Shown: piece by piece, positions 1 through 64,000 of the stretch
Position numbering within the stretch: position 1 is the first letter of the stretch
How the letters are laid out: every line of letters begins with the position of its first letter
Assembly (NCBI GenBank): GCA_016432285.1
Contig: CP066682.1
Coordinates: 188,273 to 252,272, forward strand
Length of the DNA stretch: 64,000 nt
Direction: 5' to 3'
DNA from: Candidatus Kaiserbacteria bacterium
GTDB taxonomy: Bacteria; Patescibacteriota; Minisyncoccia; Phycocordibacterales; UBA2100
Made by a program: the position numbers and the translations under genes
The notes under the pieces: generated by a model
The model's input: only the letters and a program-made list of their open reading frames with translations
Database searches by the model: none
Told to the model about the DNA's origin: nothing

Positions 1-1
1 A

Positions 2-415
2 GTGGTAACGACCGGCTCGTCGGCCACCTTCTACAAATACCGCACGCCGCCCGCAGGAGAGCTGTGCGATGCTTCGAAGCTCACGCGCACCTGCACCAAC
101 GGCACTTTGGGCGGCAGCAACGACTACGTCTACGCCTCCTGCACCAACACCACTTCCTGCACGCAGGGTGGTATCACACTCGGGCACAGCAGCTCGTCAC
201 TCTTTTACAGCACGAGCACGGTTGCCTTCGGCTCCACCTGCGCAGGCGTCTCGCTCGAGCGTACCTGCACCAACGGCAAGCTCTCCGGTGCAGACACGTA
301 TTCGTACGGCAGTTGCAGCGTGCGTGCGCCGTCCGCCTCTGTGCAGCAGAGTCTTGCCAACGCACTCACGGCCCTTGAGCGCGCAATTCGCGGTATACTG
401 GATATGTTGAGATAG
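2..415 (+). CDS. C-terminal fragment (5' end outside window) of a Cys/Thr/Ser-rich repeat protein; repeated motif L-x-RTCTNG-x-L-x-G-x-x-x-Y-x-Y-x-SC
   Basis: Open frame running to the window edge; internal ~40-aa repeat carrying conserved Cys seen in the translation. Confidence 0.4.
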   Translation: MVTTGSSATFYKYRTPPAGELCDASKLTRTCTNGTLGGSNDYVYASCTNTTSCTQGGITLGHSSSSLFYSTSTVAFGSTCAGVSLERTCTNGKLSGADTYSYGSCSVRAPSASVQQSLANALTALERAIRGILDMLR

Positions 416-558
416 AGTTGTATGAGCGATGAGTACCACAGGGATGGAACGCACGTACAAGATGGCGAGCACCGCCCCGTCGGGGGTATCGCCTTCGCGC
501 TCGTGCTCGCCCTCGCGCTGCTCGCCGGTATTGAGTTTGCGCGCTTTGTGAATTGAGT

Positions 559-1290
559 ATGCAACACCGACTTTCATTCAAACAACTCTTCGCCATCCTC
601 TTCCTCGCGTTCGCCGCGCTGCTCGCCGCATCCTCTCTTTCCGCCTGGGTCGGCCCCACCGCTTCTCCCCCCGACGACAACGTCCCCGCTCCGGTCAACG
701 TGGGCACCACTGACCAGATCAAGAGCGCCGGCCTCTCACTCGATGCACTCGCGGTCTTCGGATCGCAATACGTCGAAGACAAACTCGGCATTGGCCGCGT
801 ATCTCCCGTTGTCGCGCTCGACGTGGACGGCACGCTGCGTCTTGGGAACGGCGACGAATCCTGCCAAGCGGTGACCGCCGGAAGCATTCGCTTCAACAGC
901 GGCACGAGTGTGATCGAATTCTGCAACGGCGTGGAATGGAGCACGCTCACTGGGAGTGGTTCAGCACCGAGCGGAGCCGTCATGGCCTTCGACCTCACCG
1001 CCTGCCCTTCGGGGTGGAGTGAATACACCCCCGCGTATGGCCGTTTCATCCGCGGTATCGACAAGAGCGGCACCAGTATTGATCCAAGCGGCCAGCGTGC
1101 GCCGGGTAGTACCCAAGGGGATGATTTCGGTGCGCACACGCACAGTGCCGCGATCGTGGCGGGCACCAACTGGACCGGTGAGTCATACACATACTCATTC
1201 AGCGGCACGGGAAACGGTTCCACAGGAAGCGCTGGTGGCAGCGAGACGCGTCCGAAAAACGTCGCTCTTTTGTACTGCGAAAAATCATAA
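559..1290 (+). CDS. secreted protein with phage tail collar (MdpB-like) C-terminal domain
   Basis: N-terminal signal/TM (LFAILFLAFAALLAASSLSA); C-terminal GWSEY...RFIRG...HTH...ETRPKNVALLYC matches the tail-collar domain pattern; ATG at 559 (ORF-track start at 553 is TTG). Confidence 0.6.
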   Translation: MQHRLSFKQLFAILFLAFAALLAASSLSAWVGPTASPPDDNVPAPVNVGTTDQIKSAGLSLDALAVFGSQYVEDKLGIGRVSPVVALDVDGTLRLGNGDESCQAVTAGSIRFNSGTSVIEFCNGVEWSTLTGSGSAPSGAVMAFDLTACPSGWSEYTPAYGRFIRGIDKSGTSIDPSGQRAPGSTQGDDFGAHTHSAAIVAGTNWTGESYTYSFSGTGNGSTGSAGGSETRPKNVALLYCEKS

Positions 1291-1294
1291 GCCC

Positions 1295-2266
1295 ATGCGC
1301 GCTCTTTCATTCCGCCAACTCTTCGCCATCCTCTTCCTCGCGTTCGCGGCCTTGCTCGCCGCATCCTCTCTCTCGGCGTGGGTCGGCCCCACCGCTTCTC
1401 CCCCCGACGAGAACGTCCCGGCTCCGGTCAACGTCGGTGCCGACAGTCAGATTAAAGAAGGCGGACTCGCGGTCGACTTTTTCAGTGTGTTCGGGACGCA
1501 ATATATTGAGGACAAGTTGGGTATCAATAAGACAAGCCCGGTCGTCGCACTTCATGTCGTCGGCTCCATGATCTTGGGCAACGGCGGCGAAGTATGCCAA
1601 GAGGTAACTGAAGGAGGCATCCGTTACAATTCGAGCTCCAATCAGCTCGAAGTTTGTGACGGCTCGGATTGGAGCGCGGTCGGTGGGGCATCCTCCGGTC
1701 CTGGTGCCGTTCAATACTCGACGCCCGGCACATACGAATTCACTGTCCCAACATACACGTCGTTGACGGCGACCGTGAAAGGAGCCGGAAGCGGCGGCGG
1801 AGGTGCTCAAGGCGCGAGCCATCACCCGTCGGAATATTCCTATATCTACTCGCACGGTACCGGCGGTACCGGGTCCGCTGGATCTGCGAGTTCATTTAAC
1901 ACGTCAGTCGTCGGTAATGGCGCGACGGGAGGGACGGGCGGTGGAGGCGGGCAGTATGGTTATAGCGCCGGGTCTGCAGGCACTCCAGGCACGGCGAGCG
2001 GCGGCACGACGAATACTACGGGTGGAGGCGCTCCAGGTGGAAGCGGGGGCGGATACTGCTACTACGGCGGACTCAATGGTGGCAGCGGTGCCGCGGGAGG
2101 CAATGCGGTCAAGACATACGCAAGTGGAGATCTGACACCGGGCACATCGATCACGGTTGTCGTCGGTACGAGCGGCGGAGGCGCAGGCGGATCTGTCGGG
2201 GACTACTGCACGGGAGGCGCTGGTACTTCTGGCTCGAACGGCTCAGTAACGATTTCGTGGGAGTGA
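1295..2266 (+). CDS. secreted Gly-rich protein; N-terminal ~60 aa nearly identical to the product of 559..1290
   Basis: Internal ATG 4 nt after the upstream stop; shared N-terminal module (..LSFKQLFAILFLAFAALLAASSLSAWVGPTASPPDxNVPAPVNVG); long GGxGG-rich C-terminus. Confidence 0.55.
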   Translation: MRALSFRQLFAILFLAFAALLAASSLSAWVGPTASPPDENVPAPVNVGADSQIKEGGLAVDFFSVFGTQYIEDKLGINKTSPVVALHVVGSMILGNGGEVCQEVTEGGIRYNSSSNQLEVCDGSDWSAVGGASSGPGAVQYSTPGTYEFTVPTYTSLTATVKGAGSGGGGAQGASHHPSEYSYIYSHGTGGTGSAGSASSFNTSVVGNGATGGTGGGGGQYGYSAGSAGTPGTASGGTTNTTGGGAPGGSGGGYCYYGGLNGGSGAAGGNAVKTYASGDLTPGTSITVVVGTSGGGAGGSVGDYCTGGAGTSGSNGSVTISWE

Positions 2267-2279
2267 GACAACTATTTTC

Positions 2280-2307
2280 TTGACGCTCCAGACTCATTTG
2301 GTAGTAT
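2280..2307 (+). promoter_or_regulatory. sigma70-like promoter TTGACG-16nt-TGgTAGTAT upstream of tuf
   Basis: -35 TTGACG at 2280-2285; extended -10 TG-g-TAGTAT at 2299-2307; ~175-nt structured leader follows. Confidence 0.4.
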
Positions 2308-2485
2308 GTCGGCACGCACGCTCTGTGCGTATTCTTTTGCTTGCCCTGAGCGAAGTCGAAGGGCCGAAATATTGAATCGTGTGGCCTAGCGAACCACGTA
2401 CAGCGATCCAAAATTCCCAAAAGAACTACCGGAGCACTCAAAAGCGTTGGCGATTAGCAAATTAGTAGCTAATACAATTATTTGT

Positions 2486-3685
<1,200 letters not shown>

Positions 3686-3707
3686 TTCGCACTCGAATTA
3701 AACAGAG

Positions 3708-3735
3708 AAAACCCGCCGCAAGGCGGGTTTTCTCG
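3708..3735 (+). terminator. rho-independent terminator after tuf
   Basis: aaaACCCGCCgcaaGGCGGGTtttctc: GC stem plus T-run. Confidence 0.65.
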
Positions 3736-3860
3736 TAGCGGCGAACATGGTGAAAGACACCAAACGTTGTGCATGTACCGTGCTTGTGCCGCACAGGTAC
3801 CATGTGTGTTATTTCCGCATACCCCTTGATCTCCGGGGCCCAATCCCTATACTTTACTTT

Positions 3861-4259
3861 ATGGTTAAGTATTGGAATCCCGCGCGGATCAAGCGGATCC
3901 GCGAACGGCCCGAGCGCAAAGAACAGCGAATATACGATGAGGCGAAGAAAGAGCGAAAGAGGCTGCTTCGTGGGATGCCAGTTGGGAGAGATCCCGAACG
4001 CTTACTCGATGTACTCGGATTGCCGTTGCGGCGCAAAATGCTAGGCCGCTTGCAAAAGAGCGGTGCGATGTCCGTCTCCAAACTTGCAGAGCCGTTCGGG
4101 CTTACGCTGTCCGCAGCACTCAAACATGTCCGCTACCTGGAGTGGTCGGGCATTGTGAAGACGAAAAAACAGGGTCGCACGCGAATCTGTTCTTATAACC
4201 CCGGCGCGCTCCCAGAGCTTGCACGCTTCCTCGAATCCCGATACTTTAATCATAAGTAA
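3861..4259 (+). CDS. ArsR/SmtB-family winged-helix transcriptional regulator
   Basis: HTH segment SVSKLAEPFGLTLSAALKHVRYLEWSGIV; ~130 aa; internal ATG at 3861. Confidence 0.7.
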   Translation: MVKYWNPARIKRIRERPERKEQRIYDEAKKERKRLLRGMPVGRDPERLLDVLGLPLRRKMLGRLQKSGAMSVSKLAEPFGLTLSAALKHVRYLEWSGIVKTKKQGRTRICSYNPGALPELARFLESRYFNHK

Positions 4260-4270
4260 AGTATCGGGAT
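4235..4270. promoter_or_regulatory. 14-bp perfect inverted repeat (ATCCCGATACTTTA/TAAAGTATCGGGAT) overlapping the stop of the ArsR-family gene
   Basis: Palindrome read directly from the sequence; the related motif TACTTTACTTTAT lies at the gene start (3850-3862); candidate operator or terminator. Confidence 0.35.
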
Positions 4271-4599
4271 TCTGCCCGCGCTCGTCTTCTAGCGGGTTTT
4301 CCCGCCTGGCCGTTCGATTCGATTACAAGCAGGTATACTGGCAGTATGAAAGCACCGCCGTTTACGAATCTCGCCGTCTTCGTGCTTTTCTTCGGCCTCG
4401 CGCTTATTGAGGCGATGCAGCGGGGCAACTGGATCGGCGCGGCCCTCTTTCTCGCACTCGGCGCCCTTTCCCTGTGGGCCGACTTTTCCAAGCGATAGGC
4501 GTCCAAGACAAAGCCTTGCAAATACGTGCGGCAAGGCGAGGCCTTGCCGCGCGTTCACATCGCCGGAGTCCGACATTTCGGCGGGAGTATAATGGCGAC

Positions 4600-4980
4600 A
4601 TGAAAGTCTGGGTCAGACGTGTCGTGTATGCGATTGTGCTCTGGGCGCTGCTTTTCGTGGCAGCGATTCCGCTTTTGCCGCTCCAGACGGCCGACCTTGC
4701 GGCGTTCAAGGCCGTGATGGCCATGCTCGGCTCCCTCGCCGGCGCGGCGCTCGCCTCGCATTACTTCCTCGGCGTGCAAAGCAACTACCTGCGGGAGGGC
4801 ATCTACACCGCAATCACATGGATGGCGGTCAATTGGCTCCTGGATCTCGTCGCGCTCCTTCCCTTTACCGGACAATCGATTCCGCAGTACTTCCTGCAAA
4901 TCGGCATCGAGTATCTCGGTATGTTTGGCATCCTCGTCGCGATCGGCTACGTGCTCGAAAAAAAGACGCCGCGCTTGTAA
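4600..4980 (+). CDS. small polytopic membrane protein (about 4 TM), unknown function
   Basis: Hydrophobic helices; TATAAT at 4588-4593, 6 nt upstream of ATG 4600. Confidence 0.5.
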   Translation: MKVWVRRVVYAIVLWALLFVAAIPLLPLQTADLAAFKAVMAMLGSLAGAALASHYFLGVQSNYLREGIYTAITWMAVNWLLDLVALLPFTGQSIPQYFLQIGIEYLGMFGILVAIGYVLEKKTPRL

Positions 4981-4991
4981 GAGAGCGGATA

Positions 4992-5020
4992 TTGCACACT
5001 CGGAGGGAATAGTGCATACT
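4992..5020 (+). promoter_or_regulatory. promoter TTGCAC-17nt-TGcATACT for rpsJ
   Basis: -35 at 4992-4997; extended -10 at 5013-5020; 11 nt to the ATG. Confidence 0.45.
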
Positions 5021-5031
5021 CTGCGGGTTCT

Positions 5032-5448
5032 ATGACAGCGGAAGCGACAAAGAAGCCTCGCGCCTCGCGCGCGAAGACGGCCAAGAAGGCCGACGATTCC
5101 GCTGCACCCCAAGCTCCGGCCCGCGCCAAAAAAGCGGAGGCTGCGCACCGCCTTCGCATCAAGGTCCGCGCCTACGAGCACGGCGTCCTCGATAATTCCG
5201 TGAAGCAGATCATCGACACGGCTGCCCGCTACAATGCGGAAGTCGTTGGTCCGGTGCCGCTTCCGATCGACATCAAAAAGTACACCGTCAACCGCGCCGC
5301 ATTCATCGACAAAGACTCCCGCGAGCAGTTCGAGATGCGTATCCACAAGCGCATGATCGACATCCTCAACCCAGCACCGAAAGTCATCGAAGCCCTCACC
5401 AACATCGACCTCCCTTCGGGTGTTTCGATAGATGTAAAGATGATGTAG
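5032..5448 (+). CDS. rpsJ: 30S ribosomal protein S10, with ~40-aa Lys/Ala-rich N-terminal extension
   Basis: Core HRLRIKVRAYEH...VVGPVPLP...matches S10; the only in-frame Met is at 5032. Confidence 0.9.
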   Translation: MTAEATKKPRASRAKTAKKADDSAAPQAPARAKKAEAAHRLRIKVRAYEHGVLDNSVKQIIDTAARYNAEVVGPVPLPIDIKKYTVNRAAFIDKDSREQFEMRIHKRMIDILNPAPKVIEALTNIDLPSGVSIDVKMM

Positions 5449-5513
5449 ACGCTCGCCCCGTTAGATGCGCAGCTATCTAACCGGGGTGAAGATGATGTAG
5501 GTTCTCTGCGTGG

Positions 5514-5543
5514 AAAACGGCCCGCGCGAGCGGGCCGTTTTTT
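5514..5543 (+). terminator. rho-independent terminator after rpsJ
   Basis: aaaACGGCCCGCgcgaGCGGGCCGTtttttc; preceded by a second hairpin at 5456-5486. Confidence 0.65.
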
Positions 5544-5578
5544 CATAACGACAGGTCGACCCGTGCTAAGCTACCGGC

Positions 5579-6451
5579 ATGCGGGCGTTCACCTGCGGCC
5601 GGAGGCAACCAGGCGACACGTTCTATCTTGATTTCAATCCCTGTGTACGCGAGCCAAAAACGTGGAAGGAGGAAATCTATGCCGCCGCGAAGCTCCTGGC
5701 GAATCGTGCGGGCTCAAGGCCGATCTGGCTCGCTTCGAGCGGAGGAACAGACAGCGAAGTCATGTGTCGCGCCTTTTTTGACCAAGGAATTAATTTTTCA
5801 GTACTCACGGTAGAGCACATCGCTGGCACCAACCGTCACGACACGGCCTACGCACGTGCCTGGTGTCGCGCACGAGCGATTCCCCAGAAGATCGTTGAAC
5901 TCGACATGCCGGCGTTCCTCTCAAATGACGTTTTTGAATATACGCGAAAGGAGTACGTAACTGGAAACGTGTATCGCTACTTTCAAATTCGGTTGCTCGA
6001 GGAAATCGATCGCCTCGGAGGCTTCGGCGTCATTGGAAGCGGCGAACAGCTGTATCAAGCAGCGTCCGGCGCCGTTCCGTATCTCGAATACGAAGTGGGG
6101 ATTATGGCTCCGCTTCAGTGGAGCGAGCGGCACAACACCGAGCACGAGCCTTTTTTCTACATGAGCACACCCGAAATCTATCGGTCGTACATGGATATTC
6201 CGATCATCGCGCGCAACCTCCACTACCGCGACATCTTCATCCACCGCAAGAACGCGTTTCTCCTGAAGCGTATTGCCACAAATGCCGTGTGGGACGATTT
6301 GCGCGACAGACCGAAGTTCACCGGGTACGAGCACATACGGCCGCACCGCCTCGCCGCGCAAAAAAAGTTGAGGGGAATGTTCGGCGACCGCATACAAACG
6401 CTCCGGATTCCCGTCGATGAGGTGCGGAACCAGCTCGACGCGCGGTCATAA
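5579..6451 (+). CDS. PP-loop (SGGxDS) ATP pyrophosphatase family protein, unassigned subfamily
   Basis: IWLASSGGTDSEVM motif near residue 50; 290 aa; lacks the QueC zinc-Cys cluster and the TilS length. Confidence 0.6.
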   Translation: MRAFTCGRRQPGDTFYLDFNPCVREPKTWKEEIYAAAKLLANRAGSRPIWLASSGGTDSEVMCRAFFDQGINFSVLTVEHIAGTNRHDTAYARAWCRARAIPQKIVELDMPAFLSNDVFEYTRKEYVTGNVYRYFQIRLLEEIDRLGGFGVIGSGEQLYQAASGAVPYLEYEVGIMAPLQWSERHNTEHEPFFYMSTPEIYRSYMDIPIIARNLHYRDIFIHRKNAFLLKRIATNAVWDDLRDRPKFTGYEHIRPHRLAAQKKLRGMFGDRIQTLRIPVDEVRNQLDARS

Positions 6452-6498
6452 TCAGGAAACCTCTTACTACGTATGCAGAGTGATCGATAAAGAAGTAT

Positions 6499-6520
6499 CC
6501 CCGGCCGAAAGCGGCCGGGG
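6499..6520. terminator. hairpin between convergent genes (CCCCGGCCG-aaag-CGGCCGGGG)
   Basis: Perfect 9-bp GC stem in the 85-nt convergent intergenic space. Confidence 0.4.
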
Positions 6521-6535
6521 ACCAGTCGAAGGAGC

Positions 6536-7990
6536 CTATGTTCGCCGCCGCCATGTCGCGATGAGGACGATAATCCCCGACGCGAGCACGGAAAAGAGCG
6601 AACCGCCGATGATCATCGGCGTCACCTTGTAGAGGTTGCCGTAGGCGAAGATCGGCAACCCGATCACGATTGAGGTGATAATTCCCCAGAACATCCCCGG
6701 TTCACTCACCTGCTTTTTCAAGATCGTGATCACTGTCGGGAGCAGCGTGGATGCCCGCAGCGTTCCATAAAAGAGGAACAAGTACGGGATTGTCATCCCC
6801 GGGATATTCGCGATCGCGATGCCGCCGACGACGAGGACGAGCATCGCGCCGCGCGAGAACCACGAGAATCCGCGACGATCTAGGCTCTCGCCGTGACCAG
6901 CGCGTCCGGCGATATCGTGACCAGCGAGGCTTGATATCGCCGTCAGGTTGGAATCCAATGTCGACACAAGCCCCGAGAGGAGCAGGTAGACAAACATGAT
7001 AAGGATCCAGCCTGGCAGCAGTTTGCGCTCCACGAGATTCCCGACCACTTCAAGATTGACCCGCTGTGTGTCTACTGCAGTGAGCCCCATTCCCGCGCCA
7101 AGGAAGCCGAGAAGTGAGAGTGTAATCGGGACCACGCCGAATATGAATGCGGCGAGGATAAATGCCAGCCGTACGGAATCCTTGCGGATGGCAAATGCCC
7201 GCTGCCAGAAGCTTTGATCGCCAAATGGCCCTGCGAGCAGTCCGATTGTCACGGGGATCCCGAAGGTCAAGAACACCGTCAGGCCGTCTCCAGAGAAAAG
7301 GTCGGTAAATGTCCCGCTCTTCCCGTAGAGACCCTTCTCGACGGTCTCCCATCCGCCTCCGGCTATGATCGTCCACGGGACGATCAGTGCGCCGACGGCG
7401 TAGATCATGAGGAGCTGAAGCGAATCACTGACCATCGAGCCCTTGAATCCGGAGTAGAGCGAGTACCCGACAGGAATGATGGCAAGGATGATCGTGAGCG
7501 ACCAGTACGGCAGACCCGTCAGTACAGAGAGGACCTTCGCGCCCGCCAAGAGTTGGACGGCAAACGAACACGTCGCAAGCCCGATCAATGCGGTCAGGTA
7601 CACGTTTTGCACCCGGCCCGAGTACCGCTCCCGCATGCAACCGGAGAGGGTGTAGCCATCCGGAAAGAGCGAGCGGAGCTTCCACGCGAAGAAGGCGAAG
7701 ATCACCAGGGTCGCCATGTTGGGCACGACGAACCAGAAGACCCCCACCCACCCTTGCGTATAGGCTTTTTCGGCGGCGAGGAACAGGGCTGGTGCCCAGA
7801 TCCACGCCGCTGCGGTCGACATCGCGCCGACAAGCGGCCCGACTTCGTGGTTAGCCACCAAGAATTGCGGCTTGGTGAACTTCACCCCTCGCGAGAAGAA
7901 CCACACGATTCCCGAGAGAGGCAGCGCGAAGCCGAAAATAAGGAAGGCCACCCCCTGGACGGGAGTGAACATCTGTAGTGCGCGAATCAT
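6536..7990 (-). CDS. sodium:solute symporter family (SSF) transporter
   Basis: 484 aa, ~13 TM; SSF-type signature and overall PutP/PanF-like architecture. Confidence 0.85.
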   Translation of the reverse strand: MIRALQMFTPVQGVAFLIFGFALPLSGIVWFFSRGVKFTKPQFLVANHEVGPLVGAMSTAAAWIWAPALFLAAEKAYTQGWVGVFWFVVPNMATLVIFAFFAWKLRSLFPDGYTLSGCMRERYSGRVQNVYLTALIGLATCSFAVQLLAGAKVLSVLTGLPYWSLTIILAIIPVGYSLYSGFKGSMVSDSLQLLMIYAVGALIVPWTIIAGGGWETVEKGLYGKSGTFTDLFSGDGLTVFLTFGIPVTIGLLAGPFGDQSFWQRAFAIRKDSVRLAFILAAFIFGVVPITLSLLGFLGAGMGLTAVDTQRVNLEVVGNLVERKLLPGWILIMFVYLLLSGLVSTLDSNLTAISSLAGHDIAGRAGHGESLDRRGFSWFSRGAMLVLVVGGIAIANIPGMTIPYLFLFYGTLRASTLLPTVITILKKQVSEPGMFWGIITSIVIGLPIFAYGNLYKVTPMIIGGSLFSVLASGIIVLIATWRRRT

Positions 7991-8092
7991 TGTCAGAGCT
8001 CCTTTGCTGTTGGTTTTTTCGCGGCACCATGCCGCCTACGAGCGACACTATCACCGCGTGCAGGTCGGCACAAGAAATGGCGCAAAGAAAAA

Positions 8093-8121
8093 GCCCCGGG
8101 ACGTGCCCGAGGCTTCTTTTT
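8093..8121. terminator. bidirectional hairpin plus T/A-runs between the small peptide gene and the symporter gene
   Basis: GCCCCGGGacgtgCCCGAGGC followed by ttcttttt. Confidence 0.5.
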
Positions 8122-8137
8122 CCGAGTCGCGCCGGTT

Positions 8138-8353
8138 CTACCTGACCGGCTTACCGCTGACCGGAGTGGTCGCGCCGCGACACTTCGCTGCGCTGCACTT
8201 GTCAATGCTTTTAGCCTTGCGGCTGCCGCCCCGGCCGCAGGTGTTTGACGGACAGGTGACCGTGTTGAGTCCGCGCTGCGCCTGTACCGGTTTCGTGTCG
8301 ATCGTTGTCGCGGCGAGAGCGATCGCCGCAGAGAACAAGAGGCTCTTCATCAT
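8138..8353 (-). CDS. small secreted Cys-rich peptide (Sec signal peptide plus ~46-aa mature region with 6 Cys)
   Basis: GGAGG 7 nt upstream of ATGATG (start 8353; ORF-track start 8374 is GTG); signal MMKSLLFSAAIALAATTIDTKPVQA; own promoter-like TTGACG...TGcATATAA upstream. Confidence 0.5.
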   Translation of the reverse strand: MMKSLLFSAAIALAATTIDTKPVQAQRGLNTVTCPSNTCGRGGSRKAKSIDKCSAAKCRGATTPVSGKPVR

Positions 8354-8428
8354 CTCGGTATCCTCCGAACTCACCAGCGCGGGATGCGCCGATGGCAGCC
8401 TTTTATATGCATTACAATTGCTTGCTCG

Positions 8429-9529
8429 TCAAGAGAAGTCGTTGTGCGGTTCGTAGTACGTTTCGGGGGAAAGGTCGTCGTGGAAACCGAGCTTCTCGTC
8501 GATAAAGCTGTAGGAGTGCTGCTGGAGAAAGAGCGCCTTCAGCGAGCCGCGCTTGATCTTCGAATCACGGTACTCGCGATCCTTGGTGTAATCGTAAATG
8601 ATGTCCTTGGCGGGCCACTTGTAGGTGTTCCATGTGTCTTTGATGCGCTTGTCGGGATTCGCCATGCTCCACCGCTGGAAGTCGTCGGTGCCGAAGAAGT
8701 GCACGTACTTCGTATCGATATAGCGCTGATCAATGTTACGGATGTTGCGTGGAGCCGTATGCAAAAGCCGCCGCAGATGCACAGCCTGCCACTTGAGGGC
8801 GAAGTTGATCCACCACAGATAGAGAAAATTCGTTTCGATTGAGAGGGGAGCGGCGGCCTTGAGGCGCTCGAAGAGGTCGAGATAGAAATCAGTCGTCGCC
8901 TGGTCTCCGAGCGATCGGCCGAAAAAGTCTGAAAAAAGATCGCGGCTGTACGGCTTGTGGAGATGCTCATCACCGAGCTGGTGGATGAGCTTGCCGACCA
9001 CGTCCGATCCGAAGAGCTGATCGTTGTGCTCGCCATCGAGGAGCACGTCCTTGGTGCCGAGTCGGTGCGAAAAGAGCACCGATGAGTCGACGCGCAGTTT
9101 GCCGTGGATATGCTCCTCCCAAAATCGCGGATTTTCCGTGATTGACTCCTCGCTGAGGAGCACCACGATGCGCCTCTTCTGCTCGTTGCTCCCCATCTTG
9201 AGGAGCGATATGAGGACGAGCGTGCTATCGATGCCGCCCGACCACGAGACACACACATCCACGTCCGCCACATCGGCTTTGGAGAGGATTTCCCTCGCCC
9301 GCGCGTCGCATATTTCTTCGTAGGTTTTTGTGAATCCTTCAAATGCGGGGAGGGGAGCGAGAGCTTTGAGCTTGATCGGCATGCGAATCGTGGCCGTCCG
9401 ATCCACGATCACGACCCCGGGCCCGTAGATATCAAAAAAGCGCGAGAACTTCGTGAAGCCGGGAAAGCGGTCCGGGTCGGCGCGCAGGACCTTCCGCGGT
9501 CTGTAGTAGAGCAGCCGCATGAGCCTCAC
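8429..9529 (-). CDS. asparagine-synthetase-C-domain-like PP-loop ATP pyrophosphatase (no glutaminase domain)
   Basis: VDVCVSWSGGIDSTLVL (AsnB-type SGGxDS); GTG 9529 overlaps the upstream stop (GTGA); alternative ATG at 9520. Confidence 0.7.
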   Translation of the reverse strand: MRLMRLLYYRPRKVLRADPDRFPGFTKFSRFFDIYGPGVVIVDRTATIRMPIKLKALAPLPAFEGFTKTYEEICDARAREILSKADVADVDVCVSWSGGIDSTLVLISLLKMGSNEQKRRIVVLLSEESITENPRFWEEHIHGKLRVDSSVLFSHRLGTKDVLLDGEHNDQLFGSDVVGKLIHQLGDEHLHKPYSRDLFSDFFGRSLGDQATTDFYLDLFERLKAAAPLSIETNFLYLWWINFALKWQAVHLRRLLHTAPRNIRNIDQRYIDTKYVHFFGTDDFQRWSMANPDKRIKDTWNTYKWPAKDIIYDYTKDREYRDSKIKRGSLKALFLQQHSYSFIDEKLGFHDDLSPETYYEPHNDFS

Positions 9530-10218
9530 GAGAGCGTGCCGACGTACGGGTCGCGAAAGAAAGTCTCCGTGATCGCATCCAGTTCCGCCACAGCCTTCGC
9601 CTTCTTTATTTTGTTGAAGTAGATGATCCGCAGGAGCTCCGTCTTCGCGAGCTGCTCCGTAGCGATCTTTGATTTGAAAATAATGTCGTCGGCTGCCTGG
9701 CGGGGCGACAGGCCGGCGTAGTCGGCGTACAGGAGCACGTGCGGATATTCGGGAAGTACGACCTCGTCGTACCCCGCGTTCTTAAAAGAGAGCGCTTCGA
9801 TCCGTTTTTCGAGGTACACCGAATCCTGAAGCGAAATTCCCGTCTCGAATCGGAGGCGAAGACGGCTGATGTTGCGCATGATCGTTTGCACGACTTTCAA
9901 CTTGCCGACCGCGAGCGCGGACTTCTCTCGGATCTCTTTCGTAAGAAGCTTCGGTGGCGTTTGCTCAAAGAGTCGCTGCTCAAAGTTCCATGTCCACGTG
10001 GGGTACTCCGCAGGTCCCGTCGTCGTGAGAAAGAGGGAGTCGCGGTAGTGCGGATACTGGATCCCGTAGGCGCCGATCGTATCTCCCGTGCACTCGTTGA
10101 GAAAGACGATGCCGGGCGCGGTCGTATCGAAAGCGAGCACAATATGCGTGCCGTATTCCACAAGAATGCTCGGAAGAAAAGGTGGTTGCATACGATCGTT
10201 TGGATTCAATAGTATCAA
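9526..10218 (-). CDS. hypothetical protein, translationally coupled to the AsnB-like gene
   Basis: 230-aa ORF; 4-nt overlap with the downstream gene; no recognisable motif. Confidence 0.5.
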   Translation of the reverse strand: MILLNPNDRMQPPFLPSILVEYGTHIVLAFDTTAPGIVFLNECTGDTIGAYGIQYPHYRDSLFLTTTGPAEYPTWTWNFEQRLFEQTPPKLLTKEIREKSALAVGKLKVVQTIMRNISRLRLRFETGISLQDSVYLEKRIEALSFKNAGYDEVVLPEYPHVLLYADYAGLSPRQAADDIIFKSKIATEQLAKTELLRIIYFNKIKKAKAVAELDAITETFFRDPYVGTLS

Positions 10219-10282
10219 AATACTGCAACTTTATCCCCATGGATGCACTAGGTATTTGCGCTGCGCGTTCCATACTTGTTGT

Positions 10283-10564
10283 ATGAACCGGCTCGTGCGT
10301 GTGGGAAGGCAAGCAGGGAGAGTGGTACGCTCGCTTTCTCTCGTCGTAGCCGGGCTCTTCGTCGTTGCATTCGGGGTCGGCGGCAGAAATGCGGAATCCG
10401 ACGGACAAAATCAGGGTGTGCTCGCCAACATCAAGGACGAATTTACCGCGTACGCCGACGCACCCTATTCGCAGGCATCCTACTACTCCCAGGCGGACTA
10501 CGGCTGGTGGGGCGGTGGCGACGGCGGTGGCGACAGCGGCGACGCTGGCGGTGGGGACGCCTGA
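10283..10564 (+). CDS. module copy 1, small TM peptide (93 aa): basic N-terminus, TM helix, AYADAPY motif, Tyr-rich, GWWGG, Gly/Asp-rich acidic tail
   Basis: Internal ATG at 10283 in ORF 10088..10564; paralogous to 17141..17392 and 49292..49570. Confidence 0.55.
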   Translation: MNRLVRVGRQAGRVVRSLSLVVAGLFVVAFGVGGRNAESDGQNQGVLANIKDEFTAYADAPYSQASYYSQADYGWWGGGDGGGDSGDAGGGDA

Positions 10565-10571
10565 TACACCT

Positions 10572-11741
10572 ATGCAACCGAGCATCAAGATCATCCTCTC
10601 GGCCGTTTTGATTCTCGGCGCCCTCTCTTTTGCCGCCTTCTACTACTTCGCGATCGCGCCATTGAGTCAGCCGTCGGACGAGGGGCGACCGCGCGCCGAG
10701 AGTCTGACGGAGGCCATGCAAAAGCAGCTCGCGGGCGACCGGACGGGAGCCTATCAAAGCGCGCAGCGGCAGATCGCGGAAGGCGGCACCGAAGAAGATA
10801 CGGTGCTTGCGAAAATCACCGCGGCCAATTCGCTTTTCCAGATTGCGACTACGACCGAGGGCAGAATTGCCGCGATGCGGATACTAGCAAACGCGTATTC
10901 GGAAGGACAGAGCCCGCAGAGCAAAGCACTTGTCCTCAATGCGCTCGTGTGGACGCTGATTTTTAATGCCAATACCGAGCCTGTTACGCTCGCCGCGTTT
11001 GGTTTCAATGAGTTCCAGCCGTTTGCGGTCGAAGGTGCCAACGGAAAGTCGTTTCAGAACCTCCTGAAGCAATCGATCAGTCTCGCGCCGACACGCCGGG
11101 CGTACTACATGCGTGCAGTCGTCGCGTCGCGAGAGCTCGAGCGCAATTTCGCACCGGACTCCGCAAAGCTCCTGTCCGCCGCCTCTTCCGATTCGGTGCG
11201 CGAAATTGCGCAGAACATTCTCAAATTTATCGAGCAGGGAGATGCGCTCGCGCGGGCAGCGCCGCTCGACTCGGGGATAGAGGAACTCGACGACATCACG
11301 GAAGCGCAAAATCAAATCTACCGAGGGCTCGCGCTCTCCGCGGTCGCACTTGTCGACTCCTCGCAGCTTTCAAGCGCCCTCGGTGCTTTCCAAGCGGTCT
11401 TGGATACGGCCAGAAGCGGGGAGCCCACCGTGGCCGTGAATGTGATGGCCGCATACGCGCACCTGTATGCCGGTCGGATCGCGGCTGCAGTGGGTGGATC
11501 GGCGAATACGGCAGTTGCTCGCTCGCACCTTGCCGACTTCGCGGCATCCGCAGAGGCATCGCCGAAGGATTACGTCAAGATTTACGAAATGTTCCAGTGG
11601 CTCCGAGGCGGCGCTTCGATTCCCGCATCCGAGCAGGCGGAGAGCAGGCAGTATCGCCTCTACCAAACGTACTCATCGCTCGCGGCGCTCTCTCCCGATT
11701 TCAAAAATTTCCTCGCTTCAGTCGGTTGGCAGTTCGAGTAG
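10572..11741 (+). CDS. module copy 1, ~390-aa N-terminally anchored protein (paralog of 17408..18595 and 49578..50771)
   Basis: ATG 8 nt after the peptide stop; N-terminal TM; shared early motif LQ.L..G.Y.AA and C-terminal F(K)NFL.S.GW.(F/L)E. Confidence 0.6.
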   Translation: MQPSIKIILSAVLILGALSFAAFYYFAIAPLSQPSDEGRPRAESLTEAMQKQLAGDRTGAYQSAQRQIAEGGTEEDTVLAKITAANSLFQIATTTEGRIAAMRILANAYSEGQSPQSKALVLNALVWTLIFNANTEPVTLAAFGFNEFQPFAVEGANGKSFQNLLKQSISLAPTRRAYYMRAVVASRELERNFAPDSAKLLSAASSDSVREIAQNILKFIEQGDALARAAPLDSGIEELDDITEAQNQIYRGLALSAVALVDSSQLSSALGAFQAVLDTARSGEPTVAVNVMAAYAHLYAGRIAAAVGGSANTAVARSHLADFAASAEASPKDYVKIYEMFQWLRGGASIPASEQAESRQYRLYQTYSSLAALSPDFKNFLASVGWQFE

Positions 11742-11941
11742 CCTCTTCATAAAAAGAGAGGGAGTCGGCGCGGTGTGTTTTGTGCAGCGCCGACCCCCCT
11801 TATGGTGCGCGCCGCAGGGCGCGCAGTGGTGTAGGAGCTTGCGCTCCGTAAATCCAGCGTACATTTCGCGGAATGAAACGTCAATGACGAATCACTGACG
11901 CCCGTTCCGGCGGACAGTTTCCCGTCCGCCGGTCCGGGCAG

Positions 11942-12142
11942 CTACCTCGCGGCAGGTGCCTTCTTGATGCGCTCCAGCACTGCGCGCTGGAACACCGCTT
12001 CCGCGCTCGCGTCGTCTTCCGAGGACGCGGTCGCTTCAGCAGAAGTACCCCTGCCCGACACCACGGCAATGGCCGTAATGACGTTGGCGACGGCGATGAC
12101 CGCCACCAACGTGATGAGCAGAGCCATTCCAAGTACCCGCAT
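11942..12142 (-). CDS. small membrane protein (66 aa)
   Basis: Strong SD: GGAGG 4 nt upstream of ATG 12142; hydrophobic segment; GC hairpin downstream at 11907-11932. Confidence 0.4.
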   Translation of the reverse strand: MRVLGMALLITLVAVIAVANVITAIAVVSGRGTSAEATASSEDDASAEAVFQRAVLERIKKAPAAR

Positions 12143-12240
12143 TGCACCTCCATACGGGTTTACGGCCTATCGAAGCCACCACAGCCTCGATTCAGCCACA
12201 CCGACCCTAACGCCCTCCCGCCTCCCAGTCAACTTTTTTC

Positions 12241-12270
12241 TTGACTTTGAGTGCAAAATCAATGCATAAT
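12241..12270 (+). promoter_or_regulatory. promoter TTGACT-18nt-TGcATAAT for the small secreted protein gene
   Basis: -35 at 12241-12246; extended -10 at 12263-12270. Confidence 0.4.
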
Positions 12271-12322
12271 ATGCCCTCACGGCATGAGAGACCTCATGAC
12301 GAAACGTTCAAGGAGAGGAGAA

Positions 12323-12589
12323 ATGAAAAAACTGATCTTTACGGCCGCGACGGCACTGCTCGGCTTGTTCAGCTTGGCCGGGTCAAACTCTGCCTCGGCG
12401 CAGTGGCCCACAAGCTGCCTCGAAACCAAGACCAAGGGGGACTGCCCCAAGTGCCTGCAGTCTCGCAATGAGGCCGGCTCGTCGGGGGGCTTCAATCACT
12501 GCGCGGCGAACTGGCGCGGTCCCCAGGCCGGAATTACGACGACCGGGGGGCAAGCTCCACGCATGAGGGGTAGAGGCCGTAAGAAGTAA
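12323..12589 (+). CDS. small secreted basic Cys-containing protein (88 aa)
   Basis: aggagaggag SD upstream of ATG 12323; signal MKKLIFTAATALLGLFSLAGSNSASA; 4 Cys; Arg/Lys-rich C-terminus. Confidence 0.5.
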   Translation: MKKLIFTAATALLGLFSLAGSNSASAQWPTSCLETKTKGDCPKCLQSRNEAGSSGGFNHCAANWRGPQAGITTTGGQAPRMRGRGRKK

Positions 12590-12611
12590 GCGACCCCACT
12601 CATCAAAGCGA

Positions 12612-12640
12612 GGCCCGGCGGTCAATGCCGGGCCTTTTCT
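12612..12640. terminator. bidirectional rho-independent terminator (GGCCCGGCggtcaatGCCGGGCCtttt)
   Basis: Perfect 8-bp GC stem plus T-run between convergent genes. Confidence 0.55.
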
Positions 12641-13845
12641 TAGTCATTAGCTGGCAGTGATCCGCTCTTTTCCGTATACCTCTCGAGCGCAGCGATACAG
12701 ACGTGTGGCTCGGAGACGCGCCCGCACTCCGCAGAGAGCGAGTCCACGCGTGTCTCGGATTCCATATTTTGAAACGCTGCATTAAAACACTGTTGCTCTC
12801 TCTCGCTTTCTCCCACGGCACGACAGTACTCAAGCGCTTCCGTGTAGTTTCTGTTATCCACGTACTTGAGTACGACACCGACGCTGCACGCATCCCTTTG
12901 CGAAACATTCCCAAAGTTTCCGCACTGACCCGGGTCGCTCGAGGCACTTTGATTGAGCTGCTCGACACTTGAATAGCCGTACCCCGTATAGCAATCTCGC
13001 TGGTCGCCCCCCGTGAACGCATTGCACGCCTCAACGATGAGCGCCGCCCGCTCGCTTGTATCACGTCTTGTTCGCGCCAGCAGATCACGCTGAAAACCGG
13101 CAAGCTCGAAGAAGCATGCGTGTCGATATTGCGCGTCAACGGAGTCGCACGGGTAAGCAGGATCGTCTGTTGCGATCGTCGCGGATGCGGAGCGAAAAGC
13201 GAGCGAGTTTTCTTCGCCCACCGCTTCCATAAAGACCCCGAGGTAACACCGCTCCGCCTCGTCTCCATCGGCGATTGATTCGCAACTTTTGAGTGCTTCA
13301 TCGAAATCCTGCGTGGCGATGTAGAGTAAGTGTCCGATGCCGTGGCAGAGCTGCGTCTTAGCCGTACAGTACTTTGCGCCGATCGCGCCTATCGTCGCAG
13401 CATCGGCGTGCGCGATATCCTCGTCGTACGCATCGGCGAGTTCTGCGACGGCTGCCGCAGCGATAGCGCCGTGCTTACAGCCATTGCGACACAGGCCTGT
13501 GCATGCAGCGAGCGTCTCCTCAAGCCCGTCTCCTCTCTCTATGGACAGCTGACCGATTGCGTGCGCCGTTACGTGGCAGCTCGATACGACCGATGGGGGA
13601 GACGATTCGTTCGTAATGTACCGCATAAGCTTCGGCGTGGAGAATTGTTGCATGAGTTGATTCACGGTTTCTTGCACGCAAGAAAAATCCGCGCGATAGC
13701 CATGGGAGGCGGCAGGGTTCTCCGAGAAACAGCGCGCAAGCTCCTCGGGCGTCATCATTTTCGGTGATTGCATGTACGCGAAAATGAAAACGACGATTGC
13801 GATCACGCCGATGACGAGAATCTTTTGCCCGCTCCAACGGTTCAT
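12640..13845 (-). CDS. membrane-anchored Cys-rich repeat protein (~26 Cys)
   Basis: N-terminal TM, then repeated C...C(Y/F) motifs; 4-nt start/stop overlap with the upstream gene. Confidence 0.55.
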   Translation of the reverse strand: MNRWSGQKILVIGVIAIVVFIFAYMQSPKMMTPEELARCFSENPAASHGYRADFSCVQETVNQLMQQFSTPKLMRYITNESSPPSVVSSCHVTAHAIGQLSIERGDGLEETLAACTGLCRNGCKHGAIAAAAVAELADAYDEDIAHADAATIGAIGAKYCTAKTQLCHGIGHLLYIATQDFDEALKSCESIADGDEAERCYLGVFMEAVGEENSLAFRSASATIATDDPAYPCDSVDAQYRHACFFELAGFQRDLLARTRRDTSERAALIVEACNAFTGGDQRDCYTGYGYSSVEQLNQSASSDPGQCGNFGNVSQRDACSVGVVLKYVDNRNYTEALEYCRAVGESEREQQCFNAAFQNMESETRVDSLSAECGRVSEPHVCIAALERYTEKSGSLPAND

Positions 13846-15551
13846 GCCTTCTTTTCGTCCTTCTCAACGCAATAGATTTCGTTGGCGAAGGTTGGTACGA
13901 AGAATCGGCTGGTCTCCGCGTTGTACGCGATCTTGTTGGTTATCCGTTCTGTAAGGGTGATAGAAGCCTGTTCCTTCCCGGTGCGTGCGTCGATTTCCGT
14001 CAGCCGACCGGTGTTCGATCCAATGAAGACGCTGTCGCCGATAATCTTCGGGCTCGCGAAAATGCGGGCGCCGCTGCTCCAGCGCCATACCTCCTGGAAG
14101 CTCGAAAGGTCAACGCAGTAGAGATTCTTATCGAGCGACCCGATAATCGCCGTGTTCTCATAGAGCGCGGGAGTCGCGTAGAAGCCGTACTCCGCCTGGA
14201 ATCGGCCGGCCTCTGTGCCGGTGCGGCGATCAACGAAGTAAAGAGTTCCAGCGGTGCTGCCGAAGATCACACGGTCGTGATTCCTGTCGTATGCAAAAGA
14301 CTCCTTGATGTCGTTACTGCTGAAACCAACGTCAAGTTCCGCGTCCGATGGTTCGGCCGGCGAAAACTTCCACTTCAGCGCCCCCGTCTTGGCATCGAGG
14401 AGGTACGCGGCACCGTCGTTTGATCCGACGATAACTTCGCGGGTGTCTTTTAGGTAAAGCGGCGAAGAGTGCGTATAGCAGGGCATCTCCCGGTATTCCC
14501 ATATTTTTTTTCCGCTGTGCGCATCGAGCGCCACGACCCCTCCCCGCTTTCTCCAGAGGCCGAACTCAAGGCCCACGAAGACAAGATTCAAATCGACAGC
14601 GACGGCGGGGGAGGAGCCGATCCAATCTGCTTCAAGAAATACCCACTTTCGCTTGCCGGACGTCCGGTCGAGGGCGTAGAAGTTGCCGTCGTATCCACCG
14701 AAAAAGACGCTCTCGCCAAGGAGTGCGGGGGATGAAAAGATCCCCTTTCCCTTCATGTGCAGCAGAATGCGGTACGACCAAGCCACTTGACCCGTGTCCT
14801 GCCGGATCGCCCACATGGTCCCGTCGTCAGAGCCAACGTATACATGCGTGTCGTCAATCGCTGGTTCGGATTTTGGCACCACGTAAAAAAAGCTCGGGTT
14901 CTTGGCGGCGAATTTCCAGCGAACCATGAAGGGCCTTGAATGCACGGGCTCCTTGTGGGTCAAATTGCTGACGCCGAGAGTTTCACTAAAGTCATCGAGC
15001 GTAAATACGGAGAAAAGTTCGATGTTCTTTTTCCGCAGGTATTCGTAGTGCTCAAGATCTCGGAACCGTATCAGCGTCCACACGGCCTGCACCCGGTGTC
15101 CGAGCGCCTCCAGCACTTCCACCTGTCGCTCGATGCTCTTGCCGCTGTTTATCAGATCATCGACCAGAATGATCGGAGCGCCCGGAGCGATTTCGCCTTC
15201 AATGGCGCGCATCAATCCATCCTTTTTTCGCGACTTACGAATAAAAAATCCGGAAGTCTTCTTTTTTGATACCTCTCCCGCGTGGACGGTGAGCGCAGTA
15301 ACGAGTGTGATAGCGGCTGTCTCTATTCCTCCTATTTGGAAGGGGAAACGTTCGCGGAATGTATCCCAAAAAATCTCGGCAATATCCTCGAGCGCATCGC
15401 TTCGCAAGAGAATACGTCGCAGGTCAAAGAGCCAGCCGCTCTCCTTTAATTTTTTCCTACTCGAGACGATGTTCTCATGCTCGGCCCGGACATACGCGCT
15501 GTTCTCAATGAGTTCTTTTAGGTGCGCTTTATGTTCTTCGATTCCATCCAT
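13842..15551 (-). CDS. fusion protein: N-terminal type-I phosphoribosyltransferase (OPRTase-like) domain plus C-terminal PQQ-like beta-propeller repeats
   Basis: PRPP-binding motif PIILVDDLINSGKSI; about 7 repeats of G(T/N)hY(A/C)hD..(T/S)G...W; minus-strand TGCTATAGT promoter at 15575-15583. Confidence 0.65.
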   Translation of the reverse strand: MDGIEEHKAHLKELIENSAYVRAEHENIVSSRKKLKESGWLFDLRRILLRSDALEDIAEIFWDTFRERFPFQIGGIETAAITLVTALTVHAGEVSKKKTSGFFIRKSRKKDGLMRAIEGEIAPGAPIILVDDLINSGKSIERQVEVLEALGHRVQAVWTLIRFRDLEHYEYLRKKNIELFSVFTLDDFSETLGVSNLTHKEPVHSRPFMVRWKFAAKNPSFFYVVPKSEPAIDDTHVYVGSDDGTMWAIRQDTGQVAWSYRILLHMKGKGIFSSPALLGESVFFGGYDGNFYALDRTSGKRKWVFLEADWIGSSPAVAVDLNLVFVGLEFGLWRKRGGVVALDAHSGKKIWEYREMPCYTHSSPLYLKDTREVIVGSNDGAAYLLDAKTGALKWKFSPAEPSDAELDVGFSSNDIKESFAYDRNHDRVIFGSTAGTLYFVDRRTGTEAGRFQAEYGFYATPALYENTAIIGSLDKNLYCVDLSSFQEVWRWSSGARIFASPKIIGDSVFIGSNTGRLTEIDARTGKEQASITLTERITNKIAYNAETSRFFVPTFANEIYCVEKDEKKA

Positions 15552-15611
15552 ACGAGCGATTTCGAGGCCGGTATACTATAGCACCGCGCCCACAGTATAA
15601 TAATTTATCGT

Positions 15612-16904
15612 ATGAGCCCCGGTGCTTCATTCTTTGACTCTCGCGCCGAGCAGAGCTTTCTGCGTTTTTATCGTCGTATCTTTTCGATTGCTGAGATAGA
15701 AGGAAGTAGAGTGCTGCAGTGGGTGTTTGGCGCGACGATCCTCTCATACTTCATCGCATTTGATTCTCGGCTTTACTCCGACGCGCTCACCGTAGATGCC
15801 TTTTTATCGGGTACGCACCGATGCTGGCCATACTTTCAATCGTGCGGTGAGTGGCTCTTTCTGCGTGCGCTCCCAGCCGGCTACTCCCAAATGCTGCTTT
15901 ACATGGCGCTCTTCGGTCTTCTGGCGCTTGCCGTGTATCTCATGTACAAGAAAGAATGGGTACTGGCGCATATCGCGCTCATCCCGAGTTTCCTCTGGCA
16001 CTTCCTCGGTTCGTTCGTCCTTAGCGGAGAGCTTGCGGGCAATTATGACTACTACCTTTTTCTTCTTGCGTTCGTGTTGCTTTTTGTGCCATACAAGGAG
16101 TTCTTTCTCAAACTTCTCTTGGTGCTCTTCTATTTCCTGGCATCGTTATCGAAAATTCACGAATCGTGGATTCTCGGCACGTACTTCTCCTCGTTGAAGA
16201 CAGGATTGCCACTCTTTCCAGACTGGTCGATACCGATTTGGACCAACCTCGTGATCTTTATGGAAATGGTCGCGGCGTGGTTCCTGCTCTCGGGCCGGAG
16301 GCTACTACAGCGTGCCGTATTCATTTTTTTCGTCGCTTTTCATCTCTACTCCGGCATTTTTGTGGGATTCCGGTATCCGGCCACCGTGCTGCCGACACTC
16401 CTCATCCTCTTCGGTCCTCTCTACGCCTATACGCCGCCGCCGCTTACGCGTCGCGCACTCGCCGGGTGGATACTGGTCTCTCTCATGTTTATGGCACAAC
16501 TTTCGCCACTCCTCGTGCGGGGCGATGAGAAACTCACACTCGAAGCAAATAAGTTCGGTCTCTACATGTTTGAATCCAACCACCAGTGCGTCTCAAGCGC
16601 GACGGTATTTCTGAAGGATGGTACGCAATACGAAGTTCGGGCCGAGAGCGTTTCCGCCCGGTCGCGGTGCGATCCGTACTATTACTGGTTTTCGCTCCGC
16701 GCGCCGTGCGAGAGGGATCAAGCAATTGGGCGAATTGTGTGGACGTTTGACCACTCGATCAACGGCGGTCCGTTTCTCCGGATCGTCGACGAGCAGGACG
16801 CGTGCTCGCTTTCGTATGATCCCTTTCGACACAATGCGTGGATCAAAACGGAAACCGACGCTCCAGAGGTTATCGGATGGCCCGTAGAAAATGTCTATGA
16901 TTGA
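15612..16904 (+). CDS. polytopic membrane protein with C-terminal Cys-containing soluble domain, unknown function
   Basis: ~8 hydrophobic helices then a soluble ~140 aa; TATAAT at 15596-15601, 10 nt upstream of the ATG. Confidence 0.55.
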   Translation: MSPGASFFDSRAEQSFLRFYRRIFSIAEIEGSRVLQWVFGATILSYFIAFDSRLYSDALTVDAFLSGTHRCWPYFQSCGEWLFLRALPAGYSQMLLYMALFGLLALAVYLMYKKEWVLAHIALIPSFLWHFLGSFVLSGELAGNYDYYLFLLAFVLLFVPYKEFFLKLLLVLFYFLASLSKIHESWILGTYFSSLKTGLPLFPDWSIPIWTNLVIFMEMVAAWFLLSGRRLLQRAVFIFFVAFHLYSGIFVGFRYPATVLPTLLILFGPLYAYTPPPLTRRALAGWILVSLMFMAQLSPLLVRGDEKLTLEANKFGLYMFESNHQCVSSATVFLKDGTQYEVRAESVSARSRCDPYYYWFSLRAPCERDQAIGRIVWTFDHSINGGPFLRIVDEQDACSLSYDPFRHNAWIKTETDAPEVIGWPVENVYD

Positions 16905-17109
16905 AGCAACGTCGAGCATCCCGATTCTGGCGCTAACCGGGCTCGAAGGAAACGCGCCGACCGCACTGTCCCCTCTACAGGTCTTTCTTGCTTCCCAATT
17001 CGATACGATCGCCGCATTCTGGTGGACGATCAGCGTCATCGTCCTCCTCACCGTCGTTATTCGCGCGTTTTCTGCGATACATAAGCAGTTTCCCCAGGGT
17101 GATCGTTGA
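16897..17109 (+). CDS. possible small single-TM protein overlapping the stop of the upstream gene
   Basis: ATGATTGA overlap with the upstream stop; one hydrophobic helix; weak support. Confidence 0.25.
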   Translation: MIEATSSIPILALTGLEGNAPTALSPLQVFLASQFDTIAAFWWTISVIVLLTVVIRAFSAIHKQFPQGDR

Positions 17110-17140
17110 CGATTTGGCGTTCAGCACCCATGATTCAAGT

Positions 17141-17392
17141 ATGGAAGTCTCCCTCCGGCGGGTCCTGAAGATCCTCGTTTACGCTCTCATGCTTGCCGCG
17201 GGGGTCATTCTCGCGTTCGTGTCATATCGGGATAAGGAAAACGCGACAGGGGGTTTAGTATCGACTGCCTACGCGGATGCGCCGTATGCGCAGAGCGCGT
17301 ATTACGGACAGGGGGGATATGGGTGGTGGGGCGGCGACGGCGGCGACGGAGACGATGACGGCGATGATGATAGTGGCGATGGCGATAGCTGA
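17141..17392 (+). CDS. module copy 2, small TM peptide (83 aa) with AYADAPY, GWWGG and poly-Gly/Asp tail
   Basis: Internal ATG 17141; motifs STAYADAPYAQSAYYGQGGYGWWGGDGGDGDDDGDDDSGDGDS. Confidence 0.55.
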   Translation: MEVSLRRVLKILVYALMLAAGVILAFVSYRDKENATGGLVSTAYADAPYAQSAYYGQGGYGWWGGDGGDGDDDGDDDSGDGDS

Positions 17393-17407
17393 TTTTACTG
17401 ATTCACC

Positions 17408-18595
17408 ATGCCAGAAGCAGGAGAAGTACAGCAGCCTCAAACGCACTACGGTCGATCGATCTTGATCGGCAGTACCGTACTTCTCGTTGTCGGATTCGGA
17501 GTCGCGTACTTTCTCATCGTCATGCAGGTCCCCTCGCGCGGGGGAACTACCGGCGGAGTAGGCAGATTGCAGCCACAAACGCTCCAGCAGCTCAAAAAGG
17601 CTGGCAACTACGAGGCCGCGCTTGCGGAATACGAACGGATCATGAGCGATCCCCTTAAGGACGCGAATGAGAAAGGGTTTGCGGTCATCAGTGGAACCAA
17701 CCTCAAGTTCACGCTGACGGCGGACATAAAAGACATGATCGAGGACGTGCAGCGATTAAAGGAGGTCGTGCTTGATCCGTCGGTGGAGACTCGCGTGCGT
17801 GTCGAGGCGCTCAATACGCTTTCGGCATCCGTCTGCCGATCCGGACGAGATCCGATCATTTTCGATGAGCTCTATAAGGATGAGCCATTCAAGCGATACC
17901 TCGTGCCGGGCGATCCCGATCTCTCCGCGCGTCTCATGGCGGAGTGGTCATATGACATGTCGCCCACGTCCTTTGCCGCGATTCGTATTGCACGTTGGTA
18001 CTCCGATCAAGTATTCAGAAACGGCACGCTCTCGGGAGAGAAGGTGAGTGAATACACGGCAGAAGCAGAAAAGTATATGGAGATCGCGGGGCAGCTCGTG
18101 GAAAAGGAGCTCAAGCGCTCCACGGATCGCACGCGGAGCATTACTTATATCGCGTATCGTATGTGGACGGCGATCACCGTTGGCCGACTTGCGACGGTGA
18201 AGGACGAGTACCGGGCGCAGTACAAAACCGAATTCGAAGACTTACTGAACTTCCTCACGGCCAATAAGAACGTGGGCGTTTTCGATTACCTGTACCTGGT
18301 GCGCGAGCACTACGCGCGCTTCATGATCCGCATAGACGGCAACACCGCCGGAGCAAAGGCCCAGCTCGACATCCTTGCGCGCGAGCTCCAAGAGTTTCCA
18401 ATACCGGACTCCAGTACCTACGTGAGACTTATGCGCAACGAGTCTACGTACAATCCCGGCGGATACCTCTGGAACAACTACAAAACCCTCATGTCGATCT
18501 CGCCGAGTTTCAAAGCGACGGTAGAGGAGCTCCTCATTCCCGACCCTGAGACTATCGGCAGTTCTGCGGCACCCCTGGAAACAGCGGAGTTTTAA
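17408..18595 (+). CDS. module copy 2, ~395-aa N-terminally anchored protein
   Basis: ATG 15 nt after the peptide stop; N-terminal TM; LQQLKKAGNYEAALAEY motif shared with paralogs. Confidence 0.6.
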   Translation: MPEAGEVQQPQTHYGRSILIGSTVLLVVGFGVAYFLIVMQVPSRGGTTGGVGRLQPQTLQQLKKAGNYEAALAEYERIMSDPLKDANEKGFAVISGTNLKFTLTADIKDMIEDVQRLKEVVLDPSVETRVRVEALNTLSASVCRSGRDPIIFDELYKDEPFKRYLVPGDPDLSARLMAEWSYDMSPTSFAAIRIARWYSDQVFRNGTLSGEKVSEYTAEAEKYMEIAGQLVEKELKRSTDRTRSITYIAYRMWTAITVGRLATVKDEYRAQYKTEFEDLLNFLTANKNVGVFDYLYLVREHYARFMIRIDGNTAGAKAQLDILARELQEFPIPDSSTYVRLMRNESTYNPGGYLWNNYKTLMSISPSFKATVEELLIPDPETIGSSAAPLETAEF

Positions 18596-18599
18596 TCTT

Positions 18600-19382
18600 G
18601 TGCGAGTCGCACTCCTGTCATTACGAGGGGGCCGGTTGGCAGCCGTTGCTGTAGTGCTTGGCGTATTGGCATTCGTTGGAAGCAGCGACATGACAGTACT
18701 TCTCCAAAACGCTCAGTTACTTTTCTTTCCGTCTGCCGCCTCAGCGTATAACTTTGGCAATCAGCACTTCGACGCGCGCAGTGGATACGAATACGACATC
18801 GACCGGGCGGAGTCGCTCTACCAAGAAGCGCTCCGCATCGACCCACAGTTTCCCTACGCGCGACACCAGCTCGCCCGCATCTCATTTTTGAGGGGCGATT
18901 TCAAGAGCGCGCTTGTGCTGATCAACGAAGAGCTCTTCACGAATCCCGATCCCTCTCCGTCCTCGTACTACATCCGGGGCCTCATTGAGGGGTACGCAGG
19001 ACGCTACGACGACGCAGCCAAAAGCTACGAGCGCTATCTGGAGCGTGATCCGCGCAATTGGGCGGCGATCAATGATTACGCGTGGGTGCTCCTGCGGGCA
19101 GGGAGGTCAGAGGATGCCGCGATCGCCACCGCCGAGGGCCTCGCATATTTTCCCGAGAATCCATGGCTTTTGAACAGCAACGCGACCGCGCTTTTTGAGC
19201 TTGGCCTCACGAAGGAGGCGAGCGCCGTCATACAAAAGGCGGGGGAGAGCGCAGCTTCCATCACCGAACCAATGTGGCTCACGGCGTATCCCGGCAACGA
19301 TCCTCGGATCGCGCGACAGGGAATCGAGACGCTCCAGCGTGCGATTGCGTCCAATAAGCTCCGCTTTGCCGATCCCGAATAA
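18600..19382 (+). CDS. TPR-repeat protein with N-terminal TM/signal
   Basis: GTG start 4 nt after the upstream stop; repeats of Y..G.......A...Y...L..DP. Confidence 0.6.
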   Translation: MRVALLSLRGGRLAAVAVVLGVLAFVGSSDMTVLLQNAQLLFFPSAASAYNFGNQHFDARSGYEYDIDRAESLYQEALRIDPQFPYARHQLARISFLRGDFKSALVLINEELFTNPDPSPSSYYIRGLIEGYAGRYDDAAKSYERYLERDPRNWAAINDYAWVLLRAGRSEDAAIATAEGLAYFPENPWLLNSNATALFELGLTKEASAVIQKAGESAASITEPMWLTAYPGNDPRIARQGIETLQRAIASNKLRFADPE

Positions 19383-19416
19383 TTTTCCGCACTGACTGTC
19401 AACAGCGCGAAGAAAA

Positions 19417-19911
19417 TTGCGCTCCATGAAGCGCGAGCGTGTGTATACTGAAGTTATGAGTTCGCGCTTCGCGACCTACGCGTTTCTCGTTTTTCTCGCG
19501 CTCACACTGCTCGTTTCTTTCGCCTCGTTTGCATACGCGCAGACCGACGAAGAGCTCCGCTCCACTGTCCGTGCGGCGATTCTCTCGGATCCACGCTCGG
19601 CAAGTATGAGCGAAGCGGAAATCGACGCGATGGTTGAAGCTCTTTCGGGTCAGGCGGCGGAGCAAGGCGTAACGGCCTCCGACATAACGTGGCAGCCGCA
19701 GCAGAGCGAGTTCCCTGCGACTTCCAAAGGGGAGCCGACCTCCTGCGCCTACCCCACACTCCTCTGCTCGCTCAATGAGGCGTTCGGCCTATCCGGATCG
19801 TCGATTCTGTTACCCACAGCTCTCGGGGTGGTCTCGGCGCTCCTCCTTGCGGTTGTTGCTATGATGATTGAACACCACCGCAAAGAGCGGTTCTCCGCAC
19901 AACGCGCATGA
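19417..19911 (+). CDS. secreted/tail-anchored small protein, paralog A (signal peptide, DEELRSTVRAAILSDPRSASMSEAEIDAMVEAL core, C-terminal TM ...MMIEHHRK)
   Basis: ~50% identical to 20906..21358; start uncertain (19417, 19426 or 19456). Confidence 0.5.
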   Translation: MRSMKRERVYTEVMSSRFATYAFLVFLALTLLVSFASFAYAQTDEELRSTVRAAILSDPRSASMSEAEIDAMVEALSGQAAEQGVTASDITWQPQQSEFPATSKGEPTSCAYPTLLCSLNEAFGLSGSSILLPTALGVVSALLLAVVAMMIEHHRKERFSAQRA

Positions 19912-20894
19912 TCCCTACCAGTACGTCCAGGTCAGTCCGAGCTCGCCTGATTGTTGCCGCGGCTCTCACGATCATCGCTCTCCTTGTATACGCGGCGACG
20001 GTTTCGAGCGACCGTGCGGGTTTCGCATCTTCGGAAGTGCAATTCGCCGACGCCTCGCAAGGCGGCGCGCTCATCGTGCCAGCTTCGTGCCCCTCGAATC
20101 CACACTACGCGGGCGAGTGCAGCGGCGGAGGTGGCGGAGGTGGCAGCAACAATCCACCCGCAGCGCCCTCAAGCAATGCCTGCATCATCGCGCTCTCTCC
20201 CTCCACCATCGTGAGCGGCCAGAGCGCGTTCATGGGCTGGTCATCCACGTACGCGATTTTCGGCATTCCCTTCGTCGTGTCGGGCACGATCACGCCGACT
20301 CCTGGGGCGGTTGCCGATGCTGGCGTAACAACCGTCAACCCGACACAGACGACCACCTACAGCGGCACTTTTACCCCAAGCGGTAGCGTGCAGGGCATAC
20401 CGCAGAGCTGGCTCACGCCCGTCAATTGTTCGGCGGCGCTCACGGTCCTCACGAGCGCACCGGGTGCGGGAGCGTGCGCGCAGGTCAACTTCTGCAACGG
20501 CAGCGCGCTCTACCAGCAGCAAACCAACTGCACTGACGTGCTCGTGCAGCAATGCCCCTACGGCTGCTCCAACGGTGCATGCCAGGGAGCCGCAGCACCC
20601 ACCGCGTTCATCAGAGCGGTGCCCTCGCTCGTGCGCGCTGGCGAGCAGAGCACGATCTCGTGGAGCTCCTCCAACGCGGCTTCGTGCAACGTCACGAGCG
20701 TACCGGCCGTCGGAGGGACCCCGTGGTCGGGTCTCTCGGGGAGTCAGGATACGCCAATCGGCTACCAGACCACCTTTACGCTCTCGTGCCTCGGCCTCAA
20801 CGGCTCCACGATCAACCGCTCTGCGGTCGTCGACATCCTCCCGGTCTTCTGCGAAGTCGGCGCACCGGATTGCGATATTCAGCCCGGACAATAA
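19908..20894 (+). CDS. membrane-anchored secreted Cys-rich protein (328 aa)
   Basis: ATGA overlap with the upstream gene; N-terminal TM; poly-Gly; ~18 Cys; Thr/Ser-rich. Confidence 0.5.
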   Translation: MIPTSTSRSVRARLIVAAALTIIALLVYAATVSSDRAGFASSEVQFADASQGGALIVPASCPSNPHYAGECSGGGGGGGSNNPPAAPSSNACIIALSPSTIVSGQSAFMGWSSTYAIFGIPFVVSGTITPTPGAVADAGVTTVNPTQTTTYSGTFTPSGSVQGIPQSWLTPVNCSAALTVLTSAPGAGACAQVNFCNGSALYQQQTNCTDVLVQQCPYGCSNGACQGAAAPTAFIRAVPSLVRAGEQSTISWSSSNAASCNVTSVPAVGGTPWSGLSGSQDTPIGYQTTFTLSCLGLNGSTINRSAVVDILPVFCEVGAPDCDIQPGQ

Positions 20895-20905
20895 TCCTCA
20901 ATACT

Positions 20906-21358
20906 ATGCACGCATATCTGAAACTTCGCACCGCATTCATCGTTACGCTTGCCCTCATCACCCTGAGCGCGCTTCCGCTCTTTGCCCATGCGCAGAGCGA
21001 CGAGGAGCTGCGCTCCACGATTCGCGCCGCAATCGTCGCAGATCCCCGCTCGGCCAGCATGAGTGAGGCGGAAATCGACGTGATGGTGGAGGCACTCGCC
21101 ACACAGGCGAAGGCCACCGGCGTCACGGCACGCGACGTCGAGAGTGCCGCGCGGGCGAGTCAGAATACACAGCGCCGCTCACCGTACGCGAGCGAATGCA
21201 CGAGCTTCATCTGCAAGGTCAACGAGGCGTTCGGCATCACCGGCAACGCAAGTGTGATCGCGGTTGCCATGGGCGTGACCGCCGCCGTGCTCCTCTTTGT
21301 GATCGGCATGCTCATCGAACACCATCGCCGCAAGCTCACAGGCTCCAATCCGCTCTAG
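20906..21358 (+). CDS. paralog A-prime of 19417..19911
   Basis: Shared motifs AQSDEELRSTIRAAIVADPRSASMSEAEIDVMVEAL, NEAFGITG and C-terminal TM MLIEHHRRK. Confidence 0.5.
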   Translation: MHAYLKLRTAFIVTLALITLSALPLFAHAQSDEELRSTIRAAIVADPRSASMSEAEIDVMVEALATQAKATGVTARDVESAARASQNTQRRSPYASECTSFICKVNEAFGITGNASVIAVAMGVTAAVLLFVIGMLIEHHRRKLTGSNPL

Positions 21359-21375
21359 CGCTCTCGTGTGTGGGG

Positions 21376-21404
21376 TTGCATTTCACGGGGCGCGCCTGTA
21401 TAGT
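21376..21404 (+). promoter_or_regulatory. promoter TTGCAT-17nt-TGTATAGT for the rplC operon
   Basis: -35 at 21376-21381; extended -10 at 21397-21404. Confidence 0.45.
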
Positions 21405-21410
21405 GCCCGC

Positions 21411-21487
21411 ACATTCTCTTTGAGAATGTCCCATGTCCCCATACGGGACCAATGGTTCGGGAAAACGCCCGCCATTGTGGGCGTTTT
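21411..21487 (+). promoter_or_regulatory. structured 5' leader of the rplC operon: three hairpins, the last (AACGCCCgccattgtGGGCGTTttgt) terminator-like, 12 nt before the ATG
   Basis: Hairpins at 21411-21429, 21435-21449 and 21463-21487 read directly; candidate attenuator. Confidence 0.35.
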
Positions 21488-21498
21488 GTCATAACACT

Positions 21499-22107
21499 AT
21501 GAAATTCATGCTCGGCACCAAGGGTCGTATGACGCAGATTTTCGATGAAAGCGGCGTCGTGAAGGCCGCGACGATCGTCGTCGCGGGGCCTCTCACCGTG
21601 ACACAGGTGAAAACCAAGGATAAGGATGGTTACGCCGCCGCGCAGGTGGGCTTTGGATCCATGAAGGAAAAGAACGTGTCGCAGGCAAAAAAGGGCCACC
21701 TCAAGGACCTCGCGTTTTCTCGGCATCTTCGAGAGTTTCAGCCGGAGGGCGAGGTGAAGCGCGGGGATTCCATCGACGTGTCGATCTTCGCGCCGGGCGA
21801 CACGGTCGCCGTTTCGGCGATCTCCAAGGGCAAAGGATTCCAGGGCGTCGTAAAGCGACACGGCTTTTCGGGCGGCCCCCGCAGCCACGGCCAGAAAAAT
21901 AAGGAGCGCGCACCCGGCTCCATCGGTGGCGGCGGACGCGCGGGTGGCCGCGTAGTGAAGGGCATGCGGATGGCTGGTCGCATGGGAGGAGATCGGATCA
22001 CCGTCAAAAACCTGAAAGTCTTGCAGGTCGACCCTGCGTCGCACACGCTTCTCATTTCCGGCGCCATTCCCGGCTCACCCGGCACGCTCGTCGAGATTCG
22101 CGGCTAA
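21499..22107 (+). CDS. rplC: 50S ribosomal protein L3
   Basis: MTQIFDE...; gene order; internal ATG at 21499. Confidence 0.95.
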   Translation: MKFMLGTKGRMTQIFDESGVVKAATIVVAGPLTVTQVKTKDKDGYAAAQVGFGSMKEKNVSQAKKGHLKDLAFSRHLREFQPEGEVKRGDSIDVSIFAPGDTVAVSAISKGKGFQGVVKRHGFSGGPRSHGQKNKERAPGSIGGGGRAGGRVVKGMRMAGRMGGDRITVKNLKVLQVDPASHTLLISGAIPGSPGTLVEIRG

Positions 22108-22117
22108 TTTCAATACT

Positions 22118-22786
22118 ATGGAAGCACCAATCTACAATGCGGCAGGAAAAAAGAGCGGTTCGCTCGAGCTTCCGGAGCAGATCTTCAGCATCGAGTGGAA
22201 CGACTCGCTCATGCACCAGGTGGTAACCGCGATGCAAGGCAACGCGCGCCCCACGGTCGCGCACACGAAGACTCGCGGCGACGTGCGCGGCGGCGGTCGC
22301 AAGCCATGGCAGCAGAAGGGTACCGGCCGCGCGCGGCACGGATCGATCCGAAGTCCGATCTGGCGGGGCGGCGGTATCACGCACGGTCCGCGTGCCGACA
22401 AAAACTACTCGCGCACGATCCCGAAAAAGATGCGCGCCCGCGCTCTCTTCATGGCGCTCTCCCGCAAGATGAAAGACGGCGAGATCCTGTTCGTCGATTC
22501 CTTCGGCATCGACTCTCCCAAGACGGCGGCAGCCAAAAAGGCGCTCGTCTCCTTCTCGAAAATCTCCGGGTTTGAAAAGCTCGCCACCAAAAAGAAAAAT
22601 GCGGCGATCGTCGCCTTCGCGATGCCGAACGACGCTTCCGAAAAGTCTTTCCGCAACATCGGCAATGTGAAGACGCTCGACGTGCGCAGCTTGAATCCGG
22701 TCGCGGTGCTCGGGAGCACGTTCGTCATCATCGAAAACCCCGAGGCGTCCGTCGCCACCCTCTTGAGCCGCTCGGCCAAAAAATAG
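22118..22786 (+). CDS. rplD: 50S ribosomal protein L4
   Basis: Sequence and position. Confidence 0.95.
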   Translation: MEAPIYNAAGKKSGSLELPEQIFSIEWNDSLMHQVVTAMQGNARPTVAHTKTRGDVRGGGRKPWQQKGTGRARHGSIRSPIWRGGGITHGPRADKNYSRTIPKKMRARALFMALSRKMKDGEILFVDSFGIDSPKTAAAKKALVSFSKISGFEKLATKKKNAAIVAFAMPNDASEKSFRNIGNVKTLDVRSLNPVAVLGSTFVIIENPEASVATLLSRSAKK

Positions 22787-22787
22787 T

Positions 22788-23174
22788 ATGGCGCTCTTCT
22801 CACGAAAAAAGACAGCCGCTCCCGCAAAAGCTGCGGACACTGAAGAAAAGAAAGTGGCACGTGCGGAAAATGCTCCGCAGACTGGCTCGGGCGCTCGTAC
22901 GGCACACGTCTTGAAAAATCCGCGCATCACCGAAAAGGCCACTGCTCACAGCGCCGAGGGCATCTACACCTTCGATGTGGCCGATGAGGCGACGAAGCGC
23001 CAGATTCTTCAGGCGGTCGCTGCGGTGTACGGCGTCCACCCGAAGTACGTGCGGATCGCGCAGGTGCCGCAGAAAATCCGCAAAAGCATGCGGACAGGGA
23101 AGCGCGGCATCAAAAAGGGCGGCAAAAAAGCCTACGTGTATCTCAAGAAAGGAGACACGATAACCATTCTCTAA
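22788..23174 (+). CDS. rplW: 50S ribosomal protein L23 (with N- and C-terminal extensions)
   Basis: Core AHVLKNPRITEKA...YTFDV; position between L4 and L2. Confidence 0.9.
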   Translation: MALFSRKKTAAPAKAADTEEKKVARAENAPQTGSGARTAHVLKNPRITEKATAHSAEGIYTFDVADEATKRQILQAVAAVYGVHPKYVRIAQVPQKIRKSMRTGKRGIKKGGKKAYVYLKKGDTITIL

Positions 23175-23178
23175 TTCT

Positions 23179-24021
23179 ATGAAGCAATACAAACCGACAA
23201 CTAAGAGCAGCCGCGCGAAGACGACGATCGAGTTCCGCAATCTCTTGAGCGGACACCGTCCGCACAAGGCGCTTCTCAAAGGCAAAGGCTCGACCGGAGG
23301 CCGCAACGTCTACGGCCGCATCACCACCCGCCACCATGGCGGCGGTCACAAGAAGCGCCTGCGGCTCGTGGATTTTCGTTTCGACAAAAAGAATATTCCC
23401 GCGACGATCAAGAGCATTGAGTACGATCCTTTCCGCAGCGCTTTCATCGGGCTCGCGGTGTATGCCGACGGCGAAAAGCGATACGTCGTCGTGCCGCGGA
23501 CCTTGAAGGTGGGCGACACCTTCATGGTGGGCGAGAACGCTCCTCTCAAGAGCGGCAACCGCCTTCCACTTTCCAATATCCCGGTGGGTACCTTCGTCTA
23601 CAACGTTTCGCTGAAGCCCGGCGCAAAGGCAGCGCTCGTCCGCTCGGCCGGCAACTACGCGGAAGTGATCGCGCAGGATTCCGGGTACACGCACCTGAAG
23701 CTCCCGTCGACCGAAGTGCGCCGCATCATCGGCTCCTCCTGGGCGTCCGTCGGCGAGGTCTCGAACGAAGAGCACCGACTCGTGAATATCGGCAAGGCGG
23801 GAAGAAGCCGCTGGATGGGAGTGCGCCCGACCGTGCGCGGATCAGCGATGAACCCGGTGGATCACCCGCACGGCGGCGGTGAAGGTCGCCAGGGTCGCGG
23901 ACACCGGCGCCAGCGCACGCTCTGGGGCAAGCCCGCGGGCAAAGGCCAGAAGACGCGCCGCCCGAAAAAATATTCCAACGTGTTTATCGTTTCGCGCAGA
24001 AAGGTTGGTAAACGCTCATAA
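23179..24021 (+). CDS. rplB: 50S ribosomal protein L2
   Basis: [24 protein letters not shown]. Confidence 0.97.
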
Positions 24022-24026
24022 TTTTG

Positions 24027-24034
24027 TGTATAGT
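24027..24034 (+). promoter_or_regulatory. internal extended -10 element TGTATAGT, 10 nt upstream of the rpsS ATG
   Basis: Identical 8-mer to the rplC-operon -10 at 21397-21404. Confidence 0.3.
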
Positions 24035-24044
24035 CGCCACTTGT

Positions 24045-24383
24045 ATGTCACGATCGCTTAAAAAAGGTCCGTACGTCGATGAGAAGCTCATGAAAAAAGT
24101 GGGCGCTCGAAAGCCGTCCGGCGGAGCGATCAAAACCTGGGCGCGCGCCTCGCAAATCGCCCCCGAATTCGTCGGTTACACCTTTCTCGTGCACAAGGGC
24201 AAGGACTTCGAAGAGGTGTTCGTGACCGAAGATATGGTGGGGCACCGGCTCGGCGAGTTCGCGCCGACGACGAAATTCATCAAACACGGCGGAAAGATGC
24301 AGAAAGAAGCCGAGATGGCCGCGAAGGCGGCTGAGGTCGCCGCCGCGCAGGCAGCCAAGGCCACGGCCGACGCGAAGAAATAG
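24045..24383 (+). CDS. rpsS: 30S ribosomal protein S19 (with ~30-aa Ala/Lys-rich C-terminal extension)
   Basis: [12 protein letters not shown] start. Confidence 0.93.
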
Positions 24384-24384
24384 T

Positions 24385-24774
24385 ATGAAAGCCCTCCTCA
24401 CCAACTACCGCCAGTCGCCCCGTAAGGTCCGCCTTGTGGCCGACCTCATTCGCGGCAAATCGATCGCGCAAGCGAAGGCCGCGCTCAAATACCTGCCGAA
24501 GAAATCGTCGCCCGCGATTGAGCGGCTCCTTGACTCCGCGGTCGCCAACGCGCGCTCTCGCGGCATCGGGCCAGAGAACCTCATCGTCGGCAAAATCACC
24601 GTCGACAAGGGCACGGTGATGCGCCGCTACCGTCCCTTCGCTCGCGGCCGCGCCGGCTCCGTCAGGAAGACCATGAGCATCGTCAACCTTGAGCTCGCGA
24701 TGGCAAAACCGAAAGCCGCAAAAAAGGCGAACATCGCGAAACCCACCGCTAAAAAAGGAGACGAGACAAAATAA
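24385..24774 (+). CDS. rplV: 50S ribosomal protein L22 (with C-terminal extension)
   Basis: Sequence and position. Confidence 0.93.
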   Translation: MKALLTNYRQSPRKVRLVADLIRGKSIAQAKAALKYLPKKSSPAIERLLDSAVANARSRGIGPENLIVGKITVDKGTVMRRYRPFARGRAGSVRKTMSIVNLELAMAKPKAAKKANIAKPTAKKGDETK

Positions 24775-24775
24775 T

Positions 24776-25453
24776 ATGACACACACCGTACATCCATATG
24801 CACACCGCCTCGGCGTGATCCGCGACTGGAAGAGCCGCTGGTTTGCCAAATCGCCCGCCGAGTACCGCACCAACGTGATGATCGACACGACGATCCGCCG
24901 TTTCCTCAAGAAGCGCCTTCGCGGCATGTACGTTACGTCGGTTGAGATCGAGCGCAACCAGAGTGCCATCCGCATCGTCATCAAGACCTCGCGGCCGGGT
25001 CTCGTGATCGGGCGCGGGGGAGAGGGCTCGCAGAAACTCCAGAAGGAAGTTGAGGCGAAGGTCCGCACGGTGAAGGGTGCGCCGAAGATGGCGGTCCGTA
25101 TCGATATCGAAGAAGTACGTTCGCCGGAGAGCCAGGCGCCGGTCGTCGCGTACATGATCGCCGAGGGACTCGAGAAGCGCCAGACCTTCCGCCGCGTGCT
25201 GAAGCAGACGGTGGAGAAGGTGATGGCGAACCGCGACGTTCAGGGAGTGCGCATCGGGATTTCCGGCCGCCTCGGCGGCGCAGAAATGTCGCGCCAAGAA
25301 GAGATCAAACGCGGTCGCGTGCCGCTCCAGACCCTGCGGGCCGACATCGACTTCGCTCGCGAGGAGGCGTACCTTCCGTACGGTGTGATCGGGATTAAGG
25401 TGTGGATTTACCGCGGTGAGATTTTCGCCAAAAAGGACGAGCGCCGCGCATAA
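24776..25453 (+). CDS. rpsC: 30S ribosomal protein S3
   Basis: MTHTVHPYAHRLG...; KH domain; internal ATG at 24776. Confidence 0.95.
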   Translation: MTHTVHPYAHRLGVIRDWKSRWFAKSPAEYRTNVMIDTTIRRFLKKRLRGMYVTSVEIERNQSAIRIVIKTSRPGLVIGRGGEGSQKLQKEVEAKVRTVKGAPKMAVRIDIEEVRSPESQAPVVAYMIAEGLEKRQTFRRVLKQTVEKVMANRDVQGVRIGISGRLGGAEMSRQEEIKRGRVPLQTLRADIDFAREEAYLPYGVIGIKVWIYRGEIFAKKDERRA

Positions 25454-25457
25454 AAAT

Positions 25458-25880
25458 ATGTTGGCACCGAAAAAAGCAAAATTCAGAAAGTGGCAGACCG
25501 GACGCCGCCGCGGCGCGCGCCTCAATAAGCCCGAGACCCGTGGCATTCATGTCGCCTTCGGCGCCTTTGGTTTGAAGGCCGTAACGCAGGCGCGCATCAC
25601 TTCCAACCAGCTCGAGGCCGCTCGGCGTGCGCTCACGCACTCTGCCGGCAAGACCGCCAAGATCTGGATCCGCGTTTTCCCTGACCGCCCTTTTACGCAG
25701 AAAGCGGCGGAGGTTGGTATGGGATCCGGCAAGGGCGATGTGATGGGGTACGTCGTCGACGTGCGCCCGGGTCGCATTCTTTTTGAGATCGATGGCGCAC
25801 CGGAAGAGATGGCGCGTGAAGCGCTTCGGAAGGCCGGCACGAAGCTCCCGCTCAAAGCACGCGTCGTCGCCCGCGAATAG
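25458..25880 (+). CDS. rplP: 50S ribosomal protein L16
   Basis: MLAPKKAKFRK start. Confidence 0.95.
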   Translation: MLAPKKAKFRKWQTGRRRGARLNKPETRGIHVAFGAFGLKAVTQARITSNQLEAARRALTHSAGKTAKIWIRVFPDRPFTQKAAEVGMGSGKGDVMGYVVDVRPGRILFEIDGAPEEMAREALRKAGTKLPLKARVVARE

Positions 25881-25904
25881 TTCGACAAGCTCACCACAGG
25901 TACT

Positions 25905-26108
25905 ATGACTGACTACAAGGACAAAAATAGGGAGGATCTTCTCAAGGTTGTCTCGCAAAAACGCGAAGCCCTGCGGCTCTTCCGCTTCGGAGGTGCTGGT
26001 AGCCGCACCCGCAACACGCGTGAGGGCCGTACGCTCCGCAAAGAAATCGCGCAGATTCTCACCGAGCTTCGATCGCGGGAAATTGCATCCGTCGCGAAGA
26101 CGAAGTAG
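25905..26108 (+). CDS. rpmC: 50S ribosomal protein L29
   Basis: Size, position and basic helical sequence. Confidence 0.85.
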   Translation: MTDYKDKNREDLLKVVSQKREALRLFRFGGAGSRTRNTREGRTLRKEIAQILTELRSREIASVAKTK

Positions 26109-26120
26109 AGTAGCTTTTTT

Positions 26121-26363
26121 ATGGAAACAACCGCAAAAACTGGAAAGGTATTCAAGGGCGTCGTCGTCAAGTCGGCGATGAAGGACACCGTTACCGTGTC
26201 GGTGGAGCGCTACGTGCAGCACCCGAAATACAAGAAGTACCTGCGCCGTTCCAAGAAGTACCTCGTCCACAACCCGGGCAACACCTTGCAGGTGGGCGAT
26301 ACGGTAACGATTCGCGAGACGCGTCCGATCTCGAAGCGCAAGCGCTTCGTGGTCGCTCAATAA
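26121..26363 (+). CDS. rpsQ: 30S ribosomal protein S17
   Basis: G.VVS.KM.KT..V.VER....P.Y.K. Confidence 0.9.
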   Translation: METTAKTGKVFKGVVVKSAMKDTVTVSVERYVQHPKYKKYLRRSKKYLVHNPGNTLQVGDTVTIRETRPISKRKRFVVAQ

Positions 26364-26367
26364 TTCT

Positions 26368-26748
26368 ATGTTGCAAGATCGAAGCCTCGTGAAAATAGCG
26401 GACAACTCGGGCGGCATTATCGGCCGCGTCTTCAAGGTTTTGGGCGGCTCCAAAAAACGCTATGCCGGCATCGGCGAGGAGGTGGTGATCTCGATCCAGA
26501 CCGCGCAGCCGAGAAAGCTCGTCAAGAAAAAGGAAGTGCACCGCGCGGTCGTCGTCCGCCAGAGCAAGCCCTTCCGCCGCAAAGACGGCTCGTACGTGCG
26601 CTTCGACGAGAACGCCGTCGTGCTCGTCGTCGGCTCCGGCAAAGAGCCGAAGGAGCCGAAGGCCAACCGCGTGTTCGGCCCGATTCCGCGCGAAGTCGGC
26701 GAGGCCGGATACCAAAAGATTGCATCGCTCGCGCCCGAAGTCGTATAA
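26368..26748 (+). CDS. rplN: 50S ribosomal protein L14
   Basis: MLQDRSLVKIADNSGG. Confidence 0.95.
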   Translation: MLQDRSLVKIADNSGGIIGRVFKVLGGSKKRYAGIGEEVVISIQTAQPRKLVKKKEVHRAVVVRQSKPFRRKDGSYVRFDENAVVLVVGSGKEPKEPKANRVFGPIPREVGEAGYQKIASLAPEVV

Positions 26749-26752
26749 CGAT

Positions 26753-27064
26753 ATGAAACTCAAAAAAGGAGACAAAGTGATGGTCGTCGCCGGAAAAAGC
26801 CGCGGCAAGAGCGGTACGATCGTGCGCGTGCTGCCGCGCGAGAATCTCGTCGTGCTCGACGGCGTCAATCTCGTAAAGCGCCACCGCCGCCCCAACGCGC
26901 AAAACCGCAAGGGCCAGATCATCGACAAGCCGGCTCCGATTCACGCTTCCAACGTAATGATCCTCGACCCGAAAAGCGGCAAGCCCACGCGCATCAAGTT
27001 TCAGCGTAGTGCCGAAGGCGTGCGCACCCGCATCGCGGTAAAGAGTGGACAGGCACTCAAATAA
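26753..27064 (+). CDS. rplX: 50S ribosomal protein L24
   Basis: MKLKKGDKVMVVAGKSRGKSG. Confidence 0.9.
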   Translation: MKLKKGDKVMVVAGKSRGKSGTIVRVLPRENLVVLDGVNLVKRHRRPNAQNRKGQIIDKPAPIHASNVMILDPKSGKPTRIKFQRSAEGVRTRIAVKSGQALK

Positions 27065-27065
27065 T

Positions 27066-27611
27066 ATGGCAAACCCCACCACACAACAGAACACATTCAA
27101 CGCCCTCAAGGGGGATCTCGGCTTTTCCAACGTGATGCAGGCGCCGAAGATCCAGAAGGTCGTCGTCTCGGTCGGCGTCGGCAAGGTGAGCAAGGACAAA
27201 AAGCGACTCGATCTCATCCTCGATCGGCTCACGCGGATCACGGGGCAAGCTCCTGCGCCGCGCGCCGCCAAGAAGGCGATCGCCAACTTCAAGAGCCGCG
27301 TCGGCGACATCGTGGGCTACCAGGTCACGCTCCGGGGGCAACGCATGCAGACCTTTCTCGACAAGCTGATCCACATCGTGCTCCCACGCGTGAAGGACTT
27401 CCGCGGACTGAAGGCGAGCGCCATCGACGAGATGGGCAACATCACGCTCGGTATCAAGGAGCACGCGGTCTTCCCCGAGACGGCGGACGAAGACTCGAAG
27501 GATCTCTTCGGGCTCGCGATCACGATCACGACGAGCGCGAAAAATAAGAAAGACGCTGAAGCTTTCCTCCGCCACGTTGGCCTCCCTCTCCAGGCTCCTG
27601 ACAACAAATAA
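27066..27611 (+). CDS. rplE: 50S ribosomal protein L5
   Basis: Sequence and position. Confidence 0.95.
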   Translation: MANPTTQQNTFNALKGDLGFSNVMQAPKIQKVVVSVGVGKVSKDKKRLDLILDRLTRITGQAPAPRAAKKAIANFKSRVGDIVGYQVTLRGQRMQTFLDKLIHIVLPRVKDFRGLKASAIDEMGNITLGIKEHAVFPETADEDSKDLFGLAITITTSAKNKKDAEAFLRHVGLPLQAPDNK

Positions 27612-27616
27612 AACAA

Positions 27617-27643
27617 ACGGCCGCCCGAGGGCGGCCGTTTGCG
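27617..27643 (+). terminator. terminator-like 10-bp GC hairpin (ACGGCCGCCC/GGGCGGCCGT) right after rplE
   Basis: Perfect inverted repeat; short T-stretch. Confidence 0.4.
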
Positions 27644-27672
27644 TGTTGAACGTTCTCCAAAAATGCAATTCG

Positions 27673-27701
27673 TTGACTTTGCCGGAGGCATCGCCTATAG
27701 T
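27673..27701 (+). promoter_or_regulatory. internal promoter TTGACT-17nt-TATAGT between rplE and rpsN
   Basis: Near-consensus -35/-10 with 17-nt spacer; followed by ~180-nt leader. Confidence 0.45.
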
Positions 27702-27884
27702 GTCGAAGCCTCGTAAGGGGCTTTGTTTTTTAGCAAGTCCTGAGCTTGTCGAAGGAGACTGCGAGAAACGAAGCACGGAGGAAGCGTCTCTAACCCAACA
27801 TCCGAAAGGTGGGGTGCCAGAGCTTCCAACACTCCTTTAAGGCACCCTTCGACTTCGCTCAGGGTAAAATTTTTTCAAAATTTT

Positions 27885-28070
27885 ATGGCCAAAAAATCAA
27901 TGATCGTCAAAGCCAATCGGAAGCCGAAGTTTTCTTCGCGCACCGTGCGGCGCTGCTTCAAGTGCGGACGCCCGCGCGGCTTTATGCGCGATTTCAATCT
28001 CTGCCGTATCTGCTTCCGCGAGGAGGCTCTCGAGGGCAACATCCCCGGTGTCAAAAAAAGCTCATGGTAA
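27885..28070 (+). CDS. rpsN: 30S ribosomal protein S14, zinc-binding Z-type (61 aa)
   Basis: CFKCGRPRG...CRIC four-Cys motif. Confidence 0.85.
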
Positions 28071-28459
28071 ACGATCCCGTCGCAGACTTTCTCGTGCGCC
28101 TCAAGAGCGCAGCAGACATCCGCCGCTCCAGCGTGAGCGTGCCGTTCTCCTCCTTTAAAATGGCGATCGCCGAGAAGCTCAAAGACGCGGGCTTTCTGAA
28201 AGCGATCGAAAAGAAGGGCAAGAAGGTACGGAAGACGCTCGACGTAACGCTCAGCTACCTCGAGAGCGGCCAGCCCGCGATTCTCGGCGTGAAGCGCATC
28301 TCGAAGCCCGGCCGCCGCGTCTACCGCGGCGTCAACGAGATTCACCGCGTGCGATACGGCAAGGGCGCCCTCATCCTCTCGACCCCGAAAGGCATCAAGA
28401 CCGATAAAGAAGCCCGTAAAGAGAAGATTGGTGGGGAAGCCCTTTTCGAAATCTGGTAG
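28064..28459 (+). CDS. rpsH: 30S ribosomal protein S8
   Basis: [16 protein letters not shown]; ATG overlaps the rpsN stop. Confidence 0.9.
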
Positions 28460-28489
28460 TTCGACGATGCTCACTATAAATAAATCACT

Positions 28490-29035
28490 ATGAGTCGCAC
28501 CGGCAAACAGATCATCAAGATTCCCGCAGGCACCGAAGTCTCGGTGGGAGAGGGTGCCGTGACGGTAAAGGGCAAGGGCGGCACGCTCGTGAAGCAGCTG
28601 CACCGCGCGATCAACATCGTCGTTCAAAACGGTGAGGTATCGGTGCAGCCGGTGGAAAAGACGCGGTTGGCGCGCGCGCTGTGGGGCACCTACGCCGCGC
28701 ATGTCCGCAACATGATCTCCGGCGTCAACACGCCGTTTGTCAAAAAGCTCCAGGTGGAAGGCATCGGCTATCGCGCGGAGCTCTCCGGCAAACAGCTGAA
28801 GCTCGCGGTCGGGCTCTCTCATCCCGTGCTGGTCGCAATTCCCGAAGGCATTTCTGTCGCCGTGGAGAAGAACATCATCTCCGTATCGGGCGCCAATAAA
28901 GAAGACGTCGGCGAATTCGCCGCGAGCGTGCGCGCCGTCAAAAAGCCGGAGCCGTACAAGGGCAAGGGCATTCGCTACGAAGGCGAAGTCGTACGCCAGA
29001 AGCAGGGCAAGAAGGCAGCCGCCGCAGCCGCATAA
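28490..29035 (+). CDS. rplF: 50S ribosomal protein L6
   Basis: Sequence and position. Confidence 0.95.
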   Translation: MSRTGKQIIKIPAGTEVSVGEGAVTVKGKGGTLVKQLHRAINIVVQNGEVSVQPVEKTRLARALWGTYAAHVRNMISGVNTPFVKKLQVEGIGYRAELSGKQLKLAVGLSHPVLVAIPEGISVAVEKNIISVSGANKEDVGEFAASVRAVKKPEPYKGKGIRYEGEVVRQKQGKKAAAAAA

Positions 29036-29038
29036 TCT

Positions 29039-29386
29039 ATGAGTACTTCGCAAAAACAGATGCAACGAGAACGACGCCACCGCCGCGTGCGAGCCCGCGT
29101 CGCAGGCAGCGCCACGCGGCCGCGCCTTTCGATCTACAAGTCCAACACGCGCATCATCGCGCAGATCATCGACGACGAAGCCGGGAAGACGCTGGTAGCG
29201 GTTTCCTCCGCATCCGAAAAGGGCAAAACTCCGCGCGAGCGCGCCGAGAGTGCCGCGGCAAGCCTCGCCAAGCGGGCGAAAGAGGCGGGCGTGAAGGCTG
29301 TCGTCTTTGACCGCGGCGGCTTCCAGTATGCCGGGACGATTAAAGCATTTGCAGACGCGGCACGAGAGGCCGGATTGGAGTTTTAA
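29039..29386 (+). CDS. rplR: 50S ribosomal protein L18
   Basis: Sequence and position. Confidence 0.9.
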   Translation: MSTSQKQMQRERRHRRVRARVAGSATRPRLSIYKSNTRIIAQIIDDEAGKTLVAVSSASEKGKTPRERAESAAASLAKRAKEAGVKAVVFDRGGFQYAGTIKAFADAAREAGLEF

Positions 29387-29401
29387 TATTCAGCTATTCG
29401 T

Positions 29402-29989
29402 ATGGCACAAGAGACACAAGACGAAAAGGTAGTTACGGCCCCAGAAGTCGCCGCCCCGGTGGCGGTGCAGCCAGAGCGCCGCGCGCCGCGCGGCCGAATG
29501 GGTGATCGACGCGGAGGTCCGCGTGAGCGGCGTGGGGGTCCGCGCGACGAGCGGCGCAGCGAATTCGCGCAAAAGCTCATCGGCATCCGCCGCGTGGCCC
29601 GCGTCATGGCAGGCGGTCGCCGTTTCAATTTCTCGGCCGCGCTCGTCTTGGGCGACAAGAAAGGACGCGTCGGCGTGGGGCTCGGCAAAGCAGCCGATAC
29701 ACAGCTTGCGATCGAAAAAGCCACCCGCTCCGCGAAGCGCCACATGCTGACCCTCAACCTCACCAAAACCCGCAGCATCCCGCACAACATCGGCGCAAAA
29801 TTCACCGCATCCCGCGTGGAGATCCGCCCCAGCCCAGGCCGCGGACTCGTCGCCGGCTCTTCGGTGCGCACCGTCCTCGAGCTCGGCGGCGTGACCGACG
29901 TAACGGCAAAGATTCTTTCGCGAAGCCACAACCCGGTCAACAACGCGCGCGCGGCACTCGCGGCCCTGAAGGAGATTTCCAAAAAATAG
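29402..29989 (+). CDS. rpsE: 30S ribosomal protein S5
   Basis: Sequence and position. Confidence 0.95.
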   Translation: MAQETQDEKVVTAPEVAAPVAVQPERRAPRGRMGDRRGGPRERRGGPRDERRSEFAQKLIGIRRVARVMAGGRRFNFSAALVLGDKKGRVGVGLGKAADTQLAIEKATRSAKRHMLTLNLTKTRSIPHNIGAKFTASRVEIRPSPGRGLVAGSSVRTVLELGGVTDVTAKILSRSHNPVNNARAALAALKEISKK

Positions 29990-29990
29990 T

Positions 29991-30440
29991 ATGGCCACGC
30001 TCAATTTGATTAAGAGAGTAGGGAAGCGCGTGAAGCAACGTGTCGGACGCGGGCAGTCGAGTGGCCGCGGCAAAACAGCCGGGCGCGGCACCAAGGGGCA
30101 GAACGCGCGCTCGGGCCGCAAGAAGCGCCCAGAGATCCGCGACATCATCAAAAAGATCCCGAAGCGTCGCGGCTTCGGCAAAAACCGCGGTCGCACGGTC
30201 GTCGGCACTCGCCTCGACGCGCTGCCGGTCTCTCTCGGGGATCTCGAAACGCTTTTTGATACGGGCGCGGAGGTCTCGACTGGCTCCCTCATCGAGCGCG
30301 GCGTCATGAAGGAGCGCAACGCGCAGCCCGTGAAAATCGTGGGCGGCGGTACGCTCACCAAAAAGCTTTCCGTGAAGGGCCTCAGCGTATCCGCTTCGGC
30401 GCGCGCGGCTATCGAAAAGGCCGGTGGCACGATTGCATAA
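29991..30440 (+). CDS. rplO: 50S ribosomal protein L15 (immediately follows S5; no L30 gene)
   Basis: Sequence; 1-nt spacing after the rpsE stop leaves no room for rpmD. Confidence 0.9.
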   Translation: MATLNLIKRVGKRVKQRVGRGQSSGRGKTAGRGTKGQNARSGRKKRPEIRDIIKKIPKRRGFGKNRGRTVVGTRLDALPVSLGDLETLFDTGAEVSTGSLIERGVMKERNAQPVKIVGGGTLTKKLSVKGLSVSASARAAIEKAGGTIA

Positions 30441-30443
30441 ACT

Positions 30444-31718
30444 ATGTGGCAGGCATTCCTCAGAAAAACGCGCCTCATCATCGAGGACGAAACACTGCGC
30501 TCGCGCGTCCTCTTTGTCTTGGGCGCGCTCATCGTTTTCCGCGTGCTCGGCGCGATCCCGATTCCCGGCATTGATGCGGCGGCACTCTCGAACTACTTGC
30601 AGAACAACCAGTTTCTCGGACTTTTGAACATCTTCTCTGGCGGCGGCTTTTCCACGCTCTCGATCGTGATGATCGGCGTCTCGCCCTACATCACCGCATC
30701 CATCGTCATGCAACTCGCCACCGTCCTCTCTCCGCGCCTCAAGGCGATCTATCAGGAAGAGGGGGACGCGGGGCGCCAGCGCTTCATGCAGTACTCGCGC
30801 TACCTCACGATTCCGCTCGCATTCATCCAGGCATTCGGCTTCCTCATTCTTTTGGAGCAGAACGGCGTCGTGCCGCAGCTTGGCGCGATGCAGACGATGA
30901 CCAACATCTTTGTGATCGCCGCCGGTGCCATGCTCTTGATGTGGATTGGAGAGCTGATCACCGAGTACGGCGTCGGCAACGGCGTTTCCCTCATCATCTT
31001 CGCGGGCATCGTCGCCTCGATTCCCGCCTCGATCGCACAATTCGTCTTTTCATTCGACATCGCGCAGCTTCCGGCGTATGTCGGCTTTCTCATAGCGGCC
31101 GTGCTCATCGTGGCGGGCGTCGTATTCATCTCCGAGGCGGAGCGTCCGATTCCCGTCACCTACGCGCGCCGCGTGCGCGGCATGAAGGTCATGGGCGGCA
31201 TCTCCACGTACCTGCCGCTGCGGGTCAACCAGGCGGGCGTCATGCCCATCATCTTCGCGCTCTCGATTCTGCTTTTTCCGCAGATGATCGGATCGTTCCT
31301 CGCCAAGAGCTCGATCCCGCTCGTCGCCTCGATCGCGAGCGCCGTGGTCTCCGGCCTCGCCAATCAGTGGATCTACGGCACGCTCTATTTCCTCATGGTG
31401 GTCATCTTCACGTACTTCTACACCGCGATCACCTTCGAGCCGCACCAGATCGCCAAGAACCTCCAGAAGAACGGCGCTTTCGTGCCGGGTGTGCGCCCCG
31501 GCGGCACGACCTCCGACTATCTCGGCAACATCATCACGCGCATCACGCTCGTCGGCGCGCTTTTCCTCGGCTTTCTGGCGGTACTCCCGATCATTCTCCA
31601 AGGCCTCACGGGCATCACGGCGCTCACGATCGGCGGCACCGCGCTTTTGATCGTTGTCTCGGTGGTGCTCGATGTGGTGAAAAAGATTGACGCGCAAACC
31701 TCCATCAGGGAATATTAG
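30444..31718 (+). CDS. secY: preprotein translocase subunit SecY
   Basis: 10-TM protein with SecY signature. Confidence 0.97.
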   Translation: MWQAFLRKTRLIIEDETLRSRVLFVLGALIVFRVLGAIPIPGIDAAALSNYLQNNQFLGLLNIFSGGGFSTLSIVMIGVSPYITASIVMQLATVLSPRLKAIYQEEGDAGRQRFMQYSRYLTIPLAFIQAFGFLILLEQNGVVPQLGAMQTMTNIFVIAAGAMLLMWIGELITEYGVGNGVSLIIFAGIVASIPASIAQFVFSFDIAQLPAYVGFLIAAVLIVAGVVFISEAERPIPVTYARRVRGMKVMGGISTYLPLRVNQAGVMPIIFALSILLFPQMIGSFLAKSSIPLVASIASAVVSGLANQWIYGTLYFLMVVIFTYFYTAITFEPHQIAKNLQKNGAFVPGVRPGGTTSDYLGNIITRITLVGALFLGFLAVLPIILQGLTGITALTIGGTALLIVVSVVLDVVKKIDAQTSIREY

Positions 31719-31727
31719 GCGCACGAT

Positions 31728-32318
31728 ATGACGGGGCTCGGCAAACAGGTCATCGTCATTGCCGGTCCTTCCGGGAGCGGCAAGAACGTGATCATTCGCG
31801 AGATCATGCAGCGCTACCCAAAGTGCGAGCGCCTCGTGACGGCCACGACACGGAAGGCGCGTCCGGGAGAGCGGGACGGCGTCGACTACTATTTTTTTAC
31901 ACAGGAACAATTCGATAGGGAGCGCGGGCTCGGGCACATCCCCGAGCACCGCTTTGTGCCGGCCTTGAACACCTACTACGGCACCTATCTGCCGGATCTG
32001 GAGAAGCGCATTCAGAAAGGAAAGATCGTCTTCGCGCAGGTGGATATCGAAGGCGCCCGACTCCTCAAGGAGCGCTACAAGGCGGTTACGATTTTCATCA
32101 TGCCAGAATCGCTCGATCAGTTTCGCGGGCGTCTTCGGGCGCGCAATCCGGAGTGGTCGCAGAAAGAATTCGACGCCCGCATGAAAATCACCGAACAGGA
32201 GATTCGGGTACACGCGCCGCAGTACGATCACCGCGTGGTCAACGCCGATGGTGCCCTCCACGAAACGGTCAATCGCGTCATAGAGATTTTGCAAAAAGAA
32301 GGCTACAATCTCGCATAA
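31728..32318 (+). CDS. gmk: guanylate kinase
   Basis: GPSGSGK P-loop, TTR motif, GE.DG.DY.F; atypical position between secY and adk. Confidence 0.8.
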   Translation: MTGLGKQVIVIAGPSGSGKNVIIREIMQRYPKCERLVTATTRKARPGERDGVDYYFFTQEQFDRERGLGHIPEHRFVPALNTYYGTYLPDLEKRIQKGKIVFAQVDIEGARLLKERYKAVTIFIMPESLDQFRGRLRARNPEWSQKEFDARMKITEQEIRVHAPQYDHRVVNADGALHETVNRVIEILQKEGYNLA

Positions 32319-32321
32319 CGT

Positions 32322-32918
32322 ATGCAACCGATCACTGTCGCATTTTTTGGTATTTCCGGCTCCGGCAAGGGGACGCAGTGCGTGCTCCTGGAGAAATTCC
32401 TCCAAGAAAACGACGCGTCGCGAGCGGTCGTGCGGCCGGAAATGGGCGATCTGCTGCGCACGTTCATGCAAAGCGGTACCTCGCTCGCCAAGGCCACCGG
32501 CGAGATCGTGAATTCCGGGGGCCTCGTGCCCTCCTTTATCCCGATCTACATGCTGACGGGCGTCTTAAACGAATCCTTCGATGGCACGCAGCATCTCATT
32601 CTCGACGGCACCTGTCGCCGCCCCGACCAGTCGCGCGCCGTCGACGAGATGATGCGGCTGTGGAAGCGGGAGAACCTCCAGGCAATCGTACTCACGCTCT
32701 CGCGCGAATCCGCCAAAAAGCGCCTCATCGCACGCGGACGCGTCGATGACGCCAAAGACGAAGCCCTCGCGAGCCGCTTCGCGTGGTACGAGGAGCACGT
32801 TGTGCCTTCCATCGAGGAGCTGCGCACACTCGGCTGGACAATCCACGAAGTAGACGGCGAGCCGGAGGTTGAGACAGTGCAAAAAGAAATCCGCAAAGCG
32901 CTCGGACTCACACAATGA
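32322..32918 (+). CDS. adk: adenylate kinase (divergent)
   Basis: GISGSGKGTQ, ILDG, RGRVDD motifs. Confidence 0.8.
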   Translation: MQPITVAFFGISGSGKGTQCVLLEKFLQENDASRAVVRPEMGDLLRTFMQSGTSLAKATGEIVNSGGLVPSFIPIYMLTGVLNESFDGTQHLILDGTCRRPDQSRAVDEMMRLWKRENLQAIVLTLSRESAKKRLIARGRVDDAKDEALASRFAWYEEHVVPSIEELRTLGWTIHEVDGEPEVETVQKEIRKALGLTQ

Positions 32919-33685
32919 TCGTACGCAATCAGGAAGACATCGAGATACTGCGCGAAGGGGGCCGCAGGCTCGCACGGCACGTCCGCACCTTGAGCGAAAT
33001 GGCGCGCCCAGGCGTACAGGCGGCCGATCTCGAGAAGGCGGCACGCGACATGGTGGAAAGCGACGGCGACGAGCTCGCCTTTTACAATTACAAGACGAAG
33101 CGCGATACGCACGGCTTTCCCTCCGGGCTCTGCCTTTCGGTCAACGACGTCATCGTGCACTCGCCGGCTGGGCAGAACAACGCAGTTATACAGGAGGGGG
33201 ATGTCGTGTGCATCGATTTTGGCATCAAGCATCGCGGCCTTTTTACCGACCACGCGACTACGGTGATCGCGGGGAAGCCGAAGAGTGCTGAAGACGAGCG
33301 CCTCGTCAAAGGCACCTTCGAGGCGCTTGCCGCCGGCATCAAAGAGGCGAGAGTCGGCAACACGACGGGCGACATCGGCCATGCAGTGGAAAAAATCGCG
33401 AAAAAATACAAGTTCGGCTTCCCCCGCAATCTCTCCGGGCACGGCGTCGGTCTCCATGTACACGAAGAGCCGCACGTGCCGAATTTTGGCAAACCGGGAG
33501 AAGGCGAGACGCTCGTCGAAGGTCTCGTGATCGCGATTGAGCCTATGATGACGCTCGGCTCCGGCGACCTCTACATCGACGACGACGGACACTCATACCG
33601 CACGAAAGACGGCTCCCGCACCGCGCACGCCGAGCATACCGTTTTAATCACTGCGAGCGGCCCTGAGATTTTGACGAAGGAATAG
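32915..33685 (+). CDS. map: methionine aminopeptidase type I
   Basis: Pita-bread-fold metal ligands (D, D, H, E, E) in the conserved context. Confidence 0.93.
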   Translation: MIVRNQEDIEILREGGRRLARHVRTLSEMARPGVQAADLEKAARDMVESDGDELAFYNYKTKRDTHGFPSGLCLSVNDVIVHSPAGQNNAVIQEGDVVCIDFGIKHRGLFTDHATTVIAGKPKSAEDERLVKGTFEALAAGIKEARVGNTTGDIGHAVEKIAKKYKFGFPRNLSGHGVGLHVHEEPHVPNFGKPGEGETLVEGLVIAIEPMMTLGSGDLYIDDDGHSYRTKDGSRTAHAEHTVLITASGPEILTKE

Positions 33686-33700
33686 AGTACACTGTTCCGC

Positions 33701-34972
33701 ATGATCGACGTACTGCTCGTCGGAGGCGGTGGCAGAGAGCACGCGATCGCGTGGAAGCTGAAGCAATCGCCCCGCCTCGGGAAGCTCTTTATCGCGCCCG
33801 GCAACGGCGGCACGCGACTCGTGGGTGAAAACGTACCGATCGGTGCGATGGAATTCGAGAAGCTGGCGAATTTCGCTGAAGAAAAGAAGATAGGGCTCAC
33901 GATCTGCACCATGGACGACCCGCTCGTGGAGGGCATCGTGGATTTTTTTCAATCGCGCGGACTCCGAATTTGGGGTCCGTCGAAGGCGGCCGCACAGCTC
34001 GAAGGATCGAAAGCGTTCTCGAAGCTTTTCATGCAAGAAGCGGGTATTCCCACCGCAGAGTTCGGCGTCTTCACCGAATACGAAAAAGCCCTCGATTACG
34101 TCCGAGCGAAGGGAGCACCGATCGTCGTGAAAGCGAGTGGCCTCGCGCTCGGGAAAGGGGTTACGGTCTGTACGTCCATGCAAGAAGCCGAAGCAGCCCT
34201 CGAAGCTATCTTCGTCAAAAAGCTGTTCGGCGACTCCGGCAAGCAAGTCGTGATCGAGGAGTTCCTCGACGGCCCCGAAATCTCAATCCACGCGATCTCC
34301 GACGGGAACACGTACACGATGTTTCCTCCTTCGCAGGATCACAAGCGCGCGCTCGATCATGACGAGGGCAAAAATACCGGCGGCATGGGCGTGATCGCCC
34401 CGCTTCCTTTCGTCGACGAGTCGCTCACAGAGGAAATCGAGCGAACGATCGTCCGGCCGACGTTTGAGGCGCTGAAAAAGAGAGGAATTCTTTTTTCCGG
34501 CGTGCTCTATCCTGGGCTCATACTGAGCAAAAAGGGTCCGAAAGTGCTTGAATACAACGCTCGCTTCGGTGATCCGGAAACGCAGGTGTACATGCGCCTC
34601 TTGAAGACCGATGTGTTGGACATATGTGAGGCCTGCGTCGACGGTACGCTCGCCGATCAGCCGATAGAGTGGCTTCGCGGCTTCGCGGCGAATATCGTTC
34701 TCGCTTCCGGCGGCTATCCCGACGAATATAAAAAGGGTGTGCCGATCGGCGGTATCGAAGAAGCGGAAAAGATCGACGGCATCGTGGTCTTCCACGCCGG
34801 CACGACGTTCGATGGGGAACTAAAGACAAATGGCGGTCGCGTGCTCGGCGTCTCTGCGATCGGAAAGACACTCAAGGAGGCGCTCGACACCGCGTACGAA
34901 GCGGTAGAAAAAATTCAGTTCGAAGGCAAGCAGTTTCGCCGCGACATCGGCACCAGGATCTTTCAGATCTGA
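33701..34972 (+). CDS. purD: phosphoribosylamine--glycine ligase
   Basis: ATP-grasp with PurD N- and C-terminal domains. Confidence 0.93.
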   Translation: MIDVLLVGGGGREHAIAWKLKQSPRLGKLFIAPGNGGTRLVGENVPIGAMEFEKLANFAEEKKIGLTICTMDDPLVEGIVDFFQSRGLRIWGPSKAAAQLEGSKAFSKLFMQEAGIPTAEFGVFTEYEKALDYVRAKGAPIVVKASGLALGKGVTVCTSMQEAEAALEAIFVKKLFGDSGKQVVIEEFLDGPEISIHAISDGNTYTMFPPSQDHKRALDHDEGKNTGGMGVIAPLPFVDESLTEEIERTIVRPTFEALKKRGILFSGVLYPGLILSKKGPKVLEYNARFGDPETQVYMRLLKTDVLDICEACVDGTLADQPIEWLRGFAANIVLASGGYPDEYKKGVPIGGIEEAEKIDGIVVFHAGTTFDGELKTNGGRVLGVSAIGKTLKEALDTAYEAVEKIQFEGKQFRRDIGTRIFQI

Positions 34973-35415
34973 GTTCCCTGATCGTTTTTCTCCTCTGCGA
35001 TTTCGATTATTTTAGCCCCTGCCGGCGAGTGGATGATAGACTCGAGTTTTCTAGTGGCGTCATCCCGGATCGTCAGCAATTGAGTCTTGGCATTATCGAG
35101 AAGAGGCTGATCGACGGACCTCCCCCCCATTTCCCTTATCGTACTTGCATAGCCGGTCAACGTCTCAAGGTTACCGATGGTCCTTACCGCATCGTTCAAT
35201 ATAGTCAGATAGGCAGTGTGTGCTTTAAAAAAAGCATCCTGGATTTGTTCCATCGGTCTGCCGGCACGGTCGAACGTAGCATTTGCACCTACATTCTGAA
35301 GTTTATTCCCGAGACTGTCCACTTTATCCGCGATATCCTCATAGCCGTTCCTAACAACCTGGTCGAGCGTATTGAATTCACTTTTTTTCTCCTGATTCTT
35401 CGACAGTTCTTCCAT
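34963..35415 (-). CDS. hypothetical helical protein (151 aa) in a compositionally AT-richer segment
   Basis: Internal ATG at 35415; K/N/I/T-rich; local GC visibly below surroundings. Confidence 0.4.
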   Translation of the reverse strand: MEELSKNQEKKSEFNTLDQVVRNGYEDIADKVDSLGNKLQNVGANATFDRAGRPMEQIQDAFFKAHTAYLTILNDAVRTIGNLETLTGYASTIREMGGRSVDQPLLDNAKTQLLTIRDDATRKLESIIHSPAGAKIIEIAEEKNDQGTQI

Positions 35416-35511
35416 AAGGATGTACGTGGATAATGAGTATGTCTCCAAAATACCCCCCCTCCCCAATTTCGCAAGCAGCCCCGCCGGATAAGTCAATGCT
35501 ATACTTTTTGC

Positions 35512-38358
35512 ATGCCTCCATCGACGATGGAGCGGCCGATCCGCCAGTTGGCGGAGCCGCAATCAGAAAAATTTAAGACGCCCGAAGACGAGCTCCGCTA
35601 TTTACGCGAGCGCGTGAAGGAGGCGGAAGCGCAGCTTGAGGCGGCACCTAACCGCTTTGAGAGCGATCGCATCGCCAAGCGCGAGGTAGCGGCGTACGCC
35701 GAGATACCGCAAGCCACGATTCTCCACGAGAGTTTTGTCATGCCGGAGCATGAGAGCGTGCGGCACAAGCTCCGCCTCGAGCCGGAGGCACACGACGTGC
35801 AGATGGACGAGCTTTTGAAGATTGTAACGGAGCGGGGGGTACGCAACGCACTTGCGGTCTGCGCCAAGATGCGCAATCCGCACCTTCAAGACGACTTCCA
35901 CCGGGTGATCACACGCTACATCGCCGAAGGTTTGCCGCAAAATGGCGCGCCGCCTCCCGAGAAAATCCGGCGCGCGCTCGACCTGGTGCTCTTTGCGGTC
36001 GACCCGCAGGCGCACGGCGAGCGCGACAAGCAAGACAACAGCCAACACCGCCTCGAGCAGGTGCTCGCCTCTTCTGAGCAGCTCTACGCCGGCCTCCTCT
36101 CGCTCATTTCGCCGCACGAGGGTTTCTCGCTGGAGATCGCGGTGCCCGAGGGCACCGAAGCGGCCGCACTCTTTTTAGCAGTACCGCGCTTTAAAAAGGA
36201 TCTTGCGGAGCGTCTGATCGCATCAGTCTTCCCCAACGCGCGCATTTCTGAGGAGCGCGGAGACTACAACATCTTCAACGTCGAGGGTGAGAGCGCGGCC
36301 GCGTATGCGACCCTCGCCGACCATCCGGCGTACCCGCTGAAAACACCCGACATGTTTGAGCACGATCCCATGAACGTCCTCCTCGCGGCCTTCGCGAAGA
36401 TCGCCAAGCACGGCGAGGGCGCCGCGCTCCAGATCCTCGTCTCGACCGAGGGTGACCGGTACAACCACCACTTCAAAAAGATGATCCGTCGCCTCGAAAA
36501 AGGCAAAACGCTGCACCGCGCGCTCGCCGTCCCGGAGAGCGCCATCGGCGAAATGCTCTACGATCTCTCGCATACGATGCTGAAGAGCAAAAAGCAGCTC
36601 GAAGACGAACAGCAGCGCCAGTTTCGACGCAACGCCGACAAGGTGGCGAGCGAGGAGATGGAGCGGAAGATCAAGAGCCGCATCGGGCCTACCATTATCC
36701 GCTTGGCAGCCTCGGCGAAAACGAAAGAGCGCGCCGAAGACATCCTCGGCAATCTCATTGCGCCCTTCAACCAGTACGACGACCCGAAGGGCAATCACCT
36801 CGTCTTTAAACACGTCTCGAAGTGGAGCCTCCAGTCGTTCCTGCGCGATTTTACCTTCCGCATTTTCGATCACTCGTACGCGATGCCGCTCTCGCTCTCG
36901 GAAATCACCTCGATCTTCCACTTCACCGCCGAGCGCGTGCACACTTCGCGCGAGCTGAAGCGCTCCTTCGCGAAGCAAGCCCCCGCTCCGGTGGAGATGC
37001 CGGGCGAGGGGATCACGCTCGGGGTCAACAGGTACGGCGCGGAGGAGCGCCCGGTCAAGTTCGGCACTATGGATCGCCTCCGCCACTGTTACGTGATCGG
37101 TCAGACCGGTACCGGTAAGACGGGACTTTTGAAAAACATGATCATTCAGGACATCAAAAACGGCGAGGGGGTGGCCTACGTCGACCCGCACGGCACTGAC
37201 ATCGAGGATATTCTCGCGGCGATCCCGCCGGAGCGCGTGAAGGATCTCATCTACTTCGATCCCGCCCACACGGAGCGCCCGATGGGTCTCAACATGCTGG
37301 AGTACGACCGTTCACGGCCCGAGATGAAGACCTTCGTCGTCGACGAAGTGTACGGCATTTTCCGCAAGCTCTATGCCGACGTGCCCGAAGCCTTCGGCCC
37401 GATGTTTGAGCAGTACTACCGCAACGCCGTCCAGCTCGTCGTCGAAGACCCGGATTCCGGCAGCACCTTCGTCGAGATTCCGCGTATTTTTGCGGACCCA
37501 ACATTCAGGAACCTGAAGCTCTCTCGCTGCCAGAATCCGATCATCGTGCAGTTTTGGAAAAAGATCGCACTTGAGGCGCAGGGTGATCCGTCGCTCGAAA
37601 ATGTCGCGCCCTACATCACTTCCAAATTCGACGTCTTCCTCACCAACGACATCATGCGCCCCGTGGTGGCGCAGGAAAAATCCGCCTTCGATTTCCGCAA
37701 AATAATGGACGAAAAGAAGATCTTTCTCGCCAACCTCTCAAAAGGGCGGCTCGGGGACCGGAACACCTCGCTCCTCGGCCTCATCCTCGTATCGAAGTTC
37801 CTCCAGGCCGCCTTTTCTCGCGTGGAGGCGCGCGGAGAATTTCCGGTCTTCTACCTCTACATCGACGAGTTCCAAAACTTCGCGACGCCCTCGATCGGCA
37901 CGATCCTTTCGGAAGCCCGCAAATACAAACTCTCGCTCGTGATCGCGCACCAGTTTATCGCGCAGCTCGACGAAAAGATTCGCGATGCGGTCGTCGGCAA
38001 CGTGGGCACCAAGGCAGCCTTTCGCGTGGGTACGACCGACGCAGAATTTCTCGCCAAGCAATTCGAGCCCGTGTTCGGACAGCAGGATCTCGAAAACCTC
38101 CCGAACCGCCATGCGGTACTCGCGCTTCTCGTGAACGGCGTGCCGGCGCGGCCCTTCTCGATCAGCACCGAAAACCTGCCAACCTTCGACTTCAGCAACG
38201 TGGAGACTTTGAAACAGCTTTCGTACGAGACTTTCGGGCGCGCTCGCGAGGAGGTGGAGGCGGAAATCCGCAAAAAGTTCGACGCGAGCTACGGCCAAAA
38301 AGCGCCCGCATCGGATCCGTTTGCGCCCCCCGACTTTGCCCCGCACCCATCCGTATAA
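35512..38358 (+). CDS. large P-loop NTPase (948 aa): C-terminal TraD/TraG/VirD4-HerA-FtsK-like ATPase domain and ~500-aa N-terminal domain of unknown function
   Basis: Walker A GQTGTGKTG; DPHG; Walker B FYLYIDEF; LVIAHQ; no TM. Confidence 0.55.
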   Translation: MPPSTMERPIRQLAEPQSEKFKTPEDELRYLRERVKEAEAQLEAAPNRFESDRIAKREVAAYAEIPQATILHESFVMPEHESVRHKLRLEPEAHDVQMDELLKIVTERGVRNALAVCAKMRNPHLQDDFHRVITRYIAEGLPQNGAPPPEKIRRALDLVLFAVDPQAHGERDKQDNSQHRLEQVLASSEQLYAGLLSLISPHEGFSLEIAVPEGTEAAALFLAVPRFKKDLAERLIASVFPNARISEERGDYNIFNVEGESAAAYATLADHPAYPLKTPDMFEHDPMNVLLAAFAKIAKHGEGAALQILVSTEGDRYNHHFKKMIRRLEKGKTLHRALAVPESAIGEMLYDLSHTMLKSKKQLEDEQQRQFRRNADKVASEEMERKIKSRIGPTIIRLAASAKTKERAEDILGNLIAPFNQYDDPKGNHLVFKHVSKWSLQSFLRDFTFRIFDHSYAMPLSLSEITSIFHFTAERVHTSRELKRSFAKQAPAPVEMPGEGITLGVNRYGAEERPVKFGTMDRLRHCYVIGQTGTGKTGLLKNMIIQDIKNGEGVAYVDPHGTDIEDILAAIPPERVKDLIYFDPAHTERPMGLNMLEYDRSRPEMKTFVVDEVYGIFRKLYADVPEAFGPMFEQYYRNAVQLVVEDPDSGSTFVEIPRIFADPTFRNLKLSRCQNPIIVQFWKKIALEAQGDPSLENVAPYITSKFDVFLTNDIMRPVVAQEKSAFDFRKIMDEKKIFLANLSKGRLGDRNTSLLGLILVSKFLQAAFSRVEARGEFPVFYLYIDEFQNFATPSIGTILSEARKYKLSLVIAHQFIAQLDEKIRDAVVGNVGTKAAFRVGTTDAEFLAKQFEPVFGQQDLENLPNRHAVLALLVNGVPARPFSISTENLPTFDFSNVETLKQLSYETFGRAREEVEAEIRKKFDASYGQKAPASDPFAPPDFAPHPSV

Positions 38359-38394
38359 TTTCCGCGCCGCGGAAAATATGGTAGTCTCCTTTCC

Positions 38395-38997
38395 ATGCAA
38401 CACCCCAAAGAAGAGCGAACGCTCGTAATCGTCAAGCCTGACGGCGTGCAGCGCGGCCTCATTGGAGAGCTGATAAAGCGGTATGAGCGCACCGGCCTGA
38501 AGCTCGTGGGGATCCGCTTCGGGATCGCCGACGAAAAGAAGCTCTGGGAGCACTACAACAAGACCGACGAGTGGTTCCTCAAAAAGGGAGCGAAGATCGC
38601 GGAGGACAAAAAAGCCAACGGGCTTCCGGTCCAGAAAGAGCCGATCGAATACGGCAAGGACATCATCCGCCAGCTCGTGCATTTTATGACAAGCGGCCCC
38701 GTTCTTTTTTTGGTGTGGGAAGGCAACCAGGCGGCGGCGGTCGTGCGAAAGATCACCGGCGACACCGAACCTGCAACCTCCGACGTGGGGACCATTCGCG
38801 GGGATTTGACGCTCGATTCGTACACCATCGCAGCGGTCGACGATCGCGCCGTCCGCAACCTCATCCACTGTTCGGAAGACGCGGCGGACGCGAAGCGGGA
38901 GGTCGCGCTCTGGTTTGACGAGAAAGATCTCATCGACTACCGTCTCTTCAGCGAGGAAATACTCTACGAAATCGATCTTCGCAAGATACTGAACTAG
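38395..38997 (+). CDS. ndk: nucleoside-diphosphate kinase with ~40-aa insertion and C-terminal extension
   Basis: LVIVKPDGVQRGL...; active-site NLIHCSED (NxxHGSD variant). Confidence 0.8.
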   Translation: MQHPKEERTLVIVKPDGVQRGLIGELIKRYERTGLKLVGIRFGIADEKKLWEHYNKTDEWFLKKGAKIAEDKKANGLPVQKEPIEYGKDIIRQLVHFMTSGPVLFLVWEGNQAAAVVRKITGDTEPATSDVGTIRGDLTLDSYTIAAVDDRAVRNLIHCSEDAADAKREVALWFDEKDLIDYRLFSEEILYEIDLRKILN

Positions 38998-39053
38998 CAA
39001 GTCGCCGCACCCTTCATAGAGACTTCCGGCAGGCTGGTGCTATACTTTCGGTA

Positions 39054-39212
39054 GCGGCTGGTACTTAAACCTGCTTGGTTCAAGTAAGGGATTCTCATAT
39101 CGCTTCGCGCCTTGGCGCGAATGCTGCGGAAACCCACCTGGTCTCCAAAGCCCAGGCTTGCCGTACCTGCCGCAACAAAAAATCCACTGTACACAGTGGA
39201 TTTTTTGTTTTT
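39054..39212 (+). ncRNA. candidate small RNA (~160 nt) with its own TGCTATACT promoter (39038-39046) and an intrinsic terminator (39177-39212)
   Basis: No credible ORF; promoter motif identical to the genome-typical -10; three internal hairpins; AAAAAATCCACTGTacaCAGTGGATTTTTTGTTTTT terminator; a separate promoter for the downstream gene follows. Confidence 0.3.
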
Positions 39213-39254
39213 AAGACGCACGATTCTCAACGTTCTTGGTGGTACAATCCCACG

Positions 39255-39632
39255 ATGTCGGCGCGCGCACTTCTCTTTTCGCAGTTTTTGGCGCTCCTGG
39301 CGCTCTCGCTTATCCATATTTTCGGCCTCACCTACTATTGGTACTGGATCTGGCGCTGGCTCGACATCGTTACCCACCTCCTTGGGGGATTGTGGGCGGG
39401 CTTTTTTGTGCTGTGGCTCGCAACACTGCTCGGGAAGCGCGTCTCGCTCATACAAGCGGTCATCATCGGGTTTCTCATTGGAATTGTGTGGGAGATATTC
39501 GAGAACTCCATCGGCGCGCTCGACCTGCGGGCTGAGTGGCTCGACACGCTCAAGGATCTTTCCATGGACGTGGTCGGTGCCTGCATCGCGTGGTTTGTAT
39601 CCCGCGCGCTCTCGAATCGCGCCGAAAAGTGA
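39255..39632 (+). CDS. small membrane protein (125 aa, Trp-rich TM helices)
   Basis: Extended -10 TGgTACAAT at 39240-39248, 6 nt upstream of the ATG. Confidence 0.5.
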   Translation: MSARALLFSQFLALLALSLIHIFGLTYYWYWIWRWLDIVTHLLGGLWAGFFVLWLATLLGKRVSLIQAVIIGFLIGIVWEIFENSIGALDLRAEWLDTLKDLSMDVVGACIAWFVSRALSNRAEK

Positions 39633-39649
39633 TGCTATACTGAATCGCA

Positions 39650-40336
39650 ATGTCCGCGCGCAAGATTATCGATCCGAACCACATGGCGGTTCCGCGCAAT
39701 TTCTGCCGCCTGCCGCAAAGTTACGGCGTGGTCAAAATCTGCGTATCCGGAGCCGCCGACACGGGGTATTGCGGGCTCGATGCGTTTGAAAAGGCAAAAG
39801 AGGTGGGCCGCGAGATCGCGCGACAGGGCGCGATCATCACGACCGGCGCTACCACCGGCTTTCCGCTCTACGCAGCCATGGGCGCCAAGGACGAATGCGG
39901 ATTTTCGATCGGTTTTTCTCCCGCCGCTACGGAGCGCGAGCACGTCGAGGTCTACAAGCTGCCGCTCGAATATATGGACGTGATTTTGTATACCGGTTTC
40001 GGCTATTCGGGTCGCGATTTGCTGCTGGTGCGCTCGTCGGACGCCGTCATCATCGGATGCGGCCGCATCGGCACCCTCAATGAGTTTTCCGTCGCCTTTG
40101 AAGACCACCGCCCCATCGGAGTGCTTGAGGGCACGTGGGAGACCGACGAGATCATTCGCCGCGTCATCGAATCGGCGCATCGCCCCAACAGCAAGATCAT
40201 CTACGACTCCGACCCGAAGGCGATGGTAGAGCGGCTCATCGAGCTTGCCATGAAAGACAAGGAGAATGCGAATCTCGTCTTCAACAACCCCGAAAAGTGG
40301 GACGCCGCCGGCAAGAACGCCGAGTACATTCTCTAA
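39650..40336 (+). CDS. LOG/TIGR00725-family Rossmann-fold protein
   Basis: Motifs KICVSGAAD, IITTGATTG, VIIGCGRIGTLNE; TGCTATACT 8 nt upstream of the ATG. Confidence 0.65.
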   Translation: MSARKIIDPNHMAVPRNFCRLPQSYGVVKICVSGAADTGYCGLDAFEKAKEVGREIARQGAIITTGATTGFPLYAAMGAKDECGFSIGFSPAATEREHVEVYKLPLEYMDVILYTGFGYSGRDLLLVRSSDAVIIGCGRIGTLNEFSVAFEDHRPIGVLEGTWETDEIIRRVIESAHRPNSKIIYDSDPKAMVERLIELAMKDKENANLVFNNPEKWDAAGKNAEYIL

Positions 40337-40890
40337 AAGTCGTACACGTACAAAATGTGCTGATTGTGGCCCCCTTCCCGCATGTGGAGCCGCACGCCGG
40401 AAACAGGCTCCCGCTCCTTGAAGCTGAAGGCACGCGAGACGAGTCGTCCCCGAAAGTCGCGTGCGAGCAGCGGTTCCAACCGGGCGAGATTTGAAGCGAG
40501 AAGATACGCATATATTTTTGTCGCACCCGAAAAGTCCGATGCAAAGAGATCGCCGCGCTGAAAACGCATATTGCGAGGGTTGCCCGCGAGCAGCTTTCTC
40601 AAAAGCGCAATGAGGTGCAGGGTGCGGCTTTGCTCGATACCGACGAATCGTGCCCCTGGCAAAAGCTTCGCACAGCGAAGCAGGAGGCGCCCGTCGCCGC
40701 TTCCGAGGTCGTACACCACATCGCCGTCCGTAGCTTCGAGCGCATGCAAAACCGCCTGTGCAAAGGCGGGCGGGGTCGGCACAAAGGGCGCGTCGCTCGC
40801 GGCCGAGGCTGCGAATTTCACCGCACGGAGCAGAAAAAAGAAAAGCGCTGCAAGCAGCGCGATCTGGAGGAGAATGACGAAGGCAAGCAT
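40333..40890 (-). CDS. class I SAM-dependent methyltransferase with N-terminal TM
   Basis: Motif I VVYDLGSGDGRLLL. Confidence 0.65.
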   Translation of the reverse strand: MLAFVILLQIALLAALFFFLLRAVKFAASAASDAPFVPTPPAFAQAVLHALEATDGDVVYDLGSGDGRLLLRCAKLLPGARFVGIEQSRTLHLIALLRKLLAGNPRNMRFQRGDLFASDFSGATKIYAYLLASNLARLEPLLARDFRGRLVSRAFSFKEREPVSGVRLHMREGGHNQHILYVYDF

Positions 40891-40912
40891 CGCCTCACTC
40901 TAGCATCTGCTT

Positions 40913-41260
40913 CTACTGTGAGAGCTGCTTGAGAACGCGTTCGAACACCTGCGGGTGATCCTTTGCGAGCGCGGAGAGCGATTTGCGATCGAGGGCGATC
41001 TTGCTCCGCTTGAGGGCCCCGATCAGCTTCGAGTACGAAAAGCCCAAGGGGCGGGCCGCAGCGTTGATGCGAAGCGACCAGAGGTTGCGGAATTCGCGCT
41101 TTTTGGTGCGGCGATGGCGGAAGGCGTAGTTGCCGGCGTGAAAAATCGCTTCGCGCGCCACACGCTCCTTACTCTTGCGGTCGAAGCGGTAGCCCTTGGT
41201 CTGCGCAAGAATGTTCTTGCGACGCTTCGTTTTTTGTACTCCTCGTTTGACGCGTGCCAT
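40913..41260 (-). CDS. rplT: 50S ribosomal protein L20
   Basis: MARVKRGV...; conserved L20 sequence. Confidence 0.93.
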   Translation of the reverse strand: MARVKRGVQKTKRRKNILAQTKGYRFDRKSKERVAREAIFHAGNYAFRHRRTKKREFRNLWSLRINAAARPLGFSYSKLIGALKRSKIALDRKSLSALAKDHPQVFERVLKQLSQ

Positions 41261-41266
41261 ACGATG

Positions 41267-41455
41267 TTAGCGAGGGAGGAAGCGGCTCTTTGCCGTGTTG
41301 TCGAGCGCTGCGTGGAAGGCAGTCGCGCGGCGGCGGCGGATGCGGCCGGTGCCGGATTCCTTGGCGTTGAAATGGTTGTGCCCGGGCACGCGTGCGACGA
41401 TCTTACCCTTGCGGGTTACCCGGAGTCGCTTCGAGTAGGATTTGTTGGTCTTCAT
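41267..41455 (-). CDS. rpmI: 50S ribosomal protein L35
   Basis: Small basic protein in the infC-rpmI-rplT arrangement. Confidence 0.85.
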   Translation of the reverse strand: MKTNKSYSKRLRVTRKGKIVARVPGHNHFNAKESGTGRIRRRRATAFHAALDNTAKSRFLPR

Positions 41456-41514
41456 AGAAAGACTGCGGCACAGCCGCAGTTCTGGCAGTATGCCGGAAAA
41501 AAGGGAAAACGCAA

Positions 41515-42126
41515 CTACCCCTCTTTCTTTTGCGGAGGCGTCTCCGAAGCCACCGCGACTACCCTCGCCACCGCGTTGCGCTTCTGGGGATCACGCTCCA
41601 GGGTCACCGCGAGCCCTTTCGGGCTCTTCTGGACCGGCTCGGCGATCTTGTAGTGTTCGGGGATGATGGCGAGGAATCGCTCGAGACGCTCCTTGAGGAA
41701 GTTGAACTCCATGTATTTGTAGCGGCCCCACAAAAAGAGGTCGACCTTCACGCGGTGTCCCTCTTTGAGCCACTCGGCTGCCTTCGAGGCCTTGATGTGC
41801 ATGTCGCGCTCCGACGTGCCGATCTTCACCTGCGTGACTTTCGTTTCGGTGATGTGCGCTTTCGCCTTCACCTCCTTCTCCTTCTTTTTCTGCTCGTACT
41901 TAAACTTGCCGTAGTCGGTGATTTTGCACACTGGCGGTTGCGCGTTGGGGGAGATCTCGATGAGATCGAGTCCGGCTTCCTGCGCCCGCGCGATTGCCTC
42001 TTTGAGCGGAAGCACGCCGACGTTTTGGCCTTCGGGCCCGATGACGCGAACTTCAGAGGCGCGGATACCCTCGTTCATGCGAACGCGCTCCTTCTCCGCT
42101 TGCGAGGTGTATTTGGTAAAACCCAT
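41515..42126 (-). CDS. infC: translation initiation factor IF-3
   Basis: NEGIRASEVRVIGPEGQ..., DLIEISPNAQPPVCKI; ATG at 42126 with TGCTATAGT 10 nt upstream (ORF-track start 42150 is TTG). Confidence 0.85.
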   Translation of the reverse strand: MGFTKYTSQAEKERVRMNEGIRASEVRVIGPEGQNVGVLPLKEAIARAQEAGLDLIEISPNAQPPVCKITDYGKFKYEQKKKEKEVKAKAHITETKVTQVKIGTSERDMHIKASKAAEWLKEGHRVKVDLFLWGRYKYMEFNFLKERLERFLAIIPEHYKIAEPVQKSPKGLAVTLERDPQKRNAVARVVAVASETPPQKKEG

Positions 42127-42193
42127 TTGTCGAAAGACTATAGCACGCAAGGCGCGAGCGCGACAATTCTACAAAAGCACGCGTCTTTGCAGC

Positions 42194-43573
42194 CTATTCG
42201 TAGATCTCCTCGTCATCGTACGGCGGCGGACTCCTGAAGCTGAAGGGCTTCAGATAGTTGAGAATACCGAGCACGGTGCCTTTTAAATCGTTGAGCACTT
42301 TCAAGAGGTTGGATTGCGGCTCCGTGGTGCCCGTACCCGCGTTGCCCCTGAAGTCGTCGGAGATAAATGTCTCCTGCGAGGTAGGCACGAGCGTGCCCGC
42401 GTTTGTACCTCCCTGCGAGACTTGTTGCTGCTGCGAGGCTTGGAGCCGCGCCGCATCCTCTGCACTCACCACAATGATGGGCGGGGCAATCTCCGGTTGC
42501 TGCTGGTTCGCGTTGGGGCCCGCGATCGAATTGATCTGATCGATCGCTGACACTTTTGTCGTGCTCGTGCTGCTCGTCCCTTTCGGCGCGTTCTTCAGTG
42601 CTTCCGCGAGTAAGTCGGATGTGGGCGAAGGATTGCATTCCGTGCCCGTGCAGCCGTTGGGGCAGCTCTGGTAGAGCTGATCGACGCAGGTGCTCGTGCG
42701 GTAGTAGCGATCCGACCCGAGGCAGCGAAACGCGGGCGCGCAGACCCCCTGCTGGTACGCAGTGGAATTGACTGCACTCGCGGGGGGAGGGGCCGACCCT
42801 ACTGGTGCGGCGCCGCCACTCGGAGCTCCTCCACCACCTCCGCCGCCCGGCGGCGCACTTCCGCTGTTTTGGATCGCATTACAAGGGACTCGCAAACCGT
42901 CGGGAAGCGTGCACATCTGCTGCGATTGGTCGCCTTTTCCGAGGAGTCCTTCTCGGAGCGCTCCGGAGATGCCCGAAGAGGGGGAGAGGCTCAAGCCTGG
43001 CGCCGCGCCTCCTGAAGCAATTTCGCCCGCGACGGCACCGGATGGCTCGATGTGCCATGGCTCGTTGCCCAAGCGGAATGTCAGTCCGACTCGTGCGGCC
43101 GCCTGCTGGGGAATGCCATCGTCAGGCATATTACAGAGATCGGCCGCGAGCCCCTTATTGTGATTGGAGCCGCCTGGAGGCGCCACCCATTTTCGCGCTA
43201 TCTCCGCGCTTCCATATTTTGCAAGCGCTCGCTGCCAAAGCACCGCTTGTGTCGCGTTGGATCGGTAGGCGCTGTTGATACAGACACTCGGGTACGCGGC
43301 AAGCAATTTGGCGAGGCGGCACCCGAAGTCGCCATTCAGTTTGTTGATACCATCGGCGCCCTCGACCGCGCTTTTGGGGCCGGGCGTGTAGCGCGAGCGG
43401 AGCAATGGATACGGATTGCTTTCGCAGCCGCCGGTTACCTTTTTCAGATCCTCCGCATTCAGGATGTCGGCGTTGCCCTCAATGAGCGCGGCAAACGACG
43501 GCAGCGCGAGCGAAAGCGCGATAAGCGGCACGAGGAGAGCGATCAGTGCGTGGGATTTTTTGCGACTCGGCAT
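42194..43573 (-). CDS. secreted peptidase M15 (VanY-like D-Ala-D-Ala carboxypeptidase fold) with Cys-rich and Gln-rich C-terminal regions
   Basis: Signal peptide; SNHNKGLAADL and EPWHIEP zinc-ligand motifs. Confidence 0.7.
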   Translation of the reverse strand: MPSRKKSHALIALLVPLIALSLALPSFAALIEGNADILNAEDLKKVTGGCESNPYPLLRSRYTPGPKSAVEGADGINKLNGDFGCRLAKLLAAYPSVCINSAYRSNATQAVLWQRALAKYGSAEIARKWVAPPGGSNHNKGLAADLCNMPDDGIPQQAAARVGLTFRLGNEPWHIEPSGAVAGEIASGGAAPGLSLSPSSGISGALREGLLGKGDQSQQMCTLPDGLRVPCNAIQNSGSAPPGGGGGGGAPSGGAAPVGSAPPPASAVNSTAYQQGVCAPAFRCLGSDRYYRTSTCVDQLYQSCPNGCTGTECNPSPTSDLLAEALKNAPKGTSSTSTTKVSAIDQINSIAGPNANQQQPEIAPPIIVVSAEDAARLQASQQQQVSQGGTNAGTLVPTSQETFISDDFRGNAGTGTTEPQSNLLKVLNDLKGTVLGILNYLKPFSFRSPPPYDDEEIYE

Positions 43574-43580
43574 ATTGTAG

Positions 43581-44195
43581 CTACGCACCCCCGCACGCGG
43601 TCCACATGCCGCGCTTCAACTCTCTCGCCGCCGCCTCTGCGGACTTGAAATCGTCTTGATACTTGTAGGCAATTCCTTTGAATGTGTACTCGCGTCCGTA
43701 TCCTCCGGAGATGAGGTACTCGTTGACGAGTACGCCGTCCGGATTCGCGCTCGTCGGCACATACACATACGCGAGGAGGCGGCCGTACGAGTCGTAGAGG
43801 TTTTGCGTCGGGTCGGTTTCGATCCGCACCGACGAGCCGCCAAGGAGCTTTTGCGCTTCGTCGGTAGCCTCCTTTGCAAAGCACTCGCGCGGCTCGGCCA
43901 TTTCTGGGGTGTCGACGCCGATGAGACGGATGGAAACCGTCTTGTCTCCGTTTCTGATCGAAAGCGTATCGCCGTCGGTTACTTTCGCGACCGGATACCA
44001 TTGGTACGCCGGGACGTAGACTTGCTTTTCGGCTTTCTTCACGTTACCCGGTGCCTCGCCGACCATCTCTTGCGTTGGCTGTCCTGAACCGGATTTGATT
44101 TTGAGCGTGGCTGAGACCGCCTGGTATCCGAAGAGAACGATGACGCCGACGCCGATCACCGAGGTAACGAGCGTGGCGATCTGCTTGGCGCGCAT
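43581..44195 (-). CDS. membrane-anchored thermonuclease (SNase-like)
   Basis: VTDGDTLSIRNGDKTVSIRLIGVDTPE; minus-strand TGcgcTACAAT promoter 6 nt upstream. Confidence 0.8.
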   Translation of the reverse strand: MRAKQIATLVTSVIGVGVIVLFGYQAVSATLKIKSGSGQPTQEMVGEAPGNVKKAEKQVYVPAYQWYPVAKVTDGDTLSIRNGDKTVSIRLIGVDTPEMAEPRECFAKEATDEAQKLLGGSSVRIETDPTQNLYDSYGRLLAYVYVPTSANPDGVLVNEYLISGGYGREYTFKGIAYKYQDDFKSAEAAARELKRGMWTACGGA

Positions 44196-44236
44196 CGCTC
44201 CATTGTAGCGCAGGGTTTTCGGGGTAGTATGGCCCC

Positions 44237-44662
44237 ATGGTGGAAGTTGTGCGTTTGGAAAGAGCCGACCAGAAGGCGCTCGCGGAGGTGAATGCGGTGT
44301 TGGCGCAGCTCGATGAAAACAAAGTGGCGACTCTCGAATCCCTCCAAGCTCTCGTTAAAAGTCCTGATGCCGAGCTGTGGACCGCGCAGGTGGACGGAGC
44401 AATCGTGGGTATAACGACCCTCTGTTTTTCCCGGCGACTCACCGGCCTTTCGGCGCGTATCGAAGATGTGGTGGTGAGCGAATCGCAGCGTGGTAAAGGA
44501 CTCGGGAAAGCCCTCTGCCAGGCCGTAATCGAAAGCGCGCGCGCGAAGGGCGCGCGCTGGGTCAACCTCACAAGCCGGCCGGAGCGGGTGGCGGCAAATC
44601 AGATGTATCAGAAACTCGGTTTTGAAAAAAAAGAGACAAATGCGTATCGGATGAAACTCTAA
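44237..44662 (+). CDS. GNAT family N-acetyltransferase
   Basis: QRGKGLGKAL acetyl-CoA binding motif. Confidence 0.75.
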   Translation: MVEVVRLERADQKALAEVNAVLAQLDENKVATLESLQALVKSPDAELWTAQVDGAIVGITTLCFSRRLTGLSARIEDVVVSESQRGKGLGKALCQAVIESARAKGARWVNLTSRPERVAANQMYQKLGFEKKETNAYRMKL

Positions 44663-44684
44663 AACGAAGGGCTGCTATCCCTCT

Positions 44685-46094
44685 ATGCAGTACATTTCCA
44701 CCCGCGGTAAGGCACCGGCGAAGCGTTTCTCAGAAATTCTGCTCGAAGGACTCGCTGCGGACGGAGGTCTCTACGTACCGGAAGCGTATCCGATCGTTTC
44801 GGACGAAGAGCTCACGCACATGCGGAGCATGAGCTACCCGGAGCTCGCCTTCGCGGTGCTCTCGAAATTTGTCGACGACATTCCGGCCGACGATTTGAAG
44901 CGGATCATCGATGCCACCTACACGAAGGAGGTTTTCGGCAGCCGCGACATCGTGCCCCTCAAGAAGCTCGAGGACGGTTTGTACCTCCTCGATCTCTCGG
45001 AAGGACCGACGCTGGCCTTCAAAGACATCGCCTTGCAGTTGCTCGGGAGGCTGTTCGAGTATGCGCTTTCAAAAACCGGCGATTCGCTCAATATCCTCGG
45101 CGCCACGTCGGGCGATACCGGCTCCGCTGCGGAATATGCGATGCGCGGTAGGAGCGGCGTCAATGTCTTCATGCTCTCGCCGTGGGGGCGCATGAGCGAC
45201 TTCCAGCGCAAGCAGATGTATACGCTCCAGGACGCAAACATTTTCAACATCGCGATTCGCGGCGCCTTCGACGACTGCCAGGATGCGGTGAAAGCGGTCA
45301 ATGAGGACGCGGATTTCAAGCGAACGTATAAGCTGGGCGCGGTCAATTCGATCAATTGGGCGCGCATCGCGGCGCAGGCCGTGTACTACTTCAAGGGCTA
45401 CTTCGCCGCCACCTCGTCGAATGCGGAGATGGTTTCCTTTGCCGTGCCGAGCGGCAATTTCGGCGACGTGCTCGCGGGATATATCGCAAAGCGCATGGGA
45501 TTACCAATCGCGCGACTTCTGGTGGCCACCAACGAGAACAACGTGCTCGACGAGTTTTTCAAAACAGGCACCTACCGCCCGCGGCCAACCTCCGAAGTGG
45601 CCGTTACGTCGTCGCCCTCGATGGACATCTCCAAAGCATCGAACTTCGAGCGGTACGTCTTTGATCTCGTGAGGCGCGATGCAGCGCGCATGGCGAAGCT
45701 GTGGGGCGATCTCAAAACGAAAGGCTCGTTTACGATTTCTCCGGAGGAATTTTCGCGGATCGCCGCCGACGGTTTCGCTTCGGGATCGTCTACACACGCC
45801 GACCGCCTCGCGACCATCACATCGTTGTACGAAACATACGGCGTGCTCATCGACCCGCACACCGCGGACGGCGTCACGACCGGACAGAGACTGAAAGGGG
45901 AGGAGCCGCTGATCTGCCTCGAGACGGCGCTTCCGGCGAAGTTTGCGGCGACGATCAAGGAAGCGATCGGGAAGGAGCCGGAAGCGCCGGAGAGCTTCGC
46001 GAAACTCCTCGACCTCCCGGAGCGAGTGGAAGTGATGGACGCGGACCCTCAAAAAATCAAAGACTTCATCGCCTCCCACGCCCCACTTACCTAG
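44685..46094 (+). CDS. thrC: threonine synthase
   Basis: PLP fold, PTLAFKD lysine motif, length 469 aa. Confidence 0.9.
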   Translation: MQYISTRGKAPAKRFSEILLEGLAADGGLYVPEAYPIVSDEELTHMRSMSYPELAFAVLSKFVDDIPADDLKRIIDATYTKEVFGSRDIVPLKKLEDGLYLLDLSEGPTLAFKDIALQLLGRLFEYALSKTGDSLNILGATSGDTGSAAEYAMRGRSGVNVFMLSPWGRMSDFQRKQMYTLQDANIFNIAIRGAFDDCQDAVKAVNEDADFKRTYKLGAVNSINWARIAAQAVYYFKGYFAATSSNAEMVSFAVPSGNFGDVLAGYIAKRMGLPIARLLVATNENNVLDEFFKTGTYRPRPTSEVAVTSSPSMDISKASNFERYVFDLVRRDAARMAKLWGDLKTKGSFTISPEEFSRIAADGFASGSSTHADRLATITSLYETYGVLIDPHTADGVTTGQRLKGEEPLICLETALPAKFAATIKEAIGKEPEAPESFAKLLDLPERVEVMDADPQKIKDFIASHAPLT

Positions 46095-46102
46095 CACAGA
46101 GA

Positions 46103-46156
46103 CCTGTCCTCTGGGAAATGCAGTGAGGTGTCACCTCACTGCATTTCCCAGACAGG
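46103..46156. repeat. 54-nt near-perfect inverted repeat (CTGGGAAATGCAGTGAGGTG / CACCTCACTGCATTTCCCAG arms) between thrC and lexA
   Basis: 20+ bp perfect arms read directly; no T-run. Confidence 0.5.
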
Positions 46157-46157
46157 C

Positions 46158-46186
46158 TTGACGGTGAACGATCGTTCACTTAGAGT
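46158..46186 (+). promoter_or_regulatory. lexA promoter (TTGACG-17-TAGAGT) with a Cheo-type LexA box TGAACGATCGTTCA (46165-46178) in the spacer
   Basis: Perfect GAAC-N4-GTTC palindrome immediately upstream of lexA. Confidence 0.7.
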
Positions 46187-46192
46187 TGAGGG

Positions 46193-46756
46193 ATGTACCA
46201 GACGTACAAAAACAAGGTCATTGCTTTTTACGAGCGTCAGCGGCGGATGCCGAGCTACGCTGAGATCATGGCGGCGACAGGTCTTCGATCGAAGAACGCC
46301 GTCTTCAAGCTCGTCGCGAAACTGATCGAGGAGGGAATCGTCCGCAAAGACGCACGTGGACGTTTGCTGCCGCACAAGATGGGATACGCCCGCCTCCTCG
46401 GTGTCGTGGAAGCCGGATTTCCTTCGGCGGCCGAGGAGGAGCTTCTCGACGTGATGGATTTCGACGAATATCTCGTGCCCAACAAAGAGTCGAGCTACAT
46501 CCTGAAGGTGAAAGGGGATTCCATGATCGAAGCGGGCATCCAGCCGGGAGACATGGTGATCGTCGAGCGGAAGGCCTCGTACAAGCCGGGGCAGATCGTG
46601 GTCGCGAGCATCGACGGCGAGTACACTATGAAGTACCTCCGCAAAAAGGGCGACTCTTATTTTTTGGAGCCGGCGAATCCGAAATACAAACCGATCTATC
46701 CGGGCGAGAGCTTTCGCGTGGAGGCAGTCGTTACCGCCGTCGTCCGCAAATACTGA
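46193..46756 (+). CDS. lexA: LexA repressor
   Basis: N-terminal wHTH; S24 peptidase KGDSM and catalytic Lys region. Confidence 0.9.
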   Translation: MYQTYKNKVIAFYERQRRMPSYAEIMAATGLRSKNAVFKLVAKLIEEGIVRKDARGRLLPHKMGYARLLGVVEAGFPSAAEEELLDVMDFDEYLVPNKESSYILKVKGDSMIEAGIQPGDMVIVERKASYKPGQIVVASIDGEYTMKYLRKKGDSYFLEPANPKYKPIYPGESFRVEAVVTAVVRKY

Positions 46757-46892
46757 TATGACACACGCACTTGGCGCATTTCGTCGTTGCGGGCTCCGCT
46801 GCTCCCTCAATGTACTGTTCGTACATCTCGGTTCACTCCTCGCCCGCGCCTCGAACTGCATCCAAGTGCGCGCGTCATATTGAAAGTGAGGT

Positions 46893-48197
46893 ATGTGGAA
46901 TGAGCCGCGATCCTTTCCGAGAGCGATCCTCCACATCGACGGCGATTCTTTTTTCGCTTCATGCGAGGTGGCAAGAAATCCGAAACTGCGCGGCAAACCG
47001 GTCATCACCGGCAAAGAGCGTGGGATCGTCTCGGCGTGCACCTACGAAGCGAAGCGCCGCGGCGTGAAGCGCGGCGTCTCTCTTTCCGAGGCCCTGAAGG
47101 CATGCCCCGATGCGATCGTGCTTCCTTCCGACTACGAGACCTACAGCCTCTACTCCGCGCGCATGTACGAGATCGTGCGCCGCTACACTCCTTCTGTCGA
47201 AGAGTACTCGATCGACGAATGCTTCGCGGATCTCACCGGCCTTCGCCACAGGCACCGGATGTCGTACCAGAAAATCGCGGCGGCGATACAGCGGGATCTC
47301 ACGCGCGAGCTCGACATTACTTTTAGCATCGGCCTCTCGTGCACGAAGGTGCTCTCGAAGATCGGATCGAAATGGCAGAAGCCTGCGGGGTTCACCGTGA
47401 TTCCGCTTACGGAGGCCGAGCGGTATTTGCAAAAGACACCCTGTGTGAAGGTGTGGGGGATCGGCCACAACACCGCCGCGTACCTTGAGAAATTCGGCGT
47501 GCACACGGCCCTCGACCTTGCGCGTAAAGACGAGCCCTGGGTGCGCGCGAAGCTCTCGAAGCCTTTCTTCGAGCTCTGGAGGGAACTTCGGGGCGAGGTT
47601 GTTTTCGAGCTCGATACGAAAGGGCGCGAGAGCTACCAGTCGATCCAGAAGACCAAGACCTTCACGCCGCCCTCCCGGGATCCGCAGTTCGTGTGTGCGC
47701 AGCTCTCGAAAAACGTGGAGAACGCATGCATCAAGGCGCGCCGCTGGAACCTCGCCACCTCGCACATTTTCTTTTTCCTGAAGACGCAGGATTTTCACTA
47801 CCACGGCTTTGAAATAAAACTCCCGCATTCCACCTCGGTGCCGCAGGATATGCTGCGCGAGATCTCGCGCTTTTTTCCGCACGTTTGGCAGCCCCGCACA
47901 CTCTACCGGGCGACGGGAATCACGCTCTACAAACTGCACCGCAACGACTCCACCCAGCTCGATCTTTTTGGCGCGGTGCACAAGAGCGAGGGTTTGCGGA
48001 AAGTGTACGAGAGCGTCGACGCGATCTCCGAGCGATACGGCAAACACTCGGTCTTTCTCGGATCCAGCTTTGCCGCGATGAAGTACGGCGCCCATCTGGG
48101 GACGCGTGGCGATACGCCCGAGCGCCTGAAGCACCTTTTCAAAGGCGAAACGAAGCGTCGGCACCTGCCACTTCCGGTTTTGGGAGAGGTGGGGTGA
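46893..48197 (+). CDS. dinB: Y-family DNA polymerase (DinB/Pol IV-like)
   Basis: ILHIDGDSFFASCE, SIDECFADLTG motifs. Confidence 0.85.
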   Translation: MWNEPRSFPRAILHIDGDSFFASCEVARNPKLRGKPVITGKERGIVSACTYEAKRRGVKRGVSLSEALKACPDAIVLPSDYETYSLYSARMYEIVRRYTPSVEEYSIDECFADLTGLRHRHRMSYQKIAAAIQRDLTRELDITFSIGLSCTKVLSKIGSKWQKPAGFTVIPLTEAERYLQKTPCVKVWGIGHNTAAYLEKFGVHTALDLARKDEPWVRAKLSKPFFELWRELRGEVVFELDTKGRESYQSIQKTKTFTPPSRDPQFVCAQLSKNVENACIKARRWNLATSHIFFFLKTQDFHYHGFEIKLPHSTSVPQDMLREISRFFPHVWQPRTLYRATGITLYKLHRNDSTQLDLFGAVHKSEGLRKVYESVDAISERYGKHSVFLGSSFAAMKYGAHLGTRGDTPERLKHLFKGETKRRHLPLPVLGEVG

Positions 48198-48220
48198 AAA
48201 AATCCTGCTATACTCACGGC

Positions 48221-48871
48221 ATGAGTCGAATTCTCGCGTACGTGTTTGCGGCCATCGTGGTGCTCGGGGGCGCTTACCTCCTGCTTACCAAGAGTCCTGC
48301 GCAAAACGCCGATAGTATCACCGCGCAGTCGATCGTAGAGCAAACGGCCGCGTATACGATCGACGCGAAATATCCGCAGGTCGGCAACCCCGCCATCGAC
48401 GCCGACATCGAAGCCACTGTGCGCGCGGCCGTCGAGGAGTTTAAGACGTATCCCCAGAATCCGCCGGATTCGGCCGTCCCGCAAAACGAGTTCATCGGCC
48501 TCTACGACGAGGTGTACACGGGAGCCGATGTCGTAAGCGTGGAGCTGATCTTTTCCGAGTACACGGGCGGCGCGCATCCGAATGCGGCCATCGTTGGATT
48601 AAATTACAACCCCGCCACTGGCGCGAAGGTAACACTCGACGAGGCGCTTTCCATGATCGGCCTTTCGCTGTCGCAGGTGGCCGCGAAAGCGCAAGCACAG
48701 TTTGAGACGGATCTTGCCGACGCGTACTTTCCTGAGGGGGCAGAGCCGACACTCGAAAATTACGGCACGTTTGTGGTGAGTGCCGACGCCGTCACCTTTA
48801 TCTTCCAAAACTACCAGGTCGCTCCGTACGCGGCCGGTCCGCAAGAGGTCTCCTTCTCGCGCGTGCGTTAG
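48221..48871 (+). CDS. membrane-anchored DUF4163/DUF3298-like (RsiV-type) domain protein
   Basis: N-terminal TM; TGCTATACT 6 nt upstream of ATG 48221. Confidence 0.5.
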   Translation: MSRILAYVFAAIVVLGGAYLLLTKSPAQNADSITAQSIVEQTAAYTIDAKYPQVGNPAIDADIEATVRAAVEEFKTYPQNPPDSAVPQNEFIGLYDEVYTGADVVSVELIFSEYTGGAHPNAAIVGLNYNPATGAKVTLDEALSMIGLSLSQVAAKAQAQFETDLADAYFPEGAEPTLENYGTFVVSADAVTFIFQNYQVAPYAAGPQEVSFSRVR

Positions 48872-49170
48872 CGCTTCAGAGAGAGTCGGTGCAGGATCCG
48901 GCACGGCTCCACGATCCGCGGGTCGACGATATTGTAAAAGGCGCTGGTGCCGCTTCGGCGTACCGTTACGAGCCCCGCATGCCGCAGGAGCGCGAGGTGC
49001 TGGGAAACGTTCGTCTTTGAAATGCCGAGCTCCTCGATGAGATCGTGCACGCCCAGCTCCTGCTCGCGGAGGAGATTCAGAATCTCCAACCGCTTCGGGT
49101 TGGCGAGCAGTTTGTAGGTCTCCGAGTTTTTCTCGTACGCGGAACGGGGGAGCGGGCGCTTGATGCTCAT
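48868..49170 (-). CDS. ArsR/SmtB-family transcriptional regulator (second copy)
   Basis: HTH GVHDLIEELGISKTNVSQHLALLRHAGLV; minus-strand TGCATACT 10 nt upstream of the ATG. Confidence 0.7.
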   Translation of the reverse strand: MSIKRPLPRSAYEKNSETYKLLANPKRLEILNLLREQELGVHDLIEELGISKTNVSQHLALLRHAGLVTVRRSGTSAFYNIVDPRIVEPCRILHRLSLKR

Positions 49171-49291
49171 TGTTTCCAAAGTATGCAATCAGTGCGCCCG
49201 GCGCGCAAGCGCGCCGCTTGTCCCCACGCGGCTGCGGGTCGCATCCGCGCCTCCTGTACAATGAGTTGCATAGTTTCGCAATTATCTAACT

Positions 49292-49570
49292 ATGATCTAC
49301 GTTGAGACACCGCTCCGACGCCTCCGCAGGCTCTGGCGAATTGGCGCGGGCGCGCTCCTTCTTGTGGGCGGCTTCGTATTGCTGCTGCTCGCACCGAGCG
49401 CGCGGCAAGAATCGCACACGGTGGTTTTCGACGACTCATCCATCGCATACGCCGATGCGCCATACGTGCCGCCGCCACCGGATCCGCTTCCGCCGCCGCA
49501 GGATCCGGGATGGGGGTGGTCGCAGAGTTCGGGCGACGGTGCAGGGGATGGCGGCGGCGACTGCCCGTAA
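49292..49570 (+). CDS. module copy 3, small TM peptide (92 aa): AYADAPY, Pro-rich, GWGW, Gly/Asp tail
   Basis: Motif SIAYADAPYVPPPPDPLPPPQDPGWGWSQSSGDGAGDGGGDCP; TGTACAAT -10 at 49255-49262. Confidence 0.55.
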   Translation: MIYVETPLRRLRRLWRIGAGALLLVGGFVLLLLAPSARQESHTVVFDDSSIAYADAPYVPPPPDPLPPPQDPGWGWSQSSGDGAGDGGGDCP

Positions 49571-49577
49571 CTAACGT

Positions 49578-50771
49578 ATGGATGAATTCGAGCAGGCAGG
49601 AAAAAACAGGATCGGCGTCGTGGCCATCGCCCTCGGGATCGTTGGTTTTGCGCTCGTCGCGCTTTTTTTCTACGAGTTTGCTCTCCTGAAGCGCGACGTC
49701 GGTGATCTTGCGGGTCCGAAGCCGGTGGGCGCGATCGAGGCCGTCCAACTACAAAAGCTCTACAACCTCGCGGAGGGTGGCGACTACGCGGCCGCCAGTC
49801 GGGAGGCCGAAGAAGGGATCGCGCTGTGGAGCGAGGACACGGTGGCTGGACAGCGCGCGCGCTCCGTCAAAGTGACAGCCGATTTTTGGAGCGGGGAAAA
49901 GGAGAAGCGTCTCGATGCCGTGCGCGCGACCAAGGTGCAGCTCCAGGAGAGCCCGGGAACGCCCTACAATCAGGCGCTCTTCGTCAACCGCCTCCTCAGT
50001 TACATGACGACGGCCATGGAGCCGGAGATCATCGACGAGATTTTCAGCGGCGAGTTTGCATCCATGCGTGTGCCGGGCGACGACGTCGCCTCGCTCGGTA
50101 AGCTTGCGGAATACTCGCTCTCGAAGGACTATACGAATCTCGCCAATTTCAAAGTCGGCATCGTCCATGCGGCGGAGCTTTTCAAACACTTCGACGGCGT
50201 GAAGCAGCTCTCGTCGGCGGAACTTGCCGAGTACGTGAGCGCGATCCGCAAGGTGATTTCTGAAACCTCGTCGCACCTTGAGGAGGAAGAGCGGCGCATG
50301 TACGGTCGGCCGTACTGGGAGCTCCAGGCGCCCGCCTTCTACTACTTCCAAGGGTTCCTGCGCGCCTCGATCGCGCTCGCGTATCCAGAGTACCTCCCGA
50401 GCGCGAAAGAAGCTCTCCGCCAGGTGGAGCAGTACTACCGCGACCGTCGCACCGAAAGCGGCGGCCCCAACAAAATGATCGAGGCACGCGTCGTGTACAC
50501 CAACTTCTCGCTCGCCACCTTCATGTATGCGATCGAAGGCGAGCAGAGTAAGCCGCAGGTGCAGGCGGCACTCCAGACCATCATCGATTTGGTGGAAGCC
50601 GATCCCGAGGCGCACAAGGGCGCATTTCTCACATTCATGCGTCAAACGCTTGAGGATGGCCCCGATCAACCGAAAGGTCGCTGGTACAGCTACGGCCGGT
50701 TCGTGCAGATGGCCGACCTCTATCCGCCTTTCAAGCAATTCCTGAATTCGTACGGGTGGGATCTCGAGTAA
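49578..50771 (+). CDS. module copy 3, ~397-aa N-terminally anchored protein
   Basis: ATG 7 nt after the peptide stop; C-terminal FKQFLNSYGWDLE matches the copy-1 C-terminus FKNFLASVGWQFE. Confidence 0.6.
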   Translation: MDEFEQAGKNRIGVVAIALGIVGFALVALFFYEFALLKRDVGDLAGPKPVGAIEAVQLQKLYNLAEGGDYAAASREAEEGIALWSEDTVAGQRARSVKVTADFWSGEKEKRLDAVRATKVQLQESPGTPYNQALFVNRLLSYMTTAMEPEIIDEIFSGEFASMRVPGDDVASLGKLAEYSLSKDYTNLANFKVGIVHAAELFKHFDGVKQLSSAELAEYVSAIRKVISETSSHLEEEERRMYGRPYWELQAPAFYYFQGFLRASIALAYPEYLPSAKEALRQVEQYYRDRRTESGGPNKMIEARVVYTNFSLATFMYAIEGEQSKPQVQAALQTIIDLVEADPEAHKGAFLTFMRQTLEDGPDQPKGRWYSYGRFVQMADLYPPFKQFLNSYGWDLE

Positions 50772-50819
50772 ACGCGCTTCATCCGTATAACATCATCAGT
50801 CCTTACACTGTATTTTTAA

Positions 50820-51031
50820 TGGCGTGGCCACGCAGATCACGGATTCGCCGGTTGCGATCCCCGGTGAAGGACGAGTATGCGCCCGAGGAAGCTCGGGCCC
50901 GGGTCGCGTTTGATTCGGAGGGTAACGAAGTCGCGATGCCAAAAAAGGGCGAACGAGAGCCCCGCGTCATCACGCGTCTGCGGGAGGCCATGATCGTCGG
51001 CTGGGATGCCGCCCGCGCAAAGTCTGCCTAG
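50820..51031 (+). CDS. possible small charged protein (70 aa)
   Basis: Internal ATG in ORF 50756..51031; weak support. Confidence 0.25.
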
Positions 51032-51089
51032 CTTGCGCCCTCCCGTTTGCGGTGGGACACTGCCTTCATTACGAGGGTAACTTTTTTGC

Positions 51090-51587
51090 ATGGAACCTAC
51101 TTCCACAGGCAGCAACAAGTTGTATTACATTATCGGCGGTGTCGTCGCGCTTTTGGTGCTCGGCTGGCTTTTGACGCGAGGCTTTGGTGGCGCGGCGGGA
51201 GCGAATGTCGATCGCAATTTTGACGGCTCGACGACCTACTCCAATGAGGAGGGGAGCGTAACGGTGGGCGCGCAGAGCATGCCGGCCAATTGGCCGTCGG
51301 ATGCGCCGCAGAATTTCGCAGGCGCGACGATCAGCTTCTCGGGCGCGTCGAATCCGCAGACCGGACAGGCCGGTGCGGCCGTTTCGTACACCGTGCGCGC
51401 ATCCGCACAGGCGGTGATCGATTACTACCGCGGCAGCCTTACTTCAGCGGGCTGGACGATCGTGGGAAGCGCGAATGCGGGTGGCGCGACGGTGATCTCC
51501 GCCGCCAAAGACGAGCGCACCTTTGGCGTGTGGGCCACGGACAATGGCGACGGCAGCGCGACAGTGACGGCGGGCGTGGGGATGTAA
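51090..51587 (+). CDS. membrane-anchored hypothetical protein (165 aa), Gly/Ala/Ser-rich ectodomain
   Basis: N-terminal TM helix. Confidence 0.5.
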   Translation: MEPTSTGSNKLYYIIGGVVALLVLGWLLTRGFGGAAGANVDRNFDGSTTYSNEEGSVTVGAQSMPANWPSDAPQNFAGATISFSGASNPQTGQAGAAVSYTVRASAQAVIDYYRGSLTSAGWTIVGSANAGGATVISAAKDERTFGVWATDNGDGSATVTAGVGM

Positions 51588-51601
51588 AAAGTTTCTACCA
51601 C

Positions 51602-51628
51602 AAAAGCCGCCCCGCAGGGCGGCTTTTG
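51602..51628 (+). terminator. rho-independent terminator (GCCGCCCcgcaGGGCGGCtttt)
   Basis: GC stem plus T-run. Confidence 0.6.
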
Positions 51629-51888
51629 TATGTGTGGGGGAATCGATCACAAATAATGCGCTCGCGGTCGCATCGCAGGGAATCGGTCAGGCGCTCAAAA
51701 AGTCGCCGTCGCGACTTTTCTCCGCCTGACCACGATTCCAGCAGATGGGAATCGCCCGCGCCTCTCGCGCCGCCGTCGCGGCGCTCGGGCTGGGCACCGC
51801 CTCGCTGCCTCGCGTGCTCGCTCGGCATCGCTCCGGCGTTCGATTCCCCCACGCAGAGCGCGCAGGCGCTCTGCTCACCTCCACAAAA

Positions 51889-51923
51889 CAAAAAGCGCCT
51901 TGCGGCGCCAATTGTTTGTTTTG
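51889..51923 (-). terminator. terminator of ssrA (GGCGCCgcaaGGCGCtttttgttttg on the minus strand); its U-tract can also pair with the tmRNA 3' end (17-bp inverted repeat 51876-51892 / 51915-51931)
   Basis: Read directly from the sequence. Confidence 0.5.
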
Positions 51924-52321
51924 TGGAGGTGGGGGGAATCGAACCCCCGTGCAGAGAGAAACAGCATGCATGTGTCTACGGAGCGTAGATCATCTTGATC
52001 CGCCGGGTGGCGGATTTAAGCGTCGCGCATAAAAGATGAGCGAAAGCGCGCGAAACCGAGTCCAGTTTCTTAGATATCGCTCGGACAGGTCGACATCAGC
52101 GCTTGAGTGAAGTGACGTTCTGCCAATCGTAATCAAGCATCGGATTGGAGAACGGTCGCTTAGGCTATTGCGTAAGCGAACTGAAGGTCCTTCACCTGAA
52201 TCGGTGAAAGAACTCCCTGTGCTACTTTGTTCGCACTTGAGATTGTGAACGGGTTTGGAGAGACGTTCGCTCTCGCCCGCGCATGGATGTGTCGATCCCT
52301 CTGTCGAAGCCAGTCACCCCC
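51924..52321 (-). ncRNA. ssrA: tmRNA (SsrA), ~398 nt
   Basis: 5' end GGGGGUGACUGGCUUCGACAGAGGG (tRNA-Ala-like acceptor with G3:U70); 3' T-arm/acceptor GGGGGUUCGAUUCCCCC-CACCUCC-A; CCA not encoded; candidate tag ORF ends ...DLQFAYAIA-TAA. Confidence 0.8.
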
Positions 52322-52367
52322 GAAAAGCGCACTTCATTTCGCTTTTCACGAACGGCTGGATTCTCCT

Positions 52368-52811
52368 CTATTTGTTTTTCAACGAACGTTCGATCCTGCG
52401 TTTCTCCTCGCGCGCACGTATACTCTGACGCTTGTCGATCTTTTTCTTTCCACGCGCGATTGCGATCTGCAATTTCAGATTCCGGCCTTTATTATATACA
52501 CTAATCGGCACAATTGTCAACCCCTTTTCGCCCTCTGCCGAAGCCACATGCGCGATTTCTTTTTGCGAGAGGAGCAGCCGACGCGGCCGCTCCGGATCGT
52601 AGCTCTTCGGCGTGTTGCTCGCTTGCCACGGCGGGATCGTCGCGCCCACGAGGTACGCTTCGCCGCCGCGCGCGATCACGCGCGCGCCCTTGAGGGAGCC
52701 GCGCTTTGCGCGCAGCGATTTCACTTCGATACCGAGCAAATCCAAACCGGCCTCCATCTCTTCGACGATCGAGTAATCAAATCCGACACGATCGTTTCTG
52801 ACGAGCGACAT
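52368..52811 (-). CDS. smpB: SsrA-binding protein SmpB
   Basis: VGFDYSIVEEMEAGLDLLGIEVKSLR..., basic C-terminal tail; it is the C-terminal 147 codons of ORF 52368..54218. Confidence 0.9.
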   Translation of the reverse strand: MSLVRNDRVGFDYSIVEEMEAGLDLLGIEVKSLRAKRGSLKGARVIARGGEAYLVGATIPPWQASNTPKSYDPERPRRLLLSQKEIAHVASAEGEKGLTIVPISVYNKGRNLKLQIAIARGKKKIDKRQSIRAREEKRRIERSLKNK

Positions 52812-52856
52812 CGATTTACTATACCGCCAAAGGTCATTGTGTATAATGCGCTTCTT

Positions 52857-54791
52857 ATGGCACAGCCCCAGAGCGACCAGAAGCAGAAAAAGAGCAGCGG
52901 CCCCAAACTGCGCAGACCGCAGGGAGGCCCATCGATCTGGTTGCAGCTCGGGCTCGCGTTCGCGATCTTTTTGGTGCTCTCCGTGGGTTACTCCTTCCTG
53001 CGCGAATACATCGTTACCGAAAGCGAAACCGTATCGCTCTCCGAAATCGCGAGCGACATCGAAGCGGGGAAGATCACCGAAGTAACTGTCGCGGGAGACT
53101 CCGTGACCGCCACGTACGCCGACGGCACCGAAAAGAAATCCCGCAAAGAAACGGAAGCCTCCTTTACCGAAACGCTCGCCAACTACGACGTCTCGGCCAA
53201 TCGCATCAATGCGGTGAAGGTGTCGATCGAAGATGAGGGCGGAGCGCGCTTCTGGTTCCTCACCCTGGCGCCCCTCCTCGTGCCGGTGCTCCTCCTCTTT
53301 GGCATCATCTGGTACCTCTCGCGCCAGATGCGCGGAGCCGGCATGCAGGCCTTCACCTTCGGCCGCTCGCTCGCGCGTCTCGTTTCCCCAGAAGACCAGG
53401 CGCAGCGGGTTACCTTCGCCGACGTGGCCGGTGCGCGCGAAGCCAAGGAAGAGCTCACCGAGATCGTCGATTTTTTGAAAAATCCAAAGAAGTTCATCCA
53501 GATCGGCGCGCGCATCCCCAAAGGCGTGCTCCTCATGGGCGCTCCGGGCACCGGCAAGACGCTGCTCGCCCGCGCCGTCGCGGGAGAAGCCGGAGTGCCC
53601 TTTTTCACCATCTCTGGCTCGGAGTTCGTGGAGATGTTCGTGGGTGTGGGCGCATCGCGCGTTCGCGATCTTTTTGAAACGGCGAAGAAGGCAGGGCCCG
53701 CGATCGTCTTCATCGACGAGATCGATGCGGTGGGCCGCGTGCGCGGCACTGGCGTGGGAGGTGGCAACGACGAACGCGAGCAGACCCTCAACCAGATTCT
53801 CGTGGAGATGGACGGCTTTGAGCCCAACGAGAAGATTATCGTCATGGCGGCCACCAACCGCCCCGACGTCCTCGACCCCGCGCTCTTGCGGCCCGGCCGT
53901 TTCGACCGGCGCGTCATGATCGACCTCCCGGATCGGAAGGATCGCGAAGACATTTTGAAAACACACGCGCGTCAGAAGCCTCTCGGGCCCGACGTGAAGC
54001 TCTCCGTGATCGCGGAGCGCACCCCCGGGTTTTCGGGAGCCGATCTTGCCAATCTCATGAACGAGGGAGCGATTCTCGCCGCGCGAGAGAACAGGAAGGA
54101 GATCGCGCAGTTCGACCTCATCCGCTCCATCGAAAAGGTGATGCTCGGTCCCGAGCGCCGCAGCCATGTACTGAATAAAAAAGAGAAGGAGATCACGGCG
54201 TACCACGAGGCCGGGCACGCGCTCATCGCCTCAGTGCTGCCGTACGCCGATCCGGTGCACAAGGTGTCGATCATCTCGCGCGGCCGGGCGGCGGGCTACA
54301 CGCTGAAGCTGCCGCTTGAGGATCGGAAGATGCAATCGCGCAAGGAGTTTCTCGACGACATCGCCGTTTCGCTTGGCGGATTTATCGCCGAGAAAATGAT
54401 TTTTGAAGACGTTACCACCGGCGCCTCCAACGACCTCCAGGTGCTGACCGCGCTCGCGCGCAACATGGTCGCGCGTTACGGCATGTCGGAAAAAATGGGA
54501 CCGGTGGCCTTCGCCGCCTCGGCGCAGCGCGCCATTTTCGGCGAAGGAGTGGATGGTGAAGCCTCCGAAGAAGTAACGGCCGCGATTGACGCGGAGGTGC
54601 GCCGCATCATCGACGGTGCATACAAAAAAGCGGAAAAAGTGATGACGAAGCACCGCGGCGCCCTGGATGCGATTGCCAAAAAACTGGTGGAAGTGGAAAC
54701 GATCGAGCGCGACGACTTCGAGAAAATCCTCATTGCGCACGGCATCACCCCGAAGAAAAAAGAGGACATCGAGCACCAGCCGCTCGTCTGA
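52857..54791 (+). CDS. ftsH: ATP-dependent zinc metalloprotease FtsH
   Basis: Two N-terminal TM helices, AAA module ([13 protein letters not shown]), HEAGHA zinc motif; TATAAT at 52842-52847, 9 nt upstream of the ATG. Confidence 0.95.
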
Positions 54792-54800
54792 TCGGCGCGG

Positions 54801-55886
54801 CTACCTTTTCACCTGCCAGCGGATGACCTCGTTGCCGAGGCCGTGCTGCACATGGCCGATCGGCCACACCTTCACGCCCTCGGAGGTGATCACTGGCTCC
54901 GTAACCTGCCAGTCTTTTTTGATGAGCGTGATTCGCTCCTCGCTCGGCTGTATGCCATAAAAACGCGGACCGTTGATCGAAAGAAAGTTCTCCAGCTTGT
55001 CGAGCGCACCGAGCTCGTCAAAAACTCCCGTGTACATTTCGAGCGCGGCGGGGGAGCAGAAGACCCCGAAGGTAACGCATGAGGAGAATTTCTTGGATTC
55101 GGGATGCGGAGCGCTGTCGGAGCCCGCGGACACGAACGGGAGGCCCCTTTGTGCGAGCGCGCGCACCCGCTCCCGATCCTCGCGCCGCTTCACGAGCGGT
55201 TTCATGTGGATGAGCGTGCGGTAGCCGCCCGAAAACGCCTGGCGCCGATCGTAGAGGAGGTGCGTCGGCGTGATCGTCGCCACGAGTTTTCCCTCCGCGC
55301 CGTTCTTTTCAATGAAATCGGCGGCGATGGCGGTCGACATGTGCTCAAGCGAGATTTTGAGCCTCGGGAAGGCATCGAGGAGCCGCGGCAGTGTATCTTC
55401 CACAAAGAGCCGCTCGCCCTCGTACGGATCCTCCTCCTCGTCGTGGTCGTTGAGGTGCACTTCGCCGTGGAGCATGAGCGGCATGCCGACGCGCTCCATT
55501 TCCCGCAGCACGTCTTTCGCCTCGAGGATGCTCCGGTAGCCCCACTGCGAATTGGTCGTCGCGCCGTACGGGTACGACTTCACCGCATACACTTTTGCGC
55601 TCGCTTCGCCGGAGAAACCCTTCGCGATCTCGGCGGGCGAGAGATTTTTCGTGAGGTAGAAAGTCATCAGCGGCTCGAAAGTGCTGCCTTCCGGCACCGC
55701 TGCCATGATCTCCTCTTTGTATGCCGCTGCCGCTTCGGTGGTGTCGATCGGCGGATCGGTGTTGGGCATCACGATCGCGCTGAAGAATTTTTGTGCAGTG
55801 ATGGGCGTGACGGCCCGGAGCATCGCGCCCTGCCGCAGGTGCACATGGGAGTCGAACGGACGCCGTATCGTTATCGAATCCGTCAT
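54801..55886 (-). CDS. pyrC: dihydroorotase (type II, E. coli-like)
   Basis: DSHVHLR..., conserved alignment to class II PyrC; ATG at 55886 (ORF-track GTG at 55889); minus-strand TATACT 7 nt upstream. Confidence 0.9.
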   Translation of the reverse strand: MTDSITIRRPFDSHVHLRQGAMLRAVTPITAQKFFSAIVMPNTDPPIDTTEAAAAYKEEIMAAVPEGSTFEPLMTFYLTKNLSPAEIAKGFSGEASAKVYAVKSYPYGATTNSQWGYRSILEAKDVLREMERVGMPLMLHGEVHLNDHDEEEDPYEGERLFVEDTLPRLLDAFPRLKISLEHMSTAIAADFIEKNGAEGKLVATITPTHLLYDRRQAFSGGYRTLIHMKPLVKRREDRERVRALAQRGLPFVSAGSDSAPHPESKKFSSCVTFGVFCSPAALEMYTGVFDELGALDKLENFLSINGPRFYGIQPSEERITLIKKDWQVTEPVITSEGVKVWPIGHVQHGLGNEVIRWQVKR

Positions 55887-55931
55887 CACAGAGAGTATAC
55901 AGCAAAGGCCGCAGTGCTATACTGGCCCCTG

Positions 55932-56837
55932 ATGCAGCATCTCGTGGAGACACAGCAGTTTGACCGAGCAGCTCTGAAGCGACTTTTTGAACTCGCGTCC
56001 TCGCTCGAGGGCAAGCGAGAAGAATCTCTAAAAGGCAAAATACTTGCCTCTCTTTTTTATGCGCCCTCGACGAGGACGCGGCTTTCCTTCGAGTCCTCGA
56101 TGATGCGGCTCGGCGGCAACGTCATCTCCATGGAGAACGCGAGCGAATCCTCCTCCGCGACAAAGGGCGAGTCCATCGAAGACACGATCCGCATCGTTGA
56201 CGACTACGCCGACGTGATCGTGCTCCGCCACACCGAGGTCGGCACTGCCGCCCGGGCGGCAGCAGTTTCAAGAGTCCCCATTATCAACGCGGGAGACGGC
56301 GTCGGGCAGCACCCCACCCAATCGTTCCTCGATCTCTACACCATCGAGCGCGAGATCGGTCGCACCGACGACTTCCACATTGCCTTCGTCGGCAACCTCG
56401 CGTACTACCGGAGCGCCCGCTCGCTCGCGTACCTCCTCGGCAAATACAAAAACGTGAAGATGACCTTTGTCTCGGGCCCCGAGCTTGGCATGAAAGACGA
56501 CGTGAAGGAATACCTGAAAGAAAAGAATGTGGATTTTACGGAGACGGAGGATCTGGAAGGAACGATGCAGATCGCCGACGTGGTGTACCAGACGCGCATG
56601 GCCGAGGAGTGGATTCCCAAAGGTACGGATTTTGAAAAGCTGCGCCAGAAATACACGATCACGCGCCCCATGACCGATCACATGAAAGATGGGGCGATTC
56701 TCATCCATCCGCTGCCGCGCGCGGGCGAGATCTCGCCCGACGTCGACGACTCGCCGCACGCCGTTTACTTCAAACAAGCCGCGTACGGCGTGCTGGTGCG
56801 CATGGCGCTCCTCAAGCTGTTTTTCGGCAAGGCGTGA
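55932..56837 (+). CDS. pyrB: aspartate carbamoyltransferase catalytic subunit
   Basis: STRTR, HPTQ, HPLP motifs; TGCTATACT 8 nt upstream of the ATG. Confidence 0.9.
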   Translation: MQHLVETQQFDRAALKRLFELASSLEGKREESLKGKILASLFYAPSTRTRLSFESSMMRLGGNVISMENASESSSATKGESIEDTIRIVDDYADVIVLRHTEVGTAARAAAVSRVPIINAGDGVGQHPTQSFLDLYTIEREIGRTDDFHIAFVGNLAYYRSARSLAYLLGKYKNVKMTFVSGPELGMKDDVKEYLKEKNVDFTETEDLEGTMQIADVVYQTRMAEEWIPKGTDFEKLRQKYTITRPMTDHMKDGAILIHPLPRAGEISPDVDDSPHAVYFKQAAYGVLVRMALLKLFFGKA

Positions 56838-56874
56838 ATCGCGCTTTCCCCAGCGAGGTGCTATTGTGGCGCTC

Positions 56875-58008
56875 ATGAAGAAAACAGACGTCGCCAAGAA
56901 AGCGCTCGCGCTGCATAAAAGGCTCGGCGGCAAGATCCGCATCGTTCCCGCGGCGCCGATCCGCACCAAAGAGGAGCTCTCGCTCGTCTACACGCCCGGC
57001 GTCGCCGCCGTCTCGAGCCATGTCGCAAAGCACAAAAAAGACGCGTGCATGTACACCATGAAAGGCCGCAGCGTCGCCGTCATCTCCGACGGCTCCGCCG
57101 TGCTTGGCCTTGGCAACATCGGCGCACTCGGAGCGCTGCCGGTCATGGAAGGAAAGTCGGCGATTTTCAAAACCTTCGCCGACATCGATACGGTGCCGAT
57201 CGTGCTCGATACGCAAGATGCGGACGAGATCGTGGACACGGTGATCCGCATCGCGCCCGCTTTCGGCGGTATCAATCTCGAAGACATCGCCGCGCCGAAA
57301 TGTTTCGAGATCGAGCGGCGCGTCATCGAAGCACTCGACATCCCGGTGATGCACGACGATCAGCACGGTACCGCGATCGTGGTTGTCGCGGGACTCATCA
57401 ATGCCTTCAAAGTGGTCGGCAAACGCATGCAGAGCGCGCGCATCGTGGTTCTCGGCGCGGGCGCCGCCGGCACCGCGACCGCAAAGCTCTTGCACGTGGC
57501 CGGCGCCAAAAAAATTGTGGTGCTCGACAGCAAGGGCATCGTGAATCGAGGGCGGCCCGAGCCGCACAAGCGGGAGCTTGCGAAATTTAATACTGAGGGA
57601 ATCACGGGCGGGCTTGCGGAGGCCCTCACGGGCGCGGACGTGCTCCTTGGCGTCTCAGGTCCGAATCTCGTGAAGGCAGAGGACATCAGGCGCATGAATG
57701 AGAAAGCAATCGTCTTTGCGATGGCCAATCCGATCCCCGAGATCATGCCGGACGAGGCCAAGCGGGGAGGCGCGCTCGTCGTTGGGACCGGCCGCTCGGA
57801 TTTCCCGAATCAGATCAACAACTCGCTCGCTTTCCCGGGCGTCTTTCGCGGCGCGCTCGATCATGGTGTGACGAGAATCACCGACGCCATGAAACTGAAG
57901 GCGGCTCGCGCGATCGCCTCGCTCATCAAAAAGCCGACGGCCACCAAAGTGATCCCCGATATGTTCGACAAACGCGCTCCCAAGGCGGTCGCAAAAGCAA
58001 TACGCTAA
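56875..58008 (+). CDS. NAD(P)-dependent malic enzyme (short form)
   Basis: Malic-enzyme N-terminal and NAD-binding domains (GAGAAG); TGCTATTGT 7 nt upstream of the ATG. Confidence 0.85.
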   Translation: MKKTDVAKKALALHKRLGGKIRIVPAAPIRTKEELSLVYTPGVAAVSSHVAKHKKDACMYTMKGRSVAVISDGSAVLGLGNIGALGALPVMEGKSAIFKTFADIDTVPIVLDTQDADEIVDTVIRIAPAFGGINLEDIAAPKCFEIERRVIEALDIPVMHDDQHGTAIVVVAGLINAFKVVGKRMQSARIVVLGAGAAGTATAKLLHVAGAKKIVVLDSKGIVNRGRPEPHKRELAKFNTEGITGGLAEALTGADVLLGVSGPNLVKAEDIRRMNEKAIVFAMANPIPEIMPDEAKRGGALVVGTGRSDFPNQINNSLAFPGVFRGALDHGVTRITDAMKLKAARAIASLIKKPTATKVIPDMFDKRAPKAVAKAIR

Positions 58009-58070
58009 CCCAGGCTCACAACGCGAACCTTTGATGATATAATGTGGGGACCTCATTCGAAGGTTCACTT

Positions 58071-58736
58071 ATGACACGTTTTCTTGAAAGAGAAAGAGCG
58101 AAGAGCCTACGTGCGGAAGGGAAAAGCTACTCGGAAATCAAGGCGATTTTGGGCGTCAGTAAAAGCACGCTCAGTGAGTGGCTCCACGACCAGCCGCTCT
58201 CCGATAAGCGCATGCGCGAACTCCGCGACTCGAATCCTCGAAGAATAGAGAATTTCAGGCGAACAATGCAAAAGAAGCGGGAGTTTCGGCTACAGACCGC
58301 CTACGAACAAGCAAAATACGACATCGGCCCTCTATCTAAAAGAGATTTATCTATCGCAGGCTTCTATCTCTATTGGGGAGAAGGAATCAAAGCGCAAAGG
58401 GGCACTATTGGCGTCGCAAACACGGACCCTGCCATTATTCGCGCAGTTCTCAAGTGGATGGGATCATTCGGAATCGACAAAAAGGCGATTCGCGTGCGGC
58501 TGCATCTTTATTCCGACATGAATGAAAAAAAGGAAACAGCGTATTGGTCAAAAATGCTGGAAATTGGCACGGATAAATTTCGCAAACCGTATATTAAAAA
58601 ATCTGCGCTCACGGGTCTCACCTATAAGTCAGGGCATGGACACGGAACATGTAATCTTATTGTTGGAAATGTACCAATGTGGGAGTACATTACGATGGCA
58701 TTAAAGTATCTGCGTGAGCAGCACATGCGCCCGTAG
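58071..58736 (+). CDS. helix-turn-helix domain protein of unknown function
   Basis: N-terminal HTH KSYSEIKAILGVSKSTLSEWL; stop codon lies inside the 5' end of the tRNA. Confidence 0.5.
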   Translation: MTRFLERERAKSLRAEGKSYSEIKAILGVSKSTLSEWLHDQPLSDKRMRELRDSNPRRIENFRRTMQKKREFRLQTAYEQAKYDIGPLSKRDLSIAGFYLYWGEGIKAQRGTIGVANTDPAIIRAVLKWMGSFGIDKKAIRVRLHLYSDMNEKKETAYWSKMLEIGTDKFRKPYIKKSALTGLTYKSGHGHGTCNLIVGNVPMWEYITMALKYLREQHMRP

Positions 58737-58798
58737 CTCAAAGGTTAGAGTGACCGGCTTATATCCGGTTGATCCTGGTTCGAGTCCAGGCGGGCGTA
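58727..58798 (+). tRNA. tRNA-Ile with anticodon UAU (reads AUA)
   Basis: Manual cloverleaf: acceptor GCGCCCG/CGGGCGT (G1.U72), D-arm GCTC-AAAGGTTA-GAGT, anticodon stem ACCGG/CCGGT with loop CTTATAT, T-arm CCTGG-TTCGAGT-CCAGG, discriminator A. Confidence 0.75.
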
Positions 58799-58853
58799 CA
58801 AGCGGTGTGGAATAAGGCGTTGCGGCGGCCTGCTCGCGTGCGAGAATGGAGGC

Positions 58854-60515
58854 ATGACGATCACCGCACGCCTTCTGGGGAGCGCCATTGCGGCGCTGCT
58901 TCTGGCGCTGCCGCAGGTAAGCGCCGCCGCGCAGGTAAGCGTGTCGATGGGCCCCGCTTCGTTCGCGCCACCAAACATCACGATTACTTCGGGTGACACG
59001 GTGATGTGGGTCAACTCCTCCGGCGTGGCGCACACCGTTACTGCCGACAACAACAGCTTCGAAAGCGGTGTCTTGCAGCCCGGCTCGAGCTACGTGCAGG
59101 CCTTTACGATCCCCGGCACGTACACGTATCACTGCGCGCTGCATGCTGGCATGACAGGGACAATCACGGTGGTGGGGCAGACAAACTCGCTGCCGACATC
59201 GGAGACGACGGGCAACAATCCGACCGCCGACGCGCTGCGCGCGCAGGCGCAGGCGCTTTTGGAAAAGATCGTGCAGCTCCAGTCGCAGCTCGGCGCGGGC
59301 CAGTCGGGCCAAACGGTGACGACCACGGGCTCTGCGACGCCGCCGACGGTTACCGTCGACTCGAGTTCGTGCCCTCTCATCGGAAGATCGTTGAAGCGCG
59401 GATCGAGCGGGGACGATGTGACGAGGCTTCAGCAGTTTCTCGCGCGCGACAGTGCGATCTATCCGGAAGCGCAGATCACCGGCTACTACGGCGCGCTCAC
59501 GGAAGCGGCGGTGCAGCGGTGGCAGGTGAAATTTAATATCGTTTCTTCGGGCACGCCCGACACGACGGGCTACGGAGTGGTGGGGCCGCGCACGGCGGCC
59601 GCGATCGCGCTCGTGTGTTCCACGATGTCGACATCGGGCGGAGGTGTGAGCACGGTGCCGGGCAGCACCGCAGCCTCTGTCGGCGGGTTCATCCAGGTAA
59701 CCCCGATCGCAGGTCCGGCGCCGCTTTCAGTGCGCGTGGTGGCGACGGTCAACACGGTCAACTCGTGCGCAGGTGCCACCTACACGCTCGATTACGGCGA
59801 CGGCACGGTGCCGGCGCAGATCGTGGTACCGAGCGGCAATTGCCAGCAGCTGATCCAAAATCTCGGCCACACCTACGCATACGGCGGCGTGTACACCATC
59901 ACGCTTTCCGCCGGCGCGCATCGCACCTCGGCGACAGTGACGGTCACGGGCGCACCAGCCGTGGTGCAGGGGCTGCCCGCACAGGCGGATTCGCTTTCCG
60001 GCACTCCCACCTCCGGCAATGCGCCGCTCACCGTGAGCTTCAGCGGCACGATCAACGGCGCGCAGTCGTGCGCCGGCGGCACGTACACGCTCGTCTTCGG
60101 CGACGATCAGAGCGTGCCGCTGCCGTTCGACGCTTCCTCGTGTGCGCCGCGCTCCTTCTCGGTGTCGCATCAGTACGCGCAAGCAGGCACCTACGACGCG
60201 CGCCTGTATCGCGGCGGCGTCGGCGGGGTGGCGGCGGGCGGCGTAATCCGCATCACCGTCAGTCCGCAGACGAGCGGCTTCGGGGCCATGTCGGTCACGC
60301 CGAACTTCCAGGGAGATCCGCTTGCGGTGGAAGCGGAATTCCAAGGCGGATGCCAAACGTTTTCGATCAACTGGGGAGATGGCTCAGGGCCCTCGAGCGG
60401 CAATTGCAGCTCCGGCACGATGACGCGCTCGCACACGTACGCCACCGTCGGATCCTACACCGTAACGCTGACGCGCGGCTCGCAGGTGGATACCGCGGCC
60501 GTCGTCATCCAGTGA
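58854..60515 (+). CDS. secreted multidomain protein: cupredoxin (type-1 copper) domain, peptidoglycan-binding domain and beta-sandwich (PKD-like) repeats
   Basis: Signal peptide; YTYHCALHAGM copper site; RLQQFLARDSAIYPEAQITGYYGALTEAAVQRWQ (PG-binding motif). Confidence 0.65.
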   Translation: MTITARLLGSAIAALLLALPQVSAAAQVSVSMGPASFAPPNITITSGDTVMWVNSSGVAHTVTADNNSFESGVLQPGSSYVQAFTIPGTYTYHCALHAGMTGTITVVGQTNSLPTSETTGNNPTADALRAQAQALLEKIVQLQSQLGAGQSGQTVTTTGSATPPTVTVDSSSCPLIGRSLKRGSSGDDVTRLQQFLARDSAIYPEAQITGYYGALTEAAVQRWQVKFNIVSSGTPDTTGYGVVGPRTAAAIALVCSTMSTSGGGVSTVPGSTAASVGGFIQVTPIAGPAPLSVRVVATVNTVNSCAGATYTLDYGDGTVPAQIVVPSGNCQQLIQNLGHTYAYGGVYTITLSAGAHRTSATVTVTGAPAVVQGLPAQADSLSGTPTSGNAPLTVSFSGTINGAQSCAGGTYTLVFGDDQSVPLPFDASSCAPRSFSVSHQYAQAGTYDARLYRGGVGGVAAGGVIRITVSPQTSGFGAMSVTPNFQGDPLAVEAEFQGGCQTFSINWGDGSGPSSGNCSSGTMTRSHTYATVGSYTVTLTRGSQVDTAAVVIQ

Positions 60516-60516
60516 T

Positions 60517-62688
60517 CTACTCCACGTGGAGATCTTTTTCCGCGCTCGCCGTGCGCGCCAGGAGCGCGGGGTGCGCAGCGAGCGCCGGATCGCTTTTGAT
60601 GAGCAGTAGCGCCTCTTCGCGCGCGGCGCGGATGAGCTTCAGGTTTTTGAGTGCCTCCATGCCAAGATCCGAAACGCCCCACTGCTGTCTGCCGTAGAGA
60701 TCTCCCGCGCCGCGCGCTTCGAGATCCGCTTCGGCGAGCTTGAAGCCGTCGGCACTTTCCGCAAGCGCTTGGAGCCGCTTCGTGGACGCCTCACCCTTGC
60801 TCTCAGGCAGCAAGAAACAGTACGGCGAAAAGCTCGAGCGTTGCACGCGGCCACGGAGCTGGTGCAGCTGCGCGAGGCCGAAGCGCTCCGCGCCTTCGAT
60901 GAGGATGCAGGTGGCGTTCGGCACATTGATGCCCACCTCCACGACCGAGGTGGCCACGAGAATCCGGATCTTATTTTCGTCGAACTGCCGCATCACGTTT
61001 TCTTTCTCTTCCTTTTTCATGGCGCCATGGAGGAGCCCCACGGCATACTCGGGAAAGACGTCTTTCTGCAAACGCTTCGCCTCCGCTTTCGCCGATTTGG
61101 CCTGGAGCGCGCCGATTTTGGCAGGGTCGGGCTCTTCGATGCGCGGACAGATCACGTACGCCTGCCGCCCCTTCCGAAGCTCCTCGCGCACCTTTTCGTA
61201 CGCGATTTCGCGCTCCGTGGGAGCCACGATGTGTGTCGTGATCCGCGCCCGCCCGGGTGGCAGTTCGTCGAGGATCGAAAGATCCAAATCGCCATAGAGG
61301 GTGAGTGCGAGTGTACGGGGGATCGGCGTCGCGGTCATCGAGAGGAAGTGCGGCGCGGAATCGCCCTTACGGGCGAGTGCGCGCCGCTGCTTCGTGCCGA
61401 AGCGGTGCTGCTCGTCGACGATCGCATACGCGAGGTGCTGAAATTTGACGCTCTTTTGAATCAAGGCGTGCGTCCCGACGAGCATGGCAATCTCGCCCCC
61501 CGCCACCCATTTCAAAAGCTGCGCGCGCGAAATGTCCGTCGCCTTGGAGCGCGAGATTTTTGAGGGAAACTTTTTGCAGCCGCTTCCCGTAATGAGCGCG
61601 ATGTTGATCGGGAGGTGGCTGAAGTATTCGATAAAAGAGTTGAAGTGCTGCGTCGCCAGAATTTCCGTCGGCGCCATGTACGCCACCTGGAGCGTGCCCG
61701 ACGTGCGGCCCGGCGGGCGGGAGCAGACGACCGCATAGGCGCTCGCCGCCGCGACGAGCGTCTTGCCGCTCCCCACATCGCCCTCCAAAAGGCGCGCCAT
61801 GGGGTGCGGTTTCTCAAAGTCTGCGAGGATCTCGCGGATCGCTCGCTGTTGCGCGCCGGTCGGCTCCACGTCTTGCGCATCGAGGAATCTCGCAGCGAGT
61901 GCAGCCCCCTCCGCGATGGGGAAAGCCGGCTGCGAGTCGTTGTCGCGGCGCTCGCGCGCCCGCGCTACCTGGATCGAAAAGATCTCCTCAAATGCAAAAC
62001 GTTTCCGGGCCGCTTCCGCGTGCGTCTTTTTTTCCGGCTTGTGGATCCAGACGAGCGCCGAGCCGATGTCGGGAAGATTGTAGCGCTGTCGCACTATCGC
62101 AGGGACCGGATCTTCAATCTGCGCGGCCACACCGGAAGCGAAGACACGTTCGATCGCGTGGAAAAACCAGCGGGAGGTGATGCCGCGGCTTTCGGGGTAG
62201 ACGGGGAAGATGCTCGGACTCTCGCTCGCTTTGTGTTCGTCAAAAAGACCTTCAGCCTGCCCGGCCAGGGGAACCATGCCGGGCGGCAGGTGCTCGATCT
62301 CCGGGTTCGCGATGTACGGCCGATCCTGCTTGCCGCCCACGGTGCCCGTCATTTTTACGGCGCTGCCCTCCTGCACGTAGGAGGCTATGTACGGCTGGTT
62401 GAACCACATCACCTTCACGCGGCCGGAGGCATCCTCAAACACTCCTTCGGTGATGTTGCGGCGGCTTTTCCAGAGCTTTTTTGCCTTGAGTTTGCTGAGG
62501 GTCCCAAAGAGCGTGACCTTGGTGCCGGGGATCAGGTTTTGCACCCGCACCGAGGTGCCCGCCGATTCGTACCTCGTGGGGAAGTGCCGCAGCAGATCTC
62601 CCACCGTATGGAGCGAAAGTCGCCGCAGCGCGCTCAGTTGCGGCGGCGAGAGTCGAAAATGTTGCGAAAGAGGATCGTCAGGCTTCAC
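60517..62688 (-). CDS. recG: ATP-dependent DNA helicase RecG
   Basis: Wedge domain plus SF2 helicase motifs (GSGKT, DEQH); GTG start directly preceded by TATAAT. Confidence 0.9.
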   Translation of the reverse strand: MKPDDPLSQHFRLSPPQLSALRRLSLHTVGDLLRHFPTRYESAGTSVRVQNLIPGTKVTLFGTLSKLKAKKLWKSRRNITEGVFEDASGRVKVMWFNQPYIASYVQEGSAVKMTGTVGGKQDRPYIANPEIEHLPPGMVPLAGQAEGLFDEHKASESPSIFPVYPESRGITSRWFFHAIERVFASGVAAQIEDPVPAIVRQRYNLPDIGSALVWIHKPEKKTHAEAARKRFAFEEIFSIQVARARERRDNDSQPAFPIAEGAALAARFLDAQDVEPTGAQQRAIREILADFEKPHPMARLLEGDVGSGKTLVAAASAYAVVCSRPPGRTSGTLQVAYMAPTEILATQHFNSFIEYFSHLPINIALITGSGCKKFPSKISRSKATDISRAQLLKWVAGGEIAMLVGTHALIQKSVKFQHLAYAIVDEQHRFGTKQRRALARKGDSAPHFLSMTATPIPRTLALTLYGDLDLSILDELPPGRARITTHIVAPTEREIAYEKVREELRKGRQAYVICPRIEEPDPAKIGALQAKSAKAEAKRLQKDVFPEYAVGLLHGAMKKEEKENVMRQFDENKIRILVATSVVEVGINVPNATCILIEGAERFGLAQLHQLRGRVQRSSFSPYCFLLPESKGEASTKRLQALAESADGFKLAEADLEARGAGDLYGRQQWGVSDLGMEALKNLKLIRAAREEALLLIKSDPALAAHPALLARTASAEKDLHVE

Positions 62689-62832
62689 CCCCTCATTATA
62701 TTTGTTTTGTAGGTTTTCTCATTTCGAGCCTTGTTGCGTAGTTATGCACACATGCGCGCCGCGAGGCTTGCAAGCAAAAACACCCTCGGTACTATATTCG
62801 TGTTTGGCCATTAGAAGTCTAGGCAAACGGGT

Positions 62833-62970
62833 ATGTTTAGCGACGATCACGACGAAGAAAAAGATCAATTAAACGATGCGGCGATCGAGGAGGCGCTCGA
62901 CGACACTGAAGACGAAGAAGAGGAGGAGGTCGGCACGTCGGAGGGCGAGGGGGAGGAGCGGTACGAGTAG
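62833..62970 (+). CDS. possible ultra-acidic 45-aa peptide (MFSDDHDEEKDQLNDAAIEEALDDTEDEEEEEVGTSEGEGEERYE)
   Basis: ORF below the track cutoff, read directly; no SD. Confidence 0.25.
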   Translation: MFSDDHDEEKDQLNDAAIEEALDDTEDEEEEEVGTSEGEGEERYE

Positions 62971-62978
62971 GGCGCTCG

Positions 62979-63072
62979 CGGGGAAACCTCTCGCGAGTCC
63001 GGGTTTTTTCTGCTGAAAAAATCCTCGAATCCTCGGCCGCCGCCTGCGGAAGCCTCGCGAGAGGTTTCCCCG
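62979..63072. repeat. 19-bp perfect inverted repeat (CGGGGAAACCTCTCGCGAG / CTCGCGAGAGGTTTCCCCG) with 56-nt spacer containing an A/T palindrome
   Basis: Read directly from the sequence. Confidence 0.5.
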
Positions 63073-63111
63073 CTCGCTTGGAGGTTTAAAAAGAGGATGT
63101 AAAATTACACC

Positions 63112-63447
63112 ATGCATACCGCTCTCCGCTACCTCGGGACTGTCGCCGCGGTGTACCTCACGATCAATCTCGTACCCGGGATCACGGTGACGGGCGGCTG
63201 GATCACCATCCTCTTCGTCGCCCTCGCGTGGTCGGTCATCGTTATGGTCATCAAGCCCGTCCTCTCGATCCTCACGCTCCCGATCACGATCATCACCTTC
63301 GGGCTCTTTTCGCTCGTCTTGAATGCGCTCCTCTTTTACGCCATGACGTACGTCGTCCCGGGCTTTTTTGTCGCCGGGTTCGTGCCCGCACTCCTCGGAG
63401 CGATCGTACTCTCGATCATCTCCTGGCTCGTGCACCAGCTCCTCTAA
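63112..63447 (+). CDS. PF04020-like (phage holin 4_2 / YvlD-type) small membrane protein
   Basis: 111 aa, 4 TM; pattern ...LVPG..V.GGW...L.VAL......K.L....LP..I.T.GLF.L..NAL. Confidence 0.55.
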   Translation: MHTALRYLGTVAAVYLTINLVPGITVTGGWITILFVALAWSVIVMVIKPVLSILTLPITIITFGLFSLVLNALLFYAMTYVVPGFFVAGFVPALLGAIVLSIISWLVHQLL

Positions 63448-63449
63448 AA

Positions 63450-63472
63450 AAATCCCCGCGTGAGGCGGGTGA
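63450..63472 (-). terminator. hairpin with A-run on the plus strand (U-run on the minus strand) downstream of the CDF gene
   Basis: aaaaaatCCCCGCgtgagGCGGGt. Confidence 0.4.
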
Positions 63473-63492
63473 GCAAACGATGAAGCGGCGCG

Positions 63493-64000
63493 CTAGTTGA
63501 CCTCGATGTCGATGTGCCGGATCTGCGGAAAAGCTGCGCGGATCCTGGCCTCAAGGTCGTCGATTTTTTTGCCGATGAGGCGCGGGATGCGGTCGGCGTA
63601 ATCGGCGGAAAACTTTTTGAATGCCTCGAAGTCGTTCTGGATCTCTTCGAACTGCCGCTTGATGCCGCGGCCGCGGTGCGAGGTCCGGAGGAATGCGGCG
63701 CCGTTAAATTCGACTTCGCACTTGATCCGGTATTTGCCGAAGCCGACGGTCGAGGACTTGAAATCGAGCACGCGCTCGATCGCGGGGTCGGACTGGAGGA
63801 GCGCGATGATTTCCTCGCGCACCTCTTCGGGAAGCGCGGCACCGATGAGGTAGGAGCGGTTGCGCATGATGAGCGTGATCGCGACGACCGCGAGCATCGT
63901 TCCGATCACGATCGAGCCGAGGGCATCCCACAGCCCATCGCCGGTGAGGAAGGTGAGTGTGAGCGATCCCGCGGCGATCAGCACGCCGATCACCGCGACC
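63493..64000 (-). CDS. cation diffusion facilitator (CDF) transporter, 3' portion (5' end beyond the window)
   Basis: C-terminal cytoplasmic domain and last TM helices typical of CDF proteins; frame open to the window edge. Confidence 0.7.
   Translation of the reverse strand, partial: VAVIGVLIAAGSLTLTFLTGDGLWDALGSIVIGTMLAVVAITLIMRNRSYLIGAALPEEVREEIIALLQSDPAIERVLDFKSSTVGFGKYRIKCEVEFNGAAFLRTSHRGRGIKRQFEEIQNDFEAFKKFSADYADRIPRLIGKKIDDLEARIRAAFPQIRHIDIEVN

Follow-up and report, generated by a model that had tools for sequence, protein, structure and literature searches.

A conserved fusion of an orotate phosphoribosyltransferase-like domain to an eight-bladed propeller in Patescibacteria, with a putative role in a peptide system

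Several described systems resemble parts of the locus reported here. Orotate phosphoribosyltransferase (OPRTase; PyrE, EC 2.4.2.10) has the same fold and lineage as the N-terminal domain of the fusion protein that we call F, and phosphoribosyltransferase (PRTase) folds are also found in non-biosynthetic contexts, as in PurR, PyrR, and the archaeal PyrE-like GfcR. The C-terminal domain of F is eight-bladed, like the BamB and YxaL-type propellers. Eight-bladed BamB/PQQ-like propellers generally act as docking platforms for proteins, and one is fused to the cytosolic adenylating enzyme ACSF4. Many relatives of F lie in operon-like arrays with a SagD-type YcaO and SagB, as in the TOMM/LAP systems (SagBCD, McbBCD). 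A further neighbor is a predicted fold relative of GGCX, the vitamin K-dependent gamma-glutamyl carboxylase (HTTM superfamily), which is tied to exported proteins with acidic stretches; here, too, genes for exported-looking proteins with acidic stretches are adjacent. We found no characterised protein that combines a PRTase with a PQQ-like propeller. Nor did we find, in the searchable literature, a description of a modular locus made up of acidic peptides, a GGCX-fold relative, YcaO/SagB, and a PRTase–propeller protein.

We analysed a window of 64,000 nucleotides (the whole stretch of DNA) from an 859-kb Candidatus Kaiserbacteria contig. The fusion gene and its parts are as follows.

13842..15551, minus strand: fusion gene F, a 569-aa cytoplasmic PRTase plus eight-bladed propeller protein
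14937..15551, minus strand: N-terminal OPRTase-like type I PRTase domain of F (aa 1-205), from profile and solved-structure matches
13845..14936, minus strand: C-terminal eight-bladed BamB/PQQ-like beta-propeller of F (aa 206-569), from Pfam, Foldseek, and the strand pattern of the model
15195..15248, minus strand: catalytic flexible loop of F (aa 102-119, FFIRKSRKKDGLMRAIEG), from conservation in 70 homologs
15135..15173, minus strand: PRPP-binding loop of F (aa 127-139, IILVDDLINSGKS), from conservation and alignment to OPRTases

The first-pass annotation had described this 569-aa reading frame, its PRPP loop (PIILVDDLINSGKSI, which we located at aa 126-140), and its unusual pairing of domains, and all three are borne out. 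F is a single uninterrupted ORF in 86 independently assembled loci. The best 120 database homologs, at 47–68% identity, are mostly full-length (about 545–598 aa) with few truncated, and the gene is encoded by at least 505 species-representative genomes, nearly all of them Patescibacteria. The AF2 model (pLDDT 93.2, pTM 0.84) also arranges the two domains confidently relative to each other. The fusion is thus a genuine conserved architecture. A frameshift or misassembly that merged two genes, which the annotation had raised as the way its proposal could fail, is overturned by the continuous ORF in these loci and by the homologs; we looked for evidence supporting such an artefact, found none, and give it practically no probability. 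F has neither a signal peptide nor a TM segment, and we therefore consider it cytoplasmic. The surface-associated setting suggested earlier is not supported for the protein itself.

The C-terminal part of F matches PQQ_2 (4.9e-39) and, as its best Pfam model, Beta-prop_ACSF4 (1.6e-45). Foldseek aligned the model with the designed propeller Cake8 (TM 0.93) and with BamB (~0.85), and its strand pattern gives eight blades rather than the roughly seven counted before. F is neither a BamB (TIGR03300, 99.9 bits against 285), its N-terminus being taken up by the PRTase domain and lacking any hydrophobic segment or lipoprotein signal, nor a PQQ-dependent dehydrogenase (TIGR03075, 67 bits against 480), given the missing signal peptide. 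What it has in common with BamB is the eight-bladed fold alone. Patescibacteria probably have no outer-membrane BAM machinery.

Sequence evidence places the N-terminal domain among the type I PRTases and gives it an OPRTase descent. Its scores fall short of two profile thresholds, at 19.3 bits for PF00156 (Pfam gathering score 26.3) and 64.9 bits for TIGR00336 (pyrE; equivalog cut-off 106.8), a shortfall that the first-pass annotation had held would count against a PRTase. We still class it as one because the E-values are significant (7.6e-18 for TIGR00336), solved OPRTases match it, and the motifs are in place. Sequence searches found 2p1z, 2wns, and 5hkf at E~5e-10, and the solved OPRTases that match, 2yzk included, range from 5e-10 to 2e-7. 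The family profile matches Salmonella PyrE at 8.8e-11, with residue numbering checked in the alignment. NF002620 (‘OPRTase-like protein’) gives a weak match (6.2e-5), and a precomputed PF00156 match is present in about half of the F homologs listed. In the confident AF2 model, the beta-alpha-beta order fits the alpha/beta core with a hood of a PRT fold. JGI labels some members of the family OPRTase.

The residues expected of a working enzyme are largely retained. F keeps the flexible-loop pattern R-K-x-x-K-x-x-G followed by E-G, with R105, K106, K109, and G112 aligned to R99, K100, K103, and G106 of Salmonella OPRTase. IILVDDLINSGKS fits the type I PRTase loop of four hydrophobic residues, two acidic residues, and x-x-[TSN]-[ST]-G-x-[ST]. 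Across 70 homologs K106, R108, E118, G119, D131, and D132 are invariant, while R105, S107, K109, K110, G112, N135, R162, and R164 are at least 90 per cent conserved. The D131-D132 pair aligns with OPRTase D124/D125 and is kept in 105/106 wider representatives of the family. Since F retains both the acidic residues that bind PRPP/Mg and the mobile loop needed for catalysis, it is very probably a competent enzyme that binds PRPP. The near-invariance of this loop favours catalysis over the purely regulatory ligand-binding role offered in the first-pass annotation.

Several lines of evidence nevertheless favour a domain that differs from ordinary PyrE. Besides the sub-threshold score, Asn135 occupies the position of Thr128 in the aligned OPRTases, which we take to be a substrate-contacting residue of their PRPP loop. 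Asn stands there in every locus copy whose motif can be recognised (72/72) and in 92 of the 106 wider representatives, with His in six. Conservation does not extend to the ‘K/S-S-G’ part of the hood. F has an Arg near the position of the orotate-binding Arg156, in an ambiguous register: R164 lies opposite the ‘DR’ Arg of human OPRT, whereas the profile alignment places F163 there. F also differs from PyrE in carrying a 360-aa propeller, in having paralogs on some contigs, and in its peptide-modification gene context. Within the window, that context consists of the following features.

12640..13845, minus strand: 401-aa Cys-rich protein of cluster c6, anchored in the membrane; its gene overlaps F by ATGA
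12592..12636, no strand assigned: terminator-like GC-rich hairpin directly after the c6 gene, 11-bp stem with 8 GC pairs
15552..15611, no strand assigned: divergent intergenic region between F and A, 60 bp, from sequence reading
15612..16904, plus strand: family A, 430-aa multi-pass membrane protein with a predicted GGCX/HTTM-like fold and a Cys-containing C-terminal beta domain
16897..17109, plus strand: small TM protein (cluster c20), adjoining A in 13 loci
17141..17392, plus strand: Gly/Asp-tail peptide gene (sp) with a hydrophobic N-terminal helix, an AYA|DAP motif, and the tail YAQSAYYGQGGYGWWGGDGGDGDDDGDDDSGDGDS
17408..18595, plus strand: family B, single-TM helical protein, from alignment; always directly downstream of an sp gene
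18600..19382, plus strand: TPR protein (family T), from Pfam TPR matches
10283..10564, plus strand: second Gly/Asp-tail peptide gene (ending AYADAPYSQASYYSQADYGWWGGGDGGGDSGDAGGGDA)
10515..11741, plus strand: another family-B paralog, encoded downstream of the sp gene at 10283..10564
8429..10161, minus strand: gene pair of c13 (PP-loop ATPase with an SGGIDST motif; 8429-9520) and c16 (9526-10161)

F and the c6 gene are co-transcribed, and the A-c20-sp-B-TPR operon runs divergently from F at a distance of 60 bp. The block is located between rpsJ and rplC, and family-B paralogs occur elsewhere in the window. The c6 gene is translationally coupled to F in this genome; the 4-nt overlap reported earlier is real. 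Its product carries 20 Cys, rather than the roughly 26 first counted, with eight C-x(4-12)-C pairs behind a single N-terminal TM helix. It is 35% identical to its counterpart at locus L018 (E=5e-73), and members of its family recur within 6 kb of F in 11/85 loci, eight of which also have YcaO/SagB. The hairpin likely marks the end of the F and c6 operon, though its position alone is suggestive, the regional count of such sites being no higher than chance. Two sequences in the 60-bp divergent region, TATACT and TATAAT, resemble -10 boxes when read by eye; a consensus promoter scan of the same region reported no site.

Structural modelling indicates that A shares the GGCX/HTTM-like fold. In a Foldseek search of its AF2 model (pLDDT 90.9) against the PDB, the top 16 matches were all GGCX (E 6e-9 to 2e-3, TMq ~0.6), and A homologs span 98–100% of the ORF. 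A differs from GGCX in its low identity (~15%) and in the neighboring peptides, which are Asp/Gly-rich and not Glu-rich. A Pfam search of A that included VKG_Carbox/HTTM gave no match even at E<=5, and the A family profile matched no PDB sequence. Both Gly/Asp-tail peptides of the window contain no Cys and few Ser, and no YcaO or SagB homolog is present in the 64-kb window. The c13 and c16 pair is found again near F in several loci. The divergent operon had gone unmentioned in the first-pass annotation, as had the YcaO/SagB of relatives, although these conserved partners tell more about F than those it named.

Neighbors were counted within 6 kb of F in 85 loci, of which 33 had flanks of at least 6 kb. 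At least one component of the system was found in 32/33 of these well-flanked loci. The components are small membrane-anchored or secreted sp peptides with Gly/Asp/Ser/Cys/Tyr tails, A, SagD-type YcaO and SagB, thiol-redox proteins, and the c6 protein. YcaO/SagB occurred in 20/33 well-flanked loci (61%). Over all 85 loci, SagD-type YcaO was near F in 46 (identified by 120 bits to Pfam YcaO and a PHPFP C-terminus) and SagB in 37 (TIGR03605 score of 152 bits, cut-off 78), the latter at a median gap of 21 nt. The YcaO-SagB-F triad survives rearrangement, being found as YNF, as FNY, and in several convergent or reversed variants. A lies near F in 26/85 loci at a median gap of 52 nt, abutting it divergently in fifteen and in tandem in seven; family B is near F in 43/85 and family T in 45/85. 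The association of B, TPR, and A with F could be largely inherited synteny in one class of compact genomes.

The sp family is present in 34–39 of the 85 loci, its genes divergent to F or to the Y-N-F triad. Relatives at YcaO/SagB loci have Cys-rich cores, and Cys content tracks YcaO/SagB (4.07 vs 1.47 Cys, p=1.5e-4, a statistic that ignores phylogeny). The small genes near F resemble microcin B17 in encoding Gly/Ser/Cys-rich C-terminal cores, which we take to be the composition of the microcin core. These loci differ from TOMM/LAP systems in that no E1-like C protein is seen, the third conserved gene being the PRTase–propeller, which to our knowledge has not been described as a component of such systems. 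The precursors also differ, in having a hydrophobic helix at the N-terminus and tails that are rich in Asp and very acidic. In the reciprocal direction, only 10/25 YcaO-anchored loci have F nearby, so F is not an obligatory partner of YcaO. This and the window, which has no YcaO/SagB and whose peptides have no Cys, limit a peptide-tailoring reading.

Because F is almost always found among genes for peptides and peptide-modifying enzymes, we tentatively propose, with slightly less than even confidence, that it is a putative PRPP-dependent tailoring or docking enzyme of a peptide system, not an ordinary pyrimidine enzyme. Its acceptor would be something other than orotate, and F would be one component of a modular locus that makes membrane-anchored or secreted peptides with Gly/Asp/Ser/Cys/Tyr tails. 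The propeller may grip the precursor peptide or a partner enzyme, while the PRTase domain would move ribose-5-phosphate from PRPP to the peptide or to a heterocycle formed in it; alternatively, it may couple the peptide process to PRPP binding. This step would take place in the cytoplasm ahead of peptide export; once outside, the peptides would encounter A, the GGCX-like enzyme of the membrane, and thiol-redox proteins. In lineages with Cys-rich peptides, SagD-type YcaO and SagB would introduce azol(in)e rings. A stronger version, which we consider unlikely, is that F is the first PRPP-dependent peptide phosphoribosyltransferase. Its propeller would dock the membrane-anchored, ribosomally made tail peptides, and the OPRTase-derived domain would put ribose-5-phosphate on a side chain or on a heterocycle made by YcaO/SagB. 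No type I PRTase acting on a peptide is known to us.

Other explanations could account for much of this evidence. F may be the lineage's putative PyrE, converting orotate and PRPP to OMP, with a propeller acquired for oligomerisation, localisation, or regulation and a gene context inherited as synteny in compact genomes. The profiles and solved structures that match it best are OPRTases without exception, JGI labels some members OPRTase, its catalytic-loop and PRPP residues are conserved, and the family is highly conserved, as widespread as a core gene, and near single-copy. In addition, the pyrB (55914-56837; 312 bits, cut-off 237) and pyrC (54801-55844; 301 bits, cut-off 293) genes that had been noted in the window are genuine, yet no second PRTase accompanies F in the 64 kb, so that the genuine pyrE which the first-pass annotation expected elsewhere would lie outside them; nor was a separate pyrE seen in ~1.3 Mb of homolog loci, which is weak evidence. 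The low pyrE score tells against this explanation, since the window's pyrB, pyrC, and purD each clear the threshold of their own profile, and so does the Asn at the Thr128 position. So do the paired F copies on some contigs (L017, L043, L051, L069, and L074/L080) and the tight linkage to SagB/YcaO that outlasts rearrangement. Relatives of the F module are moreover fused to HlyC acyltransferase (twice), Asp/Asn beta-hydroxylase (twice), formyltransferase, Stf0 sulfotransferase, and radical-SAM domains, and F is retained in a Campbellbacteria MAG, AT-rich and with TGA read as Trp, whose genome is guessed to be reduced. We regard a housekeeping OPRTase as quite improbable.

It is also unlikely, in our view, that the PRTase domain only binds PRPP, a nucleotide, or a phospho-sugar, as in the PRTase-fold sensors PurR, PyrR, and GfcR, and along the lines of the regulatory idea in the first-pass annotation. 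F would then dock with or activate YcaO/SagB in place of the E1-like ‘C’ protein, or other partners, so that nucleotide status gates maturation. The propeller, a typical protein-docking fold, would suit such a role, the gene for a C protein is absent from the recurrent neighbor clusters, and the YcaO proteins, at ~500 aa, leave no room for a fused C domain. Unlike these sensors, F lacks a domain that binds DNA or RNA. Against this reading, the mobile loop (R105-K110, G112, E118-G119) matches the PRPP loop in conservation, which simple sensing would not need. F also persists with no YcaO/SagB nearby, as in this window, and YcaO/SagB occur without F nearby. Finally, F may putatively ribosyl-phosphorylate a small molecule or cell-envelope precursor (a glycopolymer, lipid-linked sugar, or unusual base), the nearby peptide genes being unrelated. 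Some of the fusion partners come from families with sugar- or lipid-acting members (the Stf0 sulfotransferases, formyltransferases, and LpxO-like Asp/Asn hydroxylases). Glycerophosphotransferase/NTP-transferase, glycosyltransferase, or PaaK-like ligase genes also adjoin F in some loci, and a LOG-like SLOG gene abuts it in two. Such neighbors are sporadic (two loci for SLOG, 10/85 for the PaaK-like genes), while SagB/YcaO, A, sp-B, and T dominate, and a non-peptide acceptor seems to us distinctly doubtful.

Patescibacteria (CPR), whose cells are ultrasmall and often epibiotic, account for a large part of bacterial diversity, and most of their conserved proteins still await a functional assignment. 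With at least 505 species-level genomes, the F family is conserved on par with core enzymes. If F proved to be the lineage's PyrE, this would correct pathway reconstructions in which such genomes are scored as having incomplete pyrimidine synthesis. If its PRTase instead acts on peptides, PRPP-dependent transfer of ribosyl phosphate would join the chemistry of ribosomal peptides, and a peptide phosphoribosyltransferase would represent a new class of ribosomal-peptide modification in a Patescibacteria-wide system that includes a GGCX-like enzyme. That system may serve cell-surface or host-interaction functions, and F would then offer a handle on how Patescibacteria build surface or secreted molecules.

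The open reading frame (ORF) at 13842..15551 on the minus strand encodes a 569-aa fusion protein, F, that joins an orotate phosphoribosyltransferase (OPRTase)-like PRTase domain to a beta-propeller. Residues ~36-188 match TIGR00336, the pyrE equivalog (E=7.6e-18; 64.9 bits, under the cut-off of 106.8), and Pfam PF00156 scores 19.3 bits, under its gathering score of 26.3. Alone, the N-terminal 205 aa match solved OPRTases, including 2p1z (4.8e-10), human OPRTase 2wns (6.3e-10), and M. tuberculosis OPRTase 5hkf (8.6e-8). Residues ~206-565 match PQQ_2 at 4.9e-39 and Beta-prop_ACSF4 at 1.6e-45. An AlphaFold2 model built from a 70-sequence family alignment was confident (pLDDT 93.2, pTM 0.84). Its propeller superposes on the designed eight-bladed Cake8 (TM 0.93, rmsd 2.1 Å) and on the eight-bladed BamB (TM ~0.85), and so has eight blades, not the approximately seven counted in the first-pass annotation. 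The maximum 19-residue Kyte-Doolittle score is 1.45; because there is no hydrophobic segment, F is predicted to be cytoplasmic. We rejected identity as BamB or a PQQ-dehydrogenase, as scores were far under the cut-offs and a signal peptide is absent.

We searched for homologs of F in a collection of 5.8 billion proteins and inspected the top 120 matches. F's own NCBI entry is labeled 'PQQ-binding-like beta-propeller repeat protein' (Candidatus Kaiserbacteria). The other homologs in the top 120 are mostly full-length (about 545-598 aa, with a few truncated) and 47-68% identical, and every named source is a CPR lineage. When one genome per species was scanned, at least 505 genomes proved to encode a relative, with Kaiser-, Wolfe-, Morani-, Doudna-, Nomura-, Giovannoni-, Adler-, and Campbellbacteria, Minisyncoccia, and 'Paceibacterota' among the lineages listed. 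In 86 loci F is a single continuous ORF across both domains. With the N-terminal domain as sole query, an exhaustive search gave 79 representatives (from 50% clusters) at better than 1e-30 and 454 at better than 1e-10; the propeller is also present in 132 of the 149 representatives retrieved. Constraint is nearly equal in the two domains, with 25% and 27% of positions at least 90% conserved. The PRTase-propeller fusion proposed initially is thus borne out: the fusion is conserved, and the mostly full-length homologs, number of genomes, and continuous ORFs exclude misassembly or a frameshift, leaving a negligible chance that F is an artefact.

Loci L074 and L080 are two F copies on one contig (CAYQQI010000001.1), with a YcaO gene near each; paired copies also occur at L017, L043, L051, and L069. 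In Campbellbacteria RB_MAG_00022 (GCA_947311625.1), the F homolog at 6001-7776 of L005 contains fourteen in-frame TGA codons, all at conserved Trp positions, and uses TGG only once; this contig, which also includes L060, has 26.6% GC. From this codon usage, the genome appears to decode TGA as Trp, its meaning in code 4, rather than as Gly, the code 25 reassignment known from other CPR lineages.

The PRTase motifs are intact. Among seventy F homologs, K106, R108, E118, G119, D131, and D132 are invariant, while R105, S107, K109, K110, G112, N135, R162, and R164 are at least 90% conserved. The family profile aligns (E=8.8e-11) with a Salmonella PyrE sequence that reproduces the published residue numbering. 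This alignment places R105/K106/K109/G112 opposite PyrE R99/K100/K103/G106, D131/D132 opposite D124/D125, and N135 opposite T128; the counterpart of Arg156 shifts between R162 and R164 with the register of the alignment. Because catalytic and PRPP-binding residues are conserved and align with those of PyrE, F very probably keeps PRPP binding and loop-mediated catalysis.

The window features discussed here are as follows.
559-1290 and 1295-2266(+): tandem ORFs with near-identical N-terminal ~38 aa (…LSF[KR]QLFAILFLAFAALLAASSLSAWVGPTASPPD…), apparently duplicates of a secreted or surface protein that share one signal sequence
5032-5448: rpsJ
8429-10161(-): the conserved c13/c16 gene pair, recurring near F in about 7 loci; the first protein (363 aa) carries the PP-loop motif of ATP pyrophosphatases (SGGIDST) and faintly matches Asn-synthase and transglutaminase-like families, the second (211 aa) has no matches
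10283-10564 and 17141-17392: small peptide (sp) genes
12610-12636: strong hairpin
12640..13845(-): Cys-rich protein
13842..15551(-): F
15612..16904(+): multi-pass membrane protein A
21499-22107: rplC
35527-38358(+): 943-aa protein that includes a region resembling TraD/VirD4 coupling proteins and probably belongs to a type IV secretion or conjugation-like system
39650-40336(+): SLOG cluster-4 protein, LOG-like and TIGR00725-related
49578-50771(+): third paralog of B, a single-TM helical protein family

The stop codon of F overlaps the start of the Cys-rich gene in ATGA. This overlap and the membrane anchor of the downstream product stand as first annotated, but its ~26 Cys do not: the 401-aa protein has 20 Cys in eight C-x(4-12)-C pairs, along with a single TM helix at its N-terminus. 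It belongs to the Cys-rich family c6 (35% identity, 5e-73). The first four loci suggested that this gene was not conserved, but analysis of 85 loci identified it as a recurrent, minority neighbor. The hairpin directly follows it and was the sole well-placed site in a promoter and terminator scan whose site counts were not above chance. F and the Cys-rich protein form one operon, divergent from A, a c20 gene, an sp gene, a B gene, and a TPR gene; across F from these genes lie another sp-B pair and c13/c16. The whole arrangement is flanked by rpsJ and rplC, which are normally adjacent; the intervening stretch of about 16 kb carries F and the A/sp/B/TPR genes, and this placement recurs in L002 and L006.

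To survey genomic context, all ORFs in 85 non-redundant F loci were clustered, the clusters were annotated, and neighbors were counted within 6 kb.

Neighbors of F: family; loci; evidence or position.
SagD-type YcaO; 46/85; Pfam YcaO 120 bits, TIGR03604 2e-37, invariant Glu/Arg residues, PHPFP C-terminus
TPR protein; 45/85; Pfam TPR
Single-TM helical protein (B); 43/85; Pfam match absent
SagB-family dehydrogenase; 37/85; TIGR03605 152 bits versus 78, median distance to F 21 nt
Multi-pass membrane protein (A); 26/85; median gap 52 nt, divergent in 15 loci, tandem downstream in 7
Rhodanese; 16/85; NCBIfam rhodanese matches
DsbA/thioredoxin-like; 14/85; Pfam/NCBIfam thioredoxin-like matches
Cys-rich protein (c6); 11/85; includes the window's downstream gene
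PaaK-like ligase; 10/85; NCBIfam AMP-dependent ligase matches
DCC1-like oxidoreductase; 7/85; Pfam DCC1-like

These frequencies and identities hold. YcaO (Y), SagB (N), and F are ordered Y>N>F> in ~17 loci and F>N>Y> in 4 (arrowheads give gene direction), with six convergent or reversed triads: F>N<Y< (L022, L041), F>N<Y> (L045, L065), and N<Y<F> (L070 and, more loosely, L019). That the linkage survives rearrangement points to functional coupling and not just to an inherited gene order. Where at least 6 kb was available on both sides, YcaO/SagB was present in 20 of 33 loci, and at least one of YcaO, SagB, A, B, sp, or c6 lay within 6 kb in 32. In the reciprocal test, metagenome loci were anchored on this YcaO subfamily using a five-sequence alignment as query. 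SagB came along in 24 of 25 well-flanked loci and F in only 10, in most cases beside those YcaO relatives that are nearest the query. F is therefore a frequent but not obligatory YcaO partner, and the system is modular. Because family B is multi-copy, its proximity to F counts for less than the proximity of YcaO/SagB or A; its third paralog in the window is far from F and 51% identical to a B protein of L048. SLOG/LOG-like adjacency was dropped as a general clue, being found in only two loci (L004, L008), where shorter SLOG cluster-4 genes, 24-26% identical to the window's SLOG protein, adjoin F.

Similarity identified sp ORFs in 34 loci, and composition identified them in 39; they adjoin F or are divergent from YcaO-SagB-F, and every time lie directly upstream of a B gene. 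Each product combines a hydrophobic helix at its N-terminus with the conserved motif [AV]-x-A-[DE]-x-P and a Gly/Asp/Ser tail with or without Cys or Tyr. In YcaO/SagB loci the tails are Cys-rich (e.g. SCTSCT… or GCGGGCSGGCSG), resembling the microcin-B17 core. The last 45 aa contain a mean of 4.07 Cys with YcaO/SagB versus 1.47 without (Mann-Whitney P=1.5e-4, uncorrected for phylogeny). Both sp genes in the window have Cys-free, Tyr/Gly/Asp-rich tails, and the 64-kb window contains no YcaO or SagB, which fits this trend.

Protein A (430 aa) is the divergent neighbor of F across a 60-bp gap. Sequence searches matched it to no Pfam family at E<=5 and, with a profile, to no PDB entry, and its named homologs are nearly all CPR; its fold was recognized only through structure prediction. 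The AlphaFold2 model (pLDDT 90.9, pTM 0.90) retrieved vitamin K-dependent gamma-glutamyl carboxylase (GGCX) as all of its top 16 PDB matches (E down to 6e-9, probability 1.0, TM ~0.6). GGCX docks on a propeptide and then modifies acidic stretches of secreted proteins, so a predicted GGCX-like fold in a gene next to those for acidic peptides that look exported is suggestive. Lys/His residues K162, K181, and H183 are conserved in family A. Public gene calls for A lack part of the N-terminus, giving 333 aa at NCBI and 397 aa in Logan; homologs span 98-100% of the 430-aa ORF starting at 15612.

Is F simply the lineage's housekeeping PyrE? Neither another PRTase nor a canonical pyrE lies within the 64-kb window, and none was found in ~1.3 Mb of homolog loci, a sample that is uninformative at ~20 kb per genome. 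Four lines of evidence argue against a plain PyrE, and we consider it improbable. F falls under the pyrE cut-off even though enzymes of the same window clear theirs: pyrB (312 versus 237) and pyrC (301 versus 293), which are as genuine as first supposed, and purD (514 versus 288). Where all the aligned OPRTases have Thr, 72/72 F locus copies and 92/106 wider representatives have Asn. Five contigs carry two copies of F. Longer relatives add tailoring-enzyme domains to an F-type module, namely a formyltransferase (P0140), an HlyC-type protein acyltransferase (P0209, P0241), a Stf0 sulfotransferase (P0257), and a radical SAM domain (P0259); an Asp/Asn beta-hydroxylase is added to the PRTase module in P0224 and also in P0264, which is propeller-less.

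The reading that we favor, tentatively and at a little less than an even chance, is that F is PRPP-dependent and works on or with the locus precursor peptides and not on orotate. F would bind PRPP, use a different acceptor, and act in the cytoplasm with its propeller as the docking element; after export, the peptides would pass to A and the thiol-redox proteins. F could instead be a non-catalytic PRPP-sensing or docking subunit, which the propeller would also suit and the conserved catalytic loop speaks against; we regard this as unlikely, if less so than a housekeeping PyrE. Action on a non-peptide acceptor we think the least likely of these three.

Some members are automatically annotated as 'BamB/PRPP-binding protein' or 'OPRTase', so databases already see the architecture. 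We found no description in the literature of this architecture or of its link to YcaO/SagB and the GGCX-like protein, and nothing relevant on PRTases with RiPPs, OPRTase in CPR, or bacterial HTTM. F is a type I PRTase for which both architecture and context are new, and there is a real, if small, chance that it represents new peptide modification chemistry.

Follow-up and report, generated by a model that had tools for sequence, protein, structure and literature searches.

Between rpsJ and rplC, the 64,000-nt stretch of Candidatus Kaiserbacteria (CPR) DNA analysed here (the window) carries a long insertion, the rplC-proximal end of which encodes X395, a TPR protein, a small membrane protein (copy A), a Cys-rich middle protein (MID) and a second small protein (copy B), followed by a promoter-like element and a candidate leader RNA (Table 1). 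The stop codon of copy A overlaps the start of MID as ATGA (19908-19911), and copy B starts 12 nt past the MID stop, directly after MID and as the last gene ahead of the rplC leader. NCBI annotates copy A, MID and copy B likewise, on a MAG contig of 859 kb. We place the start of rplC at ATG 21499 and not at 21433. For copy A, ATG 19456 (the NCBI annotation, giving 151 aa) or ATG 19426 is a likelier start than TTG 19417. X395 and a polytopic protein encoded at 15612..16904 have no family or PDB match, even in Pfam at E<=10.

Table 1. Features between rpsJ and rplC, with coordinates in the window
Feature	Coordinates	Strand	Description
rpsJ	about 5146..5448		insertion before rplC grown here to about 16 kb
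X395	17408..18595	+	395 aa, N-terminal TM and helical domain; first gene of the conserved X395-TPR-MID-small block
TPR protein	18600..19382	+	260 aa, N-terminally membrane-anchored; upstream neighbour in most related loci
Small protein copy A	19417..19911 (ORF)	+	extra, upstream paralogue; NCBI HYS26_01160
Middle protein (MID)	19908..20894	+	328 aa; NCBI HYS26_01165
Small protein copy B	20906..21358	+	150 aa; P0004; NCBI HYS26_01170; architecture as in copy A
Promoter-like element	21377..21405	+	TTGCAT-N17-TATAGT, between the stop of copy B and the rplC leader
Candidate leader RNA	21428..21492	+	hairpin CCAUGUCCC-loop-GGGACCAAUGG, then GC hairpin and U-run (attenuator/terminator-like)

A preliminary description of this DNA had proposed that copies A and B are paralogues with about 50% identity, and this is confirmed: BLASTP aligns them with 70/136 identical residues (51%), 73% positives and E=6e-48. 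All of the motifs it quoted are present in both proteins (DEELRST[VI]RAAI[LV][SA]DPRSASMSEAEID[AV]MVEAL, NEAFG[LI][ST]G and M[ML]IEHHR[KR]). Both reading frames are intact and the genes are only 56% identical at the DNA level, with identities of 0.56, 0.72 and 0.42 at codon positions 1, 2 and 3 and a longest exact match of 13 nt. A pseudogene is thus not involved, and a recent duplication or an assembly duplication is ruled out by the nucleotide identity and the short longest match, in agreement with the preliminary description. Because the DNA is so diverged, with these codon-position identities and no longer exact match, we read the pair as the product of an old duplication, with both copies under purifying selection.

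The two small proteins share one layout. A short positive N-region is followed by a hydrophobic segment that runs to A-Y-A↓Q in copy A and A-H-A↓Q in copy B (the arrow marks the A-x-A↓Q site). Next comes the ectodomain, which is helical, acidic and some 60 residues long, and which a variable linker connects to the Cys pair and NEAFGxxG; a 22-residue TM helix (residues 117-138 of 150/151) and a basic/His tail of 12-13 residues complete both proteins. In copy A, these elements are the signal peptide MSSRF...FAYA↓Q, the helical ectodomain (~60 aa), Cys97-x6-Cys104, NEAFGLSG, the TM at 117-138 and the tail EHHRKERFSAQRA. The ectodomains are negatively charged (-9 and -3 in the two copies) and the tails positively charged (+2 and +3). 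The AF2 model of copy B is all-helical (pLDDT 79.7), with pLDDT of 88-95 at residues 31-70, which form the ectodomain core; fold searches with the small proteins returned nothing informative.

Signal-peptide-like N-termini and a C-terminal TM had been noted in both copies, and the A-x-A↓Q site and the TM at 117-138 bear this out. The A-x-A↓Q site, the charges and the gene fusions described below all indicate a signal peptide rather than an N-in TM. The earlier label of tail-anchored proteins does not hold: the TM does lie near the C-terminus, but a signal peptide is present and the fusions place the N-domain outside the cytoplasm. Based on sequence rules, charge distribution and fusion topology, we predict that the small proteins are Sec-dependent type I bitopic membrane proteins with a probably cleaved signal peptide.

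Searches of Pfam, NCBIfam and PDB sequences with A, B and MID gave no credible match, and the 64-aa N-terminal motif of MID drew no match in a word-based protein search. LacAB_rpiB and DUF4199 recurred as weak matches in the library searches, below threshold, and were taken as noise; the NCBIfam scan at E<=0.1 returned only noise for A (UsfY, Bd0108) and nothing for B. The statement that no family is recognised therefore stands for curated libraries, but not beyond them. A word-indexed search found only 18 relatives of the small protein; when 1.84 billion representatives were searched with a profile, 297 matched at E<=1e-3 and 81 of these at E<=1e-30, so that the family comprises at least 297 clusters at 50% identity. 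It appears to be new to Pfam and NCBIfam. Matches in genomes are all from Kaiserbacteria or Parcubacteria MAGs, some of which are labelled 'Saccharibacteria' in TPA assemblies. A literature search on Kaiserbacteria or CPR surface proteins returned nothing specific.

The consensus of 150 members starts with a signal peptide to AQ, then reads dLrATIRAAILSDPRtA.lSpAQlDAMV.AL..eA.aQGvTA.DItWRP and continues with C..p.FLC.lN.AFGFdGsD, the TM helix and the tail. The signal-peptide-like N-terminus to A-x-A↓Q is conserved family-wide, and the helical ectodomain is the best-conserved region. The juxtamembrane segment has the form Cys-x(4-8)-Cys/AFGxxG; CxnC..FG is kept in 143 of the 150 members, and a 16-sequence alignment shows no variation at F, G and G of AFGxxG. 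At least three His occur in the last 35 residues of 59 of the 150.

The preliminary description of MID as a Cys-rich exported protein joined to copy A by an ATGA overlap is accurate. MID contains 14 Cys (4.3%), along with S (13%), A (13%), G (11%) and T (9.5%), and it begins with a hydrophobic helix that is either a signal peptide or an anchor; MID may anchor itself if this helix stays uncleaved. The helix is followed by an invariant motif, SSEVxFxDxSxxGxxIVPASCPSxPHxxGEC, in a low-confidence region of the AF2 model, and then by Ig-like domain 1, a six-Cys mini-domain, Ig-like domain 2 and a C-terminal extension with FCEVGAPDC. The AF2 model has an overall pLDDT of 80.5 and about 90 in both beta domains. 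Foldseek against the PDB gave 25 matches at E<=1e-3, with Ig-like ones at E of about 1e-4; nearly all are to Ig, FN3, MG or PKD-type domains, including invasin/intimin, PKD/S-layer and macroglobulin domains. No Pfam family, Big and PKD included, reaches threshold. We consider MID a predicted surface protein with Ig-like beta-sandwich domains. Its 14 Cys make seven putative pairs, and in MID as in the small proteins the Cys come in even, module-wise sets, which fits extracytoplasmic disulfides. At one locus (L005) a DsbA-like gene lies inside the gene block, and an enrichment of MdbA-like/VKOR oxidoreductases in CPR bacteria has been reported (bioRxiv 10.1101/335083).

To place the block in its genomic context, the ORFs of all fetched loci were mapped against the window proteins. 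In about 20 distinct loci, no other gene on the same strand separates the small gene, whether free or fused, from rplC, and it usually comes after a MID-like gene; the one exception is L025, with one extra gene between the small gene and rplC. The usual gene order in relatives is X395-like, TPR, MID-like, small and rplC. In loci with a short upstream flank (L007, L009, L013 and L025), rpsJ lies 0.3-3 kb upstream; thus, the block is a lineage-specific insertion in the rpsJ-rplC junction of the S10 operon. A motif search identified 12 loci in which a gene with the MID motif adjoins the small gene on its 5' side or is fused to it, and BLAST found a MID-like gene at three further loci. In L009, L013 and L016, the similarity of the neighbour to MID is confined to the C-terminal Ig domain, and no MID-motif neighbour of the small gene was found in L007, L015, L020 and L025. 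As several loci lack a full MID neighbour, the small protein may have a function that is independent of MID.

In five cluster representatives, a MID-type sequence is followed by the small module in one polypeptide: P0067 (425 aa), P0076 (488 aa), P0088 (481 aa), P0074 (727 aa) and the fragment P0064. All five have an Ig domain, all except P0088 have the PVFCExGxxGC tail, and the N-terminal motif of MID is present in P0067, P0076 and P0088 and absent from P0074 and P0064. The small module is complete and is reached through an Ala/Ser/Gln-rich linker. The fusions are collinear with MID and copy B of the window joined together, with the linker in place of the signal peptide of B and sometimes with a remnant of it (AQAQ↓S.DEL). 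The MID of the window ends (...FCEVGAPDCDIQPGQ, then stop) at the exact point where P0064 runs on (...FCETGVPGCNNPPGQSNAV...), so that DIQPGQ followed by a stop in MID corresponds to NNPPGQSNAV in P0064. Fused genes occur at the orthologous position, directly upstream of rplC in L022, after X395-like and TPR genes in L023, and in the order TPR-x-fusion-rplC in L026. At least four independent fusion clusters occur at the orthologous locus.

There is no TM between the Ig-like ectodomain and the helical domain of the small protein in these fusions. Because the helical domain is thereby joined to a disulfide-rich Ig ectodomain, we place it outside the cell and the tail inside. As classical Rosetta-stone evidence, the fusions also point to a joint action of MID and the small protein, at a ratio of roughly 1:1.

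A different reading would take the small proteins as autonomous extracytoplasmic membrane proteins, either a scaffold or receptor for TPR/X395 or a sensor that signals inward through its His tail, with a purely positional linkage to MID. The small gene is indeed more constant than MID, as the four loci with a small gene before rplC and no MID-motif gene attest, the most conserved region of the family is the helical ectodomain, and an HxHGHHP tail is conserved in many members. However, the cytoplasmic tail spans just some 12 residues, the window copies do not keep its His motif, the locus has no linked regulator or kinase, and fusion to MID has taken place independently at least four times at the orthologous locus. 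We regard this reading as doubtful.

The position of the module at the end of surface proteins in the fusions, together with its tripartite order of motif, TM and basic tail at the extreme C-terminus and the invariance of F, G and G in AFGxxG, could also indicate a new sorting signal. In that case the C-terminal part (C-x-C / AFGFxGxD, TM and basic tail) would be cleaved by a dedicated sortase-like or rhomboid-like enzyme, and this enzyme would link the helical domain (or, in fusions, the Ig protein) to the envelope. This seems improbable to us, since no NCBIfam CTERM or LPXTG sorting-domain model matches and the conserved unit spans about 120 aa, includes a folded helical domain and is far above the size of known sorting signals. 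No conserved processing enzyme was found at the locus either: genes for sortase, exosortase or rhombosortase were not identified among the neighbours in the window or in the ~20 loci, and the polytopic protein mentioned above recurs only in L019.

Small membrane proteins that flank a secreted Cys-rich protein, with genes of the YcaO, nitroreductase and MbnB/TglH-like types a few kb away in some relatives, would also be expected of a bacteriocin/immunity or RiPP locus in which MID is the toxin or precursor and the small proteins are immunity factors. This is very unlikely. About 20 lineages share the locus at one chromosomal position by vertical descent, MID is a 300-aa tandem Ig-fold protein, and the YcaO-type neighbours are variable, on the opposite strand and absent from the window. 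Fusion of a toxin to its immunity protein would moreover be self-defeating, yet fusions recur.

We prefer, at a probability of about 0.5, to read the small protein as the membrane-anchor (stalk) module of the Ig-like surface protein, encoded separately in most genomes and duplicated here. Each small protein would have a cleavable Sec signal peptide, an acidic helical ectodomain of about 60 residues, a juxtamembrane segment, a TM and a short cytoplasmic basic/His tail, and would hold the adjacent disulfide-rich Ig-like protein at the membrane as a stalk. The Ig-like protein and its anchor would be a single polypeptide in some Kaiserbacteria and the products of two adjacent genes in most. In this genome and in one relative the anchor would be duplicated, with a translationally coupled second copy ahead of the Ig-like gene, and A and B may form a heteromeric anchor. 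The small proteins and MID, along with the membrane-anchored TPR protein and X395, would then constitute a lineage-specific cell-surface gene block between rpsJ and rplC. We infer the association of MID with A and B, as well as a surface or adhesion role. The conservation of the helical ectodomain suggests that the small protein does more than passive anchoring.

A bolder version, which we consider unlikely, is that the small module is an undescribed CPR anchoring/sorting domain that builds, with MID, TPR and X395, an abundantly expressed, Kaiserbacteria-specific surface structure (S-layer-like or for host attachment). Its genes would be fixed in the near-universal rpsJ-rplC junction, and A and B would form its heteromeric anchor.

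The preliminary description took the arrangement as a duplication that brackets a cargo gene. Instead, MID appears to be a partner and copy A to be an addition. The ancestral unit is a pair, [Ig-like Cys-rich gene][small gene]-rplC, present with one small gene in most relatives. A second small gene upstream of MID was found only in the window and in L001/L002 (two lineages). L001 shows the same ATGA junction, but neither the Cys pair nor the AFG motif survives in the upstream copy there. In an NJ tree, A and B of the window are sisters, and MIEHHR[KR] is common to those two alone. Copy B sits at the ancestral position, yet copy A is nearer to the family consensus. Either the duplication occurred in the window lineage, or an older one is shared with L001 and was followed by concerted evolution; the NJ tree fits both, and the ATGA junction that L001 has in common with the window speaks for a shared event. 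In itself, the duplication of A and B is ordinary.

The spacer of about 120 nt between copy B and rplC is conserved among relatives. The block had been described as lying immediately upstream of the rplC promoter, and on visual inspection a promoter-like TTGCAT-N17/18-TATA[GC]T does recur at this position in about 10 of 14 related leader sequences, but a generic sigma-70 scan makes no call there. Downstream of it, the first leader hairpin is almost invariant, with base-paired insertions in its loop in L003, L008, L009 and L016, and the GC hairpin with its U-run lies immediately ahead of the rplC ATG. RNAalifold supports this structure, as does a covariance model. Of the cells, 96.8% are paired, versus 28-45% with slid partners, and covariation is mainly in the terminator stem. 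The covariance model finds exactly one leader per locus, always before rplC and including loci outside model building, and none before rpsJ. Three additional metagenome loci, which share the gene order, match it as well. A scan of metagenomes for the hairpin pattern gave mostly chance matches, with 3 of 80 loci passing the covariance model.

Rfam 15 has no match for this leader, and a search of the literature on CPR ribosomal leaders found nothing specific. In a published survey of r-leaders, an L4 leader before rplC occurs only in Archaeoglobi (Eckert & Weinberg 2020; PMC7247131). It is plausible that the rplC leader is a new ribosomal-protein attenuator or autoregulatory RNA, and this candidate may matter as much or more to RNA biologists.

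The Kaiserbacteria, like other CPR, are uncultivated and probably episymbiotic, and almost nothing has been described of the proteins in their envelope or at host contacts. The locus offers a testable surface module of an anchor, an Ig-like ectoprotein and TPR partners. The fusions indicate which parts work together, and the insertion between rpsJ and rplC is a conserved landmark by which the module can be located in metagenomes. The advance is useful but incremental, and the function of the module is one that we infer.

MID resembles Big, PKD and invasin/intimin adhesins in its two predicted Ig-like beta-sandwich domains. It differs from them in its unique N-terminal motif (IVPASCPSxPH..GEC) and six-Cys mini-domain, and in its predicted anchoring, for which a TM module takes the place of an outer-membrane beta-barrel or LPXTG. 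The small proteins have in common with tail-anchored proteins a single TM within about 15 residues of the C-terminus, but their signal peptide and extracytoplasmic N-domain leave no place for post-translational tail insertion. Similarly, a motif, TM and basic cluster at the extreme C-terminus are shared with the signals of the LPXTG/sortase, PEP-CTERM/exosortase, PGF-CTERM/archaeosortase and GlyGly-CTERM/rhombosortase systems, whereas the small module has a conserved folded domain and also occurs as a separate gene that encodes a signal peptide of its own.

In archaeal S-layers with a separate stalk or anchor, such as SlaA/SlaB of the Sulfolobales, a Sec-exported subunit with a single C-terminal TM anchors a beta-sandwich-rich partner. 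Other archaeal surface glycoproteins have a C-terminal TM anchor on the same polypeptide, as do the fused Kaiserbacteria forms, and surface glycoproteins held by a C-terminal TM are, more broadly, also a close functional analogy. No sequence or fold similarity was found for the Kaiserbacteria proteins, and the helical ectodomain of about 60 aa differs from the beta-sandwich and coiled-coil domains of the SlaB-type arrangement. The Kaiserbacteria module is bacterial (CPR) and gives no sign of a lattice. Nevertheless, both systems pair a subunit that has a signal peptide and a single C-terminal TM with a separate surface protein encoded by an adjacent gene. The stalk and canopy arrangement of SlaB and SlaA is, by analogy and with no homology to any known family, probably the closest functional counterpart of the small proteins and MID.

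In the S10 operon, rpsJ and rplC are normally contiguous. In the window they are split by approximately 16 kb of non-ribosomal genes, which encode, among others, a Na+/solute symporter, a PQQ-like beta-propeller protein, a polytopic membrane protein and the block formed by X395 (a 395-aa protein with an N-terminal transmembrane (TM) segment), the membrane-anchored TPR protein, and the small paralogous membrane proteins A and B with the Cys-rich exported protein MID between them. In relatives the insertion measures 0.3-8 kb and ends in every case with a gene of the A/B family. Thus, the insertion appears to be a synapomorphy across Kaiserbacteria.

The polytopic protein has no Pfam or NCBIfam match, even with the cut-off relaxed to E<=10; a homologue (45% identical) is encoded near the X395-TPR-MID-small gene block of one related locus (L019). 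The small protein preceding X395 has one TM helix followed by a tail rich in Gly/Trp/Asp (…GGYGWWGGDGGDGDDDGDDDSGDGDS), and a weak homologue occupies the equivalent position in L003/L004. The regulator upstream of rpsJ was assigned to the ArsR/SmtB type with an NCBIfam score of 53.0, slightly below the cut-off of 55.

Features in the insertion and elsewhere, with coordinates in the window unless a related locus is named
Feature	Position	Strand	Remarks
ArsR/SmtB-type metalloregulator	3747-4259	+	between tuf (2447..3685) and rpsJ
rpsJ-to-rplC interval	rpsJ 5146-5448, rplC from 21499		
Polytopic membrane protein, 430 aa	15612-16904	+	about 7-9 hydrophobic segments, C-terminal Cys-containing domain
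Small single-TM protein	17138-17392	+	directly 5' of X395
Promoter-like element and leader before rplC	21377-21498	+	leader RNA core 21428-21492
Second copy of the MID six-Cys mini-domain	42632-42748	-	inside ORF 42194..43588; tblastn
YcaO/nitroreductase/DUF692/DsbA-like/rhodanese neighbourhoods	L003 1-2034, L005 972-5172, L001 467-1327		related loci

Genes for YcaO, nitroreductase, MbnB/TglH-like (DUF692), DsbA-like thioredoxin and rhodanese proteins occur near the block in relatives, in positions that differ between them; the window lacks these genes. They possibly have RiPP or thiol-redox functions. The second six-Cys mini-domain (CxxxxFCxGxxL…CxxGCxxGxC), which lies in a large ORF, is 41% identical to that of MID over 39 aa. 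Judging from this similarity, the mini-domain may be a reusable disulfide-rich module among exported proteins of this genome.

Immediately 5' of rplC is a two-hairpin leader preceded by a conserved promoter-like pair (TTGCAT-N17-TATAGT). The first hairpin is CCAUGUCCC-loop-GGGACCAAUGG; the second, 3' of it, is GC-type and has a U-run. With a covariance model, exactly one leader copy per locus, each time 5' of rplC, was identified in 19 related loci and 3 metagenome loci. An Rfam search with the leader returned no match. We consider it a candidate ribosomal protein attenuator of the L4/L3 type.

Follow-up and report, generated by a model that had tools for sequence, protein, structure and literature searches.

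The 64-kb window analysed here, the whole stretch of 64,000 nucleotides from a Candidatus Kaiserbacteria contig, carries a series of hand-curated gene starts that lie a few nucleotides downstream of a −10-like hexamer; distances give the number of nucleotides between the hexamer and the start codon. The exact 9-mer TGCTATACT, an apparent extended −10 element, occurs on the plus strand 6 nt ahead of ATG 35512, the start of a TraG/VirD4-like ATPase gene (948 aa; element at 35497–35505), 8 nt before ATG 39650 of an SLOG cluster4/LOG-like gene (39633–39641), 6 nt before ATG 48221 of a gene encoding a DUF3298 plus PdaC/DUF4163 protein (48206–48214) and 8 nt before ATG 55932 of pyrB (55915–55923). 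Close variants on the same strand precede a gene for a 290-aa protein (TGCTAAGCT, 5564–5572, 6 nt to ATG 5579), ndk (TGGTAGTCT, 38379–38387, 7 nt to ATG 38395), a membrane protein gene (TGGTACAAT, 39240–39248, 6 nt to ATG 39255) and the malic enzyme gene (TGCTATTGT, 56859–56867, 7 nt to ATG 56875). On the minus strand, TGCTAGAGT (40897–40905) lies 6 nt from ATG 40890 of a gene for a 185-aa membrane protein, and TGCTATAGT (42137–42145) lies 10 nt from ATG 42126 of infC, for which a leader of 3–4 nt is predicted.

Other units carry the hexamer in a similar position. Three pairs are divergent: TATAAT (52842–52847, plus strand, 9 nt to ATG 52857 of ftsH) with TATAGT (52818–52823, minus strand, 6 nt to ATG 52811 of smpB); TACAAT (44202–44207, minus strand, 6 nt to ATG 44195 of a staphylococcal-nuclease (SNase) homologue) with TAGTAT (44225–44230, 6 nt to ATG 44237); and the pyrB element with TATACT (55894–55899, minus strand, 7 nt to ATG 55886 of pyrC). 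Plus-strand boxes also precede tuf (TACAAT, 2473–2478, 7 nt to ATG 2486), purD (TACACT, 33688–33693, 7 nt to ATG 33701, overlapping the end of the upstream gene) and a LexA-like S24 peptidase gene (TAGAGT, 46181–46186, 6 nt to ATG 46193). The last of these promoters is among the few with a −35 element (TTGACG, 17-nt spacer), and a GAAC-N4-GTTC palindrome sits between its −35 and −10 boxes. An ArsR-like gene at 3861 has a box 7 nt from its start, and rpsJ (ATG 5032) has CATACT at a borderline 11 nt. The sole GTG case in the window is recG (TATAAT, 62695–62700, minus strand, 6 nt to GTG 62688), for which the public gene call yields the same 723-aa product.

Some promoters depart from this layout. 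A second copy of TGCTATAGT (15575–15583, minus strand) lies 23 nt from ATG 15551, the sole possible start of a PRTase-PQQ beta-propeller gene, and overlaps the promoter from which gene 15612 is transcribed divergently; the PRTase-PQQ gene has a short leader without a Shine–Dalgarno (SD) site and is therefore leadered, not leaderless. The ribosomal protein operon is driven from TATAGT (21399–21404, plus strand, within cTGTATAGT; TGTATAGT spans 21398–21405), which is separated from the rplC start at ATG 21499 by about 93 nt containing a structured leader, so that rplC is a leadered exception. Gene 58071 (27 nt) and gene 7990 (AGGAG at 8 nt) are also leadered. Boxes lie 8–11 nt from the ATG of SLOG, pyrB, ftsH, infC and rpsJ, implying leaders of 1–4 nt rather than strictly leaderless mRNAs. 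Same-strand genes end close upstream of SLOG (17 nt), DUF3298 (23 nt) and purD (15 nt), so leadered read-through transcripts may coexist with leaderless ones at such promoters. A sequence-only reading of this DNA had reported these motifs at coordinates that all proved correct, although it did not list the exact TGCTATACT at 35497. Its spacing of 6–12 nt to the start codon holds for most of the sites it listed but not for PRTase-PQQ or rplC, and the related elements it proposed are borne out for the second ArsR gene, gene 39255, ftsH, the nuclease gene, recG and pyrC, are borderline for rpsJ and fail for rplC. To check the base next to the hexamer (−13) on independent sequence, we also joined a further 6 kb to the window; this contains a type I restriction–modification operon without typical promoters.

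One copy of TGCTATACT (39038–39046, plus strand) is not followed by an ATG. It is instead the promoter of a conserved structured non-coding RNA (ncRNA) spanning about 39054–39215 and ending in an intrinsic terminator, directly 3′ of which lies the promoter of membrane gene 39255. This ncRNA corresponds to the candidate small RNA suspected behind the motif from the sequence alone. It recurs in 32 related loci, all of which carry a −10 box, mostly of the TGnTATACT type. The box lies 6–7 nt before a conserved 5′ AGCGG, and the 5′ end and closing stem begin 7–8 nt after it. Rfam yielded no family for this RNA, either at the gathering score or at E ≤ 10. Because the same box stands ahead of the 5′ end of a non-coding RNA, the box is a promoter and a translation signal is ruled out.

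The motif is strongly enriched in the window relative to dinucleotide-preserving shuffles. TGCTATAST has 7 exact matches against 0.13 expected, a count attained in 0 of 100 shuffles, and TGCTATWNT has 8 against 0.97; all eight of the latter are intergenic and each is aimed at a downstream gene or ncRNA. Coupling the hexamer to a start codon gave 8 matches for TAYANT-N6-ATG (0.69 expected) and 5 for TAYANT-N7-ATG (0.60 expected), and 26 of 32 TATA[ACG]T hexamers are intergenic. TGNTANNNT, a generic pattern, shows no overall enrichment (31 versus 34 expected); here, position alone carries information. Window hexamers, including TATACT, TATAGT, TATAAT, TACAAT and TAGAGT, share T-12, A-11 and T-7 (TAnnnT), and in the clade profile the hexamer reads T A t/c A a/c T. 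Across leaderless-type sites the clade consensus is T-17, R-16, T-15 (47%), G-14 (57–73%) and TAtAmT. TGN, the mark of an extended −10 element, precedes 139 of 404 TAYANT-ATG sites (34%) and 10–12 sites in the window; at sites without an adjacent ATG, TGG is the sole TGN triplet among the top eight (91/3,839, 2.4%). The −35 region of the clade profile shows a weak T at −35/−34 and nothing more, and a two-hexamer (−35 plus −10) scan was not enriched (7 versus 5.1), which would fit −35-independent extended −10 promoters.

Independently of gene calls, we measured the position of ATG relative to the box both in the window and in relatives (1.3 Mb of sequence from 80 genomes). In the window, an ATG follows 15 of 32 TATA[ACG]T sites at offsets 6–10. 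Among related loci with GC of at least 0.5, ATGs opening an open reading frame (ORF) of at least 60 aa numbered 86 and 59 at offsets 6 and 7 against a background of about 6; in loci with GC below 0.5 the counts were 63 and 35 against about 8. The peaks in the relatives belong overwhelmingly to ATG (156 and 98 at offsets 6 and 7), with GTG (13 and 8) and TTG (3 and 9) far behind. This is the pattern of a requirement for AUG at the 5′ end with non-AUG codons disfavoured, to which recG (GTG) is the one exception in the window. In the clade profile, the base preceding the box-adjacent ATG is C or T in 70–75% of sites. The identical script run on 50 kb of E. coli returned a GGAG peak at 5–8 nt and no −10 peak.

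Orthologue footprinting revealed that the box and its spacing are conserved across species. Of 38 species, 36 have a TANNNT box 5–9 nt before the ATG of the TraG-like gene, and in 30 the spacing is exactly 6 nt; a −10 box is present at 5–9 nt in 25 of 27 SLOG orthologues, at 6–8 nt in 10 of 13 orthologues of membrane gene 39255, at 6–7 nt in 22 of 32 purD orthologues and in 34 of 45 ndk orthologues, where 7 nt is commonest. For infC, TGnTATAGT and a 10-nt spacer (...cgacaaATG) are conserved in about 20 species. Operon-internal controls rarely carried a box (rplO 3/38, rplT 3/40, rplF 2/36, rplR 3/39), giving frequencies of about 8% for internal genes versus 70–95% for first genes. The −10 box at 6–8 nt is therefore localised to first genes and not to internal ones. 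Orthologue alignments of the TraG-like (ATGCCTCC...) and infC (ATGGGATTCAC...) genes are conserved from the first codon, and upstream of that codon conservation collapses except at the box. In relatives, an intrinsic terminator lies directly upstream of the membrane gene's box.

No SD signal accompanied these starts. GGAGG, GGAG, GAGG and AGGA showed no positional peak upstream of ATGs in the 80 related loci, and no SD localisation was found at first or internal genes in the window or loci, although the E. coli control was positive. The 3′ end of 16S rRNA, which bears the anti-SD, was sought in the window and in all 80 related loci, and none is present there. Downstream cistrons start −4 to +10 nt relative to the stop codon that precedes them; their context is A/T-rich and poor in G, T occupies −1, and they are probably translated by termination–reinitiation. 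We advance tentatively, at somewhat less than even odds, the broader proposal that Kaiserbacteria and neighbouring Parcubacteria/Paceibacteria, as a whole clade, may have entirely abandoned SD-guided initiation in favour of leaderless first cistrons with extended −10 promoters and reinitiated downstream cistrons, the latter with U(-1)AUG and few G in the surrounding sequence.

Motif identity, enrichment, fixed spacing, clade conservation and the missing SD signal together suggest, with a probability of roughly 80%, that the 9-mers are sigma-70-type extended −10 elements specifying leaderless or very short-leader mRNAs. We infer where transcription would start, from the geometry, and how ribosomes would be recruited. 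The boxes would act as extended −10 elements (T-15 G-14 n T-12 A-11 t a n T-7), in most cases lacking a −35 box that could be used; RNA polymerase would start 7–8 nt past the hexamer, with the A of the ATG as the first transcribed base (a pyrimidine at −1 and a purine at +1); the mRNA would begin with 5′-AUG or with 1–4 extra bases before it; and the ribosome with initiator tRNA would bind the 5′-terminal AUG directly, with no SD pairing. By approximate tally, the window holds about 44 transcription units, of which about 28 appear to be of this leaderless type. Leaderless or very short-leader mRNAs, as already proposed from the sequence, are strongly supported in silico by the positional statistics, the footprinting, the restriction to ATG, the pyrimidine at −1, the absent SD signal and the ncRNA control, but the proposal does not extend to the leadered PRTase-PQQ and rplC.

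The box could instead bind ribosomes or enhance translation as a non-SD element within a longer 5′ untranslated region, with transcription starting farther upstream, as in GeneMarkS-2 'group B' genomes such as those of Bacteroidetes. A clade without an SD signal does need another translation signal, and A/T-rich sequence is also found before operon-internal starts. However, the motif agrees base by base with the extended −10 consensus (T-15, G-14, T-12, A-11, T-7), is mostly missing before internal genes, recurs 6–7 nt before the 5′ end of the ncRNA and, at the membrane gene in relatives, directly follows an intrinsic terminator, while ATG exclusivity and the pyrimidine at −1 agree with transcription start-site rules; we consider such an element very improbable. 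Equally improbable is that the box-adjacent ATGs are false starts and that translation begins at a downstream codon behind an ordinary leader. Start sites in metagenome-assembled genomes (MAGs) are merely predicted, and that of rpsJ is uncertain, with a 41-residue extension ahead of the S10 domain, but the TraG-like and infC orthologues keep only the box upstream of a conserved first codon, Pfam domains open within a few residues of the proposed starts (residue 2 in pyrB, residue 3 for GARS_N) and the peak at offsets 6 and 7 is specific to ATGs that begin an ORF of 60 aa or more. A by-product of base composition and chance is the least credible of these explanations, even though in this genome, with a GC content of 59%, intergenic DNA is A/T-richer than coding sequence: it was rejected on the grounds that the shuffles never attain the observed counts, and it accommodates neither an ATG peak confined to offsets 6–7 nor a box and spacing that, depending on the gene, as many as 36 species retain.

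A different question is whether the C at −13 marks a contact with the housekeeping sigma factor or RNA polymerase that is specific to the lineage and goes beyond TGn, as the TGC prefix had suggested in the sequence-only reading. In the window, C occupies this position in 8 of 10 TGN-TANNNT-ATG sites, with A or T in none, and in 10 of 12 when the ncRNA and PRTase-PQQ promoters are added. Among pooled relatives C is found in about 30–32% of TGN sites, against which the window excess has a binomial estimate of p of about 0.003, and a few relatives also lean to C (L023, 5/5; L036, 5/9). This excess nonetheless rests on n = 10–12 in a single 64-kb window. Across the 80 related genomes, the triplets before TAYANT-ATG were TGA (50), TGC (45), TGG (26) and TGT (18), and −13 over all spacing-6 sites is A in 35%, G in 37% and C in 17%. 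The base is also swapped among orthologous promoters (TraG-like, TGA 15 versus TGC 4; ndk, TGC 11 and TGT 7; SLOG, TGA 6, TGC 6 and TGG 5). A search with E. coli sigma-70 regions 2–3 against the window and loci found no match. With TGn itself canonical and −13 variable among orthologues, the claim of a lineage-specific contact was not upheld; such a contact appears unlikely, and the C excess may at best be a mild, genome-specific bias.

Together, these data provide a testable picture of gene expression in an uncultivated CPR lineage. Ribosomes of this lineage are unusual in lacking uL30 and often uL1 or the anti-SD, and a leaderless build would explain how such genomes do without SD sites. A −10 box 6–8 nt before an ATG offers a rule for identifying start codons and operon starts in CPR MAGs, in which RBS-based start prediction is blind, and the promoter sequences could supply future genetic tools. 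If true, the clade-wide loss of SD guidance would imply mainly 70S-type, 5′-AUG-driven initiation in reduced ribosomes.

We do not propose a new mechanism, since the leaderless −10 architecture is textbook for mycobacteria and Deinococcus. Promoters with a TG one base upstream of TAnnnT and a dispensable −35 box are likewise familiar as the E. coli sigma-70 extended −10 (TGn) and Gram-positive '−16 region' (TRTG) types. The sites described here resemble these in T-15, G-14 and a weak T-17/R-16 preference, but differ in that only about one site in three carries TG and that window TGN sites mostly have C at −13; moreover, E. coli extended −10 promoters normally drive leadered mRNAs. A Pribnow box 6–8 nt from gene starts is a mark of leaderless genes (PMC6028130), and the GeneMarkS-2 'group C' (Actinobacteria, for example Mycobacterium tuberculosis, and Deinococcus-Thermus, for example Deinococcus deserti) shares with our window a −10 box at this distance from first-gene starts and a large leaderless share (PMC6028130). 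The remaining genes of group C are described as using RBS sites, whereas here no SD-type sites are localised at either first or internal genes. CPR/Parcubacteria are not among the group C lineages named there (PMC6028130), and our literature search turned up no paper that connects leaderless mRNAs with CPR; the arrangement is of a known kind but apparently unreported for CPR. As in archaeal leaderless transcription (GeneMarkS-2 'group D'), most units would start at or beside the start codon, but the archaeal TATA box lies about 26 nt upstream and the bacterial −10 box here 6–8 nt upstream. Finally, the anti-SD motif is missing in a subgroup of Parcubacteria, as established from rRNA in a study that gave no account of mRNA recognition after this loss (Tsurumaki et al. 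2022, PMC9297842). These organisms belong to the same superphylum, and the missing SD signal in Kaiserbacteria-like genomes is what anti-SD loss would predict; a clade-wide loss of SD guidance, if true, would be its mRNA-side counterpart.

The 9-mer TGCTATAST occurred seven times in the window against 0.13 expected, and the relaxed form TGCTATWNT eight times against 0.97; all eight relaxed sites were intergenic and each was oriented to a downstream gene or ncRNA. On the plus strand, the distance from 9-mer to ATG was 6 nt for the site at 48206, 7 nt at 56859 and 8 nt at 39633 and 55915, and the site at 39038 had no following ATG; the minus-strand site at 42137 lay 10 nt from its ATG. Upstream of rpsJ (5032), CATACT stood 11 nt before the start. 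The sequence-only reading had noted these 9-mers ahead of genes, and both that observation and its gene labels held up: Pfam confirmed SLOG, DUF3298 plus PdaC, pyrB, malic enzyme, infC, PRTase–PQQ and ftsH, as well as S10, L3, an ArsR-like HTH, SNase, RecG and the pyrC amidohydrolase. Three corrections are needed. The PRTase–PQQ site (15575, minus strand), placed within 6–12 nt of its ATG, is 23 nt away; the site assigned to rplC lies ~93 nt upstream of the true L3 start at 21499, with a structured leader between; and the list, although its 9-mers all exist, overlooked a plus-strand site at 35497, 6 nt from an ATG. The 15572–15601 segment carries back-to-back divergent promoters forming a near-palindrome, with TATACT/TATAAT on the plus strand toward the gene at 15612 and TATACT/TGCTATAGT on the minus strand toward the gene at 15551.

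The spacing was evident without gene calls, when ATGs were counted at each offset after −10-like hexamers. Fifteen of 32 TATA[ACG]T sites in the window had an ATG at offset 6–10, six of them at offset 6, and 26 of the 32 strong hexamers were intergenic. TAYANT-N6-ATG occurred 8 times (0.69 expected) and TAYANT-N7-ATG 5 times (0.60 expected). We extended the test to 80 related loci (1.31 Mb in total), restricting it to the opening ATGs of ORFs 60 aa or longer. Loci with a GC of at least 0.5 gave a sharp peak, with 86 ATGs at offset 6 and 59 at offset 7 versus ~6, and the more distant, lower-GC Parcubacteria loci gave 63 and 35 versus ~8. The peak was confined to ATG, as GTG, TTG, CTG and ATT showed none after hexamers in the same test. 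For GGAGG, GGAG, GAGG and AGGA, the window and all loci showed codon periodicity only, without a peak. As a positive control, 50 kb of E. coli K-12 with the same ribosomal protein operons, run through the identical script, yielded a peak for GGAG at 5–8 nt and none for the −10 hexamers. Of 75 curated window genes, only 2 were preceded by an SD-like motif at a workable distance (AGGAG at 8 nt, gene 7990; GGAGG at 4 nt, gene 12142), at or below chance.

Whether the box is a promoter or a translation signal is addressed by the 39038 site, where TGCTATACT precedes no ORF. It serves instead as the promoter of a conserved, structured RNA of ~160 nt (39054–39215, plus strand) that has ndk on one side and a gene for a membrane protein on the other, and ends in its own intrinsic terminator. 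The RNA folds stably (MFE −70.7 kcal/mol, z −6.3), and nhmmer detected it in 32 of the 80 Kaiserbacteria-like loci; in each of the 32, a −10 box, mostly of TGnTATACT type, stands 6–7 nt ahead of the conserved AGCGG at the 5′ end. Compensatory changes are numerous in one hairpin, a long-range stem closes the structure, the blocks ACCTGCTTGG, ACCCACCTGG and CCAGGCTTGCCGTACC are invariant, and a subset of loci carries a ~40-nt insertion. The RNA matched no Rfam family. In several relatives the terminator T-tract abuts the −10 box of the next, leaderless-type gene, leaving no space for a transcription start further upstream. Because the box precedes a non-coding RNA and the terminator excludes an upstream start, it must be a promoter element, acting in the DNA.

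Comparison of orthologues supplied a footprint of the same element: upstream of first genes, box and spacing were kept whereas flanking intergenic sequence was not, and protein-coding conservation began at the proposed ATG (ATGCCTCC..., ATGGGATTCAC...). The box was present in 36 of 38 orthologues of the TraG/VirD4-like ATPase, 30 of them at exactly 6 nt, and in 25/27 for SLOG, 34/45 for ndk, 10/13 for the membrane gene and 22/32 for purD. This ATPase (948 aa, 35512–38358) has its closest relatives, at 85% amino-acid identity, in Candidatus Kaiserbacteria or Patescibacteria MAGs. Operon-internal controls rarely had TANNNT at 5–11 nt (rplO 3/38, rplT 3/40, rplF 2/36, rplR 3/39). For infC, TGnTATAGT and a 10-nt spacer ending in cgacaa were kept in ~20 species. 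This arrangement (42127–42145, minus strand; orthologues in related loci L001–L039), whose spacer (...cgacaaATG) is unusual beside the common 6–7 nt, would give a fixed leader of 3–4 nt; as IF3 disfavours leaderless mRNAs in E. coli, it could be an autoregulatory feature.

Across the clade, the profile upstream of the hexamer reads T at −17 (~42%), a purine at −16, T at −15 (47%), G at −14 (57–73%) and a mixed −13, followed by the hexamer T A t/c A a/c T. Six bases between hexamer and ATG put the A of ATG at the canonical +1 position, and the base before ATG is C or T in 70–75% of sites, as the pyrimidine(−1)/purine(+1) rule would have it for transcription starting on that A. With no more than a faint excess of T at −35/−34, and no enrichment in a classical two-hexamer scan (7 versus 5.1), the boxes are best interpreted as extended −10, −35-independent promoters. 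The conserved TGC prefix had been proposed to mark a lineage-specific contact with sigma factor or RNA polymerase. In the window, −13 at TGN-TANNNT-ATG sites was indeed C in 8/10 and G in 2/10, but relatives were mixed (TGA 50, TGC 45, TGG 26, TGT 18) and orthologous promoters swapped the base freely: TraG-like TGA 15 and TGC 4; ndk TGC 11 and TGT 7; SLOG TGA 6, TGC 6 and TGG 5. TGn is itself the canonical extended −10 element. The proposed contact is not supported, and the leaning towards C amounts at best to a mild bias of this genome. A sigma-70 homologue was not found in the window or the loci.

Approximate figures from hand-curated starts place TANNNT 6–10 nt before the start in ~28 of ~44 genes that come first in a transcription unit, including tuf, smpB, ftsH, pyrB/pyrC, ndk, lexA, purD and recG; ~16 first genes lack an adjacent box and ~28 genes are operon-internal. 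Internal starts fall from −4 to +10 nt relative to the preceding stop codon, with T at −1 in 74% (window) and 61% (loci) and G depleted from −8 to −3, a combination that suggests termination–reinitiation rather than independent SD-guided initiation. In the ribosomal protein operon (22100–33700, plus strand) and related loci, internal genes begin 1–12 nt past the upstream stop, and the recurring start contexts are AATAGTATG (three times), AATAATATG (twice) and ATAAnnTATG, with no SD. In this operon rplO directly follows rpsE and rpmD is absent, in keeping with the reported absence of uL30 from CPR bacteria (PMC9297842). In the L3 (rplC) operon, a leader of ~93 nt follows TGTATAGT (21359–21498, plus strand); it contains two hairpins, and the one directly before ATG resembles a terminator (aaaacgcccgccattgtgggcgtttt, then Ts). 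This may be a ribosomal protein autoregulatory attenuator. rpsJ lies outside this operon, 16 kb away and adjoining tuf. A non-coding gap of ~270 nt between rplE and an rpsN-like ORF (27612–27880, plus strand), with TATAGT at 27696 and no close ATG, may represent a further small RNA or a leader.

A perfect 12/12 sigma-70 consensus (52491–52520, minus strand; TTGACA, 18-nt spacer, TATAAT) within the smpB coding region, ~170 nt ahead of where tmRNA begins (5′ end at 52321), is a candidate ssrA promoter. The promoter of the LexA-like gene (46158–46192, plus strand) combines a rare −35 (TTGACG) with a −10 (TAGAGT); the GAAC-N4-GTTC palindrome between them resembles the Cheo/SOS box of Gram-positive bacteria and suggests autoregulation. 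The window (GC ~59%) also encodes, besides tmRNA, a tRNA-Ile(TAT), whose start is overlapped by the 3′ end of a low-GC, 221-aa ORF (within 58035–58799, plus strand; codon-position GC 0.49/0.41/0.52; TGATATAAT 27 nt upstream) that may be mobile or foreign. To the right of the window, the extension L081 (5730–11579; same genome, 100% identity across the overlap) carries a cation-efflux gene and a type I restriction–modification operon (hsdR, hsdM, hsdS), which lacks the typical −10/ATG arrangement and may have been acquired horizontally. This genome is also present in sequencing runs SRR12113420 and SRR12113422.

Together, the ATG peak at 6–7 nt, the boxes of orthologues and the ncRNA control give good in silico support to the leaderless or short-leader mRNAs first proposed from sequence, and we put the probability of this reading at about 0.8. 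The finding is useful for CPR biology and for start-codon annotation in MAGs. A full-text search of incomplete coverage found no paper that ties CPR, Patescibacteria, Parcubacteria or Saccharibacteria to leaderless mRNAs; for one Parcubacteria subgroup, Tsurumaki et al. reported no detectable anti-SD motif, and they did not address the mRNA side (PMC9297842). The arrangement itself is of a known kind and mechanistically not new. A Pribnow box 6–8 nt from gene starts is a published mark of bacterial leaderless transcription, and GeneMarkS-2 group C, which shows it, takes in 90% of Actinobacteria and 97% of Deinococcus–Thermus (PMC6028130). The genome studied here shares that box and spacing, and is unusual in that its internal genes, too, apparently do without an SD.

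Follow-up and report, generated by a model that had tools for sequence, protein, structure and literature searches.

A conserved, structured RNA gene downstream of ndk in Parcubacteria is probably a compact 6S RNA

In this study, we have analysed a stretch of 64,000 nucleotides from Candidatus Kaiserbacteria (hereafter the window, meaning the whole stretch) and demonstrate that positions 39053-39212 of its forward strand hold an independent, conserved and structured RNA gene. The RNA is probably a compact 6S RNA, encoded by an ssrS-type gene of the Parcubacteria/Patescibacteria. Judged from model scores and shared sequence, it is a homologue of elements to which Rfam gives a 6S score, and the compact form is a variant of 6S, not a new RNA class. 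A first-pass annotation of the same DNA had found no match to 6S by eye; in the light of two divergent relatives (L066 and L026), of our covariance model R1 and of the Rfam 6S model RF00013, we consider a compact 6S to be the most likely identity. Nearly all bacteria are said to possess 6S RNA (PMC8414754), and our literature searches on the non-coding RNAs of Patescibacteria/Parcubacteria and on 6S in Patescibacteria returned nothing relevant.

The signals that surround the RNA are those of an independent transcription unit. The spacer between the end of ndk and the downstream ATG is 257 nt long, contains a structured, GC-rich portion and holds, as the first-pass annotation had described, an extended -10 element, an intrinsic terminator and a separate promoter for the downstream gene (Table 1). 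The TGCTATACT site was the sole sigma-70-like site reported by a promoter scan of positions 38000-40500. In 93 of the 97 distinct homologues described below, a TAnnnT -10 element (TATACT in 64) ends 5-8 nt before the start of the RNA, which begins with AG in 88/97 and lies most often 6 nt past the -10 (63/93). At the other end, a hairpin and U-run follow the RNA in 88/95 homologues, with a sequence that is unrelated between loci. A simple terminator scan missed the hairpin in the window because it accepted at most 2 bases between stem and T-run and required 3 G-C pairs within a short stem. From the sequence, we infer that transcription starts at A39053, and the predicted primary transcript would extend to about 39212 (~160 nt). 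The earlier proposal of a small RNA of ~160 nt that has a promoter and a terminator to itself is therefore borne out by the conservation of both signals.

Table 1. Features of the RNA gene and its flanks in the window (RNA position n corresponds to window position 39052+n).
Feature	Window positions	Strand	Sequence and remarks
ndk	38395-38997	+	Nucleoside diphosphate kinase, 200 aa; Pfam NDK, E = 2.6e-35
RNA promoter	39017-39046	+	-35-like TAGAGA (39017-39022), 18-nt spacer, extended -10 TGCTATACT (39038-39046)
Structured core	39053-39175	+	123 nt
P1, closing stem	39054-39064 with 39163-39173	+	GCGGCUGGUAC with GUACCUGCCGC; RNA 2-12 with 111-121
J1/2	39065-39076	+	UUAAACCUGCUU; nearly invariant; putative product-RNA template
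P2	39077-39080 with 39159-39162	+	GGUU with UGCC; RNA 25-28 with 107-110
J2/3	39081-39087	+	CAAGUAA; sequence-variable; completes the central bubble on its 5' side (alignments A2 and A4)
Internal ('upstream') stem	39088-39135	+	P3, conserved internal loop CAUAUC / UGC, P3b
P3	39088-39095 with 39128-39135	+	GGGAUUCU / GGAAACCC; RNA 36-43 with 76-83
P3b, variable hairpin	39102-39124	+	RNA 50-72; all 9 pairs covary
Central bubble, 3' strand	39136-39158	+	A, then hairpin P4, then CU
P4	39137-39156	+	CCUGG-10 nt-CCAGG; RNA 85-89 with 100-104; invariant in close family
Intrinsic terminator	39174-39212	+	AACAAAAAATCCACTG-taca-CAGTGGATTTTTTGTT and U-run, from folding; 16-bp hairpin, 39174-39189 with 39194-39209, loop UACA
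Promoter of downstream gene	39240-39248	+	TGGTACAAT; 6 nt between promoter and ATG (39255-39257)
Downstream membrane-protein gene	39255-39632	+	125 aa; called as a gene in the identical contig L001

To place the RNA among its relatives, we used both its neighbour and its own sequence. Loci around ndk relatives were taken from species-representative MAGs labelled Parcubacteria, Kaiserbacteria, Paceibacteria or Patescibacteria, and the element lies downstream of ndk in 13 of 22 such loci (nhmmer). A degenerate pattern drawn from the invariant columns retrieved 108 metagenome stretches, a handful of them coding false positives and about 100 of them true homologues. Across the collections searched, about 100 distinct homologues share the same architecture, in Parcubacteria-type genomes and in metagenomes, and the feature lies far outside chance expectation.

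Several approaches indicate that selection acts on the structure of this RNA. For the forward strand of 39050-39212, the folding energy is -70.7 kcal/mol, and dinucleotide-shuffled sequences reach -44.6 +/- 4.0 (z = -6.6; 0/200 shuffles as good). As RNAalifold run on the raw MAFFT alignment gave a poor structure, the structure was then curated by hand, and the covariance model R1 was built from it with 40 diverse window-like sequences only (alignment A2). R1 scores the window at 132.1 bits on the forward strand vs 21.5 bits on the reverse strand and finds a single full-length copy per locus; the 64-kb window holds one copy and no other 6S-like match. When 97 distinct sequences are aligned to R1, 94.4% of the cells in paired columns are standard pairs and 29 of the 36 pairs show double-sided changes. 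None of 500 shuffles reached any of the covariation measures, and sliding the 3' partners left 33-44% of cells paired. Covariation, one of the checks named by the first-pass annotation, thus comes out strongly on the side of a conserved fold. Its statement that no ORF is supported also holds, since substitutions in the stems are compensatory and indels are not multiples of three, which argues that the RNA is not coding.

The core is held together by the closing stem P1, which comprises 11 bp with one conserved mismatch or bulge; across the family, double-sided changes occur in all 10 pairs, with 95-99% of cells paired. This stem is absent from the first-pass annotation, which had instead drawn three internal hairpins. 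Two of them, P3b and P4, are conserved; the one drawn at 39066-39097 is not supported, and covariation instead pairs its segments 39077-39080 and 39088-39095 with the 3' arms of P2 and P3, respectively. P2 is directly stacked on P1, and its pairs change in concert, one occurring as UG 45, UA 24, CG 14 and AU 3 times and the next as AU 40 and GC 13 times. Of the P3 pairs, those of GGG/CCC hardly vary and the two that follow covary (UA 60, GC 26; UA 58, CG 22, GC 12). Loci L012 and L052 carry insertions of 35-45 nt in the variable hairpin/internal stem. Among the distant relatives, L022, L023 and L016 show covariation in P4. G36-G38 and C81-G89 do not vary in any of 40 sequences, and the CCAGG arm of P4 is at least 90% conserved. 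Outside the helices, three single strands are invariant: AACCUGCUU in J1/2, CCCACCUGG, and the side of the internal loop that reads UGCUG(C/A)GG. Within the close family, covariation supports a three-way junction carrying a 12-nt bulge, not a simple rod.

A second fold can be drawn on the same sequence. In it, positions 14-21 of J1/2 (UAAACCUG) pair with positions 101-108 (CAGGCUUG; 39153-39160) to form helix A, the downstream helix adjoining the bubble. P1 and helix A then make up the closing stem of the canonical fold, which is separated from the internal stem by a bubble whose 5' and 3' strands measure 14 and 17 nt, compared with 16 and 13 nt in the Rfam 6S consensus. P2, which sits in the 5' bubble strand of this canonical fold, and P4 each use the 3' strand of helix A, so both are mutually exclusive with it, P4 competing for CCAGG. 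The canonical state A is energetically feasible (-40.2 kcal/mol) and nearly isoenergetic with the rearranged state B, which has P1, P2 and P4 (-42.5 kcal/mol), and the minimum free energy fold of the window RNA contains P4. Helix A of the close family is formed only by CCUG/CAGG plus one or two A-U pairs. The CCUG/CAGG part is paired in 97.7% of cells, and for the outer part of the helix the covariation speaks for P2 instead, RNA position 107 covarying with position 28 and not with 15. As covariation favours P2 and helix A is short, the free RNA may sit mostly in the rearranged fold. The near-invariant P4 and the covarying P2 of the close family fit such a competing fold, which closes much of the bubble.

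More distant relatives speak for the same competition. In L022 and L023, J1/2, the 5' arm of P4 and the shared 3' arm have changed jointly, giving the triplets CCUA / CCUAC / GUAGG in L023 and CUAA / CCUAA / UUAGG in L022. Two distant relatives that are linked to ndk, L021 and L022, take a rod-like fold in which helix A is long; the homology of L021 was judged by eye only, as neither R1 nor Rfam scores it. Together, the covariation of P2 and the joint arm changes in L022 and L023 demonstrate that both alternative pairings are under selection. We also considered a pseudoknot between J1/2 and CAGG that would coexist with P2; with crossing pairs and 3-nt linkers it is sterically impossible, and the pairings represent alternative states instead.

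The assignment to 6S was reached through relatives. Rfam, the other check named at the outset, gives a divided answer: no family gives a meaningful match to the element itself at E<=10, and RF00013 matches the two relatives L066 and L026. In the scan of 38950-39300 (351 nt), the element had no RF00013 match at E<=10 and did not reach the gathering threshold of 46.4 bits; the matches listed there at E<=10 (RNAI, miRNAs) are spurious and driven by the terminator. At gathering thresholds, the whole window yielded only tmRNA and one tRNA, and the 64 kb held no 6S-like match at E<=0.5. The same holds for 20 typical loci of the family and for the ndk-linked distant relatives L015, L016, L021, L022 and L023, in which Rfam found no 6S match. 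L066 and L026 are divergent, lower-GC relatives that were picked up by the pattern scan. R1 matches both over its full length, at 55.9 bits in L066 (3405-3522; E about 4e-13 to 1e-12) and at 45 bits in L026 (398-506; E about 4e-10 to 1e-9). RF00013 (6S/SsrS) scores the same elements above its gathering threshold, with 52.9 bits for L066 (3386-3543; E = 3e-8) and 48.9 bits for L026 (374-534; E = 3e-7). Homology to accepted 6S RNAs is therefore found transitively, by way of these two loci. As typical members are invisible to RF00013, the assignment runs over two bridges that lie 2.5-6.5 bits above the threshold. Another candidate, L053 from a TARA contig, carries a core-like motif and was set aside, since neither R1 nor Rfam scores the element.

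The alignments and the consensus point in the same direction. That of R1 with L066 spans P3, the internal loop (AAUAUC / GAUGAGG), P3b with a GUGG loop, and P4, and the Rfam alignment of L066 displays the 6S closing-stem signature GUUCG...CGGC. The family-invariant series GGG...CCCACCUGG...CAGG equals that part of the Rfam 6S consensus which is most conserved; the consensus reads GGGagccc...gggcaCCCACCUggaAcagCaGGuUCaAg and contains caCCCACCUggaAcagCaGG, the same string as in the window family. The nucleotides that flank the bubble in the consensus (GGG ... CCCACCUgg ... CaGG) are likewise found in the family. By eye, the J1/2-helix A pairing corresponds to the uGAgCC/GGuUCa stem of the consensus. 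Finally, the shared 3' arm and the overlap with P2 provide alternative pairings of the kind expected for 6S release, the comparison of mechanisms being by analogy.

The strongest competing explanation would be a lineage-specific RNA that descends from 6S or resembles it and no longer acts on RNA polymerase, serving for example as a protein scaffold or decoy, or as a base-pairing regulator through AACCUGCUU and UGCUGCGG. The lack of a Rfam 6S match on any typical member, the compact size, the three-way junction with its 12-nt bulge and the invariant single strands would all suit such an RNA. We nevertheless consider it quite unlikely, as homology to sequences passing the 6S model extends over the whole inner region, and the segments that are invariant here are precisely the ones that 6S RNAs in general conserve. 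Furthermore, the competing pairings match known 6S rearrangements (PMC3988568, PMC8876501), and no gene for a partner protein is evident among the neighbours, besides housekeeping ones.

The genomic setting bears on a different possibility, namely that the element acts in cis, either as a riboswitch or leader of the downstream membrane-protein gene or as a structured 3'UTR or processing element of ndk. A closed multi-stem domain directly before a terminator has this appearance. Of the 112 RNA-bearing loci, 101 have an ndk homologue upstream in the same orientation, a count that includes finds made by the RNA pattern alone and in which most loci were located via the RNA rather than ndk. The interval holds no terminator, and a DUF2238-like gene lies downstream in 61 loci. 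Yet the promoter of the RNA itself is conserved at a fixed spacing, ndk and the RNA are separated by anything from 8 to about 1800 nt, and the genes downstream differ between loci (SLOG 78, DUF2238-like 61, L20 33). In the flanks listed, downstream genes show, by eye, a -10 that belongs to them about 6-8 nt ahead of the start codon, which leaves no 5'UTR; such mRNAs are leaderless, so that the RNA is not their 5'UTR, as the first-pass annotation had argued. The same applies to the window, where the A of the start codon is the 7th nt past the -10, which makes the downstream mRNA leaderless. As no antiterminator pairing with the terminator is apparent and no riboswitch family matches, we regard a cis-acting element as highly improbable.

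Other features of the neighbourhood deserve mention. A Pfam scan of the downstream gene from 39255 gave no match, and a DUF2238 match is on record for the identical gene. A TraG/VirD4-like ATPase is encoded farther upstream in 62 of the 112 RNA-bearing loci. R1 places the RNA after ndk in L022 and L023 too, whose NDK is only about 40% identical; the elements of L066 and L026 do not adjoin ndk. As no terminator separates ndk from the RNA, the terminator of the RNA probably serves both and also ends transcripts that read through from ndk.

The least credible of the rivals is another universal small RNA such as SRP (4.5S), 5S rRNA or a Y-RNA-like molecule: the core of about 120 nt with paired ends has the size of 5S and 4.5S RNAs, and the conservation and the consensus-like extended -10 are housekeeping-like, yet Rfam gives no SRP, 5S or Y RNA match even at E<=10, the SRP domain IV motifs (GNAR tetraloop, AGCA loop) and the 5S loop A/E features are absent by eye, the stacking of P2 on P1 is at odds with the 5S three-way junction, and the positive evidence points to 6S. 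The Rfam scans agree with the first-pass annotation in finding no SRP, RNase P or known riboswitch. RNase P, ribozymes and riboswitches were also rejected by eye, given the missing Rfam matches, the missing defining motifs and the wrong topology. A resemblance of J1/2 to the 3' strand of 16S helix 45, which we take to be AACCUGCGGUUGG, had raised the idea of a 16S mimic and was judged coincidental once the link to 6S emerged.

If the window RNA is a 6S RNA, its mode of action can be proposed by analogy. The open central bubble would mimic an open promoter and occupy the active-site cleft of the holoenzyme of RNA polymerase with the housekeeping sigma factor, and this binding would damp transcription when NTPs are scarce. 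Upon a rise in NTPs, the polymerase would use the RNA as a template, starting near U23/U24 and copying the invariant AACCUGCUU. In E. coli, the product RNA starts at U44, a few nt into the bubble (PMC3988568), and it is from this analogy that we place the start opposite U23/U24. The predicted product RNA would begin 5'-AAGCAGGUUUAA..., or alternatively 5'-AAGCAGGUUUAAG... or in a neighbouring register. A role as product-RNA template would explain the invariance of AACCUGCUU. Synthesis of the product would unzip helix A and free its 3' strand (CCAGGCUUGCC), which could be captured both by the CCUGG of the 3' bubble strand, forming P4, and by the GGUU of the distal 5' bubble strand, forming P2; the bubble would then collapse and the polymerase be released. 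Mutually exclusive pairings of this kind are known for 6S release (PMC3988568; PMC8876501). A truncated B. subtilis 6S-1 of 78 nt, made of the bubble and short arms, binds polymerase, templates a product RNA and is released in vitro (PMC8876501). As this 78-nt RNA completes the cycle in vitro, a natural core of 123 nt is mechanistically plausible.

These results have practical and broader implications. As RF00013 misses the compact form, annotation that relies on it would omit the gene in this clade, and our alignment together with R1 would allow it to be annotated there. Should the 6S identity hold, a global brake on transcription that responds to NTPs has been retained even in host-dependent bacteria with extremely reduced genomes. 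The short-armed form would represent a natural test of which parts of 6S are needed, comparable to the 78-nt 6S-1 (PMC8876501), and a compact 6S may show how the two known release mechanisms coexist. A functional tie between NTP supply, through ndk, whose enzyme equilibrates the NTP pools, and an NTP-sensing RNA is speculation. Going further still, one may imagine the smallest natural 6S-type RNA, whose bistable core unites an E. coli-type hairpin with a Bacillus-type collapse helix and whose linkage to ndk in ~90% of loci makes one module of NTP brake and NTP supply in ultra-small host-dependent bacteria, or else an RNA in which the classical 6S role has been abandoned; we put this forward as a tentative idea that is more likely wrong than right by some distance.

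Comparison with the known 6S-type RNAs places the window RNA within a recognizable framework. As in 6S/SsrS (RF00013), the signature GGG...CCCACCUGG...CAGG flanks the central bubble, the RNA can form a closing stem, a bubble and an internal stem, and a hairpin in the 3' bubble strand is possible, with competing pairings on the 3' strand of the downstream helix. The differences lie first in size, the core comprising ~123 nt against a consensus of 187 positions, and in the much shorter closing and internal stems, the closing stem lacking the internal loop of its 3' side. The window gene also differs in having its own promoter and an intrinsic terminator that abuts the closing stem, and in its synteny with ndk, whereas the neighbour of the E. 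coli 6S gene is ygfA. Typical 6S RNAs measure ~200 nt (PMC8876501), and the window core is about 60 nt shorter than a typical 6S.

The two competing pairings each have a counterpart. In the E. coli release hairpin (model of Panchapakesan and Unrau; PMC3988568, PMC8876501), as here, a segment of the 3' bubble strand (CCUGG in the window RNA) is complementary to the 3' strand of the downstream helix (CCAGG) and competes with the 5' strand of that helix (J1/2, CCUG). The hairpin has 5 bp in the window RNA vs 9 bp in E. coli, and, unlike its counterpart, P4 is predicted by folding to be formed already in the free RNA. P2, in turn, resembles the 'central bubble collapse helix' of B. subtilis 6S-1 and Aquifex (PMC8876501) in what defines that helix, as it joins the distal part of the 5' bubble strand to the downstream helix's 3' strand; it differs in having only 3-5 bp and is assigned by covariation and analogy.

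Two further RNAs frame the comparison. One is Ms1, which has about 300 nt and which, like the window RNA, is a 6S-like RNA of a particular lineage that standard 6S models miss. Ms1 is actinobacterial and binds the core polymerase (PMC9130861) rather than the holoenzyme, and in this it differs from the role proposed here. The other is the engineered 6S78, which binds about 10-fold more weakly (PMC8876501), and it is this minimal design of a bubble with short arms that the window RNA approaches in nature.

The compact 6S-like RNA lies in a strongly conserved block which, across the 112 loci that carry the RNA, consists of a TraG/VirD4-like ATPase, ndk, the RNA itself, a DUF2238-like gene and a SLOG (LDcluster4) gene. 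In 101 of these loci ndk is upstream of the RNA, at a distance that falls roughly into two classes, one of about 20-80 nt and the other of about 330-490 nt; the longer class suggests that a small gene has been inserted in many genomes. The 948-aa protein encoded directly 5' of ndk in the window gives weak matches to TraG-D_C/TrwB (type IV coupling protein) and to AAA, and its counterpart is syntenic in 62 related loci. On the other side of the RNA, our Pfam scan (E<=0.01) of the 125-aa membrane protein returned no match; PF09997 (DUF2238) is recorded for the identical gene in contig L001.

Downstream of the RNA, the ATG of the membrane-protein gene starts 7 nt past its -10 (TACAAT), and that of the following gene is 8 nt beyond TGCTATACT. 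By eye, the -10-to-start spacing is the same for the listed genes downstream of the RNA in the related loci (L002-L131). Judged from such spacing, leaderless mRNAs seem to be the rule for this lineage.

Several relatives depart from the common form of the RNA. In L106, a segment of about 19 nt (CTTGCCGTACCAGCCGCAC) that spans the 3' strands of P2 (a helix of 3-5 bp) and P1 (the closing stem) occurs twice in tandem, immediately 5' of the terminator. In L012/L013 and L052, a 35-45-nt insertion puts a larger branched element in place of P3b, the variable hairpin at the tip of the internal stem, which shows that this tip is a tolerated site of expansion. A further case is a stretch of the TARA ocean contig L053 with the same core motif as the RNA family, GCGGUGGCCCACCUGG...CCAGGAU. 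It reaches only 11 bits with R1, our covariance model built from window-like sequences, and has no score with the Rfam 6S model (RF00013); it may represent a further divergent 6S-like RNA, or the motif may have arisen there by chance.

Coordinates of the RNA, its neighbours and its variant relatives
Feature	Sequence	Position	Strand
948-aa protein	window	35512-38358	+
ndk (200 aa)	window	38395-38997	+
6S-like RNA	window	39053-39212	+
-10 TACAAT	window	39243-39248	
Membrane-protein gene	window	39255-39632	
TGCTATACT	window	39633-39641	
ATG of following gene	window	39650	
tmRNA	window	51921-52321	-
tRNA-Ile (UAU)	window	58727-58799	+
RNA with duplication	L106	~5459-5579	-
RNA with insertion	L012/L013	4006-4162	
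RNA with insertion	L052	869-1033	
Divergent candidate	L053	8066-8152	

Two other RNA genes occur in the window: a tmRNA gene (Rfam, 102 bits; tag peptide ANKVAQGVLSPIQVKDLQFAYAIA) and a tRNA-Ile with anticodon UAU (ARAGORN), a tRNA uncommon in bacteria, where AUA is usually decoded by a lysidine-modified CAU tRNA.

Finally, ordinary NDKs have about 140-150 aa. The length of the window protein, and the splitting of its Pfam NDK domain over two stretches (the best being residues 86-178), suggest that it carries roughly 50 inserted aa that these ordinary enzymes lack, and the relatives share the long form.
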